A DNA stretch of 64,000 bases. Source: Utricularia gibba. Its lineage: Eukaryota > Plantae > Magnoliophyta. Position numbers and translations under genes: made by a program. Positions within the stretch are counted from its first letter, which is position 1; the number at the start of each line of letters is the position of its first letter. Below the pieces are notes generated by a model, which ran no database searches, had not been told where the DNA came from, and worked only from the letters and a program-made list of their open reading frames with translations. Below are positions 1 to 64,000 of this stretch, in pieces. The stretch lies in contig CM007992.1 of NCBI GenBank assembly GCA_002189035.1, positions 1,984,001 through 2,048,000 of the forward strand, in the 5' to 3' direction.

Positions 1-2255
1 TCCAGGGAAGAGAAATCACATGCATCCTTTACCTACTTTGAAGATGAGCCAGAAATATCTTTTGAAAATCCTTTTGAGTATGAGTGTGCTCTAATGACAG
101 TAGCCTCAGATGCTAAAGATTGGTACTTGGACTCTGGTGCCTCCTATCATGTATGTTGTGATACAAGGTCATTTCTCAAGCTTGAAAGGATTGGGAAGGA
201 GGTAAGCACGTGCACTGGTGAAAATATTGGCACTGTGGGCAAAGGAAGCATTTTACTCTTGCTAAAAGAAGGAATTGTTCAAGTTGATGATGTTTATTAT
301 TCACCAAACCTCAAACAGAACCTGTTGAGCTTTGGCCAATTGAGCAGGCAAGGTTTTGACATTGAGCTGATGAAGGATGCTGGTGGTATAACCACTAAAG
401 TTAAGGTTGCTGATCCAAAAACGAAGATTGAATTCCATGCTGTGTTGACCACCTACAACCTCTACCAAATCATGGTCAGTGATCATAAAAGTTGTATTTT
501 CTCACTTCAGGATCAAAGCAGCCTTTGGCACAAACGTTTTGGGCACTATAGCTTCAACAATTTGAAAATATTGCAGAAGAATAAGGAAGTACTGGAATTG
601 AAAGACATCAAGTTTGCTAATGCCATATGTGAAGTGTGCCATCAAGGTAAGCAATGTAGAAAGCCGTTTTATTCCAGTGATTCAGTAGCAAAGGAGAAAT
701 TAGAGCTTGTGCATACAGATGTTTGTGGACCATTTAAGGAATGTTCATTAGGGGGAGTAGATATTTTGTTACATTCATTGATGATTATTCACGTTATTGT
801 TGGGTTTACTTTCTTAAAAGCAAGTCAGAAGTTCATCATATCTTTCGAAAATTCAAAGTGATGATTGAGAATCAGAGTGGATGCTCTTTGAAGATGATTA
901 GATCAGACAATGGAGGCGAATTCTACAATAATAGCATGAGAATGTTCTGTGAAAATGAGGGAATCATGCATCAATTCACCGTACCATATTCTCCACAACA
1001 GAATGGTGTATGTGAAAGGAGAAACAGAACAATCCTTGATATGTCAAGATGTCTATTGTTTGAGAAAGATCTTCCTGTAAATTTCTGGGCTGAAGCGGTA
1101 TCTACATCTGTATATCTATTGAACTTGCTTCCCTCAAGGGCGATTAGTGGAAAAACCGCGCATGAAAAATGGCATGGTTATATTAAAAAGGTTGATCATT
1201 TCAGAATCTTTGGTAGTCTGTGTTTTACTCATGTACCAGACCAAAAACGAGGAAAACTTGATAAGAAATCTGCATCTGGTGTATTTGTTGGTTATAGCAA
1301 CACTACCAAGGGATATAAAGTTTATTTACCTCAACAGAAGAAATTTATTTTCAGCCATGATGTCACTTTTGATGAAGGTGCAAGGTATACTTTAATTGAT
1401 GATTGCATTTCTCTGAATGATGTAGAAGCTCATAAAAGTGATGGAAGGCATAGCACCCATGGGAAAGGAGACCTCTGGACACACATGTCTCAAAACTTCT
1501 CTTAAATAAGTGCCCTGTAGTCTGGTTTTCGAAGAAACAAAAAGTGGTAGCACAATCAACAGCTGAAGCAGAATACATCTCAGCAGCACATGCTTCGAAC
1601 TATTGTGTTTGGTTCAGGCAGATGCTAAACGAACTTGGATTCATACAACAGGAAGCTACACATCTGCTTATGGATAATCGAGCTGCAATCTCCATTGCCA
1701 AGGATCCGACGAACTTCAGCAAAGCCAAACACATAAGAATCAGGTATCATGTCATAAGTAATTACATCAAGGAGAAGAAGATTAAAGTGCAATATGTTGA
1801 GAGTGGGAATCAGCTTGCTGATGGGCTCACCAAAGGTTTGAACAGAGTTCACTTTGAGCTAGCAAGGAAGAACATGAATCTCATGATTATGGAAGACTTT
1901 CTCAAATTGGGAGATCTCGGTCTGGGAAGGAATGTTGGAGATCAGCCTCAATCCAAACCTTGAAGGTGATTGGAAGAACTAAACATGTGTCATAATGTCA
2001 TATTTCAGATAAAAAAGGTATTGGGTTCGAGCATGGAATTGTTGGATTTGAGTTGTTGGGCTTTTTGTGTGTTTTCAATGATTGTGGCCCACTGTTGGGT
2101 AACCTAGGTATTGGGTATATATAAACCCTACTAGGAATGCGTGTCATTAAGTTTTCGGTCATTATTATTGTTCATGAGTCGTTTTTCATCCAAGGTGATC
2201 TCATAAGCATTACCTTTTTGTTACTTCCCAAGACTCTATTTTTCTTGCAACAACA
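1..2255 (+). mobile_element. Ty1/copia element, 3' part (5' end outside window): protease-integrase, internal deletion of RT, RNase H, PPT, 3' LTR (subtype A)
   Basis: ORFs 94-861, 741-1505 and 1544-1963 match the intact copy (WYLDSGAS protease, HTDVCGP/IRSDNGGEF integrase, QSTAEAEY RNase H). There is a -1 G at 751-755 and a ~1.57-kb deletion at 1502/1503. The LTR is 1933-2255. Confidence 0.93.
1933..2255 (+). repeat. copia LTR subtype A (323 bp), 3' LTR
   Basis: TGTTGGAGATC...GCAACAACA, preceded by a purine tract and followed by GCAAG. Confidence 0.95.
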
Positions 2256-3695
2256 GCAAGTTCCTCATATCTTCCGAAAATTCAAAGTGATAACTGAGAA
2301 TCAAAGTGGATGCTCCTTAAAGATGATTCGATCAGACAATAGAGGTGAATTCTAAAATAATAGCATGAGAATGTGCTGTGAAAATGTGGGAATCATGCAT
2401 CAATTCACCGTTCCATATTCTCCACAACAGAATGATATATGTGAAAGGAGAAACACAACAATCCTTTATATGTCAAGATGCCTATTGTTTGAGAAAGGTC
2501 TTCTTGTAAATTTTTGGGCTGAAGCGTTATCTACATCTATATATCTATTGAACATGCTTCCATCCAGGGCGATCATGAAAAATGTCATGGTTATATTAAA
2601 AAGGTTGATCATCTCAGAATCTTTGGTAGTCTATGTTTTACTCATATACCAGACAAAAATCAAGGGAAACTTGATATGAAATCTGTATCTGGTGTATTTG
2701 TTGATTATAGCAACACTACCAAGGGATATAAAGTTTATATACGTGACCAGAAGAAATTTATCTTCAGCCATGATGTCTCTTTTGATGAAGGTGCAAGGTA
2801 TACTTGAATTGATAATTGCATTTCTCTGAATGATGCAGAAGCTCTTAAAATCTATTATTGATTTCGGATTGTTCTATCCTTATGAAGGTGAAAAACCAGT
2901 CTTGAAACTTCGAGCCTACTCAGATAGTGATTATGGTATGACTGAAGATAACAAGAGTACATCTGGTGCACTCTTCTTCTTAAATAAGAGTCCTGTAATC
3001 TGGTTTTTGAAGAAACAAAAGGTGGTAGCACAATCAACAGCTGAAGCAGAATACATCTCAGCAACACATGCTTCGAACTATTGTGTTTGGTTGAGCCAGA
3101 TGCTAAACGAACTTGGATTCATACAAAAGGAAGCTACACATCTGCCTATGGATAATCGAGTTGCAATCTCCATTGCCAAGGATCCGACGAACTTCAGCAA
3201 AGCCAAGCAAATAAGAATCAGGTATCATGTCATAAGGAATTACATCAAGGAAAAGAAGATTAAAGTGCAGTATGTTGAGAGTGGGAATCAGCTTGCTGAT
3301 GGGCTCACCAAAGGTTTGAATAGAGTTCAGTTTGAGTTAGCAAGGAAGAACATGAATCTCATGAGTATGGAAGATTTTCTCAAGTTGGGAGATCTCTGTC
3401 TGGGCGGAGTGTTGGAGATCAGCCTCAATCCGAAGGTTGAAGGTGATTGGAAGCATTAATCTTGTGTCATAATGTCATGTTTCAGATAAAAAAGGTGTTG
3501 GATCGAGCATGGAACTGTTGGGTTCGAGTTGCTGGACTTTTTGTTTGTTTTCAATGATTGTGGCCCACTGTTGGTTAACTTCAGTATTGGGTATATATAA
3601 ACCCTACTAGGAATGCGTGTCAACTAGGTTTTCGGTCATTCTTATTGTTCATGAGTCGTTTTTCATCCGGAAACTTTATCTTTCTTGCATCAACA
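2256..3695 (+). mobile_element. degenerate copia (subfamily D): integrase fragment, RT deleted, RNase H, 3' LTR 3410-3695
   Basis: ORFs 2365-2679 and 2830-3459. The integrase end is joined directly to the RNase H start at ~2835. The LTR carries an internal deletion. Confidence 0.9.
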
Positions 3696-4083
3696 GTTTG
3701 GTGTTCGAAAATCGATTAAGAGTCCTTCAAATCCTCTTGTTTCAGCTTTAATTGCTCCTATTAAGAAATAGGTGCCTTGTTAGTCGTTTTCCAAACACGG
3801 TTTCCCCCATTGATGTATATGAAATACTCAATATTCTTTATCTATCTGCAATGTGAACATCTGTTAGAAAATGTTGAGGGGTTGTGGACCCACACTCTTA
3901 GTAACATGGTTTTAATTATGGGATTCATGGCTAATTATGTCAGATATATCTGCGGCATCTTTGAAAGTAAGCCAAACACAAAAGATGAGGGAAACATGTT
4001 TATACATCATTTGGTGCGGGTTTGTAGGTGGTGGTTGGAAAATATCTCTTATGATCACTACAGATGAACTTGGACAATACATG
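3696..4083 (+). pseudogene. possible highly degraded Ty3/gypsy integrase remnant (second copy 15708-16095)
   Basis: ORF 3777-4067 loosely resembles the gypsy integrase HHCC region (…MANYVRYIC…KPNT…WLENISYD). The similarity is weak and judged by eye only. Confidence 0.3.
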
Positions 4084-4861
4084 TGATGTGACTCTCTAAT
4101 CTAAAGAGTTCAGAAACCCACGAATAATAGGTAATTTTGAAGCTTAGAAAGGAACCCATCCAAGTCTACCATCAAAAGAATGAATTAGGAGACAAACTTC
4201 AGAAGGAGAATGAATTGGAATTAATAGTCTTAGGAAACCACAAGCTCAAAGTTTGATAAATCAAGAGCAAATACGTAAATGAAATAAACTAAAGGTCCTC
4301 AAGGAGTAAATCTCTAGAGTTCTTCTACTCTATAAGTGGTATCTAACATTTCTGAGCCCAAACTACATAAAAAGGAACACCTAACAAGTGCTAAGCACAC
4401 ATCAAAGTCGAGAACATGTTTTGAGCTCTAAGATAGATTCAGGCTAAAGTAGTTGGACTCATTTAATGGTAAGTGTTCAAGCTCAAGTTTGCTTTCAATA
4501 GTGTTGAGTAGACTGTTGAGTGTATCTTCAGTCATCTTGCTCTTACTCCATGTCATTAGTTCTAGTGAAATGATCTTACGCTCCAAATTGCTCACTTCTG
4601 CAACATTCTAATCAATGCTTAAATACTCTTCATCATCTTCTTAGGGCTCATCATCTCCCCCTTCTTTAGGTAGATTCGTCCCTGAATCTATTTCGAAAAG
4701 GGACAAATTAGCAACATTGAAAGTTGAATGAACAGAATACTCACGTGGCAAAAGTATCTTGTATGCATTATTATTCAGGTGCTCAACAACTAGAAAAGAG
4801 CCATGTCCACGAGGAAGAAGTTTTGACTTTATCTTGGTGGAATACCTCTCCTTCCTAAGAT
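4084..4861 (-). mobile_element. CRM-type chromovirus 3' end: integrase C-terminus, PPT and 3' LTR (4084-4653)
   Basis: LRKERYSTKIKSKLLPRGHGSF…NNAYK…FNV is a CRM integrase tail. On the minus strand AAAGAAGGGGGAGA precedes TGATGAGCCC, and the LTR termini are TGATG/CATCA. Confidence 0.85.
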
Positions 4862-7800
4862 TGTTGGAGATCAGCCTCAATCCAAAGCTTGAAGGTGATT
4901 GGAAGAACTAAACTTGTGTCATAATGTCATATTTCAGATAAAAAAAGGTGTTGGGTTCGAGCATGAAAGTGTTGGATTCGAGTTGTTAGGCTTTTTGTGT
5001 GTTTTCAATGATTGTAGCCCACTGTTGGGTAACCTAGATATTGGGTATAATGTTAGACAATGAAACCATACAAGTCTATTATGAACGTACTGCGAAGCTT
5101 GTGAAGGAGATTTGAGGATTGGGGGAAAAACTTGAGAATCAAAAGGTGATTAGCAAGGCAATCATGAGCCTACCTGCAAGATTCGAGCCAAAGTTATGTG
5201 CACTTGAGACAGAAAGAAAAATCCTTGACATTATTGAAGGAAAGCTCCATCAGCTGTATCCTGAATATCCTGTTTCACCAGGACCAACATTTAGAGAGTT
5301 CATGATTCAGTTGCAATCTATAGAAAAGAGATTGAAACTAAGAGATGGTTATGAAGTTGATAAAACTTATGGTGAAGCTGCTCTCCTCACCAAAATGCAG
5401 AATATGAATATAACCTCAGGTGCAATTAACAATGTCAAGGATGTCAAGACAACAGCCATCAAACAATCACCAACGTCAATCCAAACATCAACGATGGGCA
5501 ATCAGAAGTGCAGGCATTGTGACAAATCCAACCATAAGAGTGAAGATTGTGGGACTTTAAGCACAAATGGTTTTGACATTGAGCTGATGAAGGATGTTGG
5601 TGGTATAACCACTAAAGTTAAGGTTGCTGATCCAAAAACGAAGATTGAATTCCATGCTGTGTTGACCACCTACAACCTCTACCAAATCATGGTCAGTGAT
5701 TATAAAAGTTGTATTTTCTCATTTCAGGATCAAAGCAGCCTTTGGCACAAACGTTTTGGGACTATAGCTTCAACAATTTGAAAATATTGCAGAAGAATAA
5801 CGAAGTACTGGAATTGAAAGACATCAAGTTGGTAATGCCATATGTGAAGTGTGCCATCAAGGTAAACAATGTAGAAAGCCCTTTTATTCTAGTGATTCAG
5901 TAGCAAAGGAGAAATTAGAGCTTGTGCATACAGATGTTTGTGGACCATTTAAGGAATGTTCATTAGGGGGGAGTAGATATTTTGTTACATTCATTGATAA
6001 TTATTCACGTTATTGTTGGGTTTACTTTCTTAAAAGCAAGTCAGAAGTTCATCATATCTTTCGAAAATTCAAAGTGATGATTGAGAATCAGAGTGGATGC
6101 TCTTTGAAGATGATTAGATCAGACAATGGAGGTGAATTCTAAAATAATAGCATGAGAATGTTCTGTGAAAATGAGGGAATCATGCATCAATTCACCGTAC
6201 CATATTCTCCACAACATGTTGGTGTAAGTGAAAAGAGAAACAGAACAATCCTTGATATGTCAAGATGTATATTGTTTGAGAAAGATCTTCCTGTAAATTT
6301 CTGCGCTGAAGCGGTATCTACATCTGTATATCTATTGAACTTGCTTCCCTCAAGGGCGATTAGTGGAAAAACCGCGCATGAAAAATGGCATGGTTATATT
6401 AAAAAGGTTGATCATCTCAGAATCTTTGGTAGTCTGTGTTTTACTCATGTACCAGACCAAAAACGAGGAAAACTTGATAAGAAATCTGCATCTGGTGTAT
6501 TTGTTGGTTATAGCAACACTACCAAGGGATATAAAGTTTATTTACCTCAACAGAAGAAATTTATTTTCAGCCATGATGTCACTTTTGATGAAGGTGCAAG
6601 GTATATTTTCATTGATGATTGTATTTCTCTGAATGATGCATAAGCTCATCAAAGTGATGGAAGGCATAGCACCCATGGGAAAGGAGACCTCTGGACACGC
6701 ATGCCTCAAAACTTCTCTTCCAGGAATTCAACAAACCAAGAAACTTCAGAACTCGTTCATGAAGATTCAAATCAAGTAAATGATCAGCATTCAGATGAGA
6801 ATTTTCCAGCTCCAGAGGAGGAGAAGGCCAATGATCTACATTTAGATGGGAATTTCGAAATCCCAGAAGAGGAGCAAGGCACGAATGCAGAAGACTCATC
6901 AACAGATGAATCTGATGGAGAGGAACCTGATACTGATGATGAAGATTATTACCCATCTGATCGTGATTGGCAAAGGAGGAAACGCAAAAACATCAGAGAT
7001 TCAATAGATAATGAAGATAGTCATGTTACTGACATTAGACGAAGCAAAAGAAACAAGGCTCCTACAATAAGTTTCTCCAAGTTGAATGATGATGTCCAAG
7101 ATGCTGTAGCTGATATTTTGGCTGGATTATTGACAGGAGATCCAACATCATTTGAAGTGGCTGTACAAAATCCGAAATGGAGAGAGGCCATGAAGGAAGA
7201 AATGAACTCTATACTTGAAAATGAAACATGGGAGTTAGTTGATAAACCCAAGGATAGAGGTTTCAAACCTATTGGCCTCAAGTGGTTATTCAAAACCAAG
7301 ATGAATGCAGATGGTTCTATCAACAAATATAAGGCTAGATTAGTAGCCAAGGGATATAGTCAGATCAAAGGAATAAATTTTCATGAGGTTTTTGCACCAG
7401 TAGCAAGATTTGACACGATTAAAGTACTTCTTGCCATTTCAGCTGCTCATGGATGGAAAGTGCATCACATGGATGTTAAGACTGCGTTCTTGAATGGTGT
7501 GTTGGAGGAGGTTGTTTTTGTTGAACAACCAAAGGGCTTCGAAGTGTCAGGTCATGAAGACAAGGTATTGAAGCTAAAGAAATCTCTCTATGGGTTGAAG
7601 CAAGCTCCTAGAGCATGGAATGAACGCATGGATAACTTTCTTCAGGGTATTGGTTTCAGAAAAACATATAGTGATTACTCACTATATGTTAAAGGAAAAG
7701 AAGATGATCGTTTATTTATTAGCTTATATGTGGATGATCTTATGATTACCTCAGGTAATGAAAGGAAGATTGAGGAATTCAAAGGTCTGCTCAAAAATGA

Positions 7801-8789
7801 ATTCAAAATGACTGACCTTGGAATGATGTCTTACTATCTAGGCATGGAAATTCATCAGCTTGAAGGTGTTGGAACATTCATATCTCAGAAAAAGTACTGT
7901 AATGAACTTCTTGAAAGGTTTGGGTTCAAAGATGTCAATCCTTCAAAAACGCCTTTGGATTACAAACAAGTGATTGGAGAGAACAATCAGGGAAAGAATG
8001 TGGATGCCACTACTTATAGAAGTATGATTGGAAGCCTCATTTATCTCCAGCATACAAGGCCTGACTTGTGTTTTTGTGTAAACGTCTTATCTCGCTTCCT
8101 CAACAAACCAACAACAACTCACATGGCAGCTGTGAAAAGAGCTTTCAGGTACATAAAATCATCTACTGATTTCGGATTGTTCTATCCCTATGAAGGTGAA
8201 AAACCAGTCTTGAAACTTAGAGCCTACTCAGATAGTGATTATGGTATGGCTGAAGATAGCAAGAGTACATCTGGTGCACTCTTCTTCTTAAATAAGTGCC
8301 CTGTAGTCTGGTTTTCGAAGAAACAAAAAGTGGTAGCACAATCAACAGCTGAAGCAGAATACATCTCAGCAGCACATGCTTCGAACTATTGTGTTTGGTT
8401 CAGGCAGATGCTAAACGAACTTGGATTCATACAACAGGAAGCTACACATCTGCTTATGGATAATCGAGCTGCAATCTCCATTGCCAAGGATCCGACGAAC
8501 TTCAGCAAAGCCAAACACATAAGAATCAGGTATCATGTCATAAGGAATTACATCAAGGAGAAGAAGATTAAAGTGCAATATGTTGAGAGTGGGAATCAGC
8601 TTGCTGATGGGCTCACCAAAGGTTTGAACAGAGTTCACTTTGAGCTAGCAAGGAAGAACATGAATCTCATGACTATGGAAGACTTTCTCAAATTGGGAGA
8701 TCTCGGTCTGGGGGGGAATGTTGGAGATCAGCCTCAATCCAAACCTTGAAGGTGATTGGAAGAACTAAACATGTGTCATAATGTCATAT
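4862..8789 (+). mobile_element. recombinant copia: truncated 5' LTR subtype C (4862-5049), deleted gag/protease, integrase fragments, intact RT-RNase H, truncated 3' LTR subtype A (8719-8789)
   Basis: The LTR start follows AAGAT. Deletions occur at ~5049 and ~5570. The RT-RH ORF is 6701-8749. The two LTRs belong to different subtypes. Confidence 0.88.
6701..8749 (+). CDS. pol: copia pol C-terminal half: integrase tail, reverse transcriptase, RNase H (no upstream gag in frame)
   Basis: [40 protein letters not shown] and STAEAEY motifs. Confidence 0.85.
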   Translation: MPQNFSSRNSTNQETSELVHEDSNQVNDQHSDENFPAPEEEKANDLHLDGNFEIPEEEQGTNAEDSSTDESDGEEPDTDDEDYYPSDRDWQRRKRKNIRDSIDNEDSHVTDIRRSKRNKAPTISFSKLNDDVQDAVADILAGLLTGDPTSFEVAVQNPKWREAMKEEMNSILENETWELVDKPKDRGFKPIGLKWLFKTKMNADGSINKYKARLVAKGYSQIKGINFHEVFAPVARFDTIKVLLAISAAHGWKVHHMDVKTAFLNGVLEEVVFVEQPKGFEVSGHEDKVLKLKKSLYGLKQAPRAWNERMDNFLQGIGFRKTYSDYSLYVKGKEDDRLFISLYVDDLMITSGNERKIEEFKGLLKNEFKMTDLGMMSYYLGMEIHQLEGVGTFISQKKYCNELLERFGFKDVNPSKTPLDYKQVIGENNQGKNVDATTYRSMIGSLIYLQHTRPDLCFCVNVLSRFLNKPTTTHMAAVKRAFRYIKSSTDFGLFYPYEGEKPVLKLRAYSDSDYGMAEDSKSTSGALFFLNKCPVVWFSKKQKVVAQSTAEAEYISAAHASNYCVWFRQMLNELGFIQQEATHLLMDNRAAISIAKDPTNFSKAKHIRIRYHVIRNYIKEKKIKVQYVESGNQLADGLTKGLNRVHFELARKNMNLMTMEDFLKLGDLGLGGNVGDQPQSKP

Positions 8790-8841
8790 GTTTAGTTCTT
8801 CCAATCACCTTCAAGGTTTGGATTGAGGCTGATCTCCAACA
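8719..8841. repeat. perfect 54-bp inverted repeat of the LTR 5' terminus with a 15-bp spacer
   Basis: 8719-8772 is the exact reverse complement of 8788-8841. Confidence 0.95.
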
Positions 8842-9179
8842 TACTGCTCTGATACCATGTTGATGCAAGAAAAAGAGAGTCTTGGGAAGTAACAAAAAGG
8901 TAATGCTTCTGAGATCACTTTGAATGAAAAACGACTCATGAACAATAAGAATGACCAAAACCCTAATTGACACGCATTCCTAGTAGGGTTTATATATACC
9001 CAATACCTAGGTTACCCAACAGTGGGCCACAATTATTGAAAACACACAAAAAGCCCAACAACTCGAATTCAACACTTCCATGCTCGAACTCAACACCTTT
9101 TATCTGAAATATAACATTATGACACAAGATTAGTGCTTCCAATCACCTTCAAACTTTGGATTGAGGCTGATCTCCAACA
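8842..9179 (-). mobile_element. copia 5' LTR subtype B (8858-9179) with PBS (8846-8857); internal region interrupted 4 nt after the PBS
   Basis: Reverse complement of TGGTATCAGAGC adjacent to a full 322-bp LTR. Confidence 0.92.
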
Positions 9180-12100
9180 GCAAGGACTCATGCTCTCACG
9201 CACAAATCCTTTAGACACCAATTCCTCAACTTGTTTTTGTATTTCCTTCGTCTACTCTGGATTGGCTCGGTATGCTAGTCGGTTTGGGAGTTGTGCTCCA
9301 GGGACAAGGTCAATTTGATGCTCAATCCCTCTAAGGGGAGGTAAGCCTTGAAGTTCTTCTGGAAAAACATCTTCATATACCTGTAAGAGAGACACAACAC
9401 AAGATGGAATGGATGAAGCATGGTTAGGTGAAGTAGGAACTTCATCCTTATACATGAGTAGAATGAATGGTTGCCTAGCATGAAGTAAGTGTCTAATCTC
9501 ACTTGGCCTTGCTAATAGACTTTCATTCTTTCTCTCAATTCCTAAAACTCTAATGTTTTCACTCTCTGTTTTGTGCTCATTTTCATCCTTTTTTCCACTC
9601 AATTCCTTGCCATCTCTTCTTTTTTCTCCACTTTTTCGCATCTTTTTTTCACTCATTTTCACTCCACTCATATCTTCTCCCTTAGGAACGACCACCTTGT
9701 GCTTTCCATTATCAGTATGAAGGGCTCTAGCATCACTCAGAATTCTGACTTGATCTTCATGTGCCTCCTTTGGAGATAATGGAGCAAGTGTGATGGAGCG
9801 TCCATTATAATTGAAGGAATATTTGTTCTTGAAACCATCATGAAATGCTCTTCTATCATATTCCCAAGGTCTCCCATGAAGAATATGGCTTGCATGCATA
9901 GGAACAACATCACATAGGACTTTATCTTCATATCTCCCTATGGAAAACGTCACAAGCACTTGTTTGGTAACCTTTACCTCACTTCCTTCATTGAACCACT
10001 GCAGATTGTAAGGCTTAGGATGCCTCACGGTTGGTAGTCCCAATTTCTCCACCAAGATGTTGCTGGCAACATTGGTGCAACTACCTCCATCAATAATCAG
10101 GCTGCAAACTTTCCCATTAACAAAGCATCGGGTTTGAAACAAGTTCTCCCTTTGCTCATCATTATCCTTCACTCCAATGTTAAGCGTCCTTCGAGTGACT
10201 AATACTTCTCCAGAAACAGGCAATTCATCCTCATCACTCACTTCAGCTTCTGTCTCCACTAGATCATCATCATCTTCACTAACAACTTCGCCATTGCCCC
10301 TAATCACCATTGCTCGTTTATTTGGGCATTCAGAAGCAATATGTCCAAGCCCCAAGCATTTGAAACATTTTATGTTTCTGGTAGTTCCCTTTGGAGGTGT
10401 TGTTCGCTCCCCTTTCTTGGAACTTGATGGGATGTCGAATTTGAAGTTTTCCATGGATGACTTCCCTTTATTTCTCCCCATCATCTCATTGGTGCCCCCA
10501 AATTTCGAACCAGAAGTCCTCTTGTTGAAATCTCTTGCGAAACTCTTGCTAGATAGTTGTTTCTCAACCTTTGTGGCCATATGAATCATGTCCTCCATCT
10601 CAATGTAGTGATGAAGCTCCACAATATTTGCAATCTCCTTATTCATCCCATGAAGAAACCTAGCCATAGTTGCTTCTCTATCTTCATGAACATGAGCTCT
10701 AATCATTAAAATCTCCATTTCCTGCCAATATTCCTCCACTGGCCTTGATGTTGTTAACATCCTTTCCAATTCTTCCTCCGTCTCTTCTACCTCCCTGATC
10801 TCGAAATCTTCTTGTATCCCCATGCACAAAATCATTTTCACTATGTTCAATGTAGTTATCTTCTTCATCAGTATTCAGGGTTCGATCTCTTCTTCCAACA
10901 GTCCTTGCACTTCATTGATCACTTAAGTCATGTTCAGTGTTGATGCGTTGATGCAATTGACTACCTCGACCCCTTCCAGCAGCATAATTATCTTGTCTTC
11001 GTGCTCTTGCAACATTTTGCAAAGAATTTTCGTGTTCATCAAGCCTGACATTTATGTTTTCCAGAATGCAATGCAATCTAGTGAACTCCTGTTGCATAGC
11101 TTTCAAAGTGAACCTCTCATCCGGTGAGTAATCCTTTTCATGCTCACTTCTGGAATTTGACATCCTAAATACAGGATTTACCACTCAATCCTCAAGCTTC
11201 AAGTCCTTGATGCACTCTTTAATGTCATCATGCTTGTTCTCATGGCATCTAACGAATTAATCACTTCCAGATTGGTATTGATTATAGTGTAATGATGGAG
11301 TTAGGTGAGGGTGGCAGTATTAATAGTCTCAAGATGGAGACAAAGGGAAGTGTTTAAATTAAATTGGTTGCTTGTTGGAATAGATAAATAGGAAGGATGG
11401 ACAACAAGGTAAGAACAGATGAAATCAGAGAATAGAGCACTACACACGAAATGTGTTGCTTGCTAAACTATAGAAATACAGGAATGGGCAATCAACAAAG
11501 AGAATAGTCAAATGGAAAGGTGGGGACACGTGAATGACAGGGGATGGGAATTGAAGATAAGAAAAACAACAATAAAGTGGTTGCTTGGTGGAATGGGAAA
11601 AGTAGAGAGGTGGGCCACAATTTAAATATATATAATAATGGATGATAGTGATGGGTAATGGATATTCACCTTCACACTCCTTATCCTCTTACACACTTGA
11701 AAATGATATTCAATGTGTTCTTGCTATTCAAATTGACACTCAATTTCGAGCTCTTCTTCAATCAACTTCCTGTGAACCCCCCCTTTTTTTTTGTGCTAAA
11801 GCGAAAAGTAATAATGACTTGGCTTGAACGTTTTTTTTTTTTTTTTTTTTTTTGAATAGGCAGGAATAGAAGAACTCAAACAAGAACTGGATAATAATAA
11901 GGATAAGGAACCCAAAGCTCTGATACCAAATGATGTGACCCTCTAATCTAAATAGATTAGCAACCCACGAACAAGAGATGATTTTGAAGCTTAGAAAGTA
12001 TCCCACCGAAGTCTACCCTCAAGAGAATGAATCTCTTGTAACCAGACTTCGAAACAAAGAAAATTAGGACCCACACTTCAGAAAAGAGAAGGGATTGGAA

Positions 12101-12535
12101 GTGATAATCCTAGGACGCCACAAGCTCAAAGCTTGATAAGTCAAGAGTGTACAAGCACTCAAAGAAGAGGAGAATCCTCACAACATGCATGAAAATGACT
12201 AAAAGGTCCTGAAATAGTACATCTCTAGAGTATTTATACTCTAGAATTGGGCTCTAACATTACATAGGCCAAACTAAATAAAATAGAAAAGTCTAACAAT
12301 CCCAATGCTCTAAGTTAAGTCCATCTTCAAGTAGTTGAGCTCTTTTGATGGAATGTCTTCAAGCCCATGTTTGATTCCAATGGTATTGAGTAGACCCTTA
12401 AGTGTATCTTCAACTATCTTTGTCTTGCTCCTAGTCATTGGTACTGGTGGAATCATCTTTCTTTCTAATTTGTTCACTTGAACAAACTTCTCATCATTCT
12501 TCAAATATACTTCATTATCTTCCTGGGGCTCATCA
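9180..12535 (-). mobile_element. CRM-type Ty3/gypsy element, 5' half: 5' LTR 11931-12535, PBS 11917-11928, leader, gag, protease, start of RT
   Basis: 605-bp TGATG…CATCA LTR and tRNA-Met PBS. ORFs 10912-11184 and 9252-10868 carry CFKCLGLGHIASEC, LIIDGGSCTN and LPPLRGIEHQIDL. The element is truncated at RT motif ESMSPC by a copia LTR. Confidence 0.92.
9252..10868 (-). pseudogene. CRM gag-protease (internally deleted, disrupted)
   Basis: Retrotrans_gag-like region, one CCHC knuckle and a gypsy aspartic protease (IIDGGS). Confidence 0.85.
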
Positions 12536-15500
12536 AAGCTGCTCTCCTCACCAAAATGCAGAATATGAAGATTCGAGCCAAAGTTATGTGCACTAGAGAC
12601 AGAAAGAAAAATCCTCGACATTATTCAAGAAAAGCTCCATCAGCTGTATCCTGAATATCCTGTTTCACCAGAGCCAACATTTAGAGAGTTCATGATTCAG
12701 TTGCAATCTATAGAAAAGAGATTGGAACTAAGAGATGGTTATGAAGTTGATAAAACTTATGTTGAAGCTGCTCTCCTCACCAAAATGCAGCATATGAAGA
12801 TAAACTCAGGCGCAATTAACAATGTCAAGGATGTCAAGTCAACAGCCATCAAACAATCAAGAAACGTCAATCTCAACATCAACGATGGGTAATCAGAAGT
12901 GCAAGCATTGTGATAAATCCAACCACAAGAGTGAAGATTGTTGGACTTTAAGCACAAATGCTTGCATGCATTGCAACAAACAGAATCACCGGAGTGAGTT
13001 TTAATGGTGCAAACCTGATGCTTTGTGCACGAAATGCAATCAAACAGGCCATCTTGACAAGGTATGTGGAATGTGAAATGTACTCAAAGTTGAGCATAAC
13101 AAGAAAGCTAATTCCAGGGATGAGAAATCACATGCATCCTTTACCTACTTTGAAGATGAGCCAGAAATATCTTTTGAAGATCCTTTTGAGTATGAGTGTT
13201 CTGTAATAACAATAGCGTCAGATTCTAAAGACTAGTGCTTGGACTCTGGCGCCTCCTATCATATATGCTGTGATACAAGGTCATTTCTTCAGCTTGGAAA
13301 GATTGGGAAGGAGGTAAGCACGTGCACTGGTGAAAATATTGGCATTGTGGGCAAAGGAAGCATTTTACTCTTACTAAAAGATGGAATTGTTCAAGTTGAT
13401 GATATTTATTATTCACCAAACCTCAAACAGAACCTGTTGAGCTTTAGCCAATTGAGCAGGCAAGGTTTTGATATTGAACTGATGAAGGATGCTGGTGGTA
13501 TAACCACTAAAGTTAAGGATGCTGATCCAAAATCGAAGATTGAATTCCATGCGGTGCTGACTACCTACAACCTCTACCAAATCATGGTTAGTGATCATAA
13601 AAACTGTATTTTCTCATTTCAGGATAACAGCAACCTTTGGCACAAACGTTTTGGGCACTATAACTTCAAAAATCTGAAAATATTGCAGAAGAATAAGGAT
13701 GTTCTGGAATTGAAAGACATCAAGTTTGCTGATGCCATATGTCAAGTGTGCCATCAAGGTACACAGTGTAGAAAGCCATTTTATTCCAGTGATTCAACAC
13801 CAAAGGAGAAATTAGAGCTTGTGCATATAGATGTTTGTGGACCATTTAAGGAATGTTCATTGGGGGGGAGTAGATATTTTGTTACATTCATTGATGATTA
13901 TTCACGTTATTGTAGGGTCTACTTCCTTAAAAGCAAGTCGCAAGTGTTGGAGATCAGCCTCAATCCAAACCTTGAAGGTGATTGGAAGAACTAAACATGT
14001 GTCATAATGTCATATTTCAGATAAAAAAGGTATTGGGTTCGAGCATGGAATTGTTGGATTTGAGTTGTTGGGCTTTTTGTGTGTTTTCAATGATTGTGGC
14101 CCACTGTTGGGTAACCTAGGTATTGGGTATATATAAACCCTACTAGGAATGCGTGTCATTAGGTTTTCGGTCATTATTATTGTTCATGAGTCGTTTTTCA
14201 TCCAAGGTGATCTCATAATCATTACCTTTTTGTTACTTCCCAAGACTCTATTTTTCTTGCAACAACAGCAAGTTCCTCATATCTTCCGAAAATTCAAAGT
14301 GATAACTGAGAATCAGAGTGGATGCTCCTTAAAGATGATTCGATCAGACAATAGAGGTGAATTCTAAAATAATAGCATGAGAATGTTCTGTGAAAATGTG
14401 GGAATCATGCATCAATTCACCGTTCCATATTCTCCACAACAGAATGATATATGTGAAAGGAGAAACACAACAATCCTTTATATGTCAAGATGCCTATTGT
14501 TTGAGAAAGGTCTTCTTGTAAATTTTTGGGCTGAAGCGGTATCTACATCTATATATCTATTGAACATGCTTCCATCCAGGGCGATCATGAAAAATGTCAT
14601 GGTTATATTAAAAAGGTTGATCATCTCAGAATCTTTGGTAGTCTATATTTTACTCATATACCAGACAAAAATCAAGGGAAACTTGATATGAAATCTGTAT
14701 CTGGTGTATTTGTTGATTATAGCAACACTACCAAGGGATATAAAGTTTATATACGTGACCAGAAGAAATTTATCTTCAGCCATGATGTCTCTTTTGATGA
14801 AGGTGCAAGGTATACTTGAATTGATAATTGCATTTCTCTGAATGATGCAGAAGCTCTTAAAATCTATTATTGATTTCGGATTGTTCTATCCTTATGAAGG
14901 TGAAAAACCAGTCTTGAAACTTCGAGCCTACTCAGATAGTGATTATGGTATGACTGAAGATAACAAGAGTACATCTGGTGCACTCTTCTTCTTAAATAAG
15001 AGTCCTGTAATCTGGTTTTTGAAGAAACAAAAGGTGGTAGCACAATCAACAGCTGAAGCAGAATACATCTCAGCAGCACATGCTTCGAACTATTGTGTTT
15101 GGTTGAGCCAGATGCTAAACGAACTTGGATTCATACAAAAGGAAGCTACACATCTGCCTATGGATAATCGAGTTGCAATCTCCATTGCCAAGGATCCGAC
15201 GAACTTCAGCAAAGCCAAGCAAATAAGAATCAGGTATCATGTCATAAGGAATTACATCAAGGAAAAGAAGATTAAAGTGCAGTATGTTGAGAGTGGGAAT
15301 CAGCTTGCTGATGGGCTCACCAAAGGTTTGAATAGAGTTCAGTTTGAGTTAGCAAGGAAGAACATGAATCTCATGAGTATGGAAGATTTTCTCAAGTTGG
15401 GAGATCTCTGTCTGGGCGGAGTGTTGGAGATCAGCCTCAATCCGAAGGTTGAAGGTGATTGGAAGCATTAATCTTGTGTCATAATGTCATGTTTCAGATA

Positions 15501-15707
15501 AAAAAGGTGTTGGATCGAGCATGGAACTGTTGGGTTCGAGTTGCTGGACTTTTTGTTTGTTTTCAATGATTGTGGCCCACTGTTGGTTAACTTCAGTATT
15601 GGGTATATATAAACCCTACTAGGAATGCGTGTCAACTAGGTTTTCGGTCATTCTTATTGTTCATGAGTCGTTTTTCATCCGGAAACTTTATCTTTCTTGC
15701 ATCAACA
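12536..15707 (+). mobile_element. degenerate copia (subfamily D): gag-protease-integrase, interrupted by a solo LTR, RT deleted, RNase H, 3' LTR 15422-15707
   Basis: Frameshifted gag ORFs, protease/integrase ORF 13239-13994, and ORFs 14377-14691 and 14842-15471. Confidence 0.9.
13945..14267 (+). repeat. copia solo LTR subtype A with 5-bp TSD GCAAG
   Basis: GCAAG at 13940-13944 and 14268-14272. Removing the LTR restores integrase KSKSQVPH. Confidence 0.95.
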
Positions 15708-16095
15708 GTTTGGTGTTCGAAAATCGATTAAGAGTCCTTCAAATCCTCTTGTTTCAGCTTTAATTGCTCCTATTAAGAAATAGGTGCCTTGTTAGTCGTT
15801 TTCCAAACACGGTTTCCCCCATTGATGTATATGAAATACTCAATATTCTTTATCTATCTGCAATGTGAACATCTGTTAGAAAATGTTGAGGGGTTGTGGA
15901 CCCACACTCTTAGTAACATGGTTTTAATTATGGGATTCATGGCTAATTATGTCAGATATATCTGCGGCATCTTTGAAAGTAAGCCAAACACAAAAGATGA
16001 GGGAAACATGTTTATACATCATTTGGTGCGGGTTTGTAGGTGGTGGTTGGAAAATATCTCTTATGATCACTACAGATGAACTTGGACAATACATG

Positions 16096-16873
16096 TGATG
16101 TGACTCTCTAATCTAAAGAGTTCAGAAACCCACGAATAATAGGTAATTTTGAAGCTTAGAAAGGAACCCATCCAAGTCTACCATCAAAAGAATGAATTAG
16201 GAGACAAACTTCAGAAGGAGAATGAATTGGAATTAATAGTCCTAGGAAACCACAAGCTCAAAGTTTGATAAATCAAGAGCAAATACGTAAATGAAATAAA
16301 CTAAAGGTCCTCAAGGAGTAAATCTCTAGAGTTCTTCTACTCTATAAGTGGTATCTAACATTTCTGAGCCCAAACTACATAAAAAGGAACACCTAACAAG
16401 TGCTAAGCACACATCAAAGTCGAGAACATGTTTTGAGCTCTAAGATAGATTCAAGCTAAAGTAGTTGGACTCATTTAATGGTAAGTGTTCAAGCTCAAGT
16501 TTGCTTTCAATAGTGTTGAGTAGACTGTTGAGTGTATCTTCAGTCATCTTGCTCTTACTCCATGTCATTAGTTCTAGTGAAATGATCTTACGCTCCAAAT
16601 TGCTCACTTCTGCAACATTCTAATCAATGCTTAAATACTCTTCATCATCTTCTTAGGGCTCATCATCTCCCCCTTCTTTAGGTAGATTCGTCCCTGAATC
16701 TATTTCGAAAAGGGACAAATTAGCAACATTGAAAGTTGAATGAACAGAATACTCACGTGGCAAAAGTATCTTGTATGCATTATTATTCAGGTGCTCAACA
16801 ACTAGAAAAGAGCCATGTCCACGAGGAAGAAGTTTTGACTTTATCTTGGTGGAATACCTCTCCTTCCTAAGAT
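16096..16873 (-). mobile_element. CRM-type 3' LTR (16096-16665), PPT and integrase C-terminus
   Basis: Copy of 4084-4861 at +12012. The integrase continues across the copia insertion at 24435. Confidence 0.87.
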
Positions 16874-19800
16874 TGTTGGAGATCAGCCTCAATCCAAAGC
16901 TTGAAGGTGATTGGAAGAACTAAACTTGTGTCATAATGTCATATTTCAGATAAAAAAAGGTGTTGGGTTCGAGCATGAAAGTGTTGGATTCGAGTTGTTA
17001 GGCTTTTTGTGTGTTTTCAATGATTGTAGCCCACTGTTGGGTAACCTAGATATTGGGTATAATGTTAGACAATGAAACCATACAAGTCTATTATGAACGT
17101 ACTGCGAAGCTTGTGAAGGAGATTTGAGGATTGGGGGAAAAACTTGAGAATCAAAAGGTGATTAGCAAGGCAATCATGAGCCTACCTGCAAGATTCGAGC
17201 CAAAGTTATGTGCACTTGAGACAGAAAGAAAAATCCTTGACATTATTGAAGGAAAGCTCCATCAGCTGTATCCTGAATATCCTGTTTCACCAGGACCAAC
17301 ATTTAGAGAGTTCATGATTCAGTTGCAATCTATAGAAAAGAGATTGAAACTAAGAGATGGTTATGAAGTTGATAAAACTTATGGTGAAGCTGCTCTCCTC
17401 ACCAAAATGCAGAATATGAATATAACCTCAGGTGCAATTAACAATGTCAAGGATGTCAAGACAACAGCCATCAAACAATCACCAACGTCAATCCAAACAT
17501 CAACGATGGGCAATCAGAAGTGCAGGCATTGTGACAAATCCAACCATAAGAGTGAAGATTGTGGGACTTTAAGCACAAATGGTTTTGACATTGAGCTGAT
17601 GAAGGATGTTGGTGGTATAACCACTAAAGTTAAGGTTGCTGATCCAAAAACGAAGATTGAATTCCATGCTGTGTTGACCACCTACAACCTCTACCAAATC
17701 ATGGTCAGTGATTATAAAAGTTGTATTTTCTCATTTCAGGATCAAAGCAGCCTTTGGCACAAACGTTTTGGGACTATAGCTTCAACAATTTGAAAATATT
17801 GCAGAAGAATAACGAAGTACTGGAATTGAAAGACATCAAGTTGGTAATGCCATATGTGAAGTGTGCCATCAAGGTAAACAGTGTAGAAAGCCCTTTTATT
17901 CTAGTGATTCAGTAGCAAAGGAGAAATTAGAGCTTGTGCATACAGATGTTTGTGGACCATTTAAGGAATGTTCATTAGGGGGGAGTAGATATTTTGTTAC
18001 ATTCATTGATAATTATTCACGTTATTGTTGGGTTTACTTTCTTAAAAGCAAGTCAGAAGTTCATCATATCTTTCGAAAATTCAAAGTGATGATTGAGAAT
18101 CAGAGTGGATGCTCTTTGAAGATGATTAGATCAGACAATGGAGGTGAATTCTAAAATAATAGCATGAGAATGTTCTGTGAAAATGAGTGAATCATGCATC
18201 AATTCACCGTACCATATTCTCCACAACAGGTTGGTGTAAGTGAAAAGAGAAACAGAACAATCCTTGATATGTCAAGATGTATATTGTTTGAGAAAGATCT
18301 TCCTGTAAATTTCTGCGCTGAAGCGATATCTACATCTGTATATCTATTGAACTTGCTTCCCTCAAGGGCGATTAGTGGAAAAACCGCGCATGAAAAATGG
18401 CATGGTTATATTAAAAAGGTTGATCATCTCAGAATCTTTGGTACTTTGTGCTTTACTCATGTACCAGACCAAAAACGAGGAAAACTTGATAAGAAATCTT
18501 TATCTGGTGTATTTGTTGGTTATAGCAACACTAATAAGGGTTATAAAGTTTATTTACCTCAACAGAAGAAATTTATTTTCAGCCATGATGTCACTTTTGA
18601 TGAAGGTGCAAGGTATATTTTCATTGATGATTGTATTTCTCTGAATGATGCATAAGCTCATCAAAGTGATGGAAGGCATAGCACCCATGGGAAAGGAGAC
18701 CTCTGGACACGCATGCCTCAAAACTTCTCTTCCAGGAATTCAACAAACCAAGAAACTTCAGAACTCGTTCATGAAGATTCAAATCAAGTAAATGATCAGC
18801 ATTCAGATGAGAATTTTCCAGCTCCAGAGGAGGAGAAGGCCAATGATCTACATTCAGATGTGAATTTCGAAATCCAGGAAGAGGAGCAAGGCACGAATGC
18901 AGAAGACTCATCAACAGATGAATCTGATGGAGAGAAACCTGATACTGATGATGAAGATTATTACCCATCTGATCGTGATTGGCAAAGGAGGAAACGCAAA
19001 AACATCAGAGATTCAATGGATAATGAAGATAGTCATGTTACTGACATTAGACGAAGCAAAAGAAACAAGGTGTTGGAGATCAGCCTCAATCCAAAGTTTG
19101 AAGGTGATTGGAAGCACTAATCTTGTGTCATAATGTTATATTTCAGATAAAAGGTGTTGAGTTCGAGCATGGAAGTGTTGAATTCGAGTTGTTGGGCTTT
19201 TTGTGTGTTTTCAATAATTGTGGTCCACTGTTGGGTAACCTAGGTATTGGGTATATATAAACCCTACTAGGAATGCGTGTCAATTAGGGTTTTGGTCATT
19301 CTTATTGTTCATGAGTCGTTTTTCATTCAAAGTGATCTCAGAAGCATTACCTTTTTGTTACTTCCCAAGACTCTCTTTTTCTTGCATCAACATGGTATCA
19401 GAGCAGTAAGGTTCTCAAACCTGTGCTCGTTTCAGTATTTTATTTACCGTTCAGCGTTTTTTACTTGGTGGATTACAAAATATCAACCCAAAGCTTTTCA
19501 AGCGGTGGCTATGATGGCATCTGGTAGAGGACCTCCAATATTTGATGGTTCAGGGTATGGTAGCTGGGTCAAAAAGATGCGCAGCTACCTGCGGGTCAAA
19601 AAGATTTGGGATGTTGTTGAAAGGGAGATTCCAACGATTACAATAACAAGCAAATCCACATCAGAACAGCAAGAGGAAGCTGAATATCTTCAACAGAGAA
19701 AAGATGAAGCAATGGATGCCTTGTATCAAGCCATCTCTGAACATCTATTTGATGATATTGCAGAGTGTCAATCAGCAAAAGAAATATGGGATACTCTCAA

Positions 19801-22800
19801 ATCCCATTATGAAGGTGATGCCAAACTGAGAGAAATATTATGCAAAAACAAGTTGGAGGACTTTGAGAGGAACAAAATGTTAGACAATGAAACCATACAA
19901 GTCTATTATGAACGTACTGCGAAGCTTGTGAAGGAGATTCGAGGATTGGGGGAAAAACTTGAGGATCAAAAGGTGATTAGCAAGGCAATCATGAGCCTAC
20001 CTGCAAGATTCGAGCCAAAGTTATGTGCATTTGAGACAGAAAGAAAAATCCTTGACATTATTGAAGGAAAGCTCCATCAGTTATATCCTGAATATCCTGT
20101 TATACCAGAGCCAACATTTAGAGAGTTCATGATTGAGTTGCAATCTACAGAAAAGAGATTGGAGCTAAGAGATGGTTATGAAGTTGAGAAAACTTATGGT
20201 GAAGCTGCTCTCCTCACCAAAATGCAGAATATGAATATAAACTCAGGTGCAATTAACAATGTCAAGGATGTCAAATCAACAGCCATCAAACAATCACCAA
20301 CGTCAATCCCCACATCAACGATGGGCAATCAGAAGTGCAGGCATTGTGACAAATCCAACCATAAGAGTGAAGATTGTTGGACTTTAAGCACAAATGCTTG
20401 CAAGCATTGTAACAAACAGAATCACAGGAGTGAGTTTTGTTGGTGGAAGCCTGATGCTTTGTGCACGAAATGCAATCAAAGAGGCCATCTTGACAAGGTA
20501 TGTGGAATGTCAAAACAATTAAAAGTTGAGCATAACAAGAAGGCTACTTCCAGGGAAGAGAAATCACATGCATCCTTTACCTACTTTGAAGATGAGCCAG
20601 AAATATCTTTTGAAGATCCTTTTGAGTATGAGTGTGCTCTAATGACAGTAGCCTCAGATGCTAAAGGCTGGTACTTGGACTCTGGCGCCTCCTATCATGT
20701 ATGTTGTGATACAAGGTCATTTCTCAAGCTTGAAAGGATTGGGAAGGAGGTAAGCACGTGCACTGGTGAAAATATTGGCATTGTGGGCAAAGGAAGCATT
20801 TTACTCTTGCTAAAAGAAGGAATTGTTCAAGTTGATGATATTTATTATTCACCAAACCTCAAACAGAACTTGTTGAGCTTTGGCCAATTGAGCAGGCAAG
20901 GTTTTGACATTGAGCTGATTAAAGATGCTGGTGGTATAACCACTACAGTTAAGGTTGCTGATCCAAAAACGAAGATTGAATTCCATGCTGTGTTGACCAC
21001 CTACAACCTCTACCAAATCATGGTCAGTGATCATAAAAGTTGTATTTTCTCACTTCAAGATCAAAGCAGCCTTTGGCACACACGTTTTGGGCACTATAGC
21101 TTCAACAATCTGAAAATATTGCAGAAGAATAAGGAAGTACTGGAATTGAAAGACATCAAGTTTGCTAATGCCATATGTGAAGTGTGTCATCAAGGTAAAC
21201 AGTGTAGAAAGCCCTTTTATTCCAGTGATTCAGTAGCAAAGGAGAAATTAGAGCTTGTGCATACAGATGTTTGTGGACCATTTAAGGAATGTTCATTAGG
21301 GGGGAGTAGATACTTTGTTACATTCATTGATGATTATTCACGTTATTGTTGGGTTTACTTTCTTAAAAGCAAGTCAGAAGTTCCTCATATCTTTCGAAAA
21401 TTCAAAGTGATGGTTGAGAATCAGAGTGGATGCTCTTTGAAGATAATTAGATCAGACAATGGAGGCGAATTCTACAATAATAGCATGAGAATGTTCTGTG
21501 AAAATGAAGGAATCATGCATCAATTCACCGTACCATATTCTCCACAACAGAATGGTGTATGTGAAAGGAGAAACAGAACAATCCTTGATATGTCAAGATG
21601 TCTATTGTTTGAGAAAGGTCTTCCTGTAAGCTTCTGGGCTGAAGCGGTATCTACATCTGTATATCTGTTGAACTTGCTTCCCTCAAGGGCGATTAGTGGA
21701 AAAACCGCCCATGAAAAATGGCATGGTTATATTAAAAAGGTTGATCATCTCAAAATCTTTGGTAGTCTGTGTTATACTCATATACCAGACCAAAAACGAG
21801 GAAAACTTGAAAAGAAATCTGTATCTGGTGTATTTGTTGGTTATAGCAACACTACCAAGGGATATAAAGTTTATCTACCTCAACAGAAGAAATTTATCCT
21901 CAGCCACGATGTCACTTTTGATGAAGGTACAAGGTATACTTTAATTGATGATTGCATTGCTCTGAATGATGCAGAAGCTCATAAAAGTCTTGAAAGGTAT
22001 AGCACCCATGTGAAAGGAGACCTCTGGACACACATGCCTCAAAACTTCTCTTCCAGCAATTCAACAAACCAAGAAACTTCAGAACTCGTTCATGAAGATT
22101 CAAATCAAGTAAATGATCAGCATTCAGATGAGAATTTTCCAGCTCAAGAGGAGGAGAAGGTCACAAATCAAGATGGCTCGTCCAATGAGAATTCAGAATC
22201 AAACTCTGAACCCCTATATGGACGATCTCAGCAGGCCAATGATCAACTTTCAGATGGGAATTTCGAAATCCCAGAGGAGGAGCAAGGCACGAATGTAGAA
22301 GACTCATCAACAGATGAATCTAATGGAGAGGAACCTGATACTGATGATGAAGATTATTACCCATCTGATCGTGATTGGCAAAGGAGGAAACGCAAAAACA
22401 TCAGAGATTCAATAGATAATGAAGATAGTCATGTTACTGACATTAAACGAAGCAAAAGAAACAAGGCTCCTAAAATCAGTTTCTCCAAGTTGAATGATGA
22501 TGTCCAAGATGCTGTGGCTGATATTTTGGCTGGATTATTGACAGGAGATCCAACATCATTTGAAGTGGCTGTACAAAATCCTAAATGGAGAGAGGCCATG
22601 AAGGAAGAAATGAATTCTATACTTGAAAATGAAACATGGGAATTAGTTGAGAAACCCAAGGATAGGGGTTTCAAACCTATTGGCCTCAAGTGGTTATTCA
22701 AAACCAAGATGAATGCAGATGGCTCTATCAACAAATATAAGGCTAGATTAGTAGCCAAGGGATATAGTCAGATCAAAGGAATAAATTTTCATGAGGTTTT

Positions 22801-24434
22801 TGCACCAGTAGCAAGATTTGACACGATTAAAGTACTTCTTGCCATCTCAGCTGCTCATGGATGGAAAGTGCATCACATGGATGTCAAGACTGCGTTCTTA
22901 AATGGTGTGTTGGAGGAGGTTGTTTTTGTTGAACAACCAAAGGGCTTCGAAGTGTCAGGTCATGAAGATTAGGTATTGAAGCTAAAGAAATCTCTCTATG
23001 GGTTGAAGCAAGCTCCTAGAGCATGGAATGAACGCATGGATAACTTTTTCCAGGGTATTGGTTTCAAAAAAACATATAGTGATTACTCATTATATGTTAA
23101 AGGAAAAGAAGATGATCGTTTATTTATTAGCTTATATGTGGATGATCTTATGATTACCTCAGGTAATGAAAGGAAGATTGAGGAATTCAAAGCTCTACTC
23201 AAAAATGAATTCAAGATGACTGACCTTGGAATGATGTCCTATTATCTAGGCATGGAAATTCATCAACTTGAAGGTGTTGGAACATTCATATCTCAAAAAA
23301 AGTACTGTAATGAACTTCTTGAAAGGTTTGGGTTCAAAGATGTCAATCCTTCAAAAACGCCTTTGGATTACAAACAAGTGATTGGAGAGAACAATCAGGG
23401 AAAGAATGTGGATGCCACTACTTATAGAAGTATGATTGGAAGCCTCATTTATCTCCAGCATACAAGGCCTGACTTGTGTTTTTGTGTAAATGTCTTATCT
23501 CGCTTCCTCAACAAACCAACAACAACTCACATGGCAGCTGTGAAAAGAGCTTTCAGGTACATAAAATCATCTACTGATTTCGGATTGTTCTATCCCTATG
23601 AAGGTGAAAAACCAGTCTTGAAACTTAGAGCCTACTCAGATAGTGATTATGGTATGGCTGAAGATAGCAAGAGTACATCTGGTGCACTCTTCTTCTTAAA
23701 TAAGAGCCCTGTAGTCTGGTTTTCGAAGAAACAAAAAGTAGTAGCACAATCAACAGCTGAAGCAGAATACATCTTAACAGCACATGCTTCGAACTATTGT
23801 GTTTGGTTTAAGCAGATGCTAAACGAACTTGGATTCATACAACAGGAAGCTACACATCTGCTTATGGATAATCGAGCTGCAATCTCCATTGCCAAGGATC
23901 CGACGAACTTCAGCAAAGCCAAACACATAAGAATCAGGTATCATGTCATAAGGATTTACATCAAGGAGAAGAAGATTAAAGTGCAGTATGTTGATAGTGG
24001 GAATCAGCAAAGGCTCGAACAGAGTTCAGTTTGAGCTAGCAAGGAAGAACATGAATCTCATGACTATGGAAGACTTTCTCAAGTTGGGAGATCTCGATCT
24101 GGGGGGGAGTGTTGGAGATCAGCCTCAATCCAAAGCTTTAAGGTGATTGGAAGAACTAAACTTGTGTCATAATGTCATATTTCAGATAAAAAAAGGTGTT
24201 GGGTTCGAGCATGGAAGTGTTGGATTCGAGTTGTTGGGCTTTTTGTGTGTTTTCAATGATTGTGGCCCACTGTTGGGTAACCTAGGTATTGGCTATATAT
24301 AAACCCTATTAGGAATGCGTGTCAATTAGGTTTTCGGTCATTCTTATTATTCATGATTCGTTTTTCATCCAAGGTGATCTCATAAGCATTACCTTTTTGT
24401 TACTTCCCAAGACTCTATTTTTCTTGCAACAACA
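16874..24434 (+). mobile_element. composite copia inserted in CRM integrase (TSD AAGAT): truncated LTR-C, deleted gag-IN, internal LTR-B (19071-19392) + PBS, full gag-pol with a premature stop, 3' LTR-C (24110-24434)
   Basis: AAGAT at 16869-16873 and 24435-24439. The flanks rejoin as EPGEWVWLYL|RKERY. The outer LTRs share subtype-C markers. Confidence 0.9.
19511..24034 (+). pseudogene. gag-pol: copia gag-pol with in-frame TAG at 22970-22972 in RT and a small deletion near the RNase H end
   Basis: ORFs 19277-22972 and 22976-24034 are in the same frame. The likely gag start is MMASGRGPPIFDGS at 19511. Confidence 0.9.
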
Positions 24435-24685
24435 AAGATAAAGCCAAACCCATTCTCCAGGTTCAAATATAACTTTGCGTCTCCTTTTGTTTGCTGCTGT
24501 TGTGTAGTTTGCATTTCTAGATTCAATCTTTTGTTTTACCTTTTTATGTAATCTTCTGATTGCTTCAGTCCTTTTATTGCCATCTAAACTAATTTTTTCA
24601 TCACAATACAAAGATAACATATCCAAAGGTGTTAGAGGATTAGAGTCATAAACCACTTCAAATGGAAATAATTTACTAGAGTCAT
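24435..24685 (-). pseudogene. CRM integrase fragment
   Basis: PFEVVYDSNPLTPLDML…ANKRRRKVIFEPGEWVWLYL matches the CRM integrase post-core region. Confidence 0.8.
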
Positions 24686-27600
24686 AAGCTGTACTGAAGT
24701 TTAGTTGTGTACCCATTGCATCTTGCAAGCCTTTCCAGAATCTGGACACAAATCTGGTATCCCGGTCTGAAACGATGCTGAGGGGTACGCCATGAAGCCT
24801 GACTAATTCTGAAATGTACCTTTCAGCGAACTTATCAATTCCATCAATTTCCTTGATCGCTAGGAAGTGAGCCACCTTCGTTAGTCTATCCACAATCACC
24901 CATATTGCATTATGCTTCTTGAATGTTCTTGGCAGCCCCATTACGAAATCCATTGTGACATGATCAAACTTCCATTCCGGAATTTGCAGTGGCTGTAGTT
25001 CACCTCCCGGCCTCTGGTGTTCAGCTTTGACTCTTTGGCAAGTGTCACACTTTGCAACGAACTCAGCCACACTTCTCTTCATACCGGGCCACCACCACAT
25101 AGCTCTCATGTCCCTATACATTTTGTTGCTTTCGGGATGCACTGAAAACGCAGAACTGTGAGCTTCCCCAAGATTTTCTGCTTCAATTCAGGTTTATTCG
25201 CCACAGCGATCCTATCTTTAAACCTCAAAACACCCGCTAACGAAATGTTGAAGTCCCCTGCTTTGTTTCCTCTCAGGACGTTCTGCTTGTACTTCTAAAT
25301 TTCTGTTTCAAACATCTGTGCCTCATTAGCTTCTTCAACATGTGTGGGAGTAGCTAGGAGAGTGTGAAGCCGCACTTCTTTATCTGTGTCAAGCATCTCC
25401 ATTCTTAGTTCAGAAAGTCGCTTGATTAACAATGCGACTACCCTCCCCTGACTCTTCCTACTAAGTGCATCAGCAACGGCATTGGCCTTACCAGGGTGAT
25501 ACTTGATCTCAAGATCATAGTCCTTAAGAAGCTCCAGCCATCTTCTTTGTCTCATGTTCAATTCTTTTTGCGTGAGTATATGTTTCAAACTCTGATCATC
25601 TGTATAAACCTCACACCTTGAACCATAGTGGTAGTGCTGCCAAATTTTGAGAGCAAACACAACTGCACCCAGCTCCAGGTCGTGGGTTGCATAGTTTGTC
25701 TCATGAGGTTTCAACTTCCGAGAGGCATATGCAATCACTTTGCCCTACTGCATCAAGACACACCCCAACCCTTCCTTGGATGCATCACTGTAAACCACAA
25801 AATCCTCATCCATCCTAGGTAATAGAAGTACAGGTGCTGTGGTGAGCTTTTCTTTCAGTAGCAGGAAGCTCCTCTCACATTGCTCACTCCAGTCGTATTT
25901 TGCTCCCTTCTTCGTCAATTCTGTGAGAGGGCCGGCTATCTTTGAAAACCCCTCAATAAACTTCCTGTAATATCCAGCCAAGCCCAAGAAGCTTCGAATT
26001 TCCTTCGGGCTTTCCGGTTGAGCCCACTCCTTAACTGCTGCAACCTTATCAGGATCAACCCTTATGCCATCAGTAGATACTATGTGGCCAAGGAAGGCAA
26101 TACTGGACAGCCAAAGGTCACACTTGCTCAGTTTTCCGTAAAGTTGGTTCTCTCTCATATGCTGCAGTACAACTCTTAGGTGTTCACCATGTTGCTGCTC
26201 ATCCTTTGAATAAATCAGAATATCATCAATGAATACAACAACAAAGTTGTCCAAGTATGGCTTGAAAACTCTATTCATCAGATCCATAAACACGGCTGGC
26301 GCAATTGGTTAACCCAAAGGGAACCACTGTGCACTCAAAATGCCCATACCTAGTTCTAAAAGCTGTCTTAGGAATATCCTTCTCCTTCACACGCAATTGA
26401 TGGTACCCTAAGCGTAAATCCAATTTGGAGAAAACCGTAGCTCCTTGCAGTTGGTCAAATTAATCATCTATTCTTGGTAATGGATACTTATTCTTTACTG
26501 TCACCTTGTTGAGCTCTCGGTAATCATAGCACAGTCTCAAACTTCCATCTTTCTTCTTGACAAATAGAACTGGCGCTCCCCATGGTGATGTACTTGGCCT
26601 TATGCGTCCCATGTCTAGTAGATCACGAAGTTGCTTTTTTAGCTCGATCAATTCTCGAGGTGCCATGCGGTACGGAGCCTTGGATATTGGTTGGGCGTTT
26701 GGCAGCAACTCAATTGACAGCTCCACTTTCCTTTTTGGAGGATGACTTGGTAGCTCATCAGGGAAGACATCACTAAACTCATTTACAACCGGAATGTCCT
26801 CTATCCTCTTCTCCTTAGGTTGTGTGGTGATGAAAGCTATGTACCCCATGCACTCACTAATTGGTGTGTTGGGGAAATTATCTGAAGACACATCCTTCTC
26901 AAACCGTAGTAGCTTTCCATCCTTTAGTCTTAGTTCCCACAATCGACTAACACCTCATACTTAGCCAGCCAATCCATTCCCAAGATTACATCAAAGTCAA
27001 AGAGTTCTAACTCCCTTAAATCCACTGGAAGCCACTTGCTACAAATTTCAACCAGGCATTGGGGGTATATCTTCCTAGATCTAAGTTTATGAGGCCCTGC
27101 TGGGGTTACCACCTTTGTAAACACATCCTCAGCTACCTTATCTAATAAGCGACCAAATCTCTTGGACACAAACGAATGGGTAGCACCACAATCAATTAAC
27201 ACATAAGCCGGAATGAATTCAACTAAGAGTATACCTGTGATAACATTATCATGCTTAGCGCTCTCTGCTTCAGTCAATGCAAACACTCGAGCCTTTGTGG
27301 TCCCCCTATCCTTCCTCGTACCTCCCTGCACCGTTCCAGCATTCCTAGTTGGGCAACCAGCAATTAGATGACCTTCCTTTCCGCAAGCAAAGCATGCCCG
27401 AGTCCCAAGCCGACATTCTCCTGGATGTCGCTTATGATGCCTAGTACACTCTGGGTAAGCAGTAGGAGTAGGGCCTGTCGGTTTGAAAGGTCGTTTGGAT
27501 GGTAGGTTCCCTCCCCTGATTTCCAAAGGTCGTTTCCTTTGCATTGCCAGATCCTTCCTCCTCAAATCAGTCTCCACCCTTATGGCTATGCCCACAACAT

Positions 27601-27745
27601 CTGCAAAATTTGTTCTTTTGTGTCCTGCAAATGCCATCCTTATCCTTCCATCCAAACCCTCAATGAACTTGTGTGTTTTCGCCTTTTCTTCAGCCATGAG
27701 TTCTTTTACTTGGCGTTGGATTTCTTTGGTTTCTTCAGGGTTGGC
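24686..27745 (-). mobile_element. Tekay/Del-like Ty3/gypsy internal fragment (gag knuckle, protease, RT, RNase H, integrase core), no LTRs, frameshifted
   Basis: ORFs 26930-27697 (LIDCGATHSF), 26460-26942 (PYRMAP…[16 protein letters not shown]), 25745-26293 (FIDDILIYS), 25295-25738 ([14 protein letters not shown]) and 24351-25142 (KAEHQRPGG…IPEWK). Confidence 0.87.
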
Positions 27746-29370
27746 CCCTCACTATTTTCACATCACTCATTTTTGCAATAAGGCATTCCACTTCTTTTTT
27801 TCTCACAACTCCTTCATTCACGTCTTTCTTTTCATTTTTTTTTTTAGATGTTCTTTTCCTTTCTTGTGATATCTCTTTTTTAAGAGTAGGAAGATGGAGT
27901 TTATCCACCATGAGAGTACTAGCTACGTTTGTGCAACTGCCTCCATCGATTATTAGGCTGCAAACTTTTCCATTCACAAAGTTTTCATGTTGCTCCTCCA
28001 TTGGCTTAGCATCCATGGCTAAAGTCCTTGTTACCAAACTTTCACGAATGACAGGTTGTTGTTCACCATCATCTATCTCTTGTTCTTCACTTCCACCTTC
28101 ACTCTCAACTTCAGATTCAACATCTCCTGAATCCCTTAGAATCATGGTCCTCTTGTTTGGGCATTCTTAAGCAATATGACCATGGCCAAGACATGTGAAA
28201 CACTTGATATTTCGTGTTAGTCCAGATGACTTAAATACTCTTTCCTGGTTTCGAGTATCTGAAGTGCCCTCTTTCATCGGTCCAAACTTCGTTGATTTCC
28301 TAAATGAAGGATAACTTGTTTTCTTCCAGCAACATTCCACGAAGTATAGGGTTTTGAATGGTCTCTATGTTGTCCTTTAGATTTTAATTGCTTCTCAATC
28401 TTTATTGCAACGTGCAACATATCTTCAATCTCCACATAGTGTTGCAACTCGTCCACATGAGAGATTTCCTTATTGAAACCATAGAGCTTCTACAAGTTTT
28501 GGTGTTGATCTCTTTGCTAATGGCTGGGAATGAACCTTTTTCTCACGATCCTCTTCATTTCATCCCAAGTTCGAATTGATTCTTCATCATTTCGTCTTCT
28601 GTTTAGTACTATTTTATCCCACCAACTTATGGCATAATATGTAAATTCAACAACATCAAGCTTAATCTTCTTGGCTTCAGAATAGTTGTGACAGTCAAAC
28701 ACATGCTCCACACGAGTCCCCCACTCCAAGTAGGCATTTGGATCGTTTTTCCCTTGAAAATAAGGGATTTTCATCTTGATGTTGTCAAATTCCTTGTATA
28801 CACGTGTGTGTCTACCCCTTGGTCTTTCATCATATGTTACATCACGATTTCACCTCCAATTTCTTTGAGATCTTCGTTGTATATCATCACCACCAGATAA
28901 ATCATACTCATCAGGGATGTTGTTGTTGTTTCTCCTTTGTTCACCATCCCTTGCCTCTTCAGCTTCAGATTCTGAATCTTTTTCTAGTTGAGAATTCCTT
29001 TTGCTATGGTGTGTTGGAACTCTTGTTCTTCCATGGGAAACACTGTCTTCTTCTTACTTTTTGATGTTTTTGAGAGACTCATCATGTTCCTCTAATTTGA
29101 AGTTCATTTGTTCCATGCATCTTTGCAATCTCCTAAATTCACTTTGCATTGCATTAAGTACGAAACGAACATCCATAGCACCTGATTCTTCTGCAGGGTT
29201 GTTTGAGCTGGACATCCTACTATCAGAATAAAGTGTAGACAAAAGCAAGGAAAGAGAACAACAAAAGAAGAATTGAAGTAAAATAAAATAAAAGGAGAGA
29301 ATTTCCAAACCTCAAGTCCTCTTGAACTTTAAGACTCAATAAACCTTAAATAATCAATCTAAGTGTGGTT
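27746..29370 (-). mobile_element. CRM-type gag-protease fragment with leader, degenerate
   Basis: KIPYFQGKNDPNAYLEW…HNYSEAKKIKL, LIIDGGSCTN. It is homologous to 9252-11184. Confidence 0.85.
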
Positions 29371-30409
29371 TGTTGTTGCAAGAAAAATAGAGTCTTGGGA
29401 AGTAACAAAAAGGTAATGCTTATGAGATCACCTTAGATGAAAAACGACTCATGAACAATAATAATGACCGAAAACCTAATGACACGCATTCCTAGTAGGG
29501 TTTATATATACCCAATACCTAGGTTACCCAACAGTGGGCCACAATCATTGAAAACACACAAAAAGCCCAACAACTCAAATCCAACACTTCCATGCTCGAA
29601 CCCAATACCTTTTTTATCTGAAATATGACATTATGACACATGTTTAGTTCTTCCAATCACCTTCAAGGTTTGGATTGAGGCTGATCTCCAACATTCCCCC
29701 CCAGACCGAGATCTCCCAATTTTAGAAAGTCTTCCATAGTCATGAGATTCATGTTCTTCCTTGCTAACTCAAACTGAACTCTGTTCAAACCTTTGGTGAG
29801 CCCATCAGCAAGCTGATTCCCACTCTCAACATATTGCACTTTAATCTTCTTCTCCTTGATGTAATTCCTTATGACATGATATCTGATTCTTATATGTTTG
29901 GCTTTGCTGAAGTTCGTCAGATCCTTGGCAATGGAGATTGCAGCTCGATTATCCATAAGCAGATGTGTAGCTTCCTGTTGTATGAATCCAAGTTCGTTTA
30001 GCATCTGCCTGAACCAAACACAATAGTTCGAAGCATGTGCTGCTGAGATGTATTCTGCTTCAGCTGTTGATTGTGCTACCACTTTTTGTTTCTTCGAAAA
30101 CCAGACTACAGGGCACTTATTTAAGAAGAAGAGTGCACCAGATGTACTCTTGCTATCTTCAGCCATACCATAATCACTATCTGAGTAGGCTCTAAGTTTC
30201 AAGACTGGTTTTTCACCTTCATAGGGATAGAACAATCCGAAATCAGTAGATGATTTTATGTACCTGAAAGCTCTTTTCACACCTGCCATGTGAGTTGTTG
30301 TTGGTTTGTTGAGGAAGCGAGATAAGACGTTTACACAAAAACACAAGTCAGGCCTTGAATGCTGGAGATAAATGAGGCTTCCAATCATACTTCTATAAGT
30401 AGTGGCATC

Positions 30410-33400
30410 TGTTGGAGATCAGCCTCAATCCAAAGTTTGAAGGTGATTGGAAGCACTAATCTTGTGTCATAATGTTATATTTCAGATAAAAGGTGTTGAG
30501 TTCGAGCATGGAAGTGTTGAATTCGAGTTGTTGGGCTTTTTGTGTGTTTTCAATAATTGTGGCCCACTGTTGGGTAACCTAGGTATTGGGTATATATAAA
30601 CCCTACTAGGAATGCGTGTCAATTAGGGTTTTGGTCATTCTTATTGTTCATGAGTCGTTTTTCATTCAAAGTGATCTCAGAAGCATTACCTTTTTGTTAC
30701 TTCCCAAGACTCTCTTTTTCTTGCATCAACATGGTATCGGAGCAGTAAGGTTCTCAAACCTGTGCTCGTTTCAGTATTTTATTTACCGTTCAGCGTTTTT
30801 TACTTGGTGGATTACAAAATATCAACCCAAAGCTTTTCAAGCGGTGGCTATGATGGCATCTGGTAGAGGACCTCCAATATTTGATGGTTCAGAGTATGGA
30901 AGTTGGGTCAAAAAGATGCGCAGCTACCTTCGGGTCAGAAAGATTTGGGATGTTGTTGAAAGGGAGATTCCGGCTATTACAATAACAAGCAAATCCACAT
31001 CAGAACAGCAAGAGGAAGCTGAGTATCTTCAACAGAGAAAAGATGAAGCAATGGATGCCTTGTATCAAGCCATCTCTGAACATCTATTTGATGATATTGC
31101 AGAGTGTCAATCAGCAAAAGAAATATGGAATACTCTCAAATCCCATTATGAAGGCGATGCCAAACTCAGAGAGATATTATGCAAAAACAAGCTGGAGGAC
31201 TTTGAGAGGAACAAAATGTTAGACAATGAAACCATACAAGTCTATTATGAACGTACTGCGAAGCTTGTGAAGGAGATTCGAGGATTGGGGAAAAACTTGA
31301 GGATCAAAAGGTGATTAGCAAGGCAATCATGAGCCTACCTGCAAGATTCGAGCCAAAGTTATGTGCATTTGAGACAGAAAGAAAAATCTTTGACATTATT
31401 GAAGGAAAGCTCCATCAGCTGTATCCTGAATATCCTGTTACACCAGAGCCAACATTTAGAGAGTTCATGATTGAGTTGCAATCTACAGAAAAGAGATTGG
31501 AACTAAGAGATGGTTATGAAGTTGAGAAAACTTATGGTGAAGCTGCTCTCCTCACCAAAATGCAGAATATGAATGTAACCTCAGGTGCAATTAACAATGT
31601 CAAAGATGTCAAGTCAACAGCCATCAAACAATCACCAACGTCAATCCAAACATCAACGATGGGCAATCAGAAGTGCAGGCATTGTGACAAATCCAACCAT
31701 AAGAGTGAAGATTGTTGGACTTTAAGCACAAATGCTTGCAAGCATTGCAACAAACAGAATCACAGGAGTGAGTTTTGTTGGTGGAAGCCTGATGCTTTGT
31801 GCACGAAATGCAATCAAAGAGGCCATCTTGATAAGGTATGTGGAATGTCCAATCCAATAAAAGTTGAACATAACAAGAAGACTACTTCCAGGGAAGAGAA
31901 ATCACATGCATCCTTTACCTACTTTGAAGATGAGCCAGAAATATCTTTTGAAAATCCTTTTGAGTATGAGTGTGCTCTAATGACAGTAGCCTCAGATGCT
32001 AAAGATTGGTACTTGGACTCTGGTGCCTCCTATCATGTATGTTGTGATACAAGGTCATTTCTCAAGCTTGAAAGGATTGGGAAGGAGGTAAGCACGTGCA
32101 CTGGTGAAAATATTGGCACTGTGGGCAAAGGAAGCATTTTACTCTTGCTAAAAGAAGGAATTGTTCAAGTTGATGATGTTTATTATTCACCAAACCTCAA
32201 ACAGAACCTGTTGAGCTTTGGCCAATTGAGCAGGCAAGGTTTTGACATTGAGCTGATGAAGGATGCTGGTGGTATAACCACTAAAGTTAAGGTTGCTGAT
32301 CCAAAAACGAAGATTGAATTCCATGCTGTGTTGACCACCTACAACCTCTACCAAATCATGGTCAGTGATCATAAAAGTTGTATTTTCTCACTTCAGGATC
32401 AAAGCAGCCTTTGGCACAAACGTTTTGGGCACTATAGCTTCAACAATTTGAAAATATTGCAGAAGAATAAGGAAGTACTGGAATTGAAAGACATCAAGTT
32501 TGCTAATGCCATATGTGAAGTGTGCCATCAAGGTAAGCAATGTAGAAAGCCGTTTTATTCCAGTGATTCAGTAGCAAAGGAGAAATTAGAGCTTGTGCAT
32601 ACAGATGTTTGTGGACCATTTAAGGAATGTTCATTAGGGGGGAGTAGATATTTTGTTACATTCATTGATGATTATTCACGTTATTGTTGGGTTTACTTTC
32701 TTAAAAGCAAGTCAGAAGTTCATCATATCTTTCGAAAATTCAAAGTGATGATTGAGAATCAGAGTGGATGCTCTTTGAAGATGATTAGATCAGACAATGG
32801 AGGCGAATTCTACAATAATAGCATGAGAATGTTCTGTGAAAATGAGGGAATCATGCATCAATTCACCGTACCATATTCTCCACAACAGAATGGTGTATGT
32901 GAAAGGAGAAACAGAACAATCCTTGATATGTCAAGATGTCTATTGTTTGAGAAAGATCTTCCTGTAAATTTCTGGGCTGAAGCGGTATCTACATCTGTAT
33001 ATCTATTGAACTTGCTTCCCTCAAGGGCGATTAGTGGAAAAACCGCGCATGAAAAATGGCATGGTTATATTAAAAAGGTTGATCATCTCAGAATCTTTGG
33101 TAGTCTGTGTTTTACTCATGTACCAGACCAAAAACGAGGAAAACTTGATAAGAAATCTGCATCTGGTGTATTTGTTGGTTATAGCAACACTACCAAGGGA
33201 TATAAAGTTTATTTACCTCAACATAAGAAATTTATTTTCAGCCATGATGTCACTTTTGATGAAGGTGCAAGGTATACTTTAATTGATAATTGCATTTCTC
33301 TGAATGATGTAGAAGCTTATAAAAGTGATGGAAGGCATAGCACCCATGGGAAAGGAGACCTCTGGACACACATGTCTCAAAACTTCTCTTCCAGGAATTC

Positions 33401-35711
33401 AACAAACCAAGAAACTTCAGAACTCGTTCATGAAGATTCAAATCAAGTAAATGATCAGCATTCAGATGAGAATTTTCCAGCTCCAGAGGAGGAGAAGGCC
33501 AATGATCTACATTCAGATGGGAATTTCGAAATCCCAGAAGAGGAGCAAGGCACGAATGCAGAAGACTCATCAACAGATGAATCTGATGGAGAGGAACCTG
33601 ATACTGATGATGAAGATTATTACCCATCTGATCGTGATTGGCAAAGGAGGAAACGCAAAAACATCAGAGATTCAATAGATAATGAAGATAGTCATGTTAC
33701 TGACATTAAACGAAGCAAAAGAAACAAGGCTCCTAAAATCAGTTTCTCCAAGTTGAATGATGATGTCCAAGATGCTGTAGCTGATATTTTGGCTGGATTA
33801 TTGACAGGAGATCCGACATCATTTGAAGTGGCTGTACAAAATCCGAAATGGAGAGAGGCCATGAAGGAAGAAATGAACTCTATACTTGAAAATGAAACAT
33901 GGGAGTTAGTTGATAAACCCAAGGATAGAGGTTTCAAACCTATTGGCCTCAAGTGGTTATTCAAAACCAAGATAAATGCAGATGGCTCTATCAACAAATA
34001 TAAGGCTAGATTAGTAGCCAAGGGATATAGTCAGATCAAAGGAATAAATTTTCATGAGATTTTTGCACCAGTAGCAAGATTTGACACGATTAAAGTACTT
34101 CTTGCCATCTCAGCTGCTCATGGATGGAAAGTGCATCACATGGATGTCAAGACTGCGTTCTTAAATGGTGTGTTGGAGGAGGTTGTTTTTGTTGAACAAC
34201 CAAAGGGCTTCGAAGTGTCAGGTCATGAAGACAAGGTATTGAAGCTAAAGAAATCTCTCTATGGGTTGAAGCAAGCTCCTAGAGCATGGAATGAACGCAT
34301 GGATAACTTTCTCCAGGGTATTGGTTTCAGAAAAACATATAGTGATTACTCATTATATGTTAAAGGAAAAGAAGATGATCGTTTATTTATTAGCTTATAT
34401 GTGGATGATCTTATGATTACCTCAGGTAATGAAAGGAAGATTGAGGAATTCAAAGCTCTACTCAAAAATGAATTCAAGATGACTGACCTTGGAATGATGT
34501 CCTATTATCTAGGCATGGAAATTCATCAATTTGAAGGTGTTGGAACATTCATATCTCAGAAAAAGTACTGTAATGAACTTCTTGAAAGGTTTGGGTTCAA
34601 AGATGTCAATCCTTCAAAAACGCCTTTGGATTACAAACAAGTGATTGGAGAGAACAATCAGGGAAAGAATGTGGATGCCATTACATATAGAAGTATGATT
34701 GGAAGCCTCATTTATCTCCAGCATACAAGGCCTGACTTGTGTTTTTGTGTAAATGTCTTATCTCGCTTCCTCAACAAACCAACAACAACTCACATGGCAG
34801 CTGTGAAAAGAGCTTTCAGGTACATAAAATCTACTATTGATTTCGGATTGTTCTATCCCTATGAAGGTGAAAAACCAGTCTTGAAACTTAGAGCCTACTC
34901 AGATAGTGATTATGCTATGGCTGAAGATAGCAAGAGTACATATGGTGCACTCTTCTTCTTAAATAAGAGTCCTGTAGTCTGGTTTTCGAAGAAACAAAAA
35001 GTCGTAGCACAATCAACAGCTGAAGCAGAATACATCTCAGCAGCACATGCTTCGAACTATTGTGTTTGGTTGAGGCAGATGCTAAACGAACTTGGATTCA
35101 TACAAAAGGAAGCTACACATCTGCTTATGGATAATCGAGCTGCAATCTCCATTGCCAAAGATCCAACGAACTTCAGCAAAGCCAAGCACATAAGAATCAG
35201 GTATCATGTCATAAGGAATTACATCAAGGAGAAGAAGATTAAAGTGCAGTATGTTGAGAGTGGGAATCAGCTTGCTGATGGGCTCACCAAAGGTTTGAAC
35301 AGAGTTCAGTTTGAGCTAGCAAGGAAGAACATGAATCTCATGACTATAGAAGACTTTCTCAAGTTGGGAGATCTCGGTCTGGGGGGGAGTGTTGGAGATC
35401 AGCCTCAATCCAAAGTTTGAAGGTGATTGGAAGCACTAATCTTGTGTCATAATGTTATATTTCAGATAAAAGGTGTTGAGTTCGAGCATGGAAGTGTTGA
35501 ATTCGAGTTGTTGGGCTTTTTGTGTGTTTTCAATAATTGTGGCCCACTGTTGGGTAACCTAGGTATTGGGTATATATAAACCCTACTAGGAATGCGTGTC
35601 AATTAGGGTTTTGGTCATTCTTATTGTTCATGAGTCGTTTTTCATTCAAAGTGATCTCAGAAGCATTACCTTTTTGTTACTTCCCAAGACTCTCTTTTTC
35701 TTGCATCAACA
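30410..35711 (+). mobile_element. very young full-length copia, LTR-B x2 (30410-30731, 35390-35711), TSD GCATC
   Basis: The LTRs are identical by eye. GCATC lies at 30405-30409 and 35712-35716. The PBS is TGGTATCGGAGC (30732-30743), and a PPT precedes 35390. Confidence 0.97.
30850..35420 (+). pseudogene. gag-pol: copia gag-pol with a single -1 frameshift (G run at ~31287-31290)
   Basis: ORFs 30616-31314 and 31311-35420. GATTGGGGAAAAA here versus GATTGGGGGAAAAA in the other copies. Confidence 0.88.
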
Positions 35712-38700
35712 GCATCCACATTCTTTCCCTGATTGTTCTCTCCAATCACTTGTTTGTAATCCAAAGGCGTTTTTGAAGGATTGACATCTTTGAACCCAAA
35801 CCTTTCAAGAAGTTCATTACAGTACTTTTTCTGAGATATGAATGTTCCAACACCTTCAAGCTGATGAATTTCCATGCCTAGATAGTAAGACATCATTCCA
35901 AGGTCAGTCATTTTGAATTCATTTTTGAGCAGAGCTTTGAATTCCTCAATCTTCCTTTCATTACCTGAGGTAATCATAAGATCATCCACATATAAGCTAA
36001 TAAATAAACGATCATCTTCTTTTCCTTTAACATATAGTGAGTAATCACTATATGTTTTTCTGAAACCAATACCCTGAAGAAAGTTATCCATGCGTTCATT
36101 CCATGCTCTAGGAGCTTGCTTCAACCCATAGAGAGATTTCTTTAGCTTCAATACCTTGTCTTCATGACCTGACACTTCGAAGCCCTTTGGTTGTTCAACA
36201 AAAACAACCTCCTCCAACACACCATTTAAGAACGCAGTCTTGACATCCATGTGATGCACTTTCCATCCATGAGCAGCTGAAATGGCAAGAAGTACTTTAA
36301 TCGTGTCAAATCTTGCTACTGGTGCAAAAACCTCATGAAAATTTATTCCTTTGATCTGACTATATCCCTTGGCTACTAATCTAGCCTTATATTTGTTGAT
36401 AGAACCATCTGCATTCATCTTGGTTTTGAATAACCACTTGAGGCCAATAGGTTTGAAACCTCTATCCTTGGGTTTATCAACTAACTCCCATGTTTCATTT
36501 TCAAGTATAGAGTTCATTTCTTCCTTCATGGCCTCTCTCCATTTCGGATTTTGTACAGCCACTTCAAATGATGTCGGATCTCCTGTCAATAATCCAGCCA
36601 AAATATCAGCTACAGCATCTTGGACATCATCATTCAACTTGGAGAAACTTATTGTAGGAGCCTTGTTTCTTTTGCTTCGTCTAATGTCAGTAACATGACT
36701 ATCTTCATTATCTATTGAATCTCTGATGTTTTTGCGTTTCCTCCTTTGACAATCACGATCAGATGGGTAATAATCTTCATCATCAGTATCAGGTTCCTCT
36801 CCATCAGATTCATCTGTTGATGAGTCTTCTGCATTCGTGCCTTGCTCCTCTTCTGGGATTTCGAAATTCCCATCTGAATGTAGATCATTGGCCTTCTCCT
36901 CCTCTGGAGCTGGAAAATTCTCATCTGAATGCTGATCATTTACTTGATTTGAATCTTCATGAACGAGTTCTGAAGTTTCTTGGTTTGTTGAATTCCTGGA
37001 AGAGAAGTTTTGAGACATGTGTGTCCAGAGGTCTCCTTTCCCATGGGTGCTATGCCTTCCATCACTTTTATGAGCTTCTACATCATTCAGAGAAATGCAA
37101 TCATCAATTAAAGTATACCTTGCACCTTCATCAAAAGTGACATCATGGCTGAAAATAAATTTCTTATGTTGAGGTAAATAAACTTTATATCCCTTGGTAG
37201 TGTTGCTATAACCAACAAATACACCAGATGCAGATTTCTTATCAAGTTTTCCTCGTTTTTGGTCTGGTACATGAGTAAAACACAGACTACCAAAGATTCT
37301 GAGATGATCAACCTTTTTAATATAACCATGCCATTTTTCATGCGCGGTTTTTCCACTAATCGCCCTTGAGGGAAGCAAGTTCAATAGATATACAGATGTA
37401 GATACCGCTTCAGCCCAGAAATTTACAGGAAGATCTTTCTCAAACAATAGACATCTTGACATATCAAGGATTGTTCTGTTTCTCCTTTCACATACACCAT
37501 TCTGTTGTGGAGAATATGGTACGGTGAATTGATGCATGATTCCCTCATTTTCACAGAACATTCTCATGCTATTATTGTAGAATTCGCCTCCATTGTCTGA
37601 TCTAATCATCTTCAAAGAGCATCCACTCTGATTCTCAATCATCACTTTGAATTTTCGAAAGATATGATGAACTTCTGACTTGCTTTTAAGAAAGTAAACC
37701 CAACAATAACGTGAATAATCATCAATGAATGTAACAAAATATCTACTCCCCCCTAATGAACATTCCTTAAATGGTCCACAAACATCTGTATGCACAAGCT
37801 CTAATTTCTCCTTTGCTACTGAATCACTGGAATAAAACGGCTTTCTACATTGCTTACCTTGATGGCACACTTCACATATGGCATTAGCAAACTTGATGTC
37901 TTTCAATTCCAGTACTTCCTTATTCTTCTGCAATATTTTCAAATTGTTGAAGCTATAGTGCCCAAAACGTTTGTGCCAAAGGCTGCTTTGATCCTGAAGT
38001 GAGAAAATACAACTTTTATGATCACTGACCATGATTTGGTAGAGGTTGTAGGTGGTCAACACAGCATGGAATTCAATCTTCGTTTTTGGATCAGCAACCT
38101 TAACTTTAGTGGTTATACCACCAGCATCCTTCATCAGCTCAATGTCAAAACCTTGCCTGCTCAATTGGCCAAAGCTCAACAGGTTCTGTTTGAGGTTTGG
38201 TGAATAATAAACATCATCAACTTGAACAATTCCTTCTTTTAGCAAGAGTAAAATGCTTCCTTTGCCCACAGTGCCAATATTTTCACCAGTGCACGTGCTT
38301 ACCTCCTTCCCAATCCTTTCAAGCTTGAGAAATGACCTTGTATCACAACATACATGATAGGAGGCACCAGAGTCCAAGTACCAATCTTTAGCATCTGAGG
38401 CTACTGTCATTAGAGCACACTCATACTCAAAAGGATTTTCAAAAGATATTTCTGGCTCATCTTCAAAGTAGGTAAAGGATGCATGTGATTTCTCTTCCCT
38501 GGAAGTAGTCTTCTTGTTATGTTCAACTTTTATTGGATTGGACATTCCACATACCTTATCAAGATGGCCTCTTTGATTGCATTTCGTGCACAAAGCATCA
38601 GGCTTCCACCAACAAAACTCACTCCTGTGATTCTGTTTGTTGCAATGCTTGCAAGCATTTGTGCTTAAAGTCCAACAATCTTCACTCTTATGGTTGGATT

Positions 38701-39978
38701 TGTCACAATGCCTGCACTTCTGATTGCCCATCGTTGATGTTTGGATTGACGTTGGTGATTGTTTGATGGCTGTTGACTTGACATCTTTGACATTGTTAAT
38801 TGCACCTGAGGTTACATTCATATTCTGCATTTTGGTGAGGAGAGCAGCTTCACCATAAGTTTTCTCAACTTCATAACCATCTCTTAGTTCCAATCTCTTT
38901 TCTGTAGATTGCAACTCAATCATGAACTCTCTAAATGTTGGCTCTGGTGTAACAGGATATTCAGGATACAGCTGATGGAGCTTTCCTTCAATAATGTCAA
39001 AGATTTTTCTTTCTGTCTCAAATGCACATAACTTTGGCTCGAATCTTGCAGGTAGGCTCATGATTGCCTTGCTAATCACCTTTTGATCCTCAAGTTTTTC
39101 CCCCAATCCTCGAATCTCCTTCACAAGCTTCGCAGTACGTTCATAATAGACTTGTATGGTTTCATTGTCTAACATTTTGTTCCTCTCAAAGTCCTCCAGC
39201 TTGTTTTTGCATAATATCTCTCTGAGTTTGGCATCGCCTTCATAATGGGATTTGAGAGTATTCCATATTTCTTTTGCTGATTGACACTCTGCAATATCAT
39301 CAAATAGATGTTCAGAGATGGCTTGATACAAGGCATCCATTGCTTCATCTTTTCTCTGTTGAAGATACTCAGCTTCCTCTGTTCTGATGTGGATTTGCTT
39401 GTTATTGTAATAGCCGGAATCTCCCTTTCAACAACATCCCAAATCTTTCTGACCCGAAGGTAGCTGCGCATCTTTTTGACCCAGCTTCCATACTCTGAAC
39501 CATCAAATATTGGAGGTCCTCTACCAGATGCCATCATAGCCACCGCTTGACAAGCTTTGGGTTGATACTTGGTAGTCCACCAGGTAAAAAACGCTGAACG
39601 GTATATAAAATACTGAAACGAACACAGGTTTGAGAACCTTACTGCTCTGATACCATGTTATTGCAAGAAAAATAGAGTCTTGGGAAGTAACAAAAAGGTA
39701 ATGCTTATGAGATCACCTTAGATGAAAAACGACTCATGAACAATAATAATGACCGAAAACCTAATGACACGCATTCCTAGTAGGGTTTATATATACCCAA
39801 TACCTAGGTTACCCAACAGTGGGCCACAATCATTGAAAACACACAAAAAGCCCAACAACTCAAATCCAACACTTCCATGCTCGAACCCAATACCTTTTTT
39901 ATCTGAAATATGACATTATGACACATGTTTAGTTCTTCCAATCACCTTCAAGGTTTGGATTGAGGCTGATCTCCAACA

Positions 39979-41674
39979 AAAGCATGCAATTAGTTACCTC
40001 AGTTTGCCCATCGGTTTGAGGGTGTCATGTTGTTGAGTATAACAGTTTAGTGCCAAGTTTACTCCAAGGAACTCTCCAAAAGTGACTGAGAAACCTTGCA
40101 TCTCAGTTTTATGGCAGGGAATAAAGTGTGCCATCTTTGAAAACCTGTCCACATCAACAAAAATTGAATCTCTACCCCTTTGTTTACGAGGTAAGCCTAA
40201 AACAAAGTCCATAGAAATGTCCACCCATGGTTGAGAAGGAGTAGGGAGTGGAGTATACAAACCATTAGGGGCAGTGGTTGATTTAGCCTTCCTACAAGAG
40301 ATACATCTAGAACAAATTCTTTCAACATCCCTTCTCATGTGTGGCCAAAAGAAATGTTGGGTGAGAGTATCAAGAGTCTTTTTAACACAAAAATGTCCCA
40401 TTAGTCCCCCACCATGAGTTTATCTAAGAATCAAATCACGTATGGAGCAAGAAGGAATGCACAGCCTATCTTTCCTATAAAGAAAACCATCTTTCCTGGA
40501 GAATAGTCCAGATGGAGCAAGTTCACATGCCTTATAAATATCCCCAAAATCGTGATCATAAACATATAAGTCAATGATGGTAGCAAATCCAAGAAAATTC
40601 TTGCATCAAGATTAGCTAAAAGAGTGTACTTTCGAGATAAAGCATCACCAACCACATTCTCCTTACCTTTCTTGTATTTGATCACATATGGGAATGTGTC
40701 AATGAATTCCACCCACTTAGCATGTCTTCTATTCAGCTTTCCTTGAGCCTTCAAATGTTTGAGAGACTCATGATTAGTGTGTATCACGAACTCCTTGTAT
40801 CAGCTTTCCTTGAGCCTTTGTCATATGTTCGATAGTTGAGGGTGGCACCATGAAGCTTCTCACTAAAATAAGCAAGTGGACGTCCTTTTTGCATCAACAC
40901 AGCACCAATGCCTAAACCTGATGCATCACATTCAATTTCAAAAGTATGAGAAAAATTTGGAAGTGTTAAGAGAGGTGTTGAGCAAAGCTTATTCTTGAGT
41001 TGTTTGAAAGCATGTTCCTGCTCATCTCCCCAATGAAATGCATGATTTTTCTTGATCAACTGTGTGAGGGGTGCTGCTATAGACCTGAAGTCCCTAACAA
41101 ACCGTCTATAGAAACTTGCTAAGCCATGAAAACTCTTAACTTCACCCACTGATGTAGGTGTTGGCTATTTTTTGATTGCTCTTACTTTCTCTTCATCCAC
41201 AGCTACTCCTGCATCACTTACAACATATCCAAGAAAAGAGACACTATTTGTGCAAAAGACACACTTTCTAATATTAGCAAACAACTTCTCTTTTCTAAGA
41301 GTATCTAACACATCTTTCAAATGCCCTACATGTTCCTCAATACTTTTACTATAAATCAGAATATTATCAAAATAAACAACAACAAATCTACCTATAAGAG
41401 GCCTAAGAACGTGATTCATCAATCTCATAAAGGTGGTAGGAGCATTGGTTAACCCAAAAGGCATAACAACCCACTCATACAAACCAAACTTAGTTTTAAA
41501 AGCAGTTTTCCACTCATCACCTTCCTTCATTCTAATCTGATGATATCCATTTCTCAAATCAATCTTACTAAAAACACAAGCACCATGCAATTCATCAAGC
41601 ATATCTTCAAGTCTAGGGATAGGATGTCTATACTTGATTGTGATGTTGTTGATGGCGCGACAATCAGTGCACAT
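39979..41674 (-). mobile_element. CRM-type pol fragment (RT, RNase H, integrase N-terminus/core), frameshifted
   Basis: [29 protein letters not shown]…[11 protein letters not shown]…[29 protein letters not shown]…GLYTPLP. Confidence 0.9.
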
Positions 41675-44600
41675 TTACATACTCGAACACAACATTTACA
41701 TACTTGAATCCAACACCTTTTCTTTATCTAAAACATGACATTATGACACAAGATTAATACTTCCAATCACCTTCAACCTTTGGATTGAGTCTGATCTCCA
41801 ACACCCCCCCCCCCCCCCGACCGATATCTCCCAACTTGAGAAAGTCTTCCATAGTCATGAGATTCATGTTCTTCCTTGCTAACTCAAACTGAACTCTGTT
41901 CAAACCTTTGGTGAGCCCATTAGCAAGCTGATTCACACTCTCAACATACTGCACTTTAATCTTCTTCTCCTTGATGTAATTCCTAATGACATGATACCTG
42001 ATTCTTATGCGTTTTGCTTTGCTGAAGTTCGTTGGATCCTTGGCAATGAATATTGCAGCTCGATTATCCATAAGCAGATGCGTAGCTTCCTTTTGTAAGA
42101 ATCCAAGTTCGTTTAACATCTACCTCAACCAAACACAATAGTTCGAAGTATGTGCTGCTGAGATATATTCTGCTTCAGCTGTTAATTGTGCTACCACCTT
42201 TTGTTTCTTCGAAAACCAGACTACAGGACTCTTATTTAAGAAGAAGAGTGCACCAGATGTACTCTTGCTATCTTCAGCCATACCATAATCACTATCTGAG
42301 TAGGCTCTAAGTTTCAACACTGGTTTTTCACCTTCATAGGATAGAACAATGCGAAATCAATAGTAGATTTTATGTACCTGAAAGCTCTTTTCACAGCTGC
42401 CATGTGAGTTGTTGATTTGTTGAGGAAGCGAGATAACACATTTACACAAAAACACAGGTCAGGCCTTGTATGCTGTAGATAAATGAGACTTCCAATCATA
42501 CTTTTGTAAGTAGTAGCATCCACATTCCTTCCCTGATTATTCTATAGAATTACCTGTTTATAATCCAAAGGGGTTTTTGAAGGATTGACATCTTTGAACC
42601 CAAACATTTCAAGAAGTTCATTACAGTACTTTTTCTGAGATATGAATGTTCCAACACCTGCCAGTTGATAAATTTCCATGCCTAGATAGTAGGACATCAT
42701 TCCAAGGCCAGTCATCTTGAATTCATTTTTGAGAAGGGCTTTGAATTCTTCAATCTTCCTTTCATCACCTGAAGTAATCATTAGATCATCCACATATAGG
42801 CTAACAAATAAACGATCATCTCTCTTTCCTTTAACGTACAGTGAGTAATCACTATATGTTTTTCTGAAACCAATACCCTGGAGAAAGTTATCTATGTGTT
42901 CATTCCATGCTCTAGGAGCTTGCTTCAACCCATAAAGAGATTTCTTTAGCTTCAATACTTTGTCTTCATGACCTGACACTTCGAAGCCCTTTGGTTGTTC
43001 AACAAAAACAACCTCCTCCAACACACCATTCAAGAACGCAGTCTTAACATCCATGTGATGCACTTTCCATCCATGAGCAGCTGAAATGGCAAGAAGTACT
43101 TTAATCGTGTCAAATCTTGCTACTGGTGCAAAAACCTCATGAAAATTTATTCCTTTGATCTGACTATATCCCTTGGCTACTAATCTAGCCTTATATTTGT
43201 TGATAGAACCATCTGCATTCATCTTGGTTTTGAATAACCACTTGAGGCCAATAGGTTTGAAACCTCTATCCTTGGGTTTATCAACTAACTCCCATGTTTC
43301 ATTTTCAAGTATAGAGTTCATTTCTTCCTTCATGGCCTCTCTCCATTTCGGATTTTGTACAGCCACTTCAAATGATGTCGGATCTCCTGTCAATAATCCA
43401 GCCAAAATATCAGCTACAGCATCTTGGACATCATCATTCAACTTGGAGAAACTTATTGTAGGAGCCTTGTTTCTTTTGCTTCGTCTAATGTCAGTAACAT
43501 GACTATCTTCATTATCTATTGAATCTCTGATGTTTTTGCGTTTCCTCCTTTGACAATCACGATCAGATGGGTAATAATCTTCATCATCAGTATCAGGTTC
43601 CTCTCCATCAGATTCATCTGTTGATGAGTCTTCTGCATTCGTGCCTTGCTCCTCTTCTGGATTTCGAAATTCCCATCTGAATGTAGATCATTGGCCTTCT
43701 CCTCCTCTGGAGCTGGAAAATTCTCATCTGAATGCTGATCATTTACTTGATTTGAATCTTCATGAACGAGTTCTGAAGTTTCTTGGTTTGTTGAATTCCT
43801 GGAAGAGAAGTTTTGAGACATGTGTGTCCAGAGGTCTCCTTTCCCATGGGTGCTATGCCTTCCATCACTTTTATGAGCTTCTACATCATTCAGAGAAATG
43901 CAATCATCAATTAAAGTATACCTTGCACCTTCATCAAAAGTGACATCATGGCTGAAAATAAATTTCTTATGTTGAGGTAAATAAACTTTATATCCCTTGG
44001 TAGTGTTGCTATAACCAACAAATACACCAGATGCAGATTTCTTATCAAGTTTTCCTCGTTTTTGGTCTGGTACATGAGTAAAACACAGACTACCAAAGAT
44101 TCTGAGATGATCAACCTTTTTAATATAACCATGCCATTTTTCATGCGCGGTTTTTCCACTAATCGCCCTTGAGGGAAGCAAGTTCAATAGATATACAGAT
44201 GTAGATACCGCTTCAGCCCAGAAATTTACAGGAAGATCTTTCTCAAACAATAGACATCTTGACATATCAAGGATTGTTCTGTTTCTCCTTTCACATACAC
44301 CATTCTGTTGTGGAGAATATGGTACGGTGAATTGATGCATGATTCCCTCATTTTCACAGAACATTCTCATGCTATTATTGTAGAATTCGCCTCCATTGTC
44401 TGATCTAATCATCTTCAAAGAGCATCCACTCTGATTCTCAATCATCACTTTGAATTTTCGAAAGATATGATGAACTTCTGACTTGCTTTTAAGAAAGTAA
44501 ACCCAACAATAACGTGAATAATCATCAATGAATGTAACAAAATATCTACTCCCCCCTAATGAACATTCCTTAAATGGTCCACAAACATCTGTATGCACAA

Positions 44601-46781
44601 GCTCTAATTTCTCCTTTGCTACTGAATCACTGGAATAAAACGGCTTTCTACATTGCTTACCTTGATGGCACACTTCACATATGGCATTAGCAAACTTGAT
44701 GTCTTTCAATTCCAGTACTTCCTTATTCTTCTGCAATATTTTCAAATTGTTGAAGCTATAGTGCCCAAAACGTTTGTGCCAAAGGCTGCTTTGATCCTGA
44801 AGTGAGAAAATACAACTTTTATGATCACTGACCATGATTTGGTAGAGGTTGTAGGTGGTCAACACAGCATGGAATTCAATCTTCGTTTTTGGATCAGCAA
44901 CCTTAACTTTAGTGGTTATACCACCAGCATCCTTCATCAGCTCAATGTCAAAACCTTGCCTGCTCAATTGGCCAAAGCTCAACAGGTTCTGTTTGAGGTT
45001 TGGTGAATAATAAACATCATCAACTTGAACAATTCCTTCTTTTAGCAAGAGTAAAATGCTTCCTTTGCCCACAGTGCCAATATTTTCACCAGTGCACGTG
45101 CTTACCTCCTTCCCAATCCTTTCAAGCTTGAGAAATGACCTTGTATCACAACATACATGATAGGAGGCACCAGAGTCCAAGTACCAATCTTTAGCATCTG
45201 AGGCTACTGTCATTAGAGCACACTCATACTCAAAAGGATTTTCAAAAGATATTTCTGGCTCATCTTCAAAGTAGGTAAAGGATGCATGTGATTTCTCTTC
45301 CCTGGAAGTAGTCTTCTTGTTATGTTCAACTTTTATTGGATTGGACATTCCACATACCTTATCAAGATGGCCTCTTTGATTGCATTTCGTGCACAAAGCA
45401 TCAGGCTTCCACCAACAAAACTCACTCCTGTGATTCTGTTTGTTGCAATGCTTGCAAGCATTTGTGCTTAAAGTCCAACAATCTTCACTCTTATGGTTGG
45501 ATTTGTCACAATGCCTGCACTTCTGATTGCCCATCGTTGATGTTTGGATTGACGTTGGTGATTGTTTGATGGCTGTTGACTTGACATCTTTGACATTGTT
45601 AATTGCACCTGAGGTTACATTCATATTCTGCATTTTGGTGAGGAGAGCAGCTTCACCATAAGTTTTCTCAACTTCATAACCATCTCTTAGTTCCAATCTC
45701 TTTTCTGTAGATTGCAACTCAATCATGAACTCTCTAAATGTTGGCTCTGGTGTAACAGGATATTCAGGATACAGCTGATGGAGCTTTCCTTCAATAATGT
45801 CAAAGATTTTTCTTTCTGTCTCAAATGCACATAACTTTGGCTCGAATCTTGCAGGTAGGCTCATGATTGCCTTGCTAATCACCTTTTGATCCTCAAGTTT
45901 TTCCCCCAATCCTCGAATCTCCTTCACAAGCTTCGCAGTACGTTCATAATAGACTTGTATGGTTTCATTGTCTAACATTTTGTTCCTCTCAAAGTCCTCC
46001 AGCTTGTTTTTGCATAATATCTCTCTGAGTTTGGCATCGCCTTCATAATGGGATTTGAGAGTATTCCATATTTCTTTTGCTGATTGACACTCTGCAATAT
46101 CATCAAATAGATGTTCAGAGATGGCTTGATACAAGGCATCCATTGCTTCATCTTTTCTCTGTTGAAGATTCTCAGCTTCCTCTGTTCTGATGTGGATTTG
46201 CTTGTTATTGTAATAGCCGGAATCTCCCTTTCAACAACATCCCAAATCTTTCTGACCCGAAGGTAGCTGCGCATCTTTTTGACCCAGCTTCCATACTCTG
46301 AACCATCAAATATTGGAGGTCCTCTACCAGATGCCATCATAGCCACCGCTTGACAAGCTTTGGGTTGATACTTGGTAGTCCACCAGGTAAAAAACGCTGA
46401 ACGGTATATAAAATACTGAAACGAACACAGGTTTGAGAACCTTACTGCTCTGATACCATGTTATTGCAAGAAAAATAGAGTCTTGGGAAGTAACAAAAAG
46501 GTAATGCTTATGAGATCACCTTAGATGAAAAACGACTCATGAACAATAATAATGACCGAAAACCTAATGACACGCATTCCTAGTAGGGTTTATATATACC
46601 CAATACCTAGGTTACCCAACAGTGGGCCACAATCATTGAAAACACACAAAAAGCCCAACAACTCAAATCCAACACTTCCATGCTCGAACCCAATACCTTT
46701 TTTATCTGAAATATGACATTATGACACATGTTTAGTTCTTCCAATCACCTTCAAGGTTTGGATTGAGGCTGATCTCCAACA
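41675..46781 (-). mobile_element. chimeric copia: young 5' part (LTR-A 46459-46781, gag to RT start) fused to an old subfamily-D RT-RH and a truncated 3' LTR (to 41803)
   Basis: Diagnostic bases switch from D type (43046) to young type (43167). Confidence 0.88.
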
Positions 46782-48477
46782 AAAGCATGCAATTAGTTAC
46801 CTCAGTTTGCCCATCGGTTTGAGGGTGTCATGTTGTTGAGTATAACAGTTTAGTGCCAAGTTTACTCCAAGGAACTCTCCAAAAGTGACTGAGAAACCTT
46901 GCATCTCAGTTTTATGGCAGGGAATAAAGTGTGCCATCTTTGAAAACCTGTCCACATCAACAAAAATTGAATCTCTACCCCTTTGTTTACGAGGTAAGCC
47001 TAAAACAAAGTCCATAGAAATGTCCACCCATGGTTGAGAAGGAGTAGGGAGTGGAGTATACAAACCATTAGGGGCAGTGGTTGATTTAGCCTTCCTACAA
47101 GAGATACATCTAGAACAAATTCTTTCAACATCCCTTCTCATGTGTGGCCAAAAGAAATGTTGGGTGAGAGTATCAAGAGTCTTTTTAACACAAAAATGTC
47201 CCATTAGTCCCCCACCATGAGTTTATCTAAGAATCAAATCACGTATGGAGCAAGAAGGAATGCACAGCCTATCTTTCCTATAAAGAAAACCATCTTTCCT
47301 GGAGAATAGTCCAGATGGAGCAAGTTCACATGCCTTATAAATATCCCCAAAATCGTGATCATAAACATATAAGTCAATGATGGTAGCAAATCCAAGAAAA
47401 TTCTTGCATCAAGATTAGCTAAAAGAGTGTACTTTCGAGATAAAGCATCACCAACCACATTCTCCTTACCTTTCTTGTATTTGATCACATATGGGAATGT
47501 GTCAATGAATTCCACCCACTTAGCATGTCTTCTATTCAGCTTTCCTTGAGCCTTCAAATGTTTGAGAGACTCATGATTAGTGTGTATCACGAACTCCTTG
47601 TATCAGCTTTCCTTGAGCCTTTGTCATATGTTCGATAGTTGAGGGTGGCACCATGAAGCTTCTCACTAAAATAAGCAAGTGGACGTCCTTTTTGCATCAA
47701 CACAGCACCAATGCCTAAACCTGATGCATCACATTCAATTTCAAAAGTATGAGAAAAATTTGGAAGTGTTAAGAGAGGTGTTGAGCAAAGCTTATTCTTG
47801 AGTTGTTTGAAAGCATGTTCCTGCTCATCTCCCCAATGAAATGCATGATTTTTCTTGATCAACTGTGTGAGGGGTGCTGCTATAGACCTGAAGTCCCTAA
47901 CAAACCGTCTATAGAAACTTGCTAAGCCATGAAAACTCTTAACTTCACCCACTGATGTAGGTGTTGGCTATTTTTTGATTGCTCTTACTTTCTCTTCATC
48001 CACAGCTACTCCTGCATCACTTACAACATATCCAAGAAAAGAGACACTATTTGTGCAAAAGACACACTTTCTAATATTAGCAAACAACTTCTCTTTTCTA
48101 AGAGTATCTAACACATCTTTCAAATGCCCTACATGTTCCTCAATACTTTTACTATAAATCAGAATATTATCAAAATAAACAACAACAAATCTACCTATAA
48201 GAGGCCTAAGAACGTGATTCATCAATCTCATAAAGGTGGTAGGAGCATTGGTTAACCCAAAAGGCATAACAACCCACTCATACAAACCAAACTTAGTTTT
48301 AAAAGCAGTTTTCCACTCATCACCTTCCTTCATTCTAATCTGATGATATCCATTTCTCAAATCAATCTTACTAAAAACACAAGCACCATGCAATTCATCA
48401 AGCATATCTTCAAGTCTAGGGATAGGATGTCTATACTTGATTGTGATGTTGTTGATGGCGCGACAATCAGTGCACAT
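46782..48477 (-). mobile_element. duplicate of the CRM pol fragment 39979-41674
   Basis: Identical ORFs at +6803. Confidence 0.9.
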
Positions 48478-50482
48478 TTACATACTCGAACACAACATTT
48501 ACATACTTGAATCCAACACCTTTTCTTTATCTAAAACATGACATTATGACACAAGATTAATACTTCCAATCACCTTCAACCTTTGGATTGAGTCTGATCT
48601 CCAACACCCCCCCCCCCCCCCCCCCGACCGATATCTCCCAACTTGAGAAAGTCTTCCATAGTCATGAGATTCATGTTCTTCCTTGCTAACTCAAACTGAA
48701 CTCTGTTCAAACCTTTGGTGAGCCCATTAGCAAGCTGATTCACACTCTCAACATACTGCACTTTAATCTTCTTCTCCTTGATGTAATTCCTAATGACATG
48801 ATACCTGATTCTTATGCGTTTTGCTTTGCTGAAGTTCGTTGGATCCTTGGCAATGAATATTGCAGCTCGATTATCCATAAGCAGATGCGTAGCTTCCTTT
48901 TGTAAGAATCCAAGTTCGTTTAACATCTACCTCAACCAAACACAATAGTTCGAAGTATGTGCTGCTGAGATATATTCTGCTTCAGCTGTTAATTGTGCTA
49001 CCACCTTTTGTTTCTTCGAAAACCAGACTACAGGACTCTTATTTAAGAAGAAGAGTGCACCAGATGTACTCTTGCTATCTTCAGCCATACCATAATCACT
49101 ATCTGAGTAGGCTCTAAGTTTCAACACTGGTTTTTCACCTTCATAGGGATAGAACAATGCGAAATCAATAGTAGATTTTATGTACCTGAAAGCTCTTTTC
49201 ACAGCTGCCATGTGAGTTGTTGATTTGTTGAGGAAGCGAGATAACACATTTACACAAAAACACAGGTCAGGCCTTGTATGCTGTAGATAAATGAGACTTC
49301 CAATCATACTTCTGTAAGTAGTAGCATCCACATTCCTTCCCTGATTATTCTATAGAATTACCTGTTTATAATCCAAAGGGGTTTTTGAAGGATTGACATC
49401 TTTGAACCCAAACATTTCAAGAAGTTCATTACAGTACTTTTTCTGAGATATGAATGTTCCAACACCTGCCAGTTGATAAATTTCCATGCCTAGATAGTAG
49501 GACATCATTCCAAGGCCAGTCATCTTGAATTCATTTTTGAGAAGGGCTTTGAATTCTTCAATCTTCCTTTCATCACCTGAAGTAATCATTAGATCATCCA
49601 CATATAGGCTAACAAATAAACGATCATCTCTCTTTCCTTTAACGTACAGTGAGTAATCACTATATGTTTTTCTGAAACCAATACCCTGGAGAAAGTTATC
49701 TATGTGTTCATTCCATGCTCTAGGAGCTTGCTTCAACCCATAAAGAGATTTCTTTAGCTTCAATACTTTGTCTTCATGACCTGACACTTCGAAGCCCTTT
49801 GGTTGTTCAACAAAAACAACCTCCTCCAACACACCATTCAAGAACGCAGTCTTAACATCCATGTGATGCACTTTCCATCCATGAGCAGCTGAAATGGCAA
49901 GAAGTACTTTAATCGTGTCAAATCTTGCTACTGGTGCAAAAACCTCATGAAAATTTATTCCTTTGATCTGACTAAATCCCTTGGCTACTAATCTAGTCTT
50001 ATATTTGTTGATAGAACCATCTGCATTCATCTTGGTTTTGAATAACTACTTGAGGCCAATAGGTTTGAAACCCCTATCCTTGGGTTTCTCAACTAACTCT
50101 CATGTTTCATTTTCAAGTATACAATTCATTTCTTCCTTCATGTCCTCTCTCCATTTCGAATTTTGTACAGCCACTTCAAATGATGTTGGATCTCCTGTCA
50201 ATAATCCAGCCAAAATATCAGCTACAGCATCCTGGACATCATCATTGAACTTGGAGAAACTTATTGTAGGAGCCTTGTTTCTTTTGCTTCTTCTAATGTC
50301 AGTAACATGACTATCTTCATTATCCATTGAATCTCTGATGTTTTTGTGTTTCCTTCCTTGCCAATCACGATCAGATGGGTAATAATCTTCATTATCAGTA
50401 TTAGGTTCCTCTCCATCAGATTCGTCTGTTTATGAGTCTTCTGCATTCGTGCCTTGCTCCTCTTCTGGGATTTCCAAATTCC
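48478..50482 (-). mobile_element. subfamily-D copia 3' half (integrase tail, RT, RNase H, poly-G PPT, truncated 3' LTR ending 48606)
   Basis: ORFs 50100-50327, 49350-50030, 48927-49331 and 48576-48926 contain premature stops. Confidence 0.88.
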
Positions 50483-53400
50483 TAGCAGAATGGTTTACTG
50501 TGTTGGAGATCAGCCTCAATCCAAAGGTTGAAGGTGATTGGAAGCATTAATATTGTGTCATAATGTCATGTTTTAGATAAAAAAAAAGTGTTGGATTCGA
50601 GTATGGAACTGTTGGATTCGAGTTGATGGGCTTTTTGTGTGTTTTCAATGATTGTTGCCCACTGTTGCGTAACCTAGGTATTGAGTATATATAAATCCTA
50701 CTAGGAATGCGTGTCAACTAGGTTTTAATTGATTCTTATTGTTCATGAGTCGTTTTTCATTCAAGGTGATCTCATAAGCATTACTTTTTTGTTAATTCCC
50801 AAGACTCTATCTTTCTTGCATCCACATGGTATCAGAGCAGTAAGGTCTTCAAAGCTGTGATCATTTCAGTATTTTATTGACCGTTCAGCGTTGTTTACTT
50901 AGTGGATTACCAAGTATCAATCCAAAGCTTTTGAAACGGTGGTTCTGAGTATGGAAGTTGGGTCAAAAAGATGCGTAGCTACCTTCGGGTCAGAAAGATT
51001 TGGGATGTTGTCGAAAGGGAGATTCTGACTATTATAATAACAAGCAAATCCACATCAGAACAGCAAGAGGAAGTTGAGTATCTTCAACAGAGAAAAGATG
51101 AAGCAATGGATGCCTTGTATCAAGCCATTTCTGAACATCTGTTTGATGATATTGCAGAGTGTCAATCAGCGAAAGAAATATGGGATACTCTCAAATCCTA
51201 TTATGAAGGTGATGCCAAACTCAGAGAGATATTATGCAAAAACAAGTTGGAGGACTTTGAGAGGAACCAATTGTTAGACAATGAAACCATACAAGTATAT
51301 TATGAACGTACTGCGAAGATTGTGAAGGAGATTCGAGGATTGGGGGAGAAACTTGAGGATCAAAAGGTGATTAGCAAGGCAATCATGAGACTACCTGCAA
51401 GATTCGAGCCAAAGTTATGTTTACTTGATACAGAAAGAAAAATCCTTGACATTATTGAAGAAAGCTCTATCAGTTTTATCCTGAATATCCTGTTTCAACA
51501 GAGCCAACATTTAGAGAGTTCATGATTGAGTTGCAATATACAGAAAAGAGATTGGAACTAAGAGATTGTTATGAAGTTGAGAAAACTTATGGTGAAGCTG
51601 CTCTCCTCACCAAAATGCAGAATGTGAAAATAAACTCAGGCACAATTAACAATGTCAAGGATGTCAAGTCAACAACCATCAAACAATCAAGAAACGTCAA
51701 TCTCAACATCAACGATGGGTAATCAGAAGTGCAGGCATTGTGATAAATCCAACCACAAGAGTAAAGATTGTTGGACTTTAAACACAAATGCTTGCAAGCA
51801 TTGCAACAAACAGAATCATAGGAGTGAGTTTTGGTTGTGGAAGCCTGATGCTTTGAGCACGAAATGCAATCAAAGAGGCCATCTTGACAAGGTATATGGA
51901 ATGTCAAATGCAATCAAAGTTGAGCATAACAAGAAGGCTACTTTCAGGGATGAGAAATCACATGCATCCTTTATCTACTTTGAAGATGAGCCAGAAATAT
52001 CTTTTGAAGATCCTTTGAGTATGAGTGTGCTCTAATGACAGTAGGCTCAGATGCTAAAGGCTGGTACTTGGACTCTGGCGCCTCCTATCATGTATGCTGT
52101 GATACAAGGTCATTTCTTCAGCTTGAAAAGATTGGGAAGGAGGTAAGCACGTGCACTGGTGAAAATATTGGCATTGTGGGCAAAGGAAGCATTTTACTCT
52201 TACTAAAACATGGAATTGTTCAAGTTGATGATGTTTATTATTCACCAAACCTCAAACAGAACCTGTTGAGCTTTGGCCAATTGAGCAGGCAAGGTTTCGA
52301 TATTGAGCTGATGAAGGATGCTGGTGGTATAACCACTAAAGTTAAGGTTGCTGATCCAAAAACGATGATTGAATTCCATGCTGTGCTGTCTACCTACAAC
52401 CGCTACCAAATCATGGTCAGTGATCATAAAAGTTGTATTTTCTCACTTAAGGATCAAAGCAACCTTTGGCACAAACGTTTTGGGCATTATAGCTTCAGCA
52501 ATCTGAAAATATTGCAGAAGAATAAGGAAGTTCTGGAATTGAAAGACATCAAGTTTGTCGATTCTATATGTGAAGTGTGCCATCAAGGTAAACAATGTAG
52601 AAAGCCATTTTATTCCAGAGATTCAATATCAAAGGAGAAATTAGAACTTATGCATACAGATGTTTGTGGACCATTTAAGGAATGTTCATTGGGGGGGAGT
52701 AGATATTTTGTTACATTCATTGATGATTATTCACGTTATTGTTGGGTTTACTTCCTTAAAAGCAAGTCAGAAGTTCCACATATCTTCCGAAAATTCAAAG
52801 TGATGACTGAGAATCAGAGTGAATGCTCCTTAAAGATGATTCGATCAGACAATGGAGGTGAATTCTACAATAATAGCATGAGAATGTTCTGTGAAAATGA
52901 GGGAATCATGCATCAATTCACCGTACCATATTCTCCACAACAGAATGGTATATGTGAAAGGAGAAACACAACAATCCTTGATATGTCAAGATGCCTATTG
53001 TTTGAGAAAGGTCTTCCTGTAAATTTCTGGGCTGAAGCGCTATCTACATCTGTATATCTATTGAACATGCTTCCATCCAGGGCGATCATGAAAAATGGCA
53101 TGGTTATATTAAAAAGGTTGATCATCTCAGAATCTTTGGTAGTCTGTGTTTTACTCATGTACCAGACCAAAAACGAGGAAAACTTGATAAGAAATCTGCA
53201 TCTGGTGTATTTGTTGGTTATAGCAACACTATCAAGGGATATAAAGTTTATATACGTGACCAGAAGAAATTTATGTTCAGCCATGATGTCTCATTTGATG
53301 AACGTGCAAGGTATACTTTAATTGATGATTGCATTTCTCCGAATGATGCAGAAGCTCGTAAAAGTCGTGGAAGGCATAACACTCATGTGAAAGGAGACCT

Positions 53401-53541
53401 CTGGACACATATGCCTCAAAACTTCCCTTCCAGGAATTCAACAAACCAAGAAACTTCAGAACTCGTCCATAAAGATTCAAATCAAGTAAATGATTAGCAT
53501 TCATATGAGAATTTCCCACCTCTAGAGGAGGAGAAGGTCAC

Positions 53542-54146
53542 TGATGTGACCCTCTAATCTATAGAGATTAGCAACCCACGAACAAGAGGCGATCTTGAAA
53601 CCTAGTAAGGAACCCACCCAAGTCTACCCTCAAGAGAATCAATCTCTTGCAACCAGACTTTGAAAAGAAGGGAAATTTAGGAGCCACACTTCAGAAAGAG
53701 TTGGAATTGGAAGTGATAATCCTAAGACACCACAACCTCGAAGCTTGATAAGTCTAGAGTGTTCAAGCACTCAAAGAAGAGGAGAATCGTCACAACATAC
53801 ATGAAAATGACTAAAAGTCCTGAAATAGTGCATCTATAGAGTATTTATACTCTAAGATTGGGCTTTAACATTACATAGCCCAAACTAAATGAAATAGAAA
53901 AGTCTAACAAGCCCAATGCTCTAAGGTAAATCCATCTTCAAGTAGTTGAGCTCTTTTGATGGGATGTCTTCAAGCCCATGTTTGATTCCAATAGTATTGA
54001 GTAGACCCTTAAGTGTATCTTTAACCATCTTTGTCTTACTCCTAGTCATTGGTCCTGGTGGAATCATCTTTCTCTCTAATGTGTTCACTTGAACAAGCTC
54101 CTCATCATTCTTCAAATACACTTTATTATCTTCCTGGGGCTCATCA
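53542..54146 (-). repeat. CRM solo LTR (605 bp) with TSD GTCAC
   Basis: TGATG…CATCA termini. GTCAC at 53537-53541 and 54147-54151. Same family as 11931-12535. Confidence 0.95.
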
Positions 54147-55152
54147 GTCACGAATCAAGATAACTCATCCAATGAGAATTCAGAATCAAACTCAAAACCC
54201 CTATATAAACAATCTCATCAGGCCAATGATCAACATTCAGATGGGAATTTGGAAATCCTAGAAGAGGAGCAAGACACGAATGCAGAAGACTTATCAACAG
54301 ATGAATCTGATGGAGAGGAACCTGATACTGATGATGAAGATTATTACCCATCTGATCGTGATTGGCAAGGAAGGAAACACAAAAACATCAGAGATTCAAT
54401 GATTAATGAAGATAGTCATGTTACTGACATTAGAAGAAGCAAAAGAAACAAGGCTCCTACAATAAGTTTCTCCAAGTTCAATGATGATGTCCAGGATGCT
54501 GTAGCTGATATTTTGGCTGGATTATTGACAGGAGATCCAACATCATTTGAAGTGGCTGTACAAAATTCGAAATGGAGAGAGGACATGAAGGAAGAAATGA
54601 ATTGTATACTTGAAAATGAAACATGAGAGTTAGTTGAGAAACCCAAGGATAGGGGTTTCAAACCTATTGGCCTCAAGTAGTTATTCAAAACCAAGATGAA
54701 TGCAGATGGTTCTATCAACAAATATAAGGCTAGATTAGTAGCCAAGGGATATAGTCAGATCAAAGGAATAAATTTTCATAAGATTTTTGCACCAGTAGCA
54801 AGATTTGACACGATTAAAGTACTTCTTGCCATTTCAGGTGCTCATGGATGGAAAGTGCATCACATGGATGTGAAGACTGCGTTTTTGAATGGTGTGTTGG
54901 AGGAGGTTGTTTTTGTTGAACAACCAAAGGGTTTTGAAGTGTCAGGTTATGAAGACAAAGTATTGAAGCTAAAGAAATCTCTTTATGGGTTGAAGCAAGC
55001 TCCTAGAGCATGGAATGAACACATAGATTGTTGGAGATCAGCCTCAATCCAAACCTTGAAGGTGATTGGAAGAACTAAACATGTGTCATAATGTCATATT
55101 TCAGATAAAAAAGGTATTGGGTTCGAGGATGGAATTGTTGGATTTGAGTTGT

Positions 55153-55226
55153 TGGGCTTTTTGTGTGTTTTCAATGATTGTGGCCCACTGTTGGGTAACC
55201 TAGGTATTGGGTATATATAAACCCTA
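55153..55226 (+). promoter_or_regulatory. LTR promoter: two site-II-like motifs (TGGGCT 55153-55158, GGCCCA 55182-55187), TATA box (55212-55221), telo-box AAACCCTA (55219-55226)
   Basis: The motifs are read directly from the sequence and are present in most LTR copies. Function is inferred. Confidence 0.6.
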
Positions 55227-55469
55227 CTAGGAATGCGTGTCATTAGGTTTTCGGTCATTATTATTGTTCATGAGTCGTTTTTCATCCAAGGTGATCTCAT
55301 AAGCATTACCTTTTTGTTACTTCCCAAGACTCTATTTTTCTTGCAACAACATGGTATCGGAGCAGTAAGGTTCTCAAACCTGTGTTCGTTTCAGTATTTT
55401 ATATACCGTTCAGCGTTTTTTACCTGGTGGACTACCAAGTATCAACCCAAAGCTTGTCAAGCGGTGGCT

Positions 55470-58400
55470 ATGATGGCATCTGGTAGAGGACCTCCAATAT
55501 TTGATGGTTCAGAGTATGGAAGCTGGGTCAAAAAGATGCGCAGCTACCTTCGGGTCAGAAAGATTTGGGATGTTGTTGAAAGGGAGATTCCGGCTATTAC
55601 AATAACAAGCAAATCCACATCAGAACAGCAAGAGGAAGCTGAGTATCTTCAACAGAGAAAAGATGAAGCAATGGATGCCTTGTATCAAGCCATCTCTGAA
55701 CATCTATTTGATGATATTGCAGAGTGTCAATCAGCAAAAGAAATATGGGATACTCTCAAATCCCATTATGAAGGCGATGCCAAACTCAGAGAGATATTAT
55801 GCAAAAACAAGCTGGAGGACTTTGAGAGGAACAAAATGTTAGACAATGAAACCATACAAGTCTATTATGAACGTACTGCGAAGCTTGTGAAGGAGATTCG
55901 AGGATTGGGGGAAAAACTTGAGGATCAAAAGGTGATTAGCAAGGCAATCATGAGCCTACCTGCAAGATTCGAGCCAAAGTTATGTGCACTTGAGACAGAA
56001 AGAAAAATCTTTGACATTATTGAAGGAAAGCTCCATCAGCTGTATCCTGAATATCCTGTTACACCAGAGCCAACATTTAGAGAGTTCATGATTGAGTTGC
56101 AATCTACAGAAAAGAGATTGGAGCTAAGAGATGGTTATGAAGTTGAGAAAACTTATGGTGAAGCTGCTCTCCTCACCAAAATGCAGAATATGAATATAAA
56201 CTCAGGTGCAATTAACAATGTCAAGGATGTCAAATCAACAGCCATCAAACAATCACCAACGTCAATCCCCACATCAACGATGGGCAATCAGAAGTGCAGG
56301 CATTGTGACAAATCCAACCATAAGAGTGAAGATTGTTGGACTTTAAGCACAAATGCTTGCAAGCATTGTAACAAACAGAATCACAGGAGTGAGTTTTGTT
56401 GGTGGAAGCCTGATGCTTTGTGCACGAAATGCAATCAAAGAGGCCATCTTGACAAGGTATGTGGAATGTCAAAACCAATAAAAGTTGAGCATAACAAGAA
56501 GGCTACTTCCAGGGAAGAGAAATCACATGCATCCTTTACCTACTTTGAAGATGAGCCAGAAATATCTTTTGAAAATCCTTTTGAGTATGAGTGTGCTCTA
56601 ATGACAGTAGCCTCAGATGCTAAAGGTTGGTACTTGGACTCTGGTGCCTCCTATCATGTATGTTGTGATACAAGGTCATTTCTCAAGCTTGAAAGGATTG
56701 GGAAGGAGGTAAGCACGTGCACTGGTGAAAATATTGGCATTGTGGGCAAAGGAAGCATTTTACTCTTGCTAAAAGAAGGAATTGTTCAAGTTGATGATGT
56801 TTATTATTCACCAAACCTCAAACAGAACCTGTTGAGCTTTGGCCAATTGAGCAGGCAAGGTTTTGACATTGAGCTGATGAAGGATGCTGGTGGTATAACC
56901 ACTAAAGTTAAGGTTGCTGATCCAAAAACGAAGATTGAATTCCATGCTGTGTTGACCACCTACAACCTCTACCAAATCATGGTCAGTGATCATAAAAGTT
57001 GTATTTTCTCACTTCAGGATCAAAGCAGCCTTTGGCACAAACGTTTTGGGCACTATAGCTTCAACAATTTGAAAATATTGCAGAAGAATAAGGAAGTACT
57101 GGAATTGAAAGACATCAAGTTTGCTAATGCCATATGTGAAGTGTGCCATCAAGGTAAGCAATGTAGAAAGCCGTTTTATTCCAGTGATTCAGTAGCAAAG
57201 GAGAAATTAGAGCTTGTGCATACAGATGTTTGTGGACCATTTAAGGAATGTTCATTAGGGGGGAGTAGATATTTTGTTACATTCATTGATGATTATTCAC
57301 GTTATTGTTGGGTTTACTTTCTTAAAAGCAAGTCAGAAGTTCATCATATCTTTCGAAAATTCAAAGTGATGATTGAGAATCAGAGTGGATGCTCTTTGAA
57401 GATGATTAGATCAGACAATGGAGGCGAATTCTACAATAATAGCATGAGAATGTTCTGTGAAAATGAGGGAATCATGCATCAATTCACCGTACCATATTCT
57501 CCACAACAGAATGGTGTATGTGAAAGGAGAAACAGAACAATCCTTGATATGTCAAGATGTCTATTGTTTGAGAAAGATCTTCCTGTAAATTTCTGGGCTG
57601 AAGCGGTATCTACATCTGTATATCTATTGAACTTGCTTCCCTCAAGGGCGATTAGTGGAAAAACCGCGCATGAAAAATGGCATGGTTATATTAAAAAGGT
57701 TGATCATCTCAGAATCTTTGGTAGTCTGTGTTTTACTCATGTACCAGACCAAAAACGAGGAAAACTTGATAAGAAATCTGCATCTGGTGTATTTGTTGGT
57801 TATAGCAACACTACCAAGGGATATAAAGTTTATTTACCTCAACAGAAGAAATTTATTTTCAGCCATGATGTCACTTTTGATGAAGGTGCAAGGTATACTT
57901 TAATTGATGATTGCATTTCTCTGAATGATGTAGAAGCTCATAAAAGTGATGGAAGGCATAGCACCCATGTGAAAGGAGACCTCTGGACACACATGTCTCA
58001 AAACTTCTCTTCCAGGAATTCAACAAACCAAGAAACTTCAGAACTCGTTCATGAAGATTCAAATCAAGTAAATGATCAGCATTCAGATGAGAATTTTCCA
58101 GCTCCAGAGGAGGAGAAGGCCAATGATCTACATTCAGATGGGAATTTCGAAATCCCAGAAGAGGAGCAAGGCACGAATGCAGAAGACTCATCAACAGATG
58201 AATCTGATGGAGAGGAACCTGATACTGATGATGAAGATTATTACCCATCTGATCGTGATTGGCAAAGGAGGAAACGCAAAAACATCAGAGATTCAATAGA
58301 TAATGAAGATAGTCATGTTACTGACATTAGACGAAGCAAAAGAAACAAGGCTCCTACAATAAGTTTCTCCAAGTTGAATGATGATGTCCAAGATGCTGTA

Positions 58401-60059
58401 GCTGATATTTTGGCTGGATTATTGACAGGAGATCCAACATCATTTGAAGTGGCTGTACAAAATCCGAAATGGAGAGAGGCCATGAAGGAAGAAATGAACT
58501 CTATACTTGAAAATGAAACATGGGAGTTAGTTGATAAACCCAAGGATAGAGGTTTCAAACCTATTGGCCTCAAGTGGTTATTCAAAACCAAGATGAATGC
58601 AGATGGTTCTATCAACAAATATAAGGCTAGATTAGTAGCCAAGGGATATAGTCAGATCAAAGGAATAAATTTTCATGAGGTTTTTGCACCAGTAGCAAGA
58701 TTTGACACGATTAAAGTACTTCTTGCCATTTCAGCTGCTCATGGATGGAAAGTGCATCACATGGATGTTAAGACTGCGTTCTTGAATGGTGTGTTGGAGG
58801 AGGTTGTTTTTGTTGAACAACCAAAGGGCTTCGAAGTGTCAGGTCATGAAGACAAGGTATTGAAGCTAAAGAAATCTCTCTATGGGTTGAAGCAAGCTCC
58901 TAGAGCATGGAATGAACGCATGGATAACTTTCTTCAGGGTATTGGTTTCAGAAAAACATATAGTGATTACTCACTATATGTTAAAGGAAAAGAAGATGAT
59001 CGTTTATTTATTAGCTTATATGTGGATGATCTTATGATTACCTCAGGTAATGAAAGGAAGATTGAGGAATTCAAAGCTCTGCTCAAAAATGAATTCAAAA
59101 TGACTGACCTTGGAATGATGTCTTACTATCTAGGCATGGAAATTCATCAGCTTGAAGGTGTTGGAACATTCATATCTCAGAAAAAGTACTGTAATGAACT
59201 TCTTGAAAGGTTTGGGTTCAAAGATGTCAATCCTTCAAAAACGCCTTTGGATTACAAACAAGTGATTGGAGAGAACAATCAGGGAAAGAATGTGGATGCC
59301 ACTACTTATAGAAGTATGATTGGAAGCCTCATTTATCTCCAGCATACAAGGCCTGACTTGTGTTTTTGTGTAAACGTCTTATCTCGCTTCCTCAACAAAC
59401 CAACAACAACTCACATGGCAGCTGTGAAAAGAGCTTTCAGGTACATAAAATCATCTACTGATTTCGGATTGTTCTATCCCTATGAAGGTAAAAAACCAGT
59501 CTTGAAACTTAGAGCCTACTCAGATAGTGATTATGGTATGGCTGAAGATAGCAAGAGTACATCTGGTGCACTCTTCTTCTTAAATAAGTGCCCTGTAGTC
59601 TGGTTTTCTAAGAAACAAAAAGTGGTAGCACAATCAACAGCTGAAGCAGAATACATCTCAGCAGCACATGCTTCGAACTATTGTGTTTGGTTCAGGCAGA
59701 TGCTAAACGAACTTGGATTCATACAACAGGAAGCTACACATCTGCTTATGGATAATCGAGCTGCAATCTCCATTGCCAAGGATCCGACGAACTTCAGCAA
59801 AGCCAAACACATAAGAATCAGGTATCATGTCATAAGGAATTACATCAAGGAGAAGAAGATTAAAGTGCAATATGTTGAGAGTGGGAATCAGCTTGCTGAT
59901 GGGCTCACCAAAGGTTTGAACAGAGTTCACTTTGAGCTAGCAAGGAAGAACATGAATCTCATGACTATGGAAGACTTTCTCAAATTGGGAGATCTCGGTC
60001 TGGGGGGAATGTTGGAGATCAGCCTCAATCCAAACCTTGAAGGTGATTGGAAGAACTAA
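55470..60059 (+). CDS. gag-pol: copia Gag-Pol polyprotein (gag, 3 CCHC knuckles, protease, integrase, RT, RNase H)
   Basis: Single open frame. The ORF track starts it at 55233 inside the LTR; the probable start is MMASGRGPPIFDGSEYGSW. All catalytic motifs are present (DSGAS, DVCG/SDNGGEF/VCER, YVDD, DSD/EAE/DN/ADGLTK). Confidence 0.93.
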   Translation: MMASGRGPPIFDGSEYGSWVKKMRSYLRVRKIWDVVEREIPAITITSKSTSEQQEEAEYLQQRKDEAMDALYQAISEHLFDDIAECQSAKEIWDTLKSHYEGDAKLREILCKNKLEDFERNKMLDNETIQVYYERTAKLVKEIRGLGEKLEDQKVISKAIMSLPARFEPKLCALETERKIFDIIEGKLHQLYPEYPVTPEPTFREFMIELQSTEKRLELRDGYEVEKTYGEAALLTKMQNMNINSGAINNVKDVKSTAIKQSPTSIPTSTMGNQKCRHCDKSNHKSEDCWTLSTNACKHCNKQNHRSEFCWWKPDALCTKCNQRGHLDKVCGMSKPIKVEHNKKATSREEKSHASFTYFEDEPEISFENPFEYECALMTVASDAKGWYLDSGASYHVCCDTRSFLKLERIGKEVSTCTGENIGIVGKGSILLLLKEGIVQVDDVYYSPNLKQNLLSFGQLSRQGFDIELMKDAGGITTKVKVADPKTKIEFHAVLTTYNLYQIMVSDHKSCIFSLQDQSSLWHKRFGHYSFNNLKILQKNKEVLELKDIKFANAICEVCHQGKQCRKPFYSSDSVAKEKLELVHTDVCGPFKECSLGGSRYFVTFIDDYSRYCWVYFLKSKSEVHHIFRKFKVMIENQSGCSLKMIRSDNGGEFYNNSMRMFCENEGIMHQFTVPYSPQQNGVCERRNRTILDMSRCLLFEKDLPVNFWAEAVSTSVYLLNLLPSRAISGKTAHEKWHGYIKKVDHLRIFGSLCFTHVPDQKRGKLDKKSASGVFVGYSNTTKGYKVYLPQQKKFIFSHDVTFDEGARYTLIDDCISLNDVEAHKSDGRHSTHVKGDLWTHMSQNFSSRNSTNQETSELVHEDSNQVNDQHSDENFPAPEEEKANDLHSDGNFEIPEEEQGTNAEDSSTDESDGEEPDTDDEDYYPSDRDWQRRKRKNIRDSIDNEDSHVTDIRRSKRNKAPTISFSKLNDDVQDAVADILAGLLTGDPTSFEVAVQNPKWREAMKEEMNSILENETWELVDKPKDRGFKPIGLKWLFKTKMNADGSINKYKARLVAKGYSQIKGINFHEVFAPVARFDTIKVLLAISAAHGWKVHHMDVKTAFLNGVLEEVVFVEQPKGFEVSGHEDKVLKLKKSLYGLKQAPRAWNERMDNFLQGIGFRKTYSDYSLYVKGKEDDRLFISLYVDDLMITSGNERKIEEFKALLKNEFKMTDLGMMSYYLGMEIHQLEGVGTFISQKKYCNELLERFGFKDVNPSKTPLDYKQVIGENNQGKNVDATTYRSMIGSLIYLQHTRPDLCFCVNVLSRFLNKPTTTHMAAVKRAFRYIKSSTDFGLFYPYEGKKPVLKLRAYSDSDYGMAEDSKSTSGALFFLNKCPVVWFSKKQKVVAQSTAEAEYISAAHASNYCVWFRQMLNELGFIQQEATHLLMDNRAAISIAKDPTNFSKAKHIRIRYHVIRNYIKEKKIKVQYVESGNQLADGLTKGLNRVHFELARKNMNLMTMEDFLKLGDLGLGGMLEISLNPNLEGDWKN

Positions 60060-62559
60060 ACATGTGTCATAATGTCATATTTCAGATAAAAAAGGTATTG
60101 GGTTCGAGCATGGAATTGTTGGATTTGAGTTGTTGGGCTTTTTGTGTGTTTTCAATGATTGTGGCCCACTGTTGGGTAACCTAGGTATTGGGTATATATA
60201 AACCCTACTAGGAATGCGTGTCATTAGGTTTTCGGTCATTATTATTGTTCATGAGTCGTTTTTCATCCAAGGTGATCTCATAAGCATTACCTTTTTGTTA
60301 CTTCCCAAGACTCTATTTTTCTTGCAACAACATAGATAACTTTCTCCAGGGTATTGGTTTCAGAAAAACATATAATGATTACTCACTGTACGTTAAAGGA
60401 AAGAGAGATGATCGTTTATTTGTTAGCCTATATGTGGATGATCTAATGATTACTTCAGGTGATGAAAGGAAGATTGAAGAATTCAAAGCCCTTCTCAAAA
60501 ATGAATTCAAGATGACTGACCTTGGAATGATGTCCTACTATCTAGGCATGGAAATTCATCAACTGGCAGGTGTTGGAACATTCATATCTCAGAAGAATTA
60601 CTGTAATGAACTTCTTGAAATGTTTGGGTTCAAAGATGTCAATCCTTTAAAAACCCCTTTGGATTACAAACAGGTGATTCTATAGAATAATCAGGGAAGT
60701 AATGTGGATGCTACTACTTACAGAAGTATGATTGGAAGCCTCATTTATCTCCAGCATACAAGGCCTGACTTGTGTTTTTGTGTAAATGTTTTATCTCGCT
60801 TCCTCAACAAATCAACAACAACTCACATGGCAGTTGTGAAAAGAGCTTTTAGGTACATAAAATCTACTATTGATTTCGGATTGTTCTATCCCTATGAAGG
60901 TGAAAAACCAGTGTTGAAACTTAGAGCCTACTCAGATAGTGATTATGGTATGGCTGAAGATAGCAAGAGTACATCTGGTGCACTCTTCTTCTTAAATAAG
61001 AGTCCTATAGTCTGGTTTTCGAAGAAACAAAAGGTGGTAGCACAATCAACAGCTGAAGCAGAATACATCTCAGCAGCACATGCTTCGAACTATTGTGTTT
61101 GGTTGAGGCAGATGTTAAACGAACTTGGATTCTTACAAAAGGAAGCTACGCATCTGCTTATGGATAATCGAGCTGCAGTATTCATTGCCAAGGATCCAAC
61201 GAACTTCAGCAAAGCAAAGCGCATAAGAATCAGGTATCATGTCATTAGGAATTACATCAAGGAGAAGAAGATTAAAGTACAGTATGTTGAGAGTGGGAAT
61301 CAGCTTGCTGATGGGCTCACCAAGGGTTTGAACTGAGTTCAGTTTGAGTTAGCAAGGAAGAACATGAATCTCATGACTATGGAAGACTTTCTCAAGTTGG
61401 AAGATCTCGGTCCGGGGGGGGTGTTGGATAAAAAAAGGTGTTGGATTCGAGCATGGAAGTGTTGGGTTCGAGTTGCTGGCTGGGCTTTTGTGTGTTTTCA
61501 ATGATTGTGGCCCACTGTTGGGTAACCTAAGTATTGGGTATATATAAACCCTACTAGGAATGCGTGTCAACTAGGTTTTCGGTCATTCTTATTGTTCATA
61601 AGTCGTTTTTTCATCCAAGGTGATCTCATAAGCATTACTTTTTTGTTAATTCCCAATACTATCTTTCTTACATCAACAAAAAGAAGGTGTTCTTTTTTCT
61701 CTATGATAAACGAAAAATTATGCAATGTCGTTAATTTTGTAAATTTTTCTATCAAATAAAATTTGTAAACCTAATTCACATCAAATTATATGAAAAATAT
61801 GAGCATAGTGGACTAGGGTCGAATGCATGGAGCATGGTGCTTGTGATATGAAAGTCAATGCATGAAATCAGTGTCATATTGGTAAATTTGGTTTTAACTA
61901 GAACTAAGACAAACTTGCAATAAAATACAGTAAGGAAAAGTAACAAACTTCTGAACTCGGTTGATTTTAAGATGAAATGGGTAATGCCTTGGGCTCCTAG
62001 GGGATGTATGCTCATTACTAAATAGGCTCATACAAACCATAAATCAAACACTTAACACACTAAAATCTAGGTCTACTCGGACTCTTGTTTTTCCCCTAAT
62101 CTTTGGTCTACCTCTAATTAAGGTTGTTAAGATGGGGTTTCACTACTTCCTCCTCCTGAATCTATCCTGGTTTGTTAAGGCAGTGGCGTGATTTATGGTT
62201 GATAAAGTCTAAAGAATTATTAGCATATTTCTCCCCTATTCACCCAAGGCACCCTTTAAGTGTTTAGTCACTCATGCTTAAGGTAAATGAAAATAGAAAA
62301 GGAAGCATCATCTACATTGTATTCATCTCACGGTCGACTACCAAAAAGTAAACAATTATGTTCTTTTGATTCATGGAGACATTCAATTAGATTATCAGCA
62401 GAAACAATGAAGACATTCATTATGGTGATTCATGGAGACATTCAAACCTCCTACAATAGGCGGAAACAATTATGTTCTTTTGATTATTTATGATTTCAAC
62501 AGAAAAATGTGGATTTATCTCGAGAGGAATAAATCAGAAGTCTATGAAATCTTCAAAGG

Positions 62560-63240
62560 GCTTTTGGTCATAGTCGATAAAACAAATTAGATTATCACAA
62601 GGCACTTGAGATACAATAGTCATTCTTAATATGGTGAGATGTCTCCTAAATAAAATTAAATGCCTTGGGAATTTTGGAGTAATGCTACTGCTACATCAAG
62701 TGCATATTTTGAATCGCATCCTCTCATGAAATGCAGTGGCCAGTGGCACTGAAGGAGGCATGGAATGGAATTAAACCGTCAGCACATATGAGAGTTTTTT
62801 GATTGATTTCTTACATACATAGGCCCAATGATGAATGAATGTAAGTAGAAGATAAAGCGCGAAAATTGATGTGTAAAGTGGGAAGCTATGATCAAACCTC
62901 AAGACTCATCGCTTGTTTGTCAGTGGTTTCGCTTGTCATGCAATTTGGTTAAGGCATGCTCTTCATAATCTTGATGTGGAAAGTGCGAAGCCAAGAGTGA
63001 TTCATATTGATAATAAATCTACAATTACTCTTGCTCAAAATCTATAATTCTCTATGCTCATAGTAAGTATATTGGGACTCTTTTCCATTTCATTCTAGAT
63101 TGAATGAAAGATGGGAAGATTGACTTATGTTAAGAGTGAAGATCATATAGTAGATATTTTCACTAAGTCTTTGAAGATTGAGACTTTTTTTCGTTTAAGG
63201 AATTCAATTAGAGTTAGTAAACTTCTTGTTTTAGGGAGGC
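62560..63240 (+). pseudogene. heavily degraded remnant of an unrelated copia element (integrase end, RNase H end, PPT-like tract)
   Basis: WNGIKP…HMRVF, DNKSTI.LA, YVKSEDHIVDIFTKSL…FRLRNSI, followed by TTAGGGAGGC. Confidence 0.65.
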
Positions 63241-63648
63241 TATTGAAGATACAGAAGAAAGCTGCAATTGACTGGTCTAGAAGTTTAATAGTTAGATAAG
63301 AATTAGTATGGTTGAATAATACATCAATTTGAAATACTTGAAGTAGTTTGATTGTTTGAGATAAGGATTGCCTCTTATATATTATAAATAACTCTCTTCC
63401 AATCAGCGTATATGAATATAGAAAATACTTCCAAAAAGTGTGTATTTCTCCATTTAAATTTTGTTTTTTAAGATCGTAGCAGGGTGTCTTTTCCTCTATT
63501 TTAAATCCTCTTCCAATACTTCAACCTTCAGATTTTTACACATATATGACCATGTTGATGTCAAAGATAATTATTGTTTTCCCATCAACCAGGATCATTT
63601 AATCAAAAGGTTGTATACAATACATCACATGCCATGGTCTCTTGGAAG

Positions 63649-64000
63649 TGTTGGAGATCAGCCTCAATCCAAAGTTTGAAGGTGATTGGAAGCACTAATC
63701 TTGTGTCATAATGTTATATTTCAGATAAAAGGTGTTGAGTTCGAGCATGGAAGTGTTGAATTCGAGTTGTTGGGCTTTTTGTGTGTTTTCAATAATTGTG
63801 GCCCACTGTTGGGTAACCTAGGTATTGGGTATATATAAACCCTACTAGGAATGCGTGTCAATTAGGGTTTTGGTCATTCTTATTGTTCATGAGTCGTTTT
63901 TCATTCAAAGTGATCTCAGAAGCATTACCTTTTTGTTACTTCCCAAGACTCTCTTTTTCTTGCATCAACATGGTATCAGAGCAGTAAGGTTCTCAAACCT
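63649..64000 (+). mobile_element. start of another young copia: 5' LTR-B 63649-63970, PBS 63971-63982
   Basis: The LTR matches 30410-30731 by eye. TGGTATCAGAGC follows. The left flank GGAAG predicts the TSD. Confidence 0.95.

Follow-up and report, generated by a model that had tools for sequence, protein, structure and literature searches.

CRM retrotransposons concentrate at plant centromeres, and their group-A members are recognized by LTR ends of the form TGATG..T/CATCA, a tRNA-Met primer binding site (PBS), an A-rich 5' UTR, and a polyprotein frame that enters the 3' LTR with a CR motif (Neumann et al., 2011, PMC3059260). Ty1/copia elements can be centrophilic as well. In Arabidopsis lyrata, mapped new insertions showed that Tal1/ALE4 enters CENH3-bound satellite arrays, and for Tal1 as well as EVD the choice between centromeres and arms depends on the integrase C-terminus (Tsukahara et al., 2025, PMC11735389). 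The monocentric centromeres of einkorn wheat (Cereba/Quinta), Physcomitrium (the copia element Bryco), and apple (Hodor/Copia-7) are satellite-free blocks of nested LTR elements in which one or two families dominate and the youngest copies lie inside (PMC10984392). For Utricularia gibba, passages citing Lan et al. (2017) describe the putative centromeres as transposable element (TE)-rich, gene-poor, highly methylated, and lacking satellites (PMC8333044, PMC10663240). Here, we analyzed a 64,000-bp stretch of U. gibba DNA (“the window”) that forms an LTR-retrotransposon nest, probably in centromere-proximal heterochromatin and with regionally biased integration of a copia family.

One 5.3-kb family accounts for 47,211 of the 64,000 bp (73.8%), as measured by blastn of a copy flanked by target site duplications (TSDs; E7, 55029-60332) against the whole window. 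The same search gave 23 LTR matches, so the proportions in the initial annotation (about 47 of 64 kb and about 23 LTRs from one copia family) hold. Five of the 23 are products of two segmental duplications, leaving 18 independent matches, several of which are fragments. The family belongs to Ty1/copia, based on the domain order gag - protease - integrase - RT - RNase H together with its LTR, PBS, polypurine tract, and TSD features. The reference copy, E7, is 5304 bp long, with 323-bp LTRs (TG..CA ends), a polypurine tract, and a single unbroken gag-PR-INT-RT-RH reading frame of 1608 codons, in which the Pfam domains run Retrotran_gag_2, Pol_BBD, gag_pre-integrs, rve, SH3_retrovirus, RVT_2. The PBS, either TGGTATCGGAGC or TGGTATCAGAGC, matches initiator tRNA-Met, and the 5-bp TSDs are TAGAT (E7), GCATC (E4), and GCAAG (a solo LTR).

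Like Tal1/ALE4, this is a roughly 5-kb Ty1/copia family with short LTRs, whose very young copies are gathered in a gene-free block that also holds Ty3 elements. Its integrase has a long, variable C-terminal tail that could carry a targeting determinant, as in Tal1. Unlike the Tal1 target arrays, the window is satellite-free and is read from sequence alone. The gag protein also differs in having three CCHC knuckles, and the database proteins closest to the RT-RNase H region are only 46-51% identical and have generic names. At least 12 independent insertions are present, among the following copies (“reference” denotes E7 positions):

1..2255, forward strand: copy E1; 5' end beyond the window, reference 2984-4544 deleted internally, 3' LTR at 1933-2255
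2254..3668, forward strand: right part of old copy O1, at about 90-93% identity to the reference; internal deletion, partial LTR (3410-3668), duplicate at 14266-15680
4859..8789, forward strand: copy E9, derived by deletion; keeps LTR positions 1-187 followed by reference 807-1327 and 1831-5052
8771..9179, reverse strand: inverted LTR fragment and complete 5' LTR (8858-9179) with PBS; subfamily B, LTR identical (100%) to those of E4
12536..13939, forward strand: left part of O1; reference 936-2306
13945..14267, forward strand: solo LTR; TSD GCAAG, same target site as E1
19071..24434, forward strand: copy E2, full length; LTRs 93.8% identical and of different subfamilies, flanks CAAGG and AAGAT, no TSD
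29371..39978 (29371-30409 and 35712-39978), reverse strand: copy E3, split by nested E4; LTRs 322/323 identical, flanks TGGTT and AAAGC
30410..35711, forward strand: copy E4, antisense within E3; subfamily B, LTRs 322/322 identical, TSD GCATC
41677..46781, reverse strand: copy E5, a crossover chimera; 3' LTR truncated
48480..50492, reverse strand: old copy E6; spans reference 3103-5105 at about 93% identity
50501..61678, forward strand: old copy O2; LTRs 91.7% identical, no TSD, two nested insertions
55029..60332, forward strand: copy E7; subfamily A, LTRs 322/323 identical, TSD TAGAT
63649..64000, forward strand: 5' LTR and PBS of copy E8; subfamily B, LTR 100% identical to E4, continues beyond the window

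The oldest copies are about 9% diverged, with LTR pairs about 92-94% identical, and the older tiers show 90-97% identity to the reference. In the youngest, the LTRs are identical, and the younger pairs match at 322 of 323 or 322 of 322 positions. LTRs at four separate loci (E4, E8, 8858-9179, and the 5' LTR of E2) are 99.7-100% identical to one another, in agreement with the youth proposed for this family. The family has inserted into its own copies (E1 in O1, with GCAAG on its right flank; E4 in E3; E7 in O2), and the antisense position of E4 within E3 creates inverted repeat arms of about 4.27 kb. Other insertions break Ty3 relics, at 9179/9180, 24434/24435, and 39978/39979; at the first of these, the copy at 8771..9179 interrupts the CRM-type element on its right.

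The Ty3 relics derive from at least five elements and cover about 13.8 kb (about 21.6% of the window). Three of them, in two LTR subfamilies, carry group-A CRM hallmarks:

4084..4858, reverse strand: CRM-type Ty3, 3' end; integrase C-terminus (SH3_Tf2-1 domain), polypurine tract, 570-bp 3' LTR at 4084-4653 (TGATG..CATCA)
9180..12535, reverse strand: CRM-type Ty3, 5' part; 605-bp 5' LTR at 11931-12535 (TGATG..CATCA), gag-zinc knuckle-protease ORF at 9252-10868
24435..29370, reverse strand: Ty3 fragment with RT; no LTR, no integrase C-terminus
39979..41676, reverse strand: Ty3 fragment Sp with RT, RNase H, and integrase zinc finger; no LTR, no integrase C-terminus; repeated at 46782-48479
53542..54146, reverse strand: CRM-type solo LTR of 605 bp inside copia O2; TSD GTGAC, intact 74-codon ORF at 53924-54145

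The three LTR-bearing pieces appear by structure to be of the group-A type, sharing with group-A CRM elements (PMC3059260; Coffea CRC, PMC5818461) the TGATG..CATCA ends, LTRs of about 600 bp, a tRNA-Met PBS, a 5' UTR poly(A), gag fused to protease in one frame, and continuation of the integrase frame into the 3' LTR. The termini are found on all three LTRs (11931-12535, 53542-54146, and 4084-4653). In the 9180..12535 element, the PBS (TGGTATCAGAGC, 11917-11928), complementary to tRNA-Met, lies 2 nt past the 5' LTR, and the 5' UTR holds a 23-nt poly(A) at 11831-11853. At 4653/4654, the integrase frame crosses the polypurine tract into the 3' LTR. A 74-codon ORF in the integrase-continuation frame is intact in two LTRs, including the one at 11931-12535, which begins with it (12313-12534); it has decayed in the second LTR subfamily, represented by 4084-4653. 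A HMMER search with this ORF against 1.84 billion proteins returned four hits, one of which has the core P-GP-x-TRS-[KR]-x-K. In contrast to the described group-A elements, no complete CRM element is present in the window, and its LTR-bearing pieces lack RT. The earlier description of the non-copia remainder as mostly CRM-type with at least two LTR subfamilies thus applies to these three pieces, in two subfamilies. We do not extend it to the fragments at 24435-29370 and 39979-41676, which lack an LTR and an integrase C-terminus and whose RTs share only 44-56% protein identity. The CRM solo LTR with its own TSD inside O2 indicates that both families invaded each other; with the copia insertions that break Ty3 relics, it substantiates the interleaving described before.

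Also in the non-copia remainder are two copies of one 415-bp stretch and a remnant of another copia family:

61679..63643, no strand assigned: degenerate, internally deleted copia remnant of about 2 kb

No tandem satellite array was detected in the 64-kb window by TRF at scores of 50 and 30; apart from homopolymers, its output was limited to two-copy repeats, one of 51 bp inside the copia ORF and others of 21-23 bp. Rfam and ARAGORN returned no RNA genes in the window, and no host genes were found in the 64 kb. The initial annotation had likewise listed neither genes nor satellite. A nested LTR block free of satellites and genes has the structure expected of a satellite-free retrotransposon centromere, a resemblance that is necessary for such an identification, though not sufficient. 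It is shared with the einkorn wheat, Physcomitrium, and apple centromeres, which rest on CENH3 mapping or on one cluster per chromosome, whereas here a single 64-kb window is considered.

Recombination has contributed to the block alongside transposition, through two segmental duplications:

13945..19070, forward strand: repeat of 1933-7058 by segmental duplication; 27 differences over 5126 bp, mostly in the last 1.2 kb
35712..50492, reverse strand: 6,804-bp tandem duplication of a unit of copia plus Ty3 spacer, about 2.2 units

These duplications, and not transposition, gave rise to about 22% of the copia DNA, which qualifies the claim that the copia family is the main builder of the array. 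The first duplication also repeats the CRM-type piece 4084..4858, at about 16096-16870. Outside the crossover flanks, about eight differences separate the tandem units in roughly 7 kb. E5 matches E3 up to about reference 3570-3730 and the old copy E6 beyond this zone (the crossover being placed by the distribution of mismatches); the 6.8-kb duplication is an unequal crossover between two copia copies, inside the RT region. The solo LTR at 13945..14267 occupies the E1 target site and is the LTR-LTR recombination product of a duplicated E1, and E2 is a recombinant element, given its 93.8% identical LTRs of different subfamilies and its missing TSD. TSD-less chimeric elements and the solo LTR together point to frequent ectopic recombination. 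Many near-identical copies and two near-identical large duplications are hard for assemblers, and an apparent array could result if the long-read contigs of a dispersed family of repeats were collapsed or mis-joined. We regard such an artefact as very improbable: on either side of each nested insertion, the TSDs match and the reference coordinates complement each other, mismatches are structured around a single crossover zone, and discrete events separate the duplicates (a full element in one is matched by a solo LTR in the other; E4 occurs in only one unit). The family also occurs, if only in short contigs, in an independent DNA run from 2019.

The history of this probably centromere-proximal nest includes repeated invasion of Ty3 relics and earlier copia copies by the 5.3-kb family. 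Homologous recombination among the copies later remodelled and expanded the block, giving rise to the 6.8-kb tandem duplication, the second duplication of at least 5 kb, the solo LTR, and the TSD-less chimeras. The family probably inserts preferentially into such chromatin and does not merely survive there; a likely mechanism, judging from Tal1 and Ty5, is that the integration complex is tethered to a chromatin factor by the C-terminal tail of the integrase. Without regional bias, it is hard to account for four independent insertions in one window whose LTRs are 99.7-100% identical.

In a very gene-dense genome, selection alone gathers surviving insertions in TE islands, which counts against this preferred explanation. 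The copia elements may have inserted at random, survived only in the recombination-poor heterochromatin of a compact, gene-dense genome, and then been duplicated locally, a scenario that we consider rather unlikely. Gene space accounts for about 51% of the genome, copies of old, intermediate, and young age occur together as in a safe haven, and the share of copia DNA owed to segmental duplication also fits passive accumulation. However, the four youngest insertions, along with the 322/322 and 322/323 LTR pairs, leave selection or deletion elsewhere no time to have shaped the pattern, unless a recent burst was very large. In the U. gibba genome, all Copia elements amount to 4.36% (Angela 1.33%, Ivana 1.16%, Ale 0.57%) and CRM to 0.83% (PMC6982007, Table S6), compared with about 77% copia of any family and about 22% Ty3 in the window. 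As a rough estimate, random placement of about 4.4 Mb of Copia genome-wide would put about 0.5 copia insertions, counting all families, into each 64 kb, whereas the window holds at least 12 from one family.

It is possible, although doubtful in our view, that the window is the CENH3-bound core of a retrotransposon-built, satellite-free centromere and that its copia family, like Tal1, specifically targets CENH3 chromatin for integration. The missing satellites and genes, the group-A CRM hallmarks, and the clustering of the youngest insertions would all fit, and there are precedents in the retrotransposon-only centromeres of einkorn wheat, moss, and apple (PMC10984392), in a centrophilic copia (PMC11735389), and in the satellite-free putative U. 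gibba centromeres reported in the relevant passages of PMC8333044. On the other hand, TEs constitute about 32% of the genome, which makes TE islands far more extensive than centromere cores are likely to be; the nearest protein matches of the copia family are only about 50% identical, so that kinship with Tal1/ALE is at most putative; and Coffea CRM elements with a CR motif are not all centromere-specific. Unlike the window, the centromeric regions treated in those U. gibba passages have few centromeric chromoviruses (PMC8333044), and no dominant copia family is named there. The CRM-type pieces fit poorly with this paucity, which weighs against the centromere-proximal reading; either that statement is incomplete, or the window is not such a region. 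The searchable literature holds no CENH3 data for Utricularia. The proposal of a candidate retrotransposon-built centromere thus stands as far as a gene- and satellite-free nest, mostly of one young copia family and with CRM-hallmark Ty3 elements, is concerned; nothing here shows a working centromere.

As it stands, the window is a well-documented but ordinary heterochromatic retrotransposon nest, and the TE-rich, satellite-free character of putative U. gibba centromeres is already known from the passages cited above. The fresh 6.8-kb unit of copia plus Ty3 relic illustrates how tandem repeats arise when transposons near a centromere recombine, a step from transposon to tandem repeat that reviews have called poorly understood (PMC10984392). 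In its fullest form, which we judge unlikely, the window would be the CENH3-bound core of a satellite-free U. gibba centromere, the copia family would have evolved CENH3-chromatin-directed integration independently of ALE4/Tal1, and recombination between copies would already be yielding kilobase-scale tandem repeats, an early step from a transposon-built centromere toward a satellite. If CENH3 sits here, U. gibba would be one of the few plants with transposon-only centromeres and, with a genome of roughly 100 Mb, a convenient one to study; Tal1/ALE4 would also be joined by another copia lineage, probably of independent origin, whose integration is directed to centromeres.

Self-comparison of the window revealed a single repeat family nearly throughout, together with two large near-identical duplications. 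When the copy at 55029-60332 (copy E7, + strand, nested in the old copy O2) was used as query and yardstick for this copia family, the family covered 47,211 bp (73.8%) of the window with 23 LTR matches, five of which are duplicates arising from the two segmental duplications. The initial annotation had assigned about 47 of 64 kb and about 23 LTRs to one copia family, and our figures are identical. It had also described the stretch as free of satellites and genes. Both statements hold: TRF at scores of 50 and 30 found no tandem array in the window, which likewise contains 0 Rfam families and 0 tRNAs.

The yardstick copy is 5304 bp long and is bounded by 323-bp LTRs that start with TGTTGG and end with AACA. 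The 5' LTR is followed immediately by the primer binding site (PBS), TGGTATCGGAGC, and the 3' LTR is preceded by a polypurine tract; TAGAT is present on both flanks. One long ORF has the domain order gag-protease-integrase-RT-RNase H, which is that of Ty1/copia. Plant copia elements usually have one CCHC zinc knuckle; the gag nucleocapsid of this family (55470-56700) has three in succession. The frame is open at 55233-60059 (1608 codons), from within the 5' LTR, upstream of a TATA-like box, across the PBS and into the 3' LTR, and the true start is likely the methionine of MMASG... at about 55470. Between integrase and RT, the ORF encodes an extended acidic segment and, after it, a basic one. 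The acidic tail includes a 51-bp tandem duplication (two units at 6779-6880, 18791-18892, 33450-33551, 36839-36940, 43643-43743, and 58071-58172) and an indel of 69-75 bp (22161-22229, 54147-54219) that is present in the older copies E2 and O2 and missing in the youngest.

A whole-protein search with the copia polyprotein gave a best match of 34% identity and nothing closely related of comparable length in the collection, and an exact database look-up of the 1608-residue product returned no record. The RT-RNase H region gave thousands of matches, the nearest 46-51% identical, none above about 51% and none labeled by lineage. The family is present in an independent DNA sequencing run (Logan contigs). 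Three sequencing runs presumed to be RNA yielded one 236-bp low-depth copia contig in total, from one of the three, and such contigs give neither copy number nor expression level.

Comparison of LTRs separates the copia copies into four tiers.

Tiers of copia copies in the window, by LTR identity
Old tier: O1 (around E1), O2 (50501-61678), and E6 (48480-50492); 90-93% identical to the yardstick
Intermediate LTR tier: 5' LTR of E9 (4859-8789) and 3' LTR of E2 (19071-24434); 95-97% identical
Subfamily A: E1 (1-2255), E3 (29371-39978), E5 (41677-46781), E7 (55029-60332), and the solo LTR (13945-14267); 98.8-99.7% identical
Subfamily B: E4 (30410-35711), E8 (63649-64000), the LTR at 8858-9179, and the 5' LTR of E2; 99.7-100% identical across four separate loci

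The two LTRs of E7, like those of E3, match at 322 of 323 positions, and those of E4 at 322 of 322. One mismatch in 323 bp corresponds to K = 0.003 and, at common plant substitution rates (0.7-1.3 x 10^-8 per site per year), to about 0.1-0.2 million years since insertion. Where the target can be resolved, the family has inserted into its own members (E1 in O1, E4 in E3, E7 in O2) and into Ty3 relics (junctions 9179/9180, 24434/24435, and 39978/39979). A CRM solo LTR within O2 shows invasion in the reverse direction. We estimate at least 12 independent copia insertions in the window, a count that is only an estimate because some insertions are blurred by rearrangements.

Insertion of one copia copy antisense into another has left two inverted arms, each about 4.27 kb long (30410-34678 versus 35712-39978; 98.7% identical), and read-through from either LTR could generate a long hairpin RNA. 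Elsewhere, at 8719-8857, the first 71 bp of a 3' LTR, all that this truncated LTR retains, face an inverted duplicate of themselves head-to-head, the two overlapping by 19 bp; the small palindromic junction so formed lies beside a complete inverted LTR.

Recombination has reshaped the array. A 6,804-bp tandem repeat occupies 35712-50492, and each unit pairs a copia copy with a Ty3 relic of 1.7 kb. The units mismatch at their outer ends (36 positions in 35712-36250 and 26 in 43212-43683, compared with about 8 across some 7 kb of intervening sequence), so the middle copia copy, E5, is the same as E3 5' of a switch near reference position 3570-3730 and the same as the old E6 3' of it. The repeat bears the signature of a very recent unequal crossover between two copia copies 1.7 kb apart. 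Junctions of a truncated copia 3' LTR with a Ty3 RT fragment (41671-41818 and 48474-48625) contain a 21-bp repeat in two units and a poly-C tract that differs between the duplication units (15 versus 19). In the second duplication, 1933-7058 matches 13945-19070 with 27 differences, 18 of them within the last 1.2 kb; at the GCAAG target site, one unit carries the full E1 and the other only a solo LTR with a GCAAG target site duplication (TSD). About 10 kb, or 22%, of the copia DNA (47 kb) stems from the two duplications together. E2, E3, and O2 have no matching TSDs, the two LTRs of E2 come from different subfamilies, and all three copies are recombinants. The 3' half of E2 was ruled out as a duplicate of the 3' half of E9, being only 96.5% identical with mismatches evenly spread.

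About 16.8 kb of the window lies outside the dominant copia family.

Other retroelement pieces in the window
9180-12535, - strand: 5' part of a Ty3 element, with a 605-bp LTR with TGATG..CATCA ends
53542-54146: CRM-type solo LTR, about 91% identical to the LTR subfamily of 9180-12535, with its own TSD (GTGAC), within the old copia copy O2
4084-4858, duplicate near 16096-16870: 3' end of a related Ty3 element, with integrase C-terminus including a Tf2-type SH3 domain, polypurine tract, and 570-bp LTR
24435-29370: Ty3 pol fragment, pol domains without LTR or integrase C-terminus
39979-41676, repeated at 46782-48479: Ty3 pol fragment, pol domains without LTR or integrase C-terminus
61679-63643: heavily deleted and decayed remnant of a second copia family, unrelated to the dominant one, with integrase and RNase H motifs still readable

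The youngest copia insertion, at 63649, had the relic at 61679-63643 as its target, and an unassigned 415-bp stretch is present in two copies. The initial annotation had called this remainder mostly CRM-type, with at least two LTR subfamilies. Two LTR subfamilies with group-A hallmarks are indeed present; the remainder is better described as mostly Ty3, only about one third of it with those hallmarks. The fragments at 24435-29370 and 39979-41676 are called Ty3 rather than CRM because they have no LTR and no integrase C-terminus, and their RTs are only 44-56% identical.

Typical CRM elements have LTR termini of the form TGATG/YATCA, a PBS for tRNA-Met, and a leader rich in A; their polyprotein continues into the 3' LTR, which is where the CR motif is encoded. 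The leader and the extension are particularly characteristic of group A (Neumann et al., 2011; PMC3059260). Coffea CRM elements have matching features and LTRs of 661-781 bp (PMC5818461). The element at 9180-12535 carries TGGTATCAGAGC two bases downstream of its LTR, a leader poly(A) of 23 nt, and a 538-codon frame encoding gag and a zinc knuckle, with a weak signal for protease. The 570-bp LTR of the 4084-4858 piece represents the second subfamily, which shares about 75% identity with the first, and the integrase frame continues directly into it. In the other two CRM-type LTRs (9180-12535 and 53542-54146), the corresponding frame persists as an intact ORF of 74 codons that includes ...IPPGPMTRSKTK...; these two copies differ by 6 synonymous and 8 non-synonymous codons, with no clear signal of selection. 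A HMMER search with the LTR-encoded peptide against 1.84 billion proteins gave only four matches, one of which contains a repeated VPEGPVTRSR[AT]KRFKESLNGFI motif; this outcome is compatible with a CR motif, but four matches are too few to prove one. A literature search for the motif letters gave no relevant match. The database "proteins" P0135 and P0132, in which matches to the peptide motif recur 3 and 31 times, are probably gene calls over tandemly repeated CRM-LTR-derived DNA of another species.

Putative centromeric regions of U. gibba are described in passages of PMC8333044 and PMC10663240, citing Lan et al. (2017), as TE-rich, satellite-free, and holding methylation peaks; the passage in PMC8333044, again citing Lan et al. 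(2017), calls them poor in centromeric chromoviruses. A satellite-free, TE-rich putative centromere has already been stated for this species. Retrotransposon-only centromeres are established in einkorn wheat, Physcomitrium (a copia), and apple (PMC10984392), as are centrophilic copia elements, namely Tal1/ALE4 (PMC11735389) and Brassica ALE. The window's copia would be only a candidate for the ALE lineage, since the proteins nearest to it over RT-RNase H are 46-51% identical and carry no lineage labels. The searchable literature yielded no CENH3 data for the genus Utricularia. Repeatedly inserted elements with CRM group-A hallmarks argue for centromere-proximal chromatin; in Coffea, elements with the CR motif are not in every case strictly centromeric (PMC5818461). 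The window data do not distinguish a CENH3 core from flanking heterochromatin, and a pericentromeric reading is fully alive. The interpretation initially proposed, a retrotransposon-built centromere with a centrophilic copia, is as a whole partly supported.

TEs make up about 32% of the U. gibba genome and gene space about 51%. All Copia account for 4.36% (Angela 1.33%, Ivana 1.16%, Ale 0.57%) and CRM for 0.83% (PMC6982007, Table S6). Relative to genome averages, the window is enriched about 18-fold in copia and 10- to 26-fold in CRM/Ty3. By our own rough estimate, if the Copia of all families (about 4.4 Mb) were placed at random in a genome of about 100 Mb, about 0.5 copia insertions would be expected per 64 kb, versus the 12 or more of one family found here, a clustering far beyond chance. 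Slow loss of insertions elsewhere explains this poorly, because four loci carry essentially identical LTRs; the clustering and these four loci therefore favor integration of the copia family with a regional bias. In the Tal1/EVD pair, the integrase C-terminal region decides between centromere and arm integration (PMC11735389), and by analogy this region would be the likely determinant of copia targeting here.

Follow-up and report, generated by a model that had tools for sequence, protein, structure and literature searches.

Background

In Arabidopsis rdr6-EVD lines, Trasser et al. (2024, PMC11624286) found a copy of the copia element EVD (ATCOPIA93) nested in antisense within another, and they proposed that dsRNA could arise there by read-through into the antisense copy or by convergent transcription from the two 5' LTRs. 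For Mu killer (Muk) of maize, a hairpin RNA, 21-22-nt siRNAs and heritable silencing in trans are genetically proven (Slotkin et al. 2003, 2005; PMC8224964, PMC10827316). Inverted repeats transcribed by Pol II are expected to yield 21-, 22- and 24-nt siRNAs through DCL2, DCL3 and DCL4 (PMC10827316). Insertions of LTR retrotransposons into copies of their own family, or autoinsertions, were described in several plant genomes by Jedlicka et al. (2019, PMC6911290), who found Ty3 families to undergo them more often than copia families, with a preference for the 3' untranslated region.

The locus described here bears on the question of how an active LTR retrotransposon is first recognised and silenced by a plant. 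The only natural inverted-repeat trigger proven so far is Mu killer, which belongs to a DNA transposon. An antisense self-nest of a copia element has so far been proposed as a trigger only from one experimental Arabidopsis line. An earlier note on the present DNA from Utricularia gibba had read one locus as a possible Mu-killer-like silencer generated by self-targeting. This hypothesis is not new, as it was published in 2024 for Arabidopsis EVD (PMC11624286); the locus itself, of a kind already known, is a clean candidate from nature and a well-documented structural example.

Results and discussion

In the window, by which I mean the whole stretch of 64 kb that was analysed, a host copy on the - strand (29371-39978) is interrupted by an inner copy of 5,302 bp on the + strand (30410-35711), which has TG..CA ends. 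Judged by domain order, LTRs, primer site and polypurine tract, both are Ty1/copia LTR retrotransposons. Their LTRs of 322 and 323 bp have TGTTGG...AACA ends, a primer site with the consensus TGGTATC(A/G)GAGC lies beside the 5' LTR, and a G7 polypurine run lies beside the 3' LTR, that of the host being GGGGGGGAA. I take the primer-site motif of the two copies to be the copia initiator-Met tRNA primer site. The features of both elements are as follows.

29371-29693, - strand: host 3' LTR, 323 bp, 'B-type', whose sole mismatch to 39656-39978 is 29375 versus 39660
29694-30409, - strand: host internal 3' piece (pol end, polypurine tract), severed by the insertion
30405-30409: left target-site duplication, GCATC, the same as 35712-35716
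30410-30731, + strand: inner 5' LTR, 322 bp, 'A-type', with the TATA motif TATATATAAA at 30591-30600
30616-31314, + strand: inner gag-frame ORF, 232 codons, Pfam Retrotran_gag_2 (E 1.5e-19)
30732-30743, + strand: inner primer-binding site TGGTATCGGAGC, one base off the host's
31311-35420, + strand: inner pol-frame ORF, 1,369 codons, with protease, integrase and reverse transcriptase
35390-35711, + strand: inner 3' LTR, with a TATA motif at 35571-35580, directed into the host in antisense
35712-35716: right target-site duplication, GCATC
39644-39655, - strand: host primer-binding site TGGTATCAGAGC
39656-39978, - strand: host 5' LTR, with TATATATAAA at ~39786-39795, the promoter on which the hairpin hypothesis depends

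The full copia domain order (Retrotran_gag_2, Pol_BBD, gag_pre-integrs, rve, SH3_retrovirus, RVT_2) is present in both copies. In the inner copy, the pol-frame ORF holds Pol_BBD, gag_pre-integrs, rve, SH3_retrovirus and RVT_2 (E 2e-86) in copia order, and the host ORF at 35666-39340 (1,224 codons), which crosses the junction into the inner LTR, repeats the Pfam domains of the inner ORFs. The 241-aa ORF at 29663-30388 in the host 3' piece had no Pfam match. The inner gag-frame ORF is already open within the LTR, and the position of its start codon is a candidate only. The two inner LTRs match at 322 of 322 positions and the two host LTRs at 322 of 323, whereas the inner and host LTRs (30410-30731 against 39656-39978) are ~7% divergent (~93% identity).

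The earlier note had concluded that the inner copy inserted antisense into a sister, and the origin of the locus as an antisense self-insertion is supported. GCATC flanks the inner copy on both sides, a perfect 5-bp target duplication. Aligned by BLAST to the opposite strand of the inner copy, the host piece 35712-39978 covers positions 1-4269 of the inner copy, and the piece 29371-30409 covers 4265-5302 (its internal part, 29694-30409, at ~96% to 4265-4980), and because these pieces abut on the inner coordinates, the host is continuous across the insertion except for the 5-bp duplication. A reverse-oriented element of the same family thus lies in a continuous host, as in antisense nested self-insertions of the EVD type (PMC11624286). 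The host copy itself has no target duplication, its flanks being TGGTT and AAAGC, and these two flanks sit in different Ty3 relics, so the history of the locus is more complex than one nesting event.

The resulting inverted repeat consists of two arms and a spacer.

30410-34678, + strand: left arm, with inner LTR, gag, protease, integrase and most of the reverse transcriptase
34679-35711, + strand: spacer or loop of 1,033 nt, with the inner pol 3' end, polypurine tract and 3' LTR
35712-39978, - strand: right arm, with host LTR, gag, protease, integrase and most of the reverse transcriptase

Arms at 30850-34678 and 35712-39537, as proposed before, are correct as far as given (19 substitutions and two indels in 3,829 nt, ~99.4%), but the repeat really reaches the LTR ends: in full, 30410-34678 matches the reverse complement of 35712-39978 over 4.27 kb at 98.7%. 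The longest perfect match is one of 2,001 bp (31287-33287 with 37103-39103), and the exact spacer agrees with the loop of about 1.03 kb that had been estimated. Chance is excluded as its origin, a repeat of 4 kb at 99% being beyond what chance can produce. Both 5' LTRs fall inside the arms, i.e. the inverted duplication includes the terminal regulatory region, as it does in Mu killer.

The gag-integrase proteins of the two copies, which had been described as essentially identical, are so over an otherwise identical tract, but neither is whole, each copy having a private frame-breaking indel (inner copy, 31286; host, 39381). In the inner copy, the G run at 31282-31285 has four G against five in seven other copies, and the gag frame stops at 31314 for this reason; in the host, there is a 4-bp gap at 39381, common only to the host's duplicate (at 46184). 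The PQHKK variant, which the note had called private, is indeed absent from five other copies (PQQKK), but besides the inner copy (33216) and the host (37174) it occurs a third time, at 43977, in the host's tandem duplicate.

The copia family covers 47.2 of the 64 kb, or 74% of the window, and the rest consists of Ty3 protease, reverse transcriptase, RNase H and integrase relics; the block is probably centromeric or pericentromeric. It is full of rearrangements. With the family filling this much of the window, any insertion in the block is likely to strike a sister copy. Another self-nest lies 20 kb away (55029-60332, target duplication TAGAT, LTRs matching at 322 of 323 positions), in sense orientation; a sense self-nest of similar age means that orientation is not biased here. 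The insertion is into a sister, as the word 'self-targeting' implies, but with such a family share and a sense self-nest nearby the word says less than it seems to. A-type LTRs at 8858, 19071 and 63649 are 99.7-100% identical to the inner LTR.

The structural prerequisites for a hairpin are present. Reading leftward from the host 5' LTR, one passes through the host in sense first, and then through the inner copy in antisense. The host 5' LTR, from which the note let the transcript start, keeps the TATA box of the other copies; the TATA context GGGTATATATAAACCC is the same in the host and inner LTRs, and both LTR types keep the box. In silico folding gives a 230-bp stem around the 1,033-nt loop, in the minimum-energy as well as the centroid structure. 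AATAAA is absent from the - strand within the loop (34679-35711), and seven such motifs occur in antisense along the inner copy, the first ~290 nt into the arm, though a count of AATAAA is no predictor of read-through, plant poly(A) signals being too loose. In run X14, which is guessed to be RNA, one family contig was seen (236 nt, depth 2, 32972-33207) and none over 35711/35712, and runs guessed to be RNA under the same species label contained almost none of the words sampled.

A window so dominated by many near-identical copies of one family could lead to two separate sisters being falsely joined in inverted orientation, and the 1-bp difference in the G run resembles a long-read polishing error. 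When contigs from three DNA runs and the one run guessed to be RNA were mapped over 30200-36100, neither 30409/30410 nor 35711/35712 was bridged among the listed contigs of the three DNA runs, which are 60-650 nt long. The junction-spanning ORF had no exact match in the collection searched, which holds little plant DNA, and two junction 29-mers were absent from the JGI metagenome contigs, again a collection with little plant DNA. However, with contigs so short and collections so poor in plant DNA these absences are uninformative. One contig of run X2 continues from the LTR end (35712) into other flanking sequence; it is another insertion of the copia family, and no evidence against the present junction. 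Against such a join, the G4 form of the G run recurs in contigs of the independent run X7. Both junctions, moreover, lie exactly at LTR termini, the same 5 bp flank them and the host resumes where it stopped; a misassembly is disfavoured because a false join in a repeat would not create an LTR end together with a 5-bp duplication. I regard an artefact of this kind as hardly credible. The near-identity of the arms raises a different possibility, namely gene conversion between the inverted copies after the insertion, which would keep the repeat perfect, as in palindrome homogenisation. The divergence between inner copy and host is a mosaic, with ~7% in the LTRs, then zero substitutions over 2.4 kb (30904-33287), then 1.4% and finally 3.8%, and such a tract free of substitutions despite the difference between the LTRs is what conversion could leave behind. 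However, the host's tandem duplicate (41681-46781), which is without an inverted partner, is equally identical to the inner copy over that tract, and the same body sequence is found in the copies at 1-1503 and 55029-60332, with 0-1 differences per 300 bp. Furthermore, 18 substitutions persist in the arm beside the loop, and both private indels fall within the 'perfect' tract. In a three-way comparison of inner copy, host and duplicate, the duplicate agrees with the host at all 51 sites where host and inner copy differ, and arm-to-arm conversion was rejected in favour of recombination between lineages. A conversion event that came before the duplication would escape this comparison. Conversion between the arms thus appears unnecessary to explain their near-identity and has left no apparent sign; it is disfavoured, and I consider it very improbable. 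The inner LTR resembles the copy at 19071 (one difference in 300), while the inner body resembles the host and the copy at 55029, and this mosaic is a pattern that would be expected of recombination during reverse transcription, which has been documented for ONSEN (PMC5668417). On this view the arms resemble each other so closely because lineages of the family recombine as a swarm, and the inner copy combines one LTR type with a body shared with the host lineage.

The reading that I find reasonably probable is that of a recent reverse-oriented self-insertion, of which the inverted repeat is a by-product, with a redundant role in siRNA production and no dedication as an off-switch. A very recent and ordinary integrase-mediated insertion would have placed the inner copy, reversed, into the reverse transcriptase region of an older sister; in a block filled by the family a new insertion would strike a sister by default, its orientation would be a coin toss, and the 4.27-kb inverted repeat would follow as a by-product. 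Should the host 5' LTR fire, a transcript continuing into the inner copy would fold back as a hairpin RNA whose stem could measure 0.3 to 4 kb, and should the inner 3' or 5' LTR fire as well, convergent transcripts could pair over up to ~4 kb. Either dsRNA, when diced, would add to the small-RNA silencing of the copia family, a contribution that I judge to be real, but one that the general Pol IV/RdDM pathway acting on heterochromatic repeats would presumably make redundant. What the locus can do I infer from its sequence, and in this respect the redundant by-product would stand no firmer than the killer. For a strong trigger the locus offers unusually good conditions, with its 2-kb perfect duplex, intact promoter motifs on both sides and LTRs in the arms, which speaks against a mere by-product. 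A Mu-killer-like dominant silencer would use the same read-through from the host LTR, the hairpin being processed to siRNAs that establish heritable transcriptional silencing of every active family member in trans, so that the family would have made its own off-switch. The Dicer-like products would in this case be 21-22-nt (and 24-nt) siRNAs covering LTR and gag-RT. Such a silencer gains from the LTR sequence within the inverted repeat (~93% identical) with its conserved TATA box, from the long perfect duplex, the loop free of the canonical poly(A) motif and the stem folded in silico, and from the EVD precedent, where the antisense self-nest came from a line already shifted to transcriptional silencing (PMC11624286). 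However, the EVD authors stopped short of demonstrating that siRNAs come from the nest (PMC11624286), the guessed-RNA run gave only its single family contig at low depth, and the repeat block is of a normally heterochromatic kind. The window also holds equally young copies (55029, and those with A-type LTRs at 8858, 19071 and 63649), so that no arrest of the family is visible after the antisense insertion. Taken together, I think a dominant silencer unlikely. A natural and very young copia 'killer', in which any transcription of the family would lead the self-nest to make dsRNA, as a hairpin or from convergent transcripts, and which would have ended the latest burst as a copy-number-dependent brake, seems to me quite unlikely too.

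Comparison with known systems

A very young and fully sequenced natural locus would be a good test object, given small-RNA, methylation and long-read RNA data, as RNAs could be assigned to it by its private variants, i.e. the inner copy's short G run, the host's gap of 4 bp, both LTR types and the junctions. It also shows the copia family to be evolving by recombination between lineages, and the block to be undergoing reshaping by unequal crossing-over.

As in the autoinsertions of Jedlicka and co-workers, an element lies in an older copy of the same family and is flanked by a 5-bp target duplication (PMC6911290); unlike the trend in their data, it is a copia element, and it lies within the reverse transcriptase coding region. 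With the endoIR-siRNA loci (Vaucheret and Voinnet 2023, PMC10827316) it shares a long and near-perfect inverted repeat, although such loci are recognised by the small RNAs they make and the present one is known from sequence. The resemblance to Muk is that of an inverted duplication of a transposon including its terminal regulatory region, from which a long hairpin transcript is expected. However, Muk arose from the DNA transposon MuDR through a partial inverted duplication and depends on read-through from a flanking gene, whereas here two near-complete retrotransposons were brought together by integration, and the promoter would be their own LTR.

The closest likeness is to EVD, since in both cases a Ty1/copia element sits in antisense in a copy of its own, with LTRs and bodies facing each other, and in both an origin of siRNAs at the locus is putative. 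The EVD nest was detected from discordant read pairs in an experimental line, in a plant in which EVD had just been silenced. In contrast, the present locus is natural, fixed and assembled, its full sequence is known from a Lamiales genome, and it lies in a block saturated with its own family and not at a euchromatic site.

Results

A comparison of the inner element (30410-35711) with the window by BLAST aligned the host segments 35712-39978 and 29371-30409 to inner coordinates 1-4269 and 4265-5302, respectively. As these pieces adjoin exactly save for 5 duplicated bp, the host, a sister copy at 29371-39978, is continuous across the insertion. Both elements were delimited by repeat search and direct reading.

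Features of the inner and host elements and their surroundings
30410-35711, + strand: inner element, 5,302 bp
30410-30731 and 35390-35711, + strand: inner LTRs, equal at 322 of 322 positions, with TG..CA ends
30405-30409 and 35712-35716: target duplication GCATC, on both sides of the inner element
29371-39978, - strand: host element
24435-29370, - strand: Ty3 relic with protease, reverse transcriptase, RNase H and integrase
39979-41680: Ty3 relic with RNase H and integrase

Exact host continuity together with a 5-bp duplication is what integrase-mediated insertion leaves behind, and would not result from falsely joined assembly pieces. The two-copy structure described in an earlier note is thereby confirmed, and the same two features support its origin by antisense self-insertion. 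Since Pfam domains occur in both copies in the order gag, protease barrel, pre-integrase, integrase core, SH3-like and RVT_2, the family belongs to Ty1/copia. The inner element has the primer-binding site TGGTATCGGAGC directly after its 5' LTR and a G-rich polypurine tract before its 3' LTR. At window position 30739 this primer-binding site differs from that of the host (TGGTATCGGAGC vs. TGGTATCAGAGC); a truncated copy at 8842-8857, with the LTR type of the inner element, also carries TGGTATCAGAGC, read in reverse complement.

The host LTRs (323 bp each) differ at a single position, 29375 vs. 39660. With 1.3e-8 or 7e-9 substitutions per site per year, the rice and Arabidopsis rates in common use, this corresponds to a rough age of 0.12-0.22 million years, and the absence of differences between the inner LTRs to a rough 95% upper bound of 0.36-0.66 million years. 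Judged by their LTRs, both elements are very young.

The only uninterrupted open reading frame of the family in the window, 1,608 codons at 55233-60059, is that of the copy at 55029-60332; inner and host elements both lack such a single long frame. The inner frame is broken at a G run (31282-31285) of four residues, vs. five in the 7 other copies of the window. As contigs with both run lengths are present in an independent public DNA run (X7), the short form is probably a real variant rather than a polishing error. A 4-bp gap is found in the host (39381) and in the element at 41681-46781, hereafter M (46184), and the host reverse transcriptase is additionally split by the inner insertion.

The loop of about 1.03 kb proposed in the earlier note was measured at 1,033 nt, consisting of the 3' end and 3' LTR of the inner element. 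The proposed arms, 30850-34678 and 35712-39537, are indeed near-perfect (19 substitutions and two indels in 3,829 nt, with a perfect 2,001-bp match between 31287-33287 and 37103-39103), but the inverted repeat is longer, extending over 30410-34678 vs. 35712-39978 with 98.7% identity. The protein variant PQHKK, described in the same note as private, was found in both copies, but also in a copy at 43977, which is part of M; five other copies read PQQKK instead. In its 5' part, M repeats the host 5' part in tandem (period 6,803 bp; window 36242-49973), the crossover lying between host positions 36281 and 36242, within the copia reverse transcriptase. Not one position differs between the two 1,702-bp spacers (39979-41680 and 46782-48483), and since the 3.7 kb of duplicated copia sequence differ at just 2 positions, the tandem duplication is very recent.

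The divergence between inner and host elements forms a mosaic along the element.

Divergence between inner and host elements (intervals in inner coordinates)
LTRs: about 7%
30732-30903: about 5%
30904-33287: no substitutions
33288-34530: 1.4%
Host part left of the insertion: 3.8%

Had the arms been homogenised by conversion from one to the other, the converted host should share states with the inner element that M lacks. At 51 of the 51 sites that separate the host from the inner element, M has the host state, and over the tract without substitutions M is as identical to the inner element as the host is, both of which argue against arm-to-arm conversion. In windowed comparisons the inner LTR differs from that of copy 19071 at 1 position in 300, while the body of that copy is about 2.5% off; the body of the inner element agrees with those of the host, M and copy 1-1503, and over 32210-33100 also with that of copy 55029, whose LTRs are of the other type. 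These mismatched affinities of LTRs and bodies show the family to be a swarm of recombinants, evolving via frequent recombination between lineages. Template switching between co-packaged RNAs would produce such copies, and recombination of this kind has been demonstrated experimentally for ONSEN (PMC5668417). Their close resemblance was thus inherited by the two arms and is not maintained. LTR and body types are shuffled among 30410-35711, 19071-22163, 55029-60332, 1-1503 and 41681-46781.

The copia family accounts for 47.2 kb of the 64-kb window, the remainder being Ty3 relics. No target duplication was found at the host flanks (TGGTT at 29366-29370 vs. AAAGC at 39979-39983), which sit in two distinct Ty3 relics about 70% alike, so that the host is either a recombinant of two copies or has had one original flank lost or replaced. 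A sense-oriented self-nest, 55029-60332 inside 54220-61428, has the target duplication TAGAT, LTRs equal at 322 of 323 positions and an age similar to that of the inner element. Insertion orientation appears unbiased in this block; as new insertions hit sisters by default, antisense self-nests are to be expected there as by-products.

Several head-to-head joints occur in the window. At 50492-50501, a - strand copy breaks off at inner coordinate 3101 and is joined to the beginning of the 5' LTR of a + strand copy; as the half that the - strand copy lacks does not resume beyond the joint, a rearrangement is seen here rather than a nest. At 8780-9179 on the - strand, an LTR identical to the inner LTR is followed by a primer-binding site and then directly by the start of another LTR; this odd joint abuts the 3' LTR of a + strand copy (5569-8789) and is the second junction between inverted copies of the family. 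Several degraded family copies are carried by a segmental duplication with a 12,012-bp period (2258-7060 and 14270-19070).

Discussion

The earlier note proposed that the inverted repeat, lying behind the host 5' LTR, might act as a hairpin silencing locus. As GGGTATATATAAACCC is common to both LTR types (LTR position about 182-193), a host transcript is predicted to start near 39760 and head leftward; it would read the host in sense to 35712, and then, in antisense, the 3' LTR and body of the inner element. On the transcribed strand the loop is free of AATAAA, which first occurs about 290 nt inside the arm; even a transcript that ended early would thus retain about 290 bp of stem. In an in silico fold of a 1,493-nt test RNA (34449-35941, - strand; -629.8 kcal/mol), the 230-nt ends pair across the 1,033-nt loop in the minimum-energy and centroid structures alike. 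Alternatively, the inner 3' LTR is oriented rightward, antisense into the host, and the inner 5' LTR would drive transcripts towards the host promoter, so that convergent transcription could produce double-stranded RNA without a hairpin. By either route, such RNA would be expected to become 21-, 22- and 24-nt siRNAs in plants (PMC10827316).

Among the contigs listed from public runs, which are short, none bridges either junction (30409/30410 and 35711/35712), and a run guessed to be RNA contains a single family contig of 236 nt at depth 2. The junction open reading frame and junction words had no match in the other collections searched, which hold little plant DNA. A contig of another public DNA run (X2) departs from the LTR end at 35712 into a different flank, a sign that the sample contains, at some other site, a further insertion of this LTR type. 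A silencer function of the locus is possible; a dominant killer role is improbable, and some siRNA output somewhat less so.

Of the features that define a Mu killer-type locus, the one established here is structural. The closest published case is EVD in Arabidopsis, for which Trasser and co-workers proposed both a read-through hairpin and convergent transcription; siRNA production by the EVD locus is putative in that work (PMC11624286). Autoinsertions, in which plant LTR retrotransposons integrate within members of their own family, have already been surveyed (PMC6911290). With the EVD proposal published, the silencing hypothesis attached to the locus is not new; the locus itself is a clean natural case.
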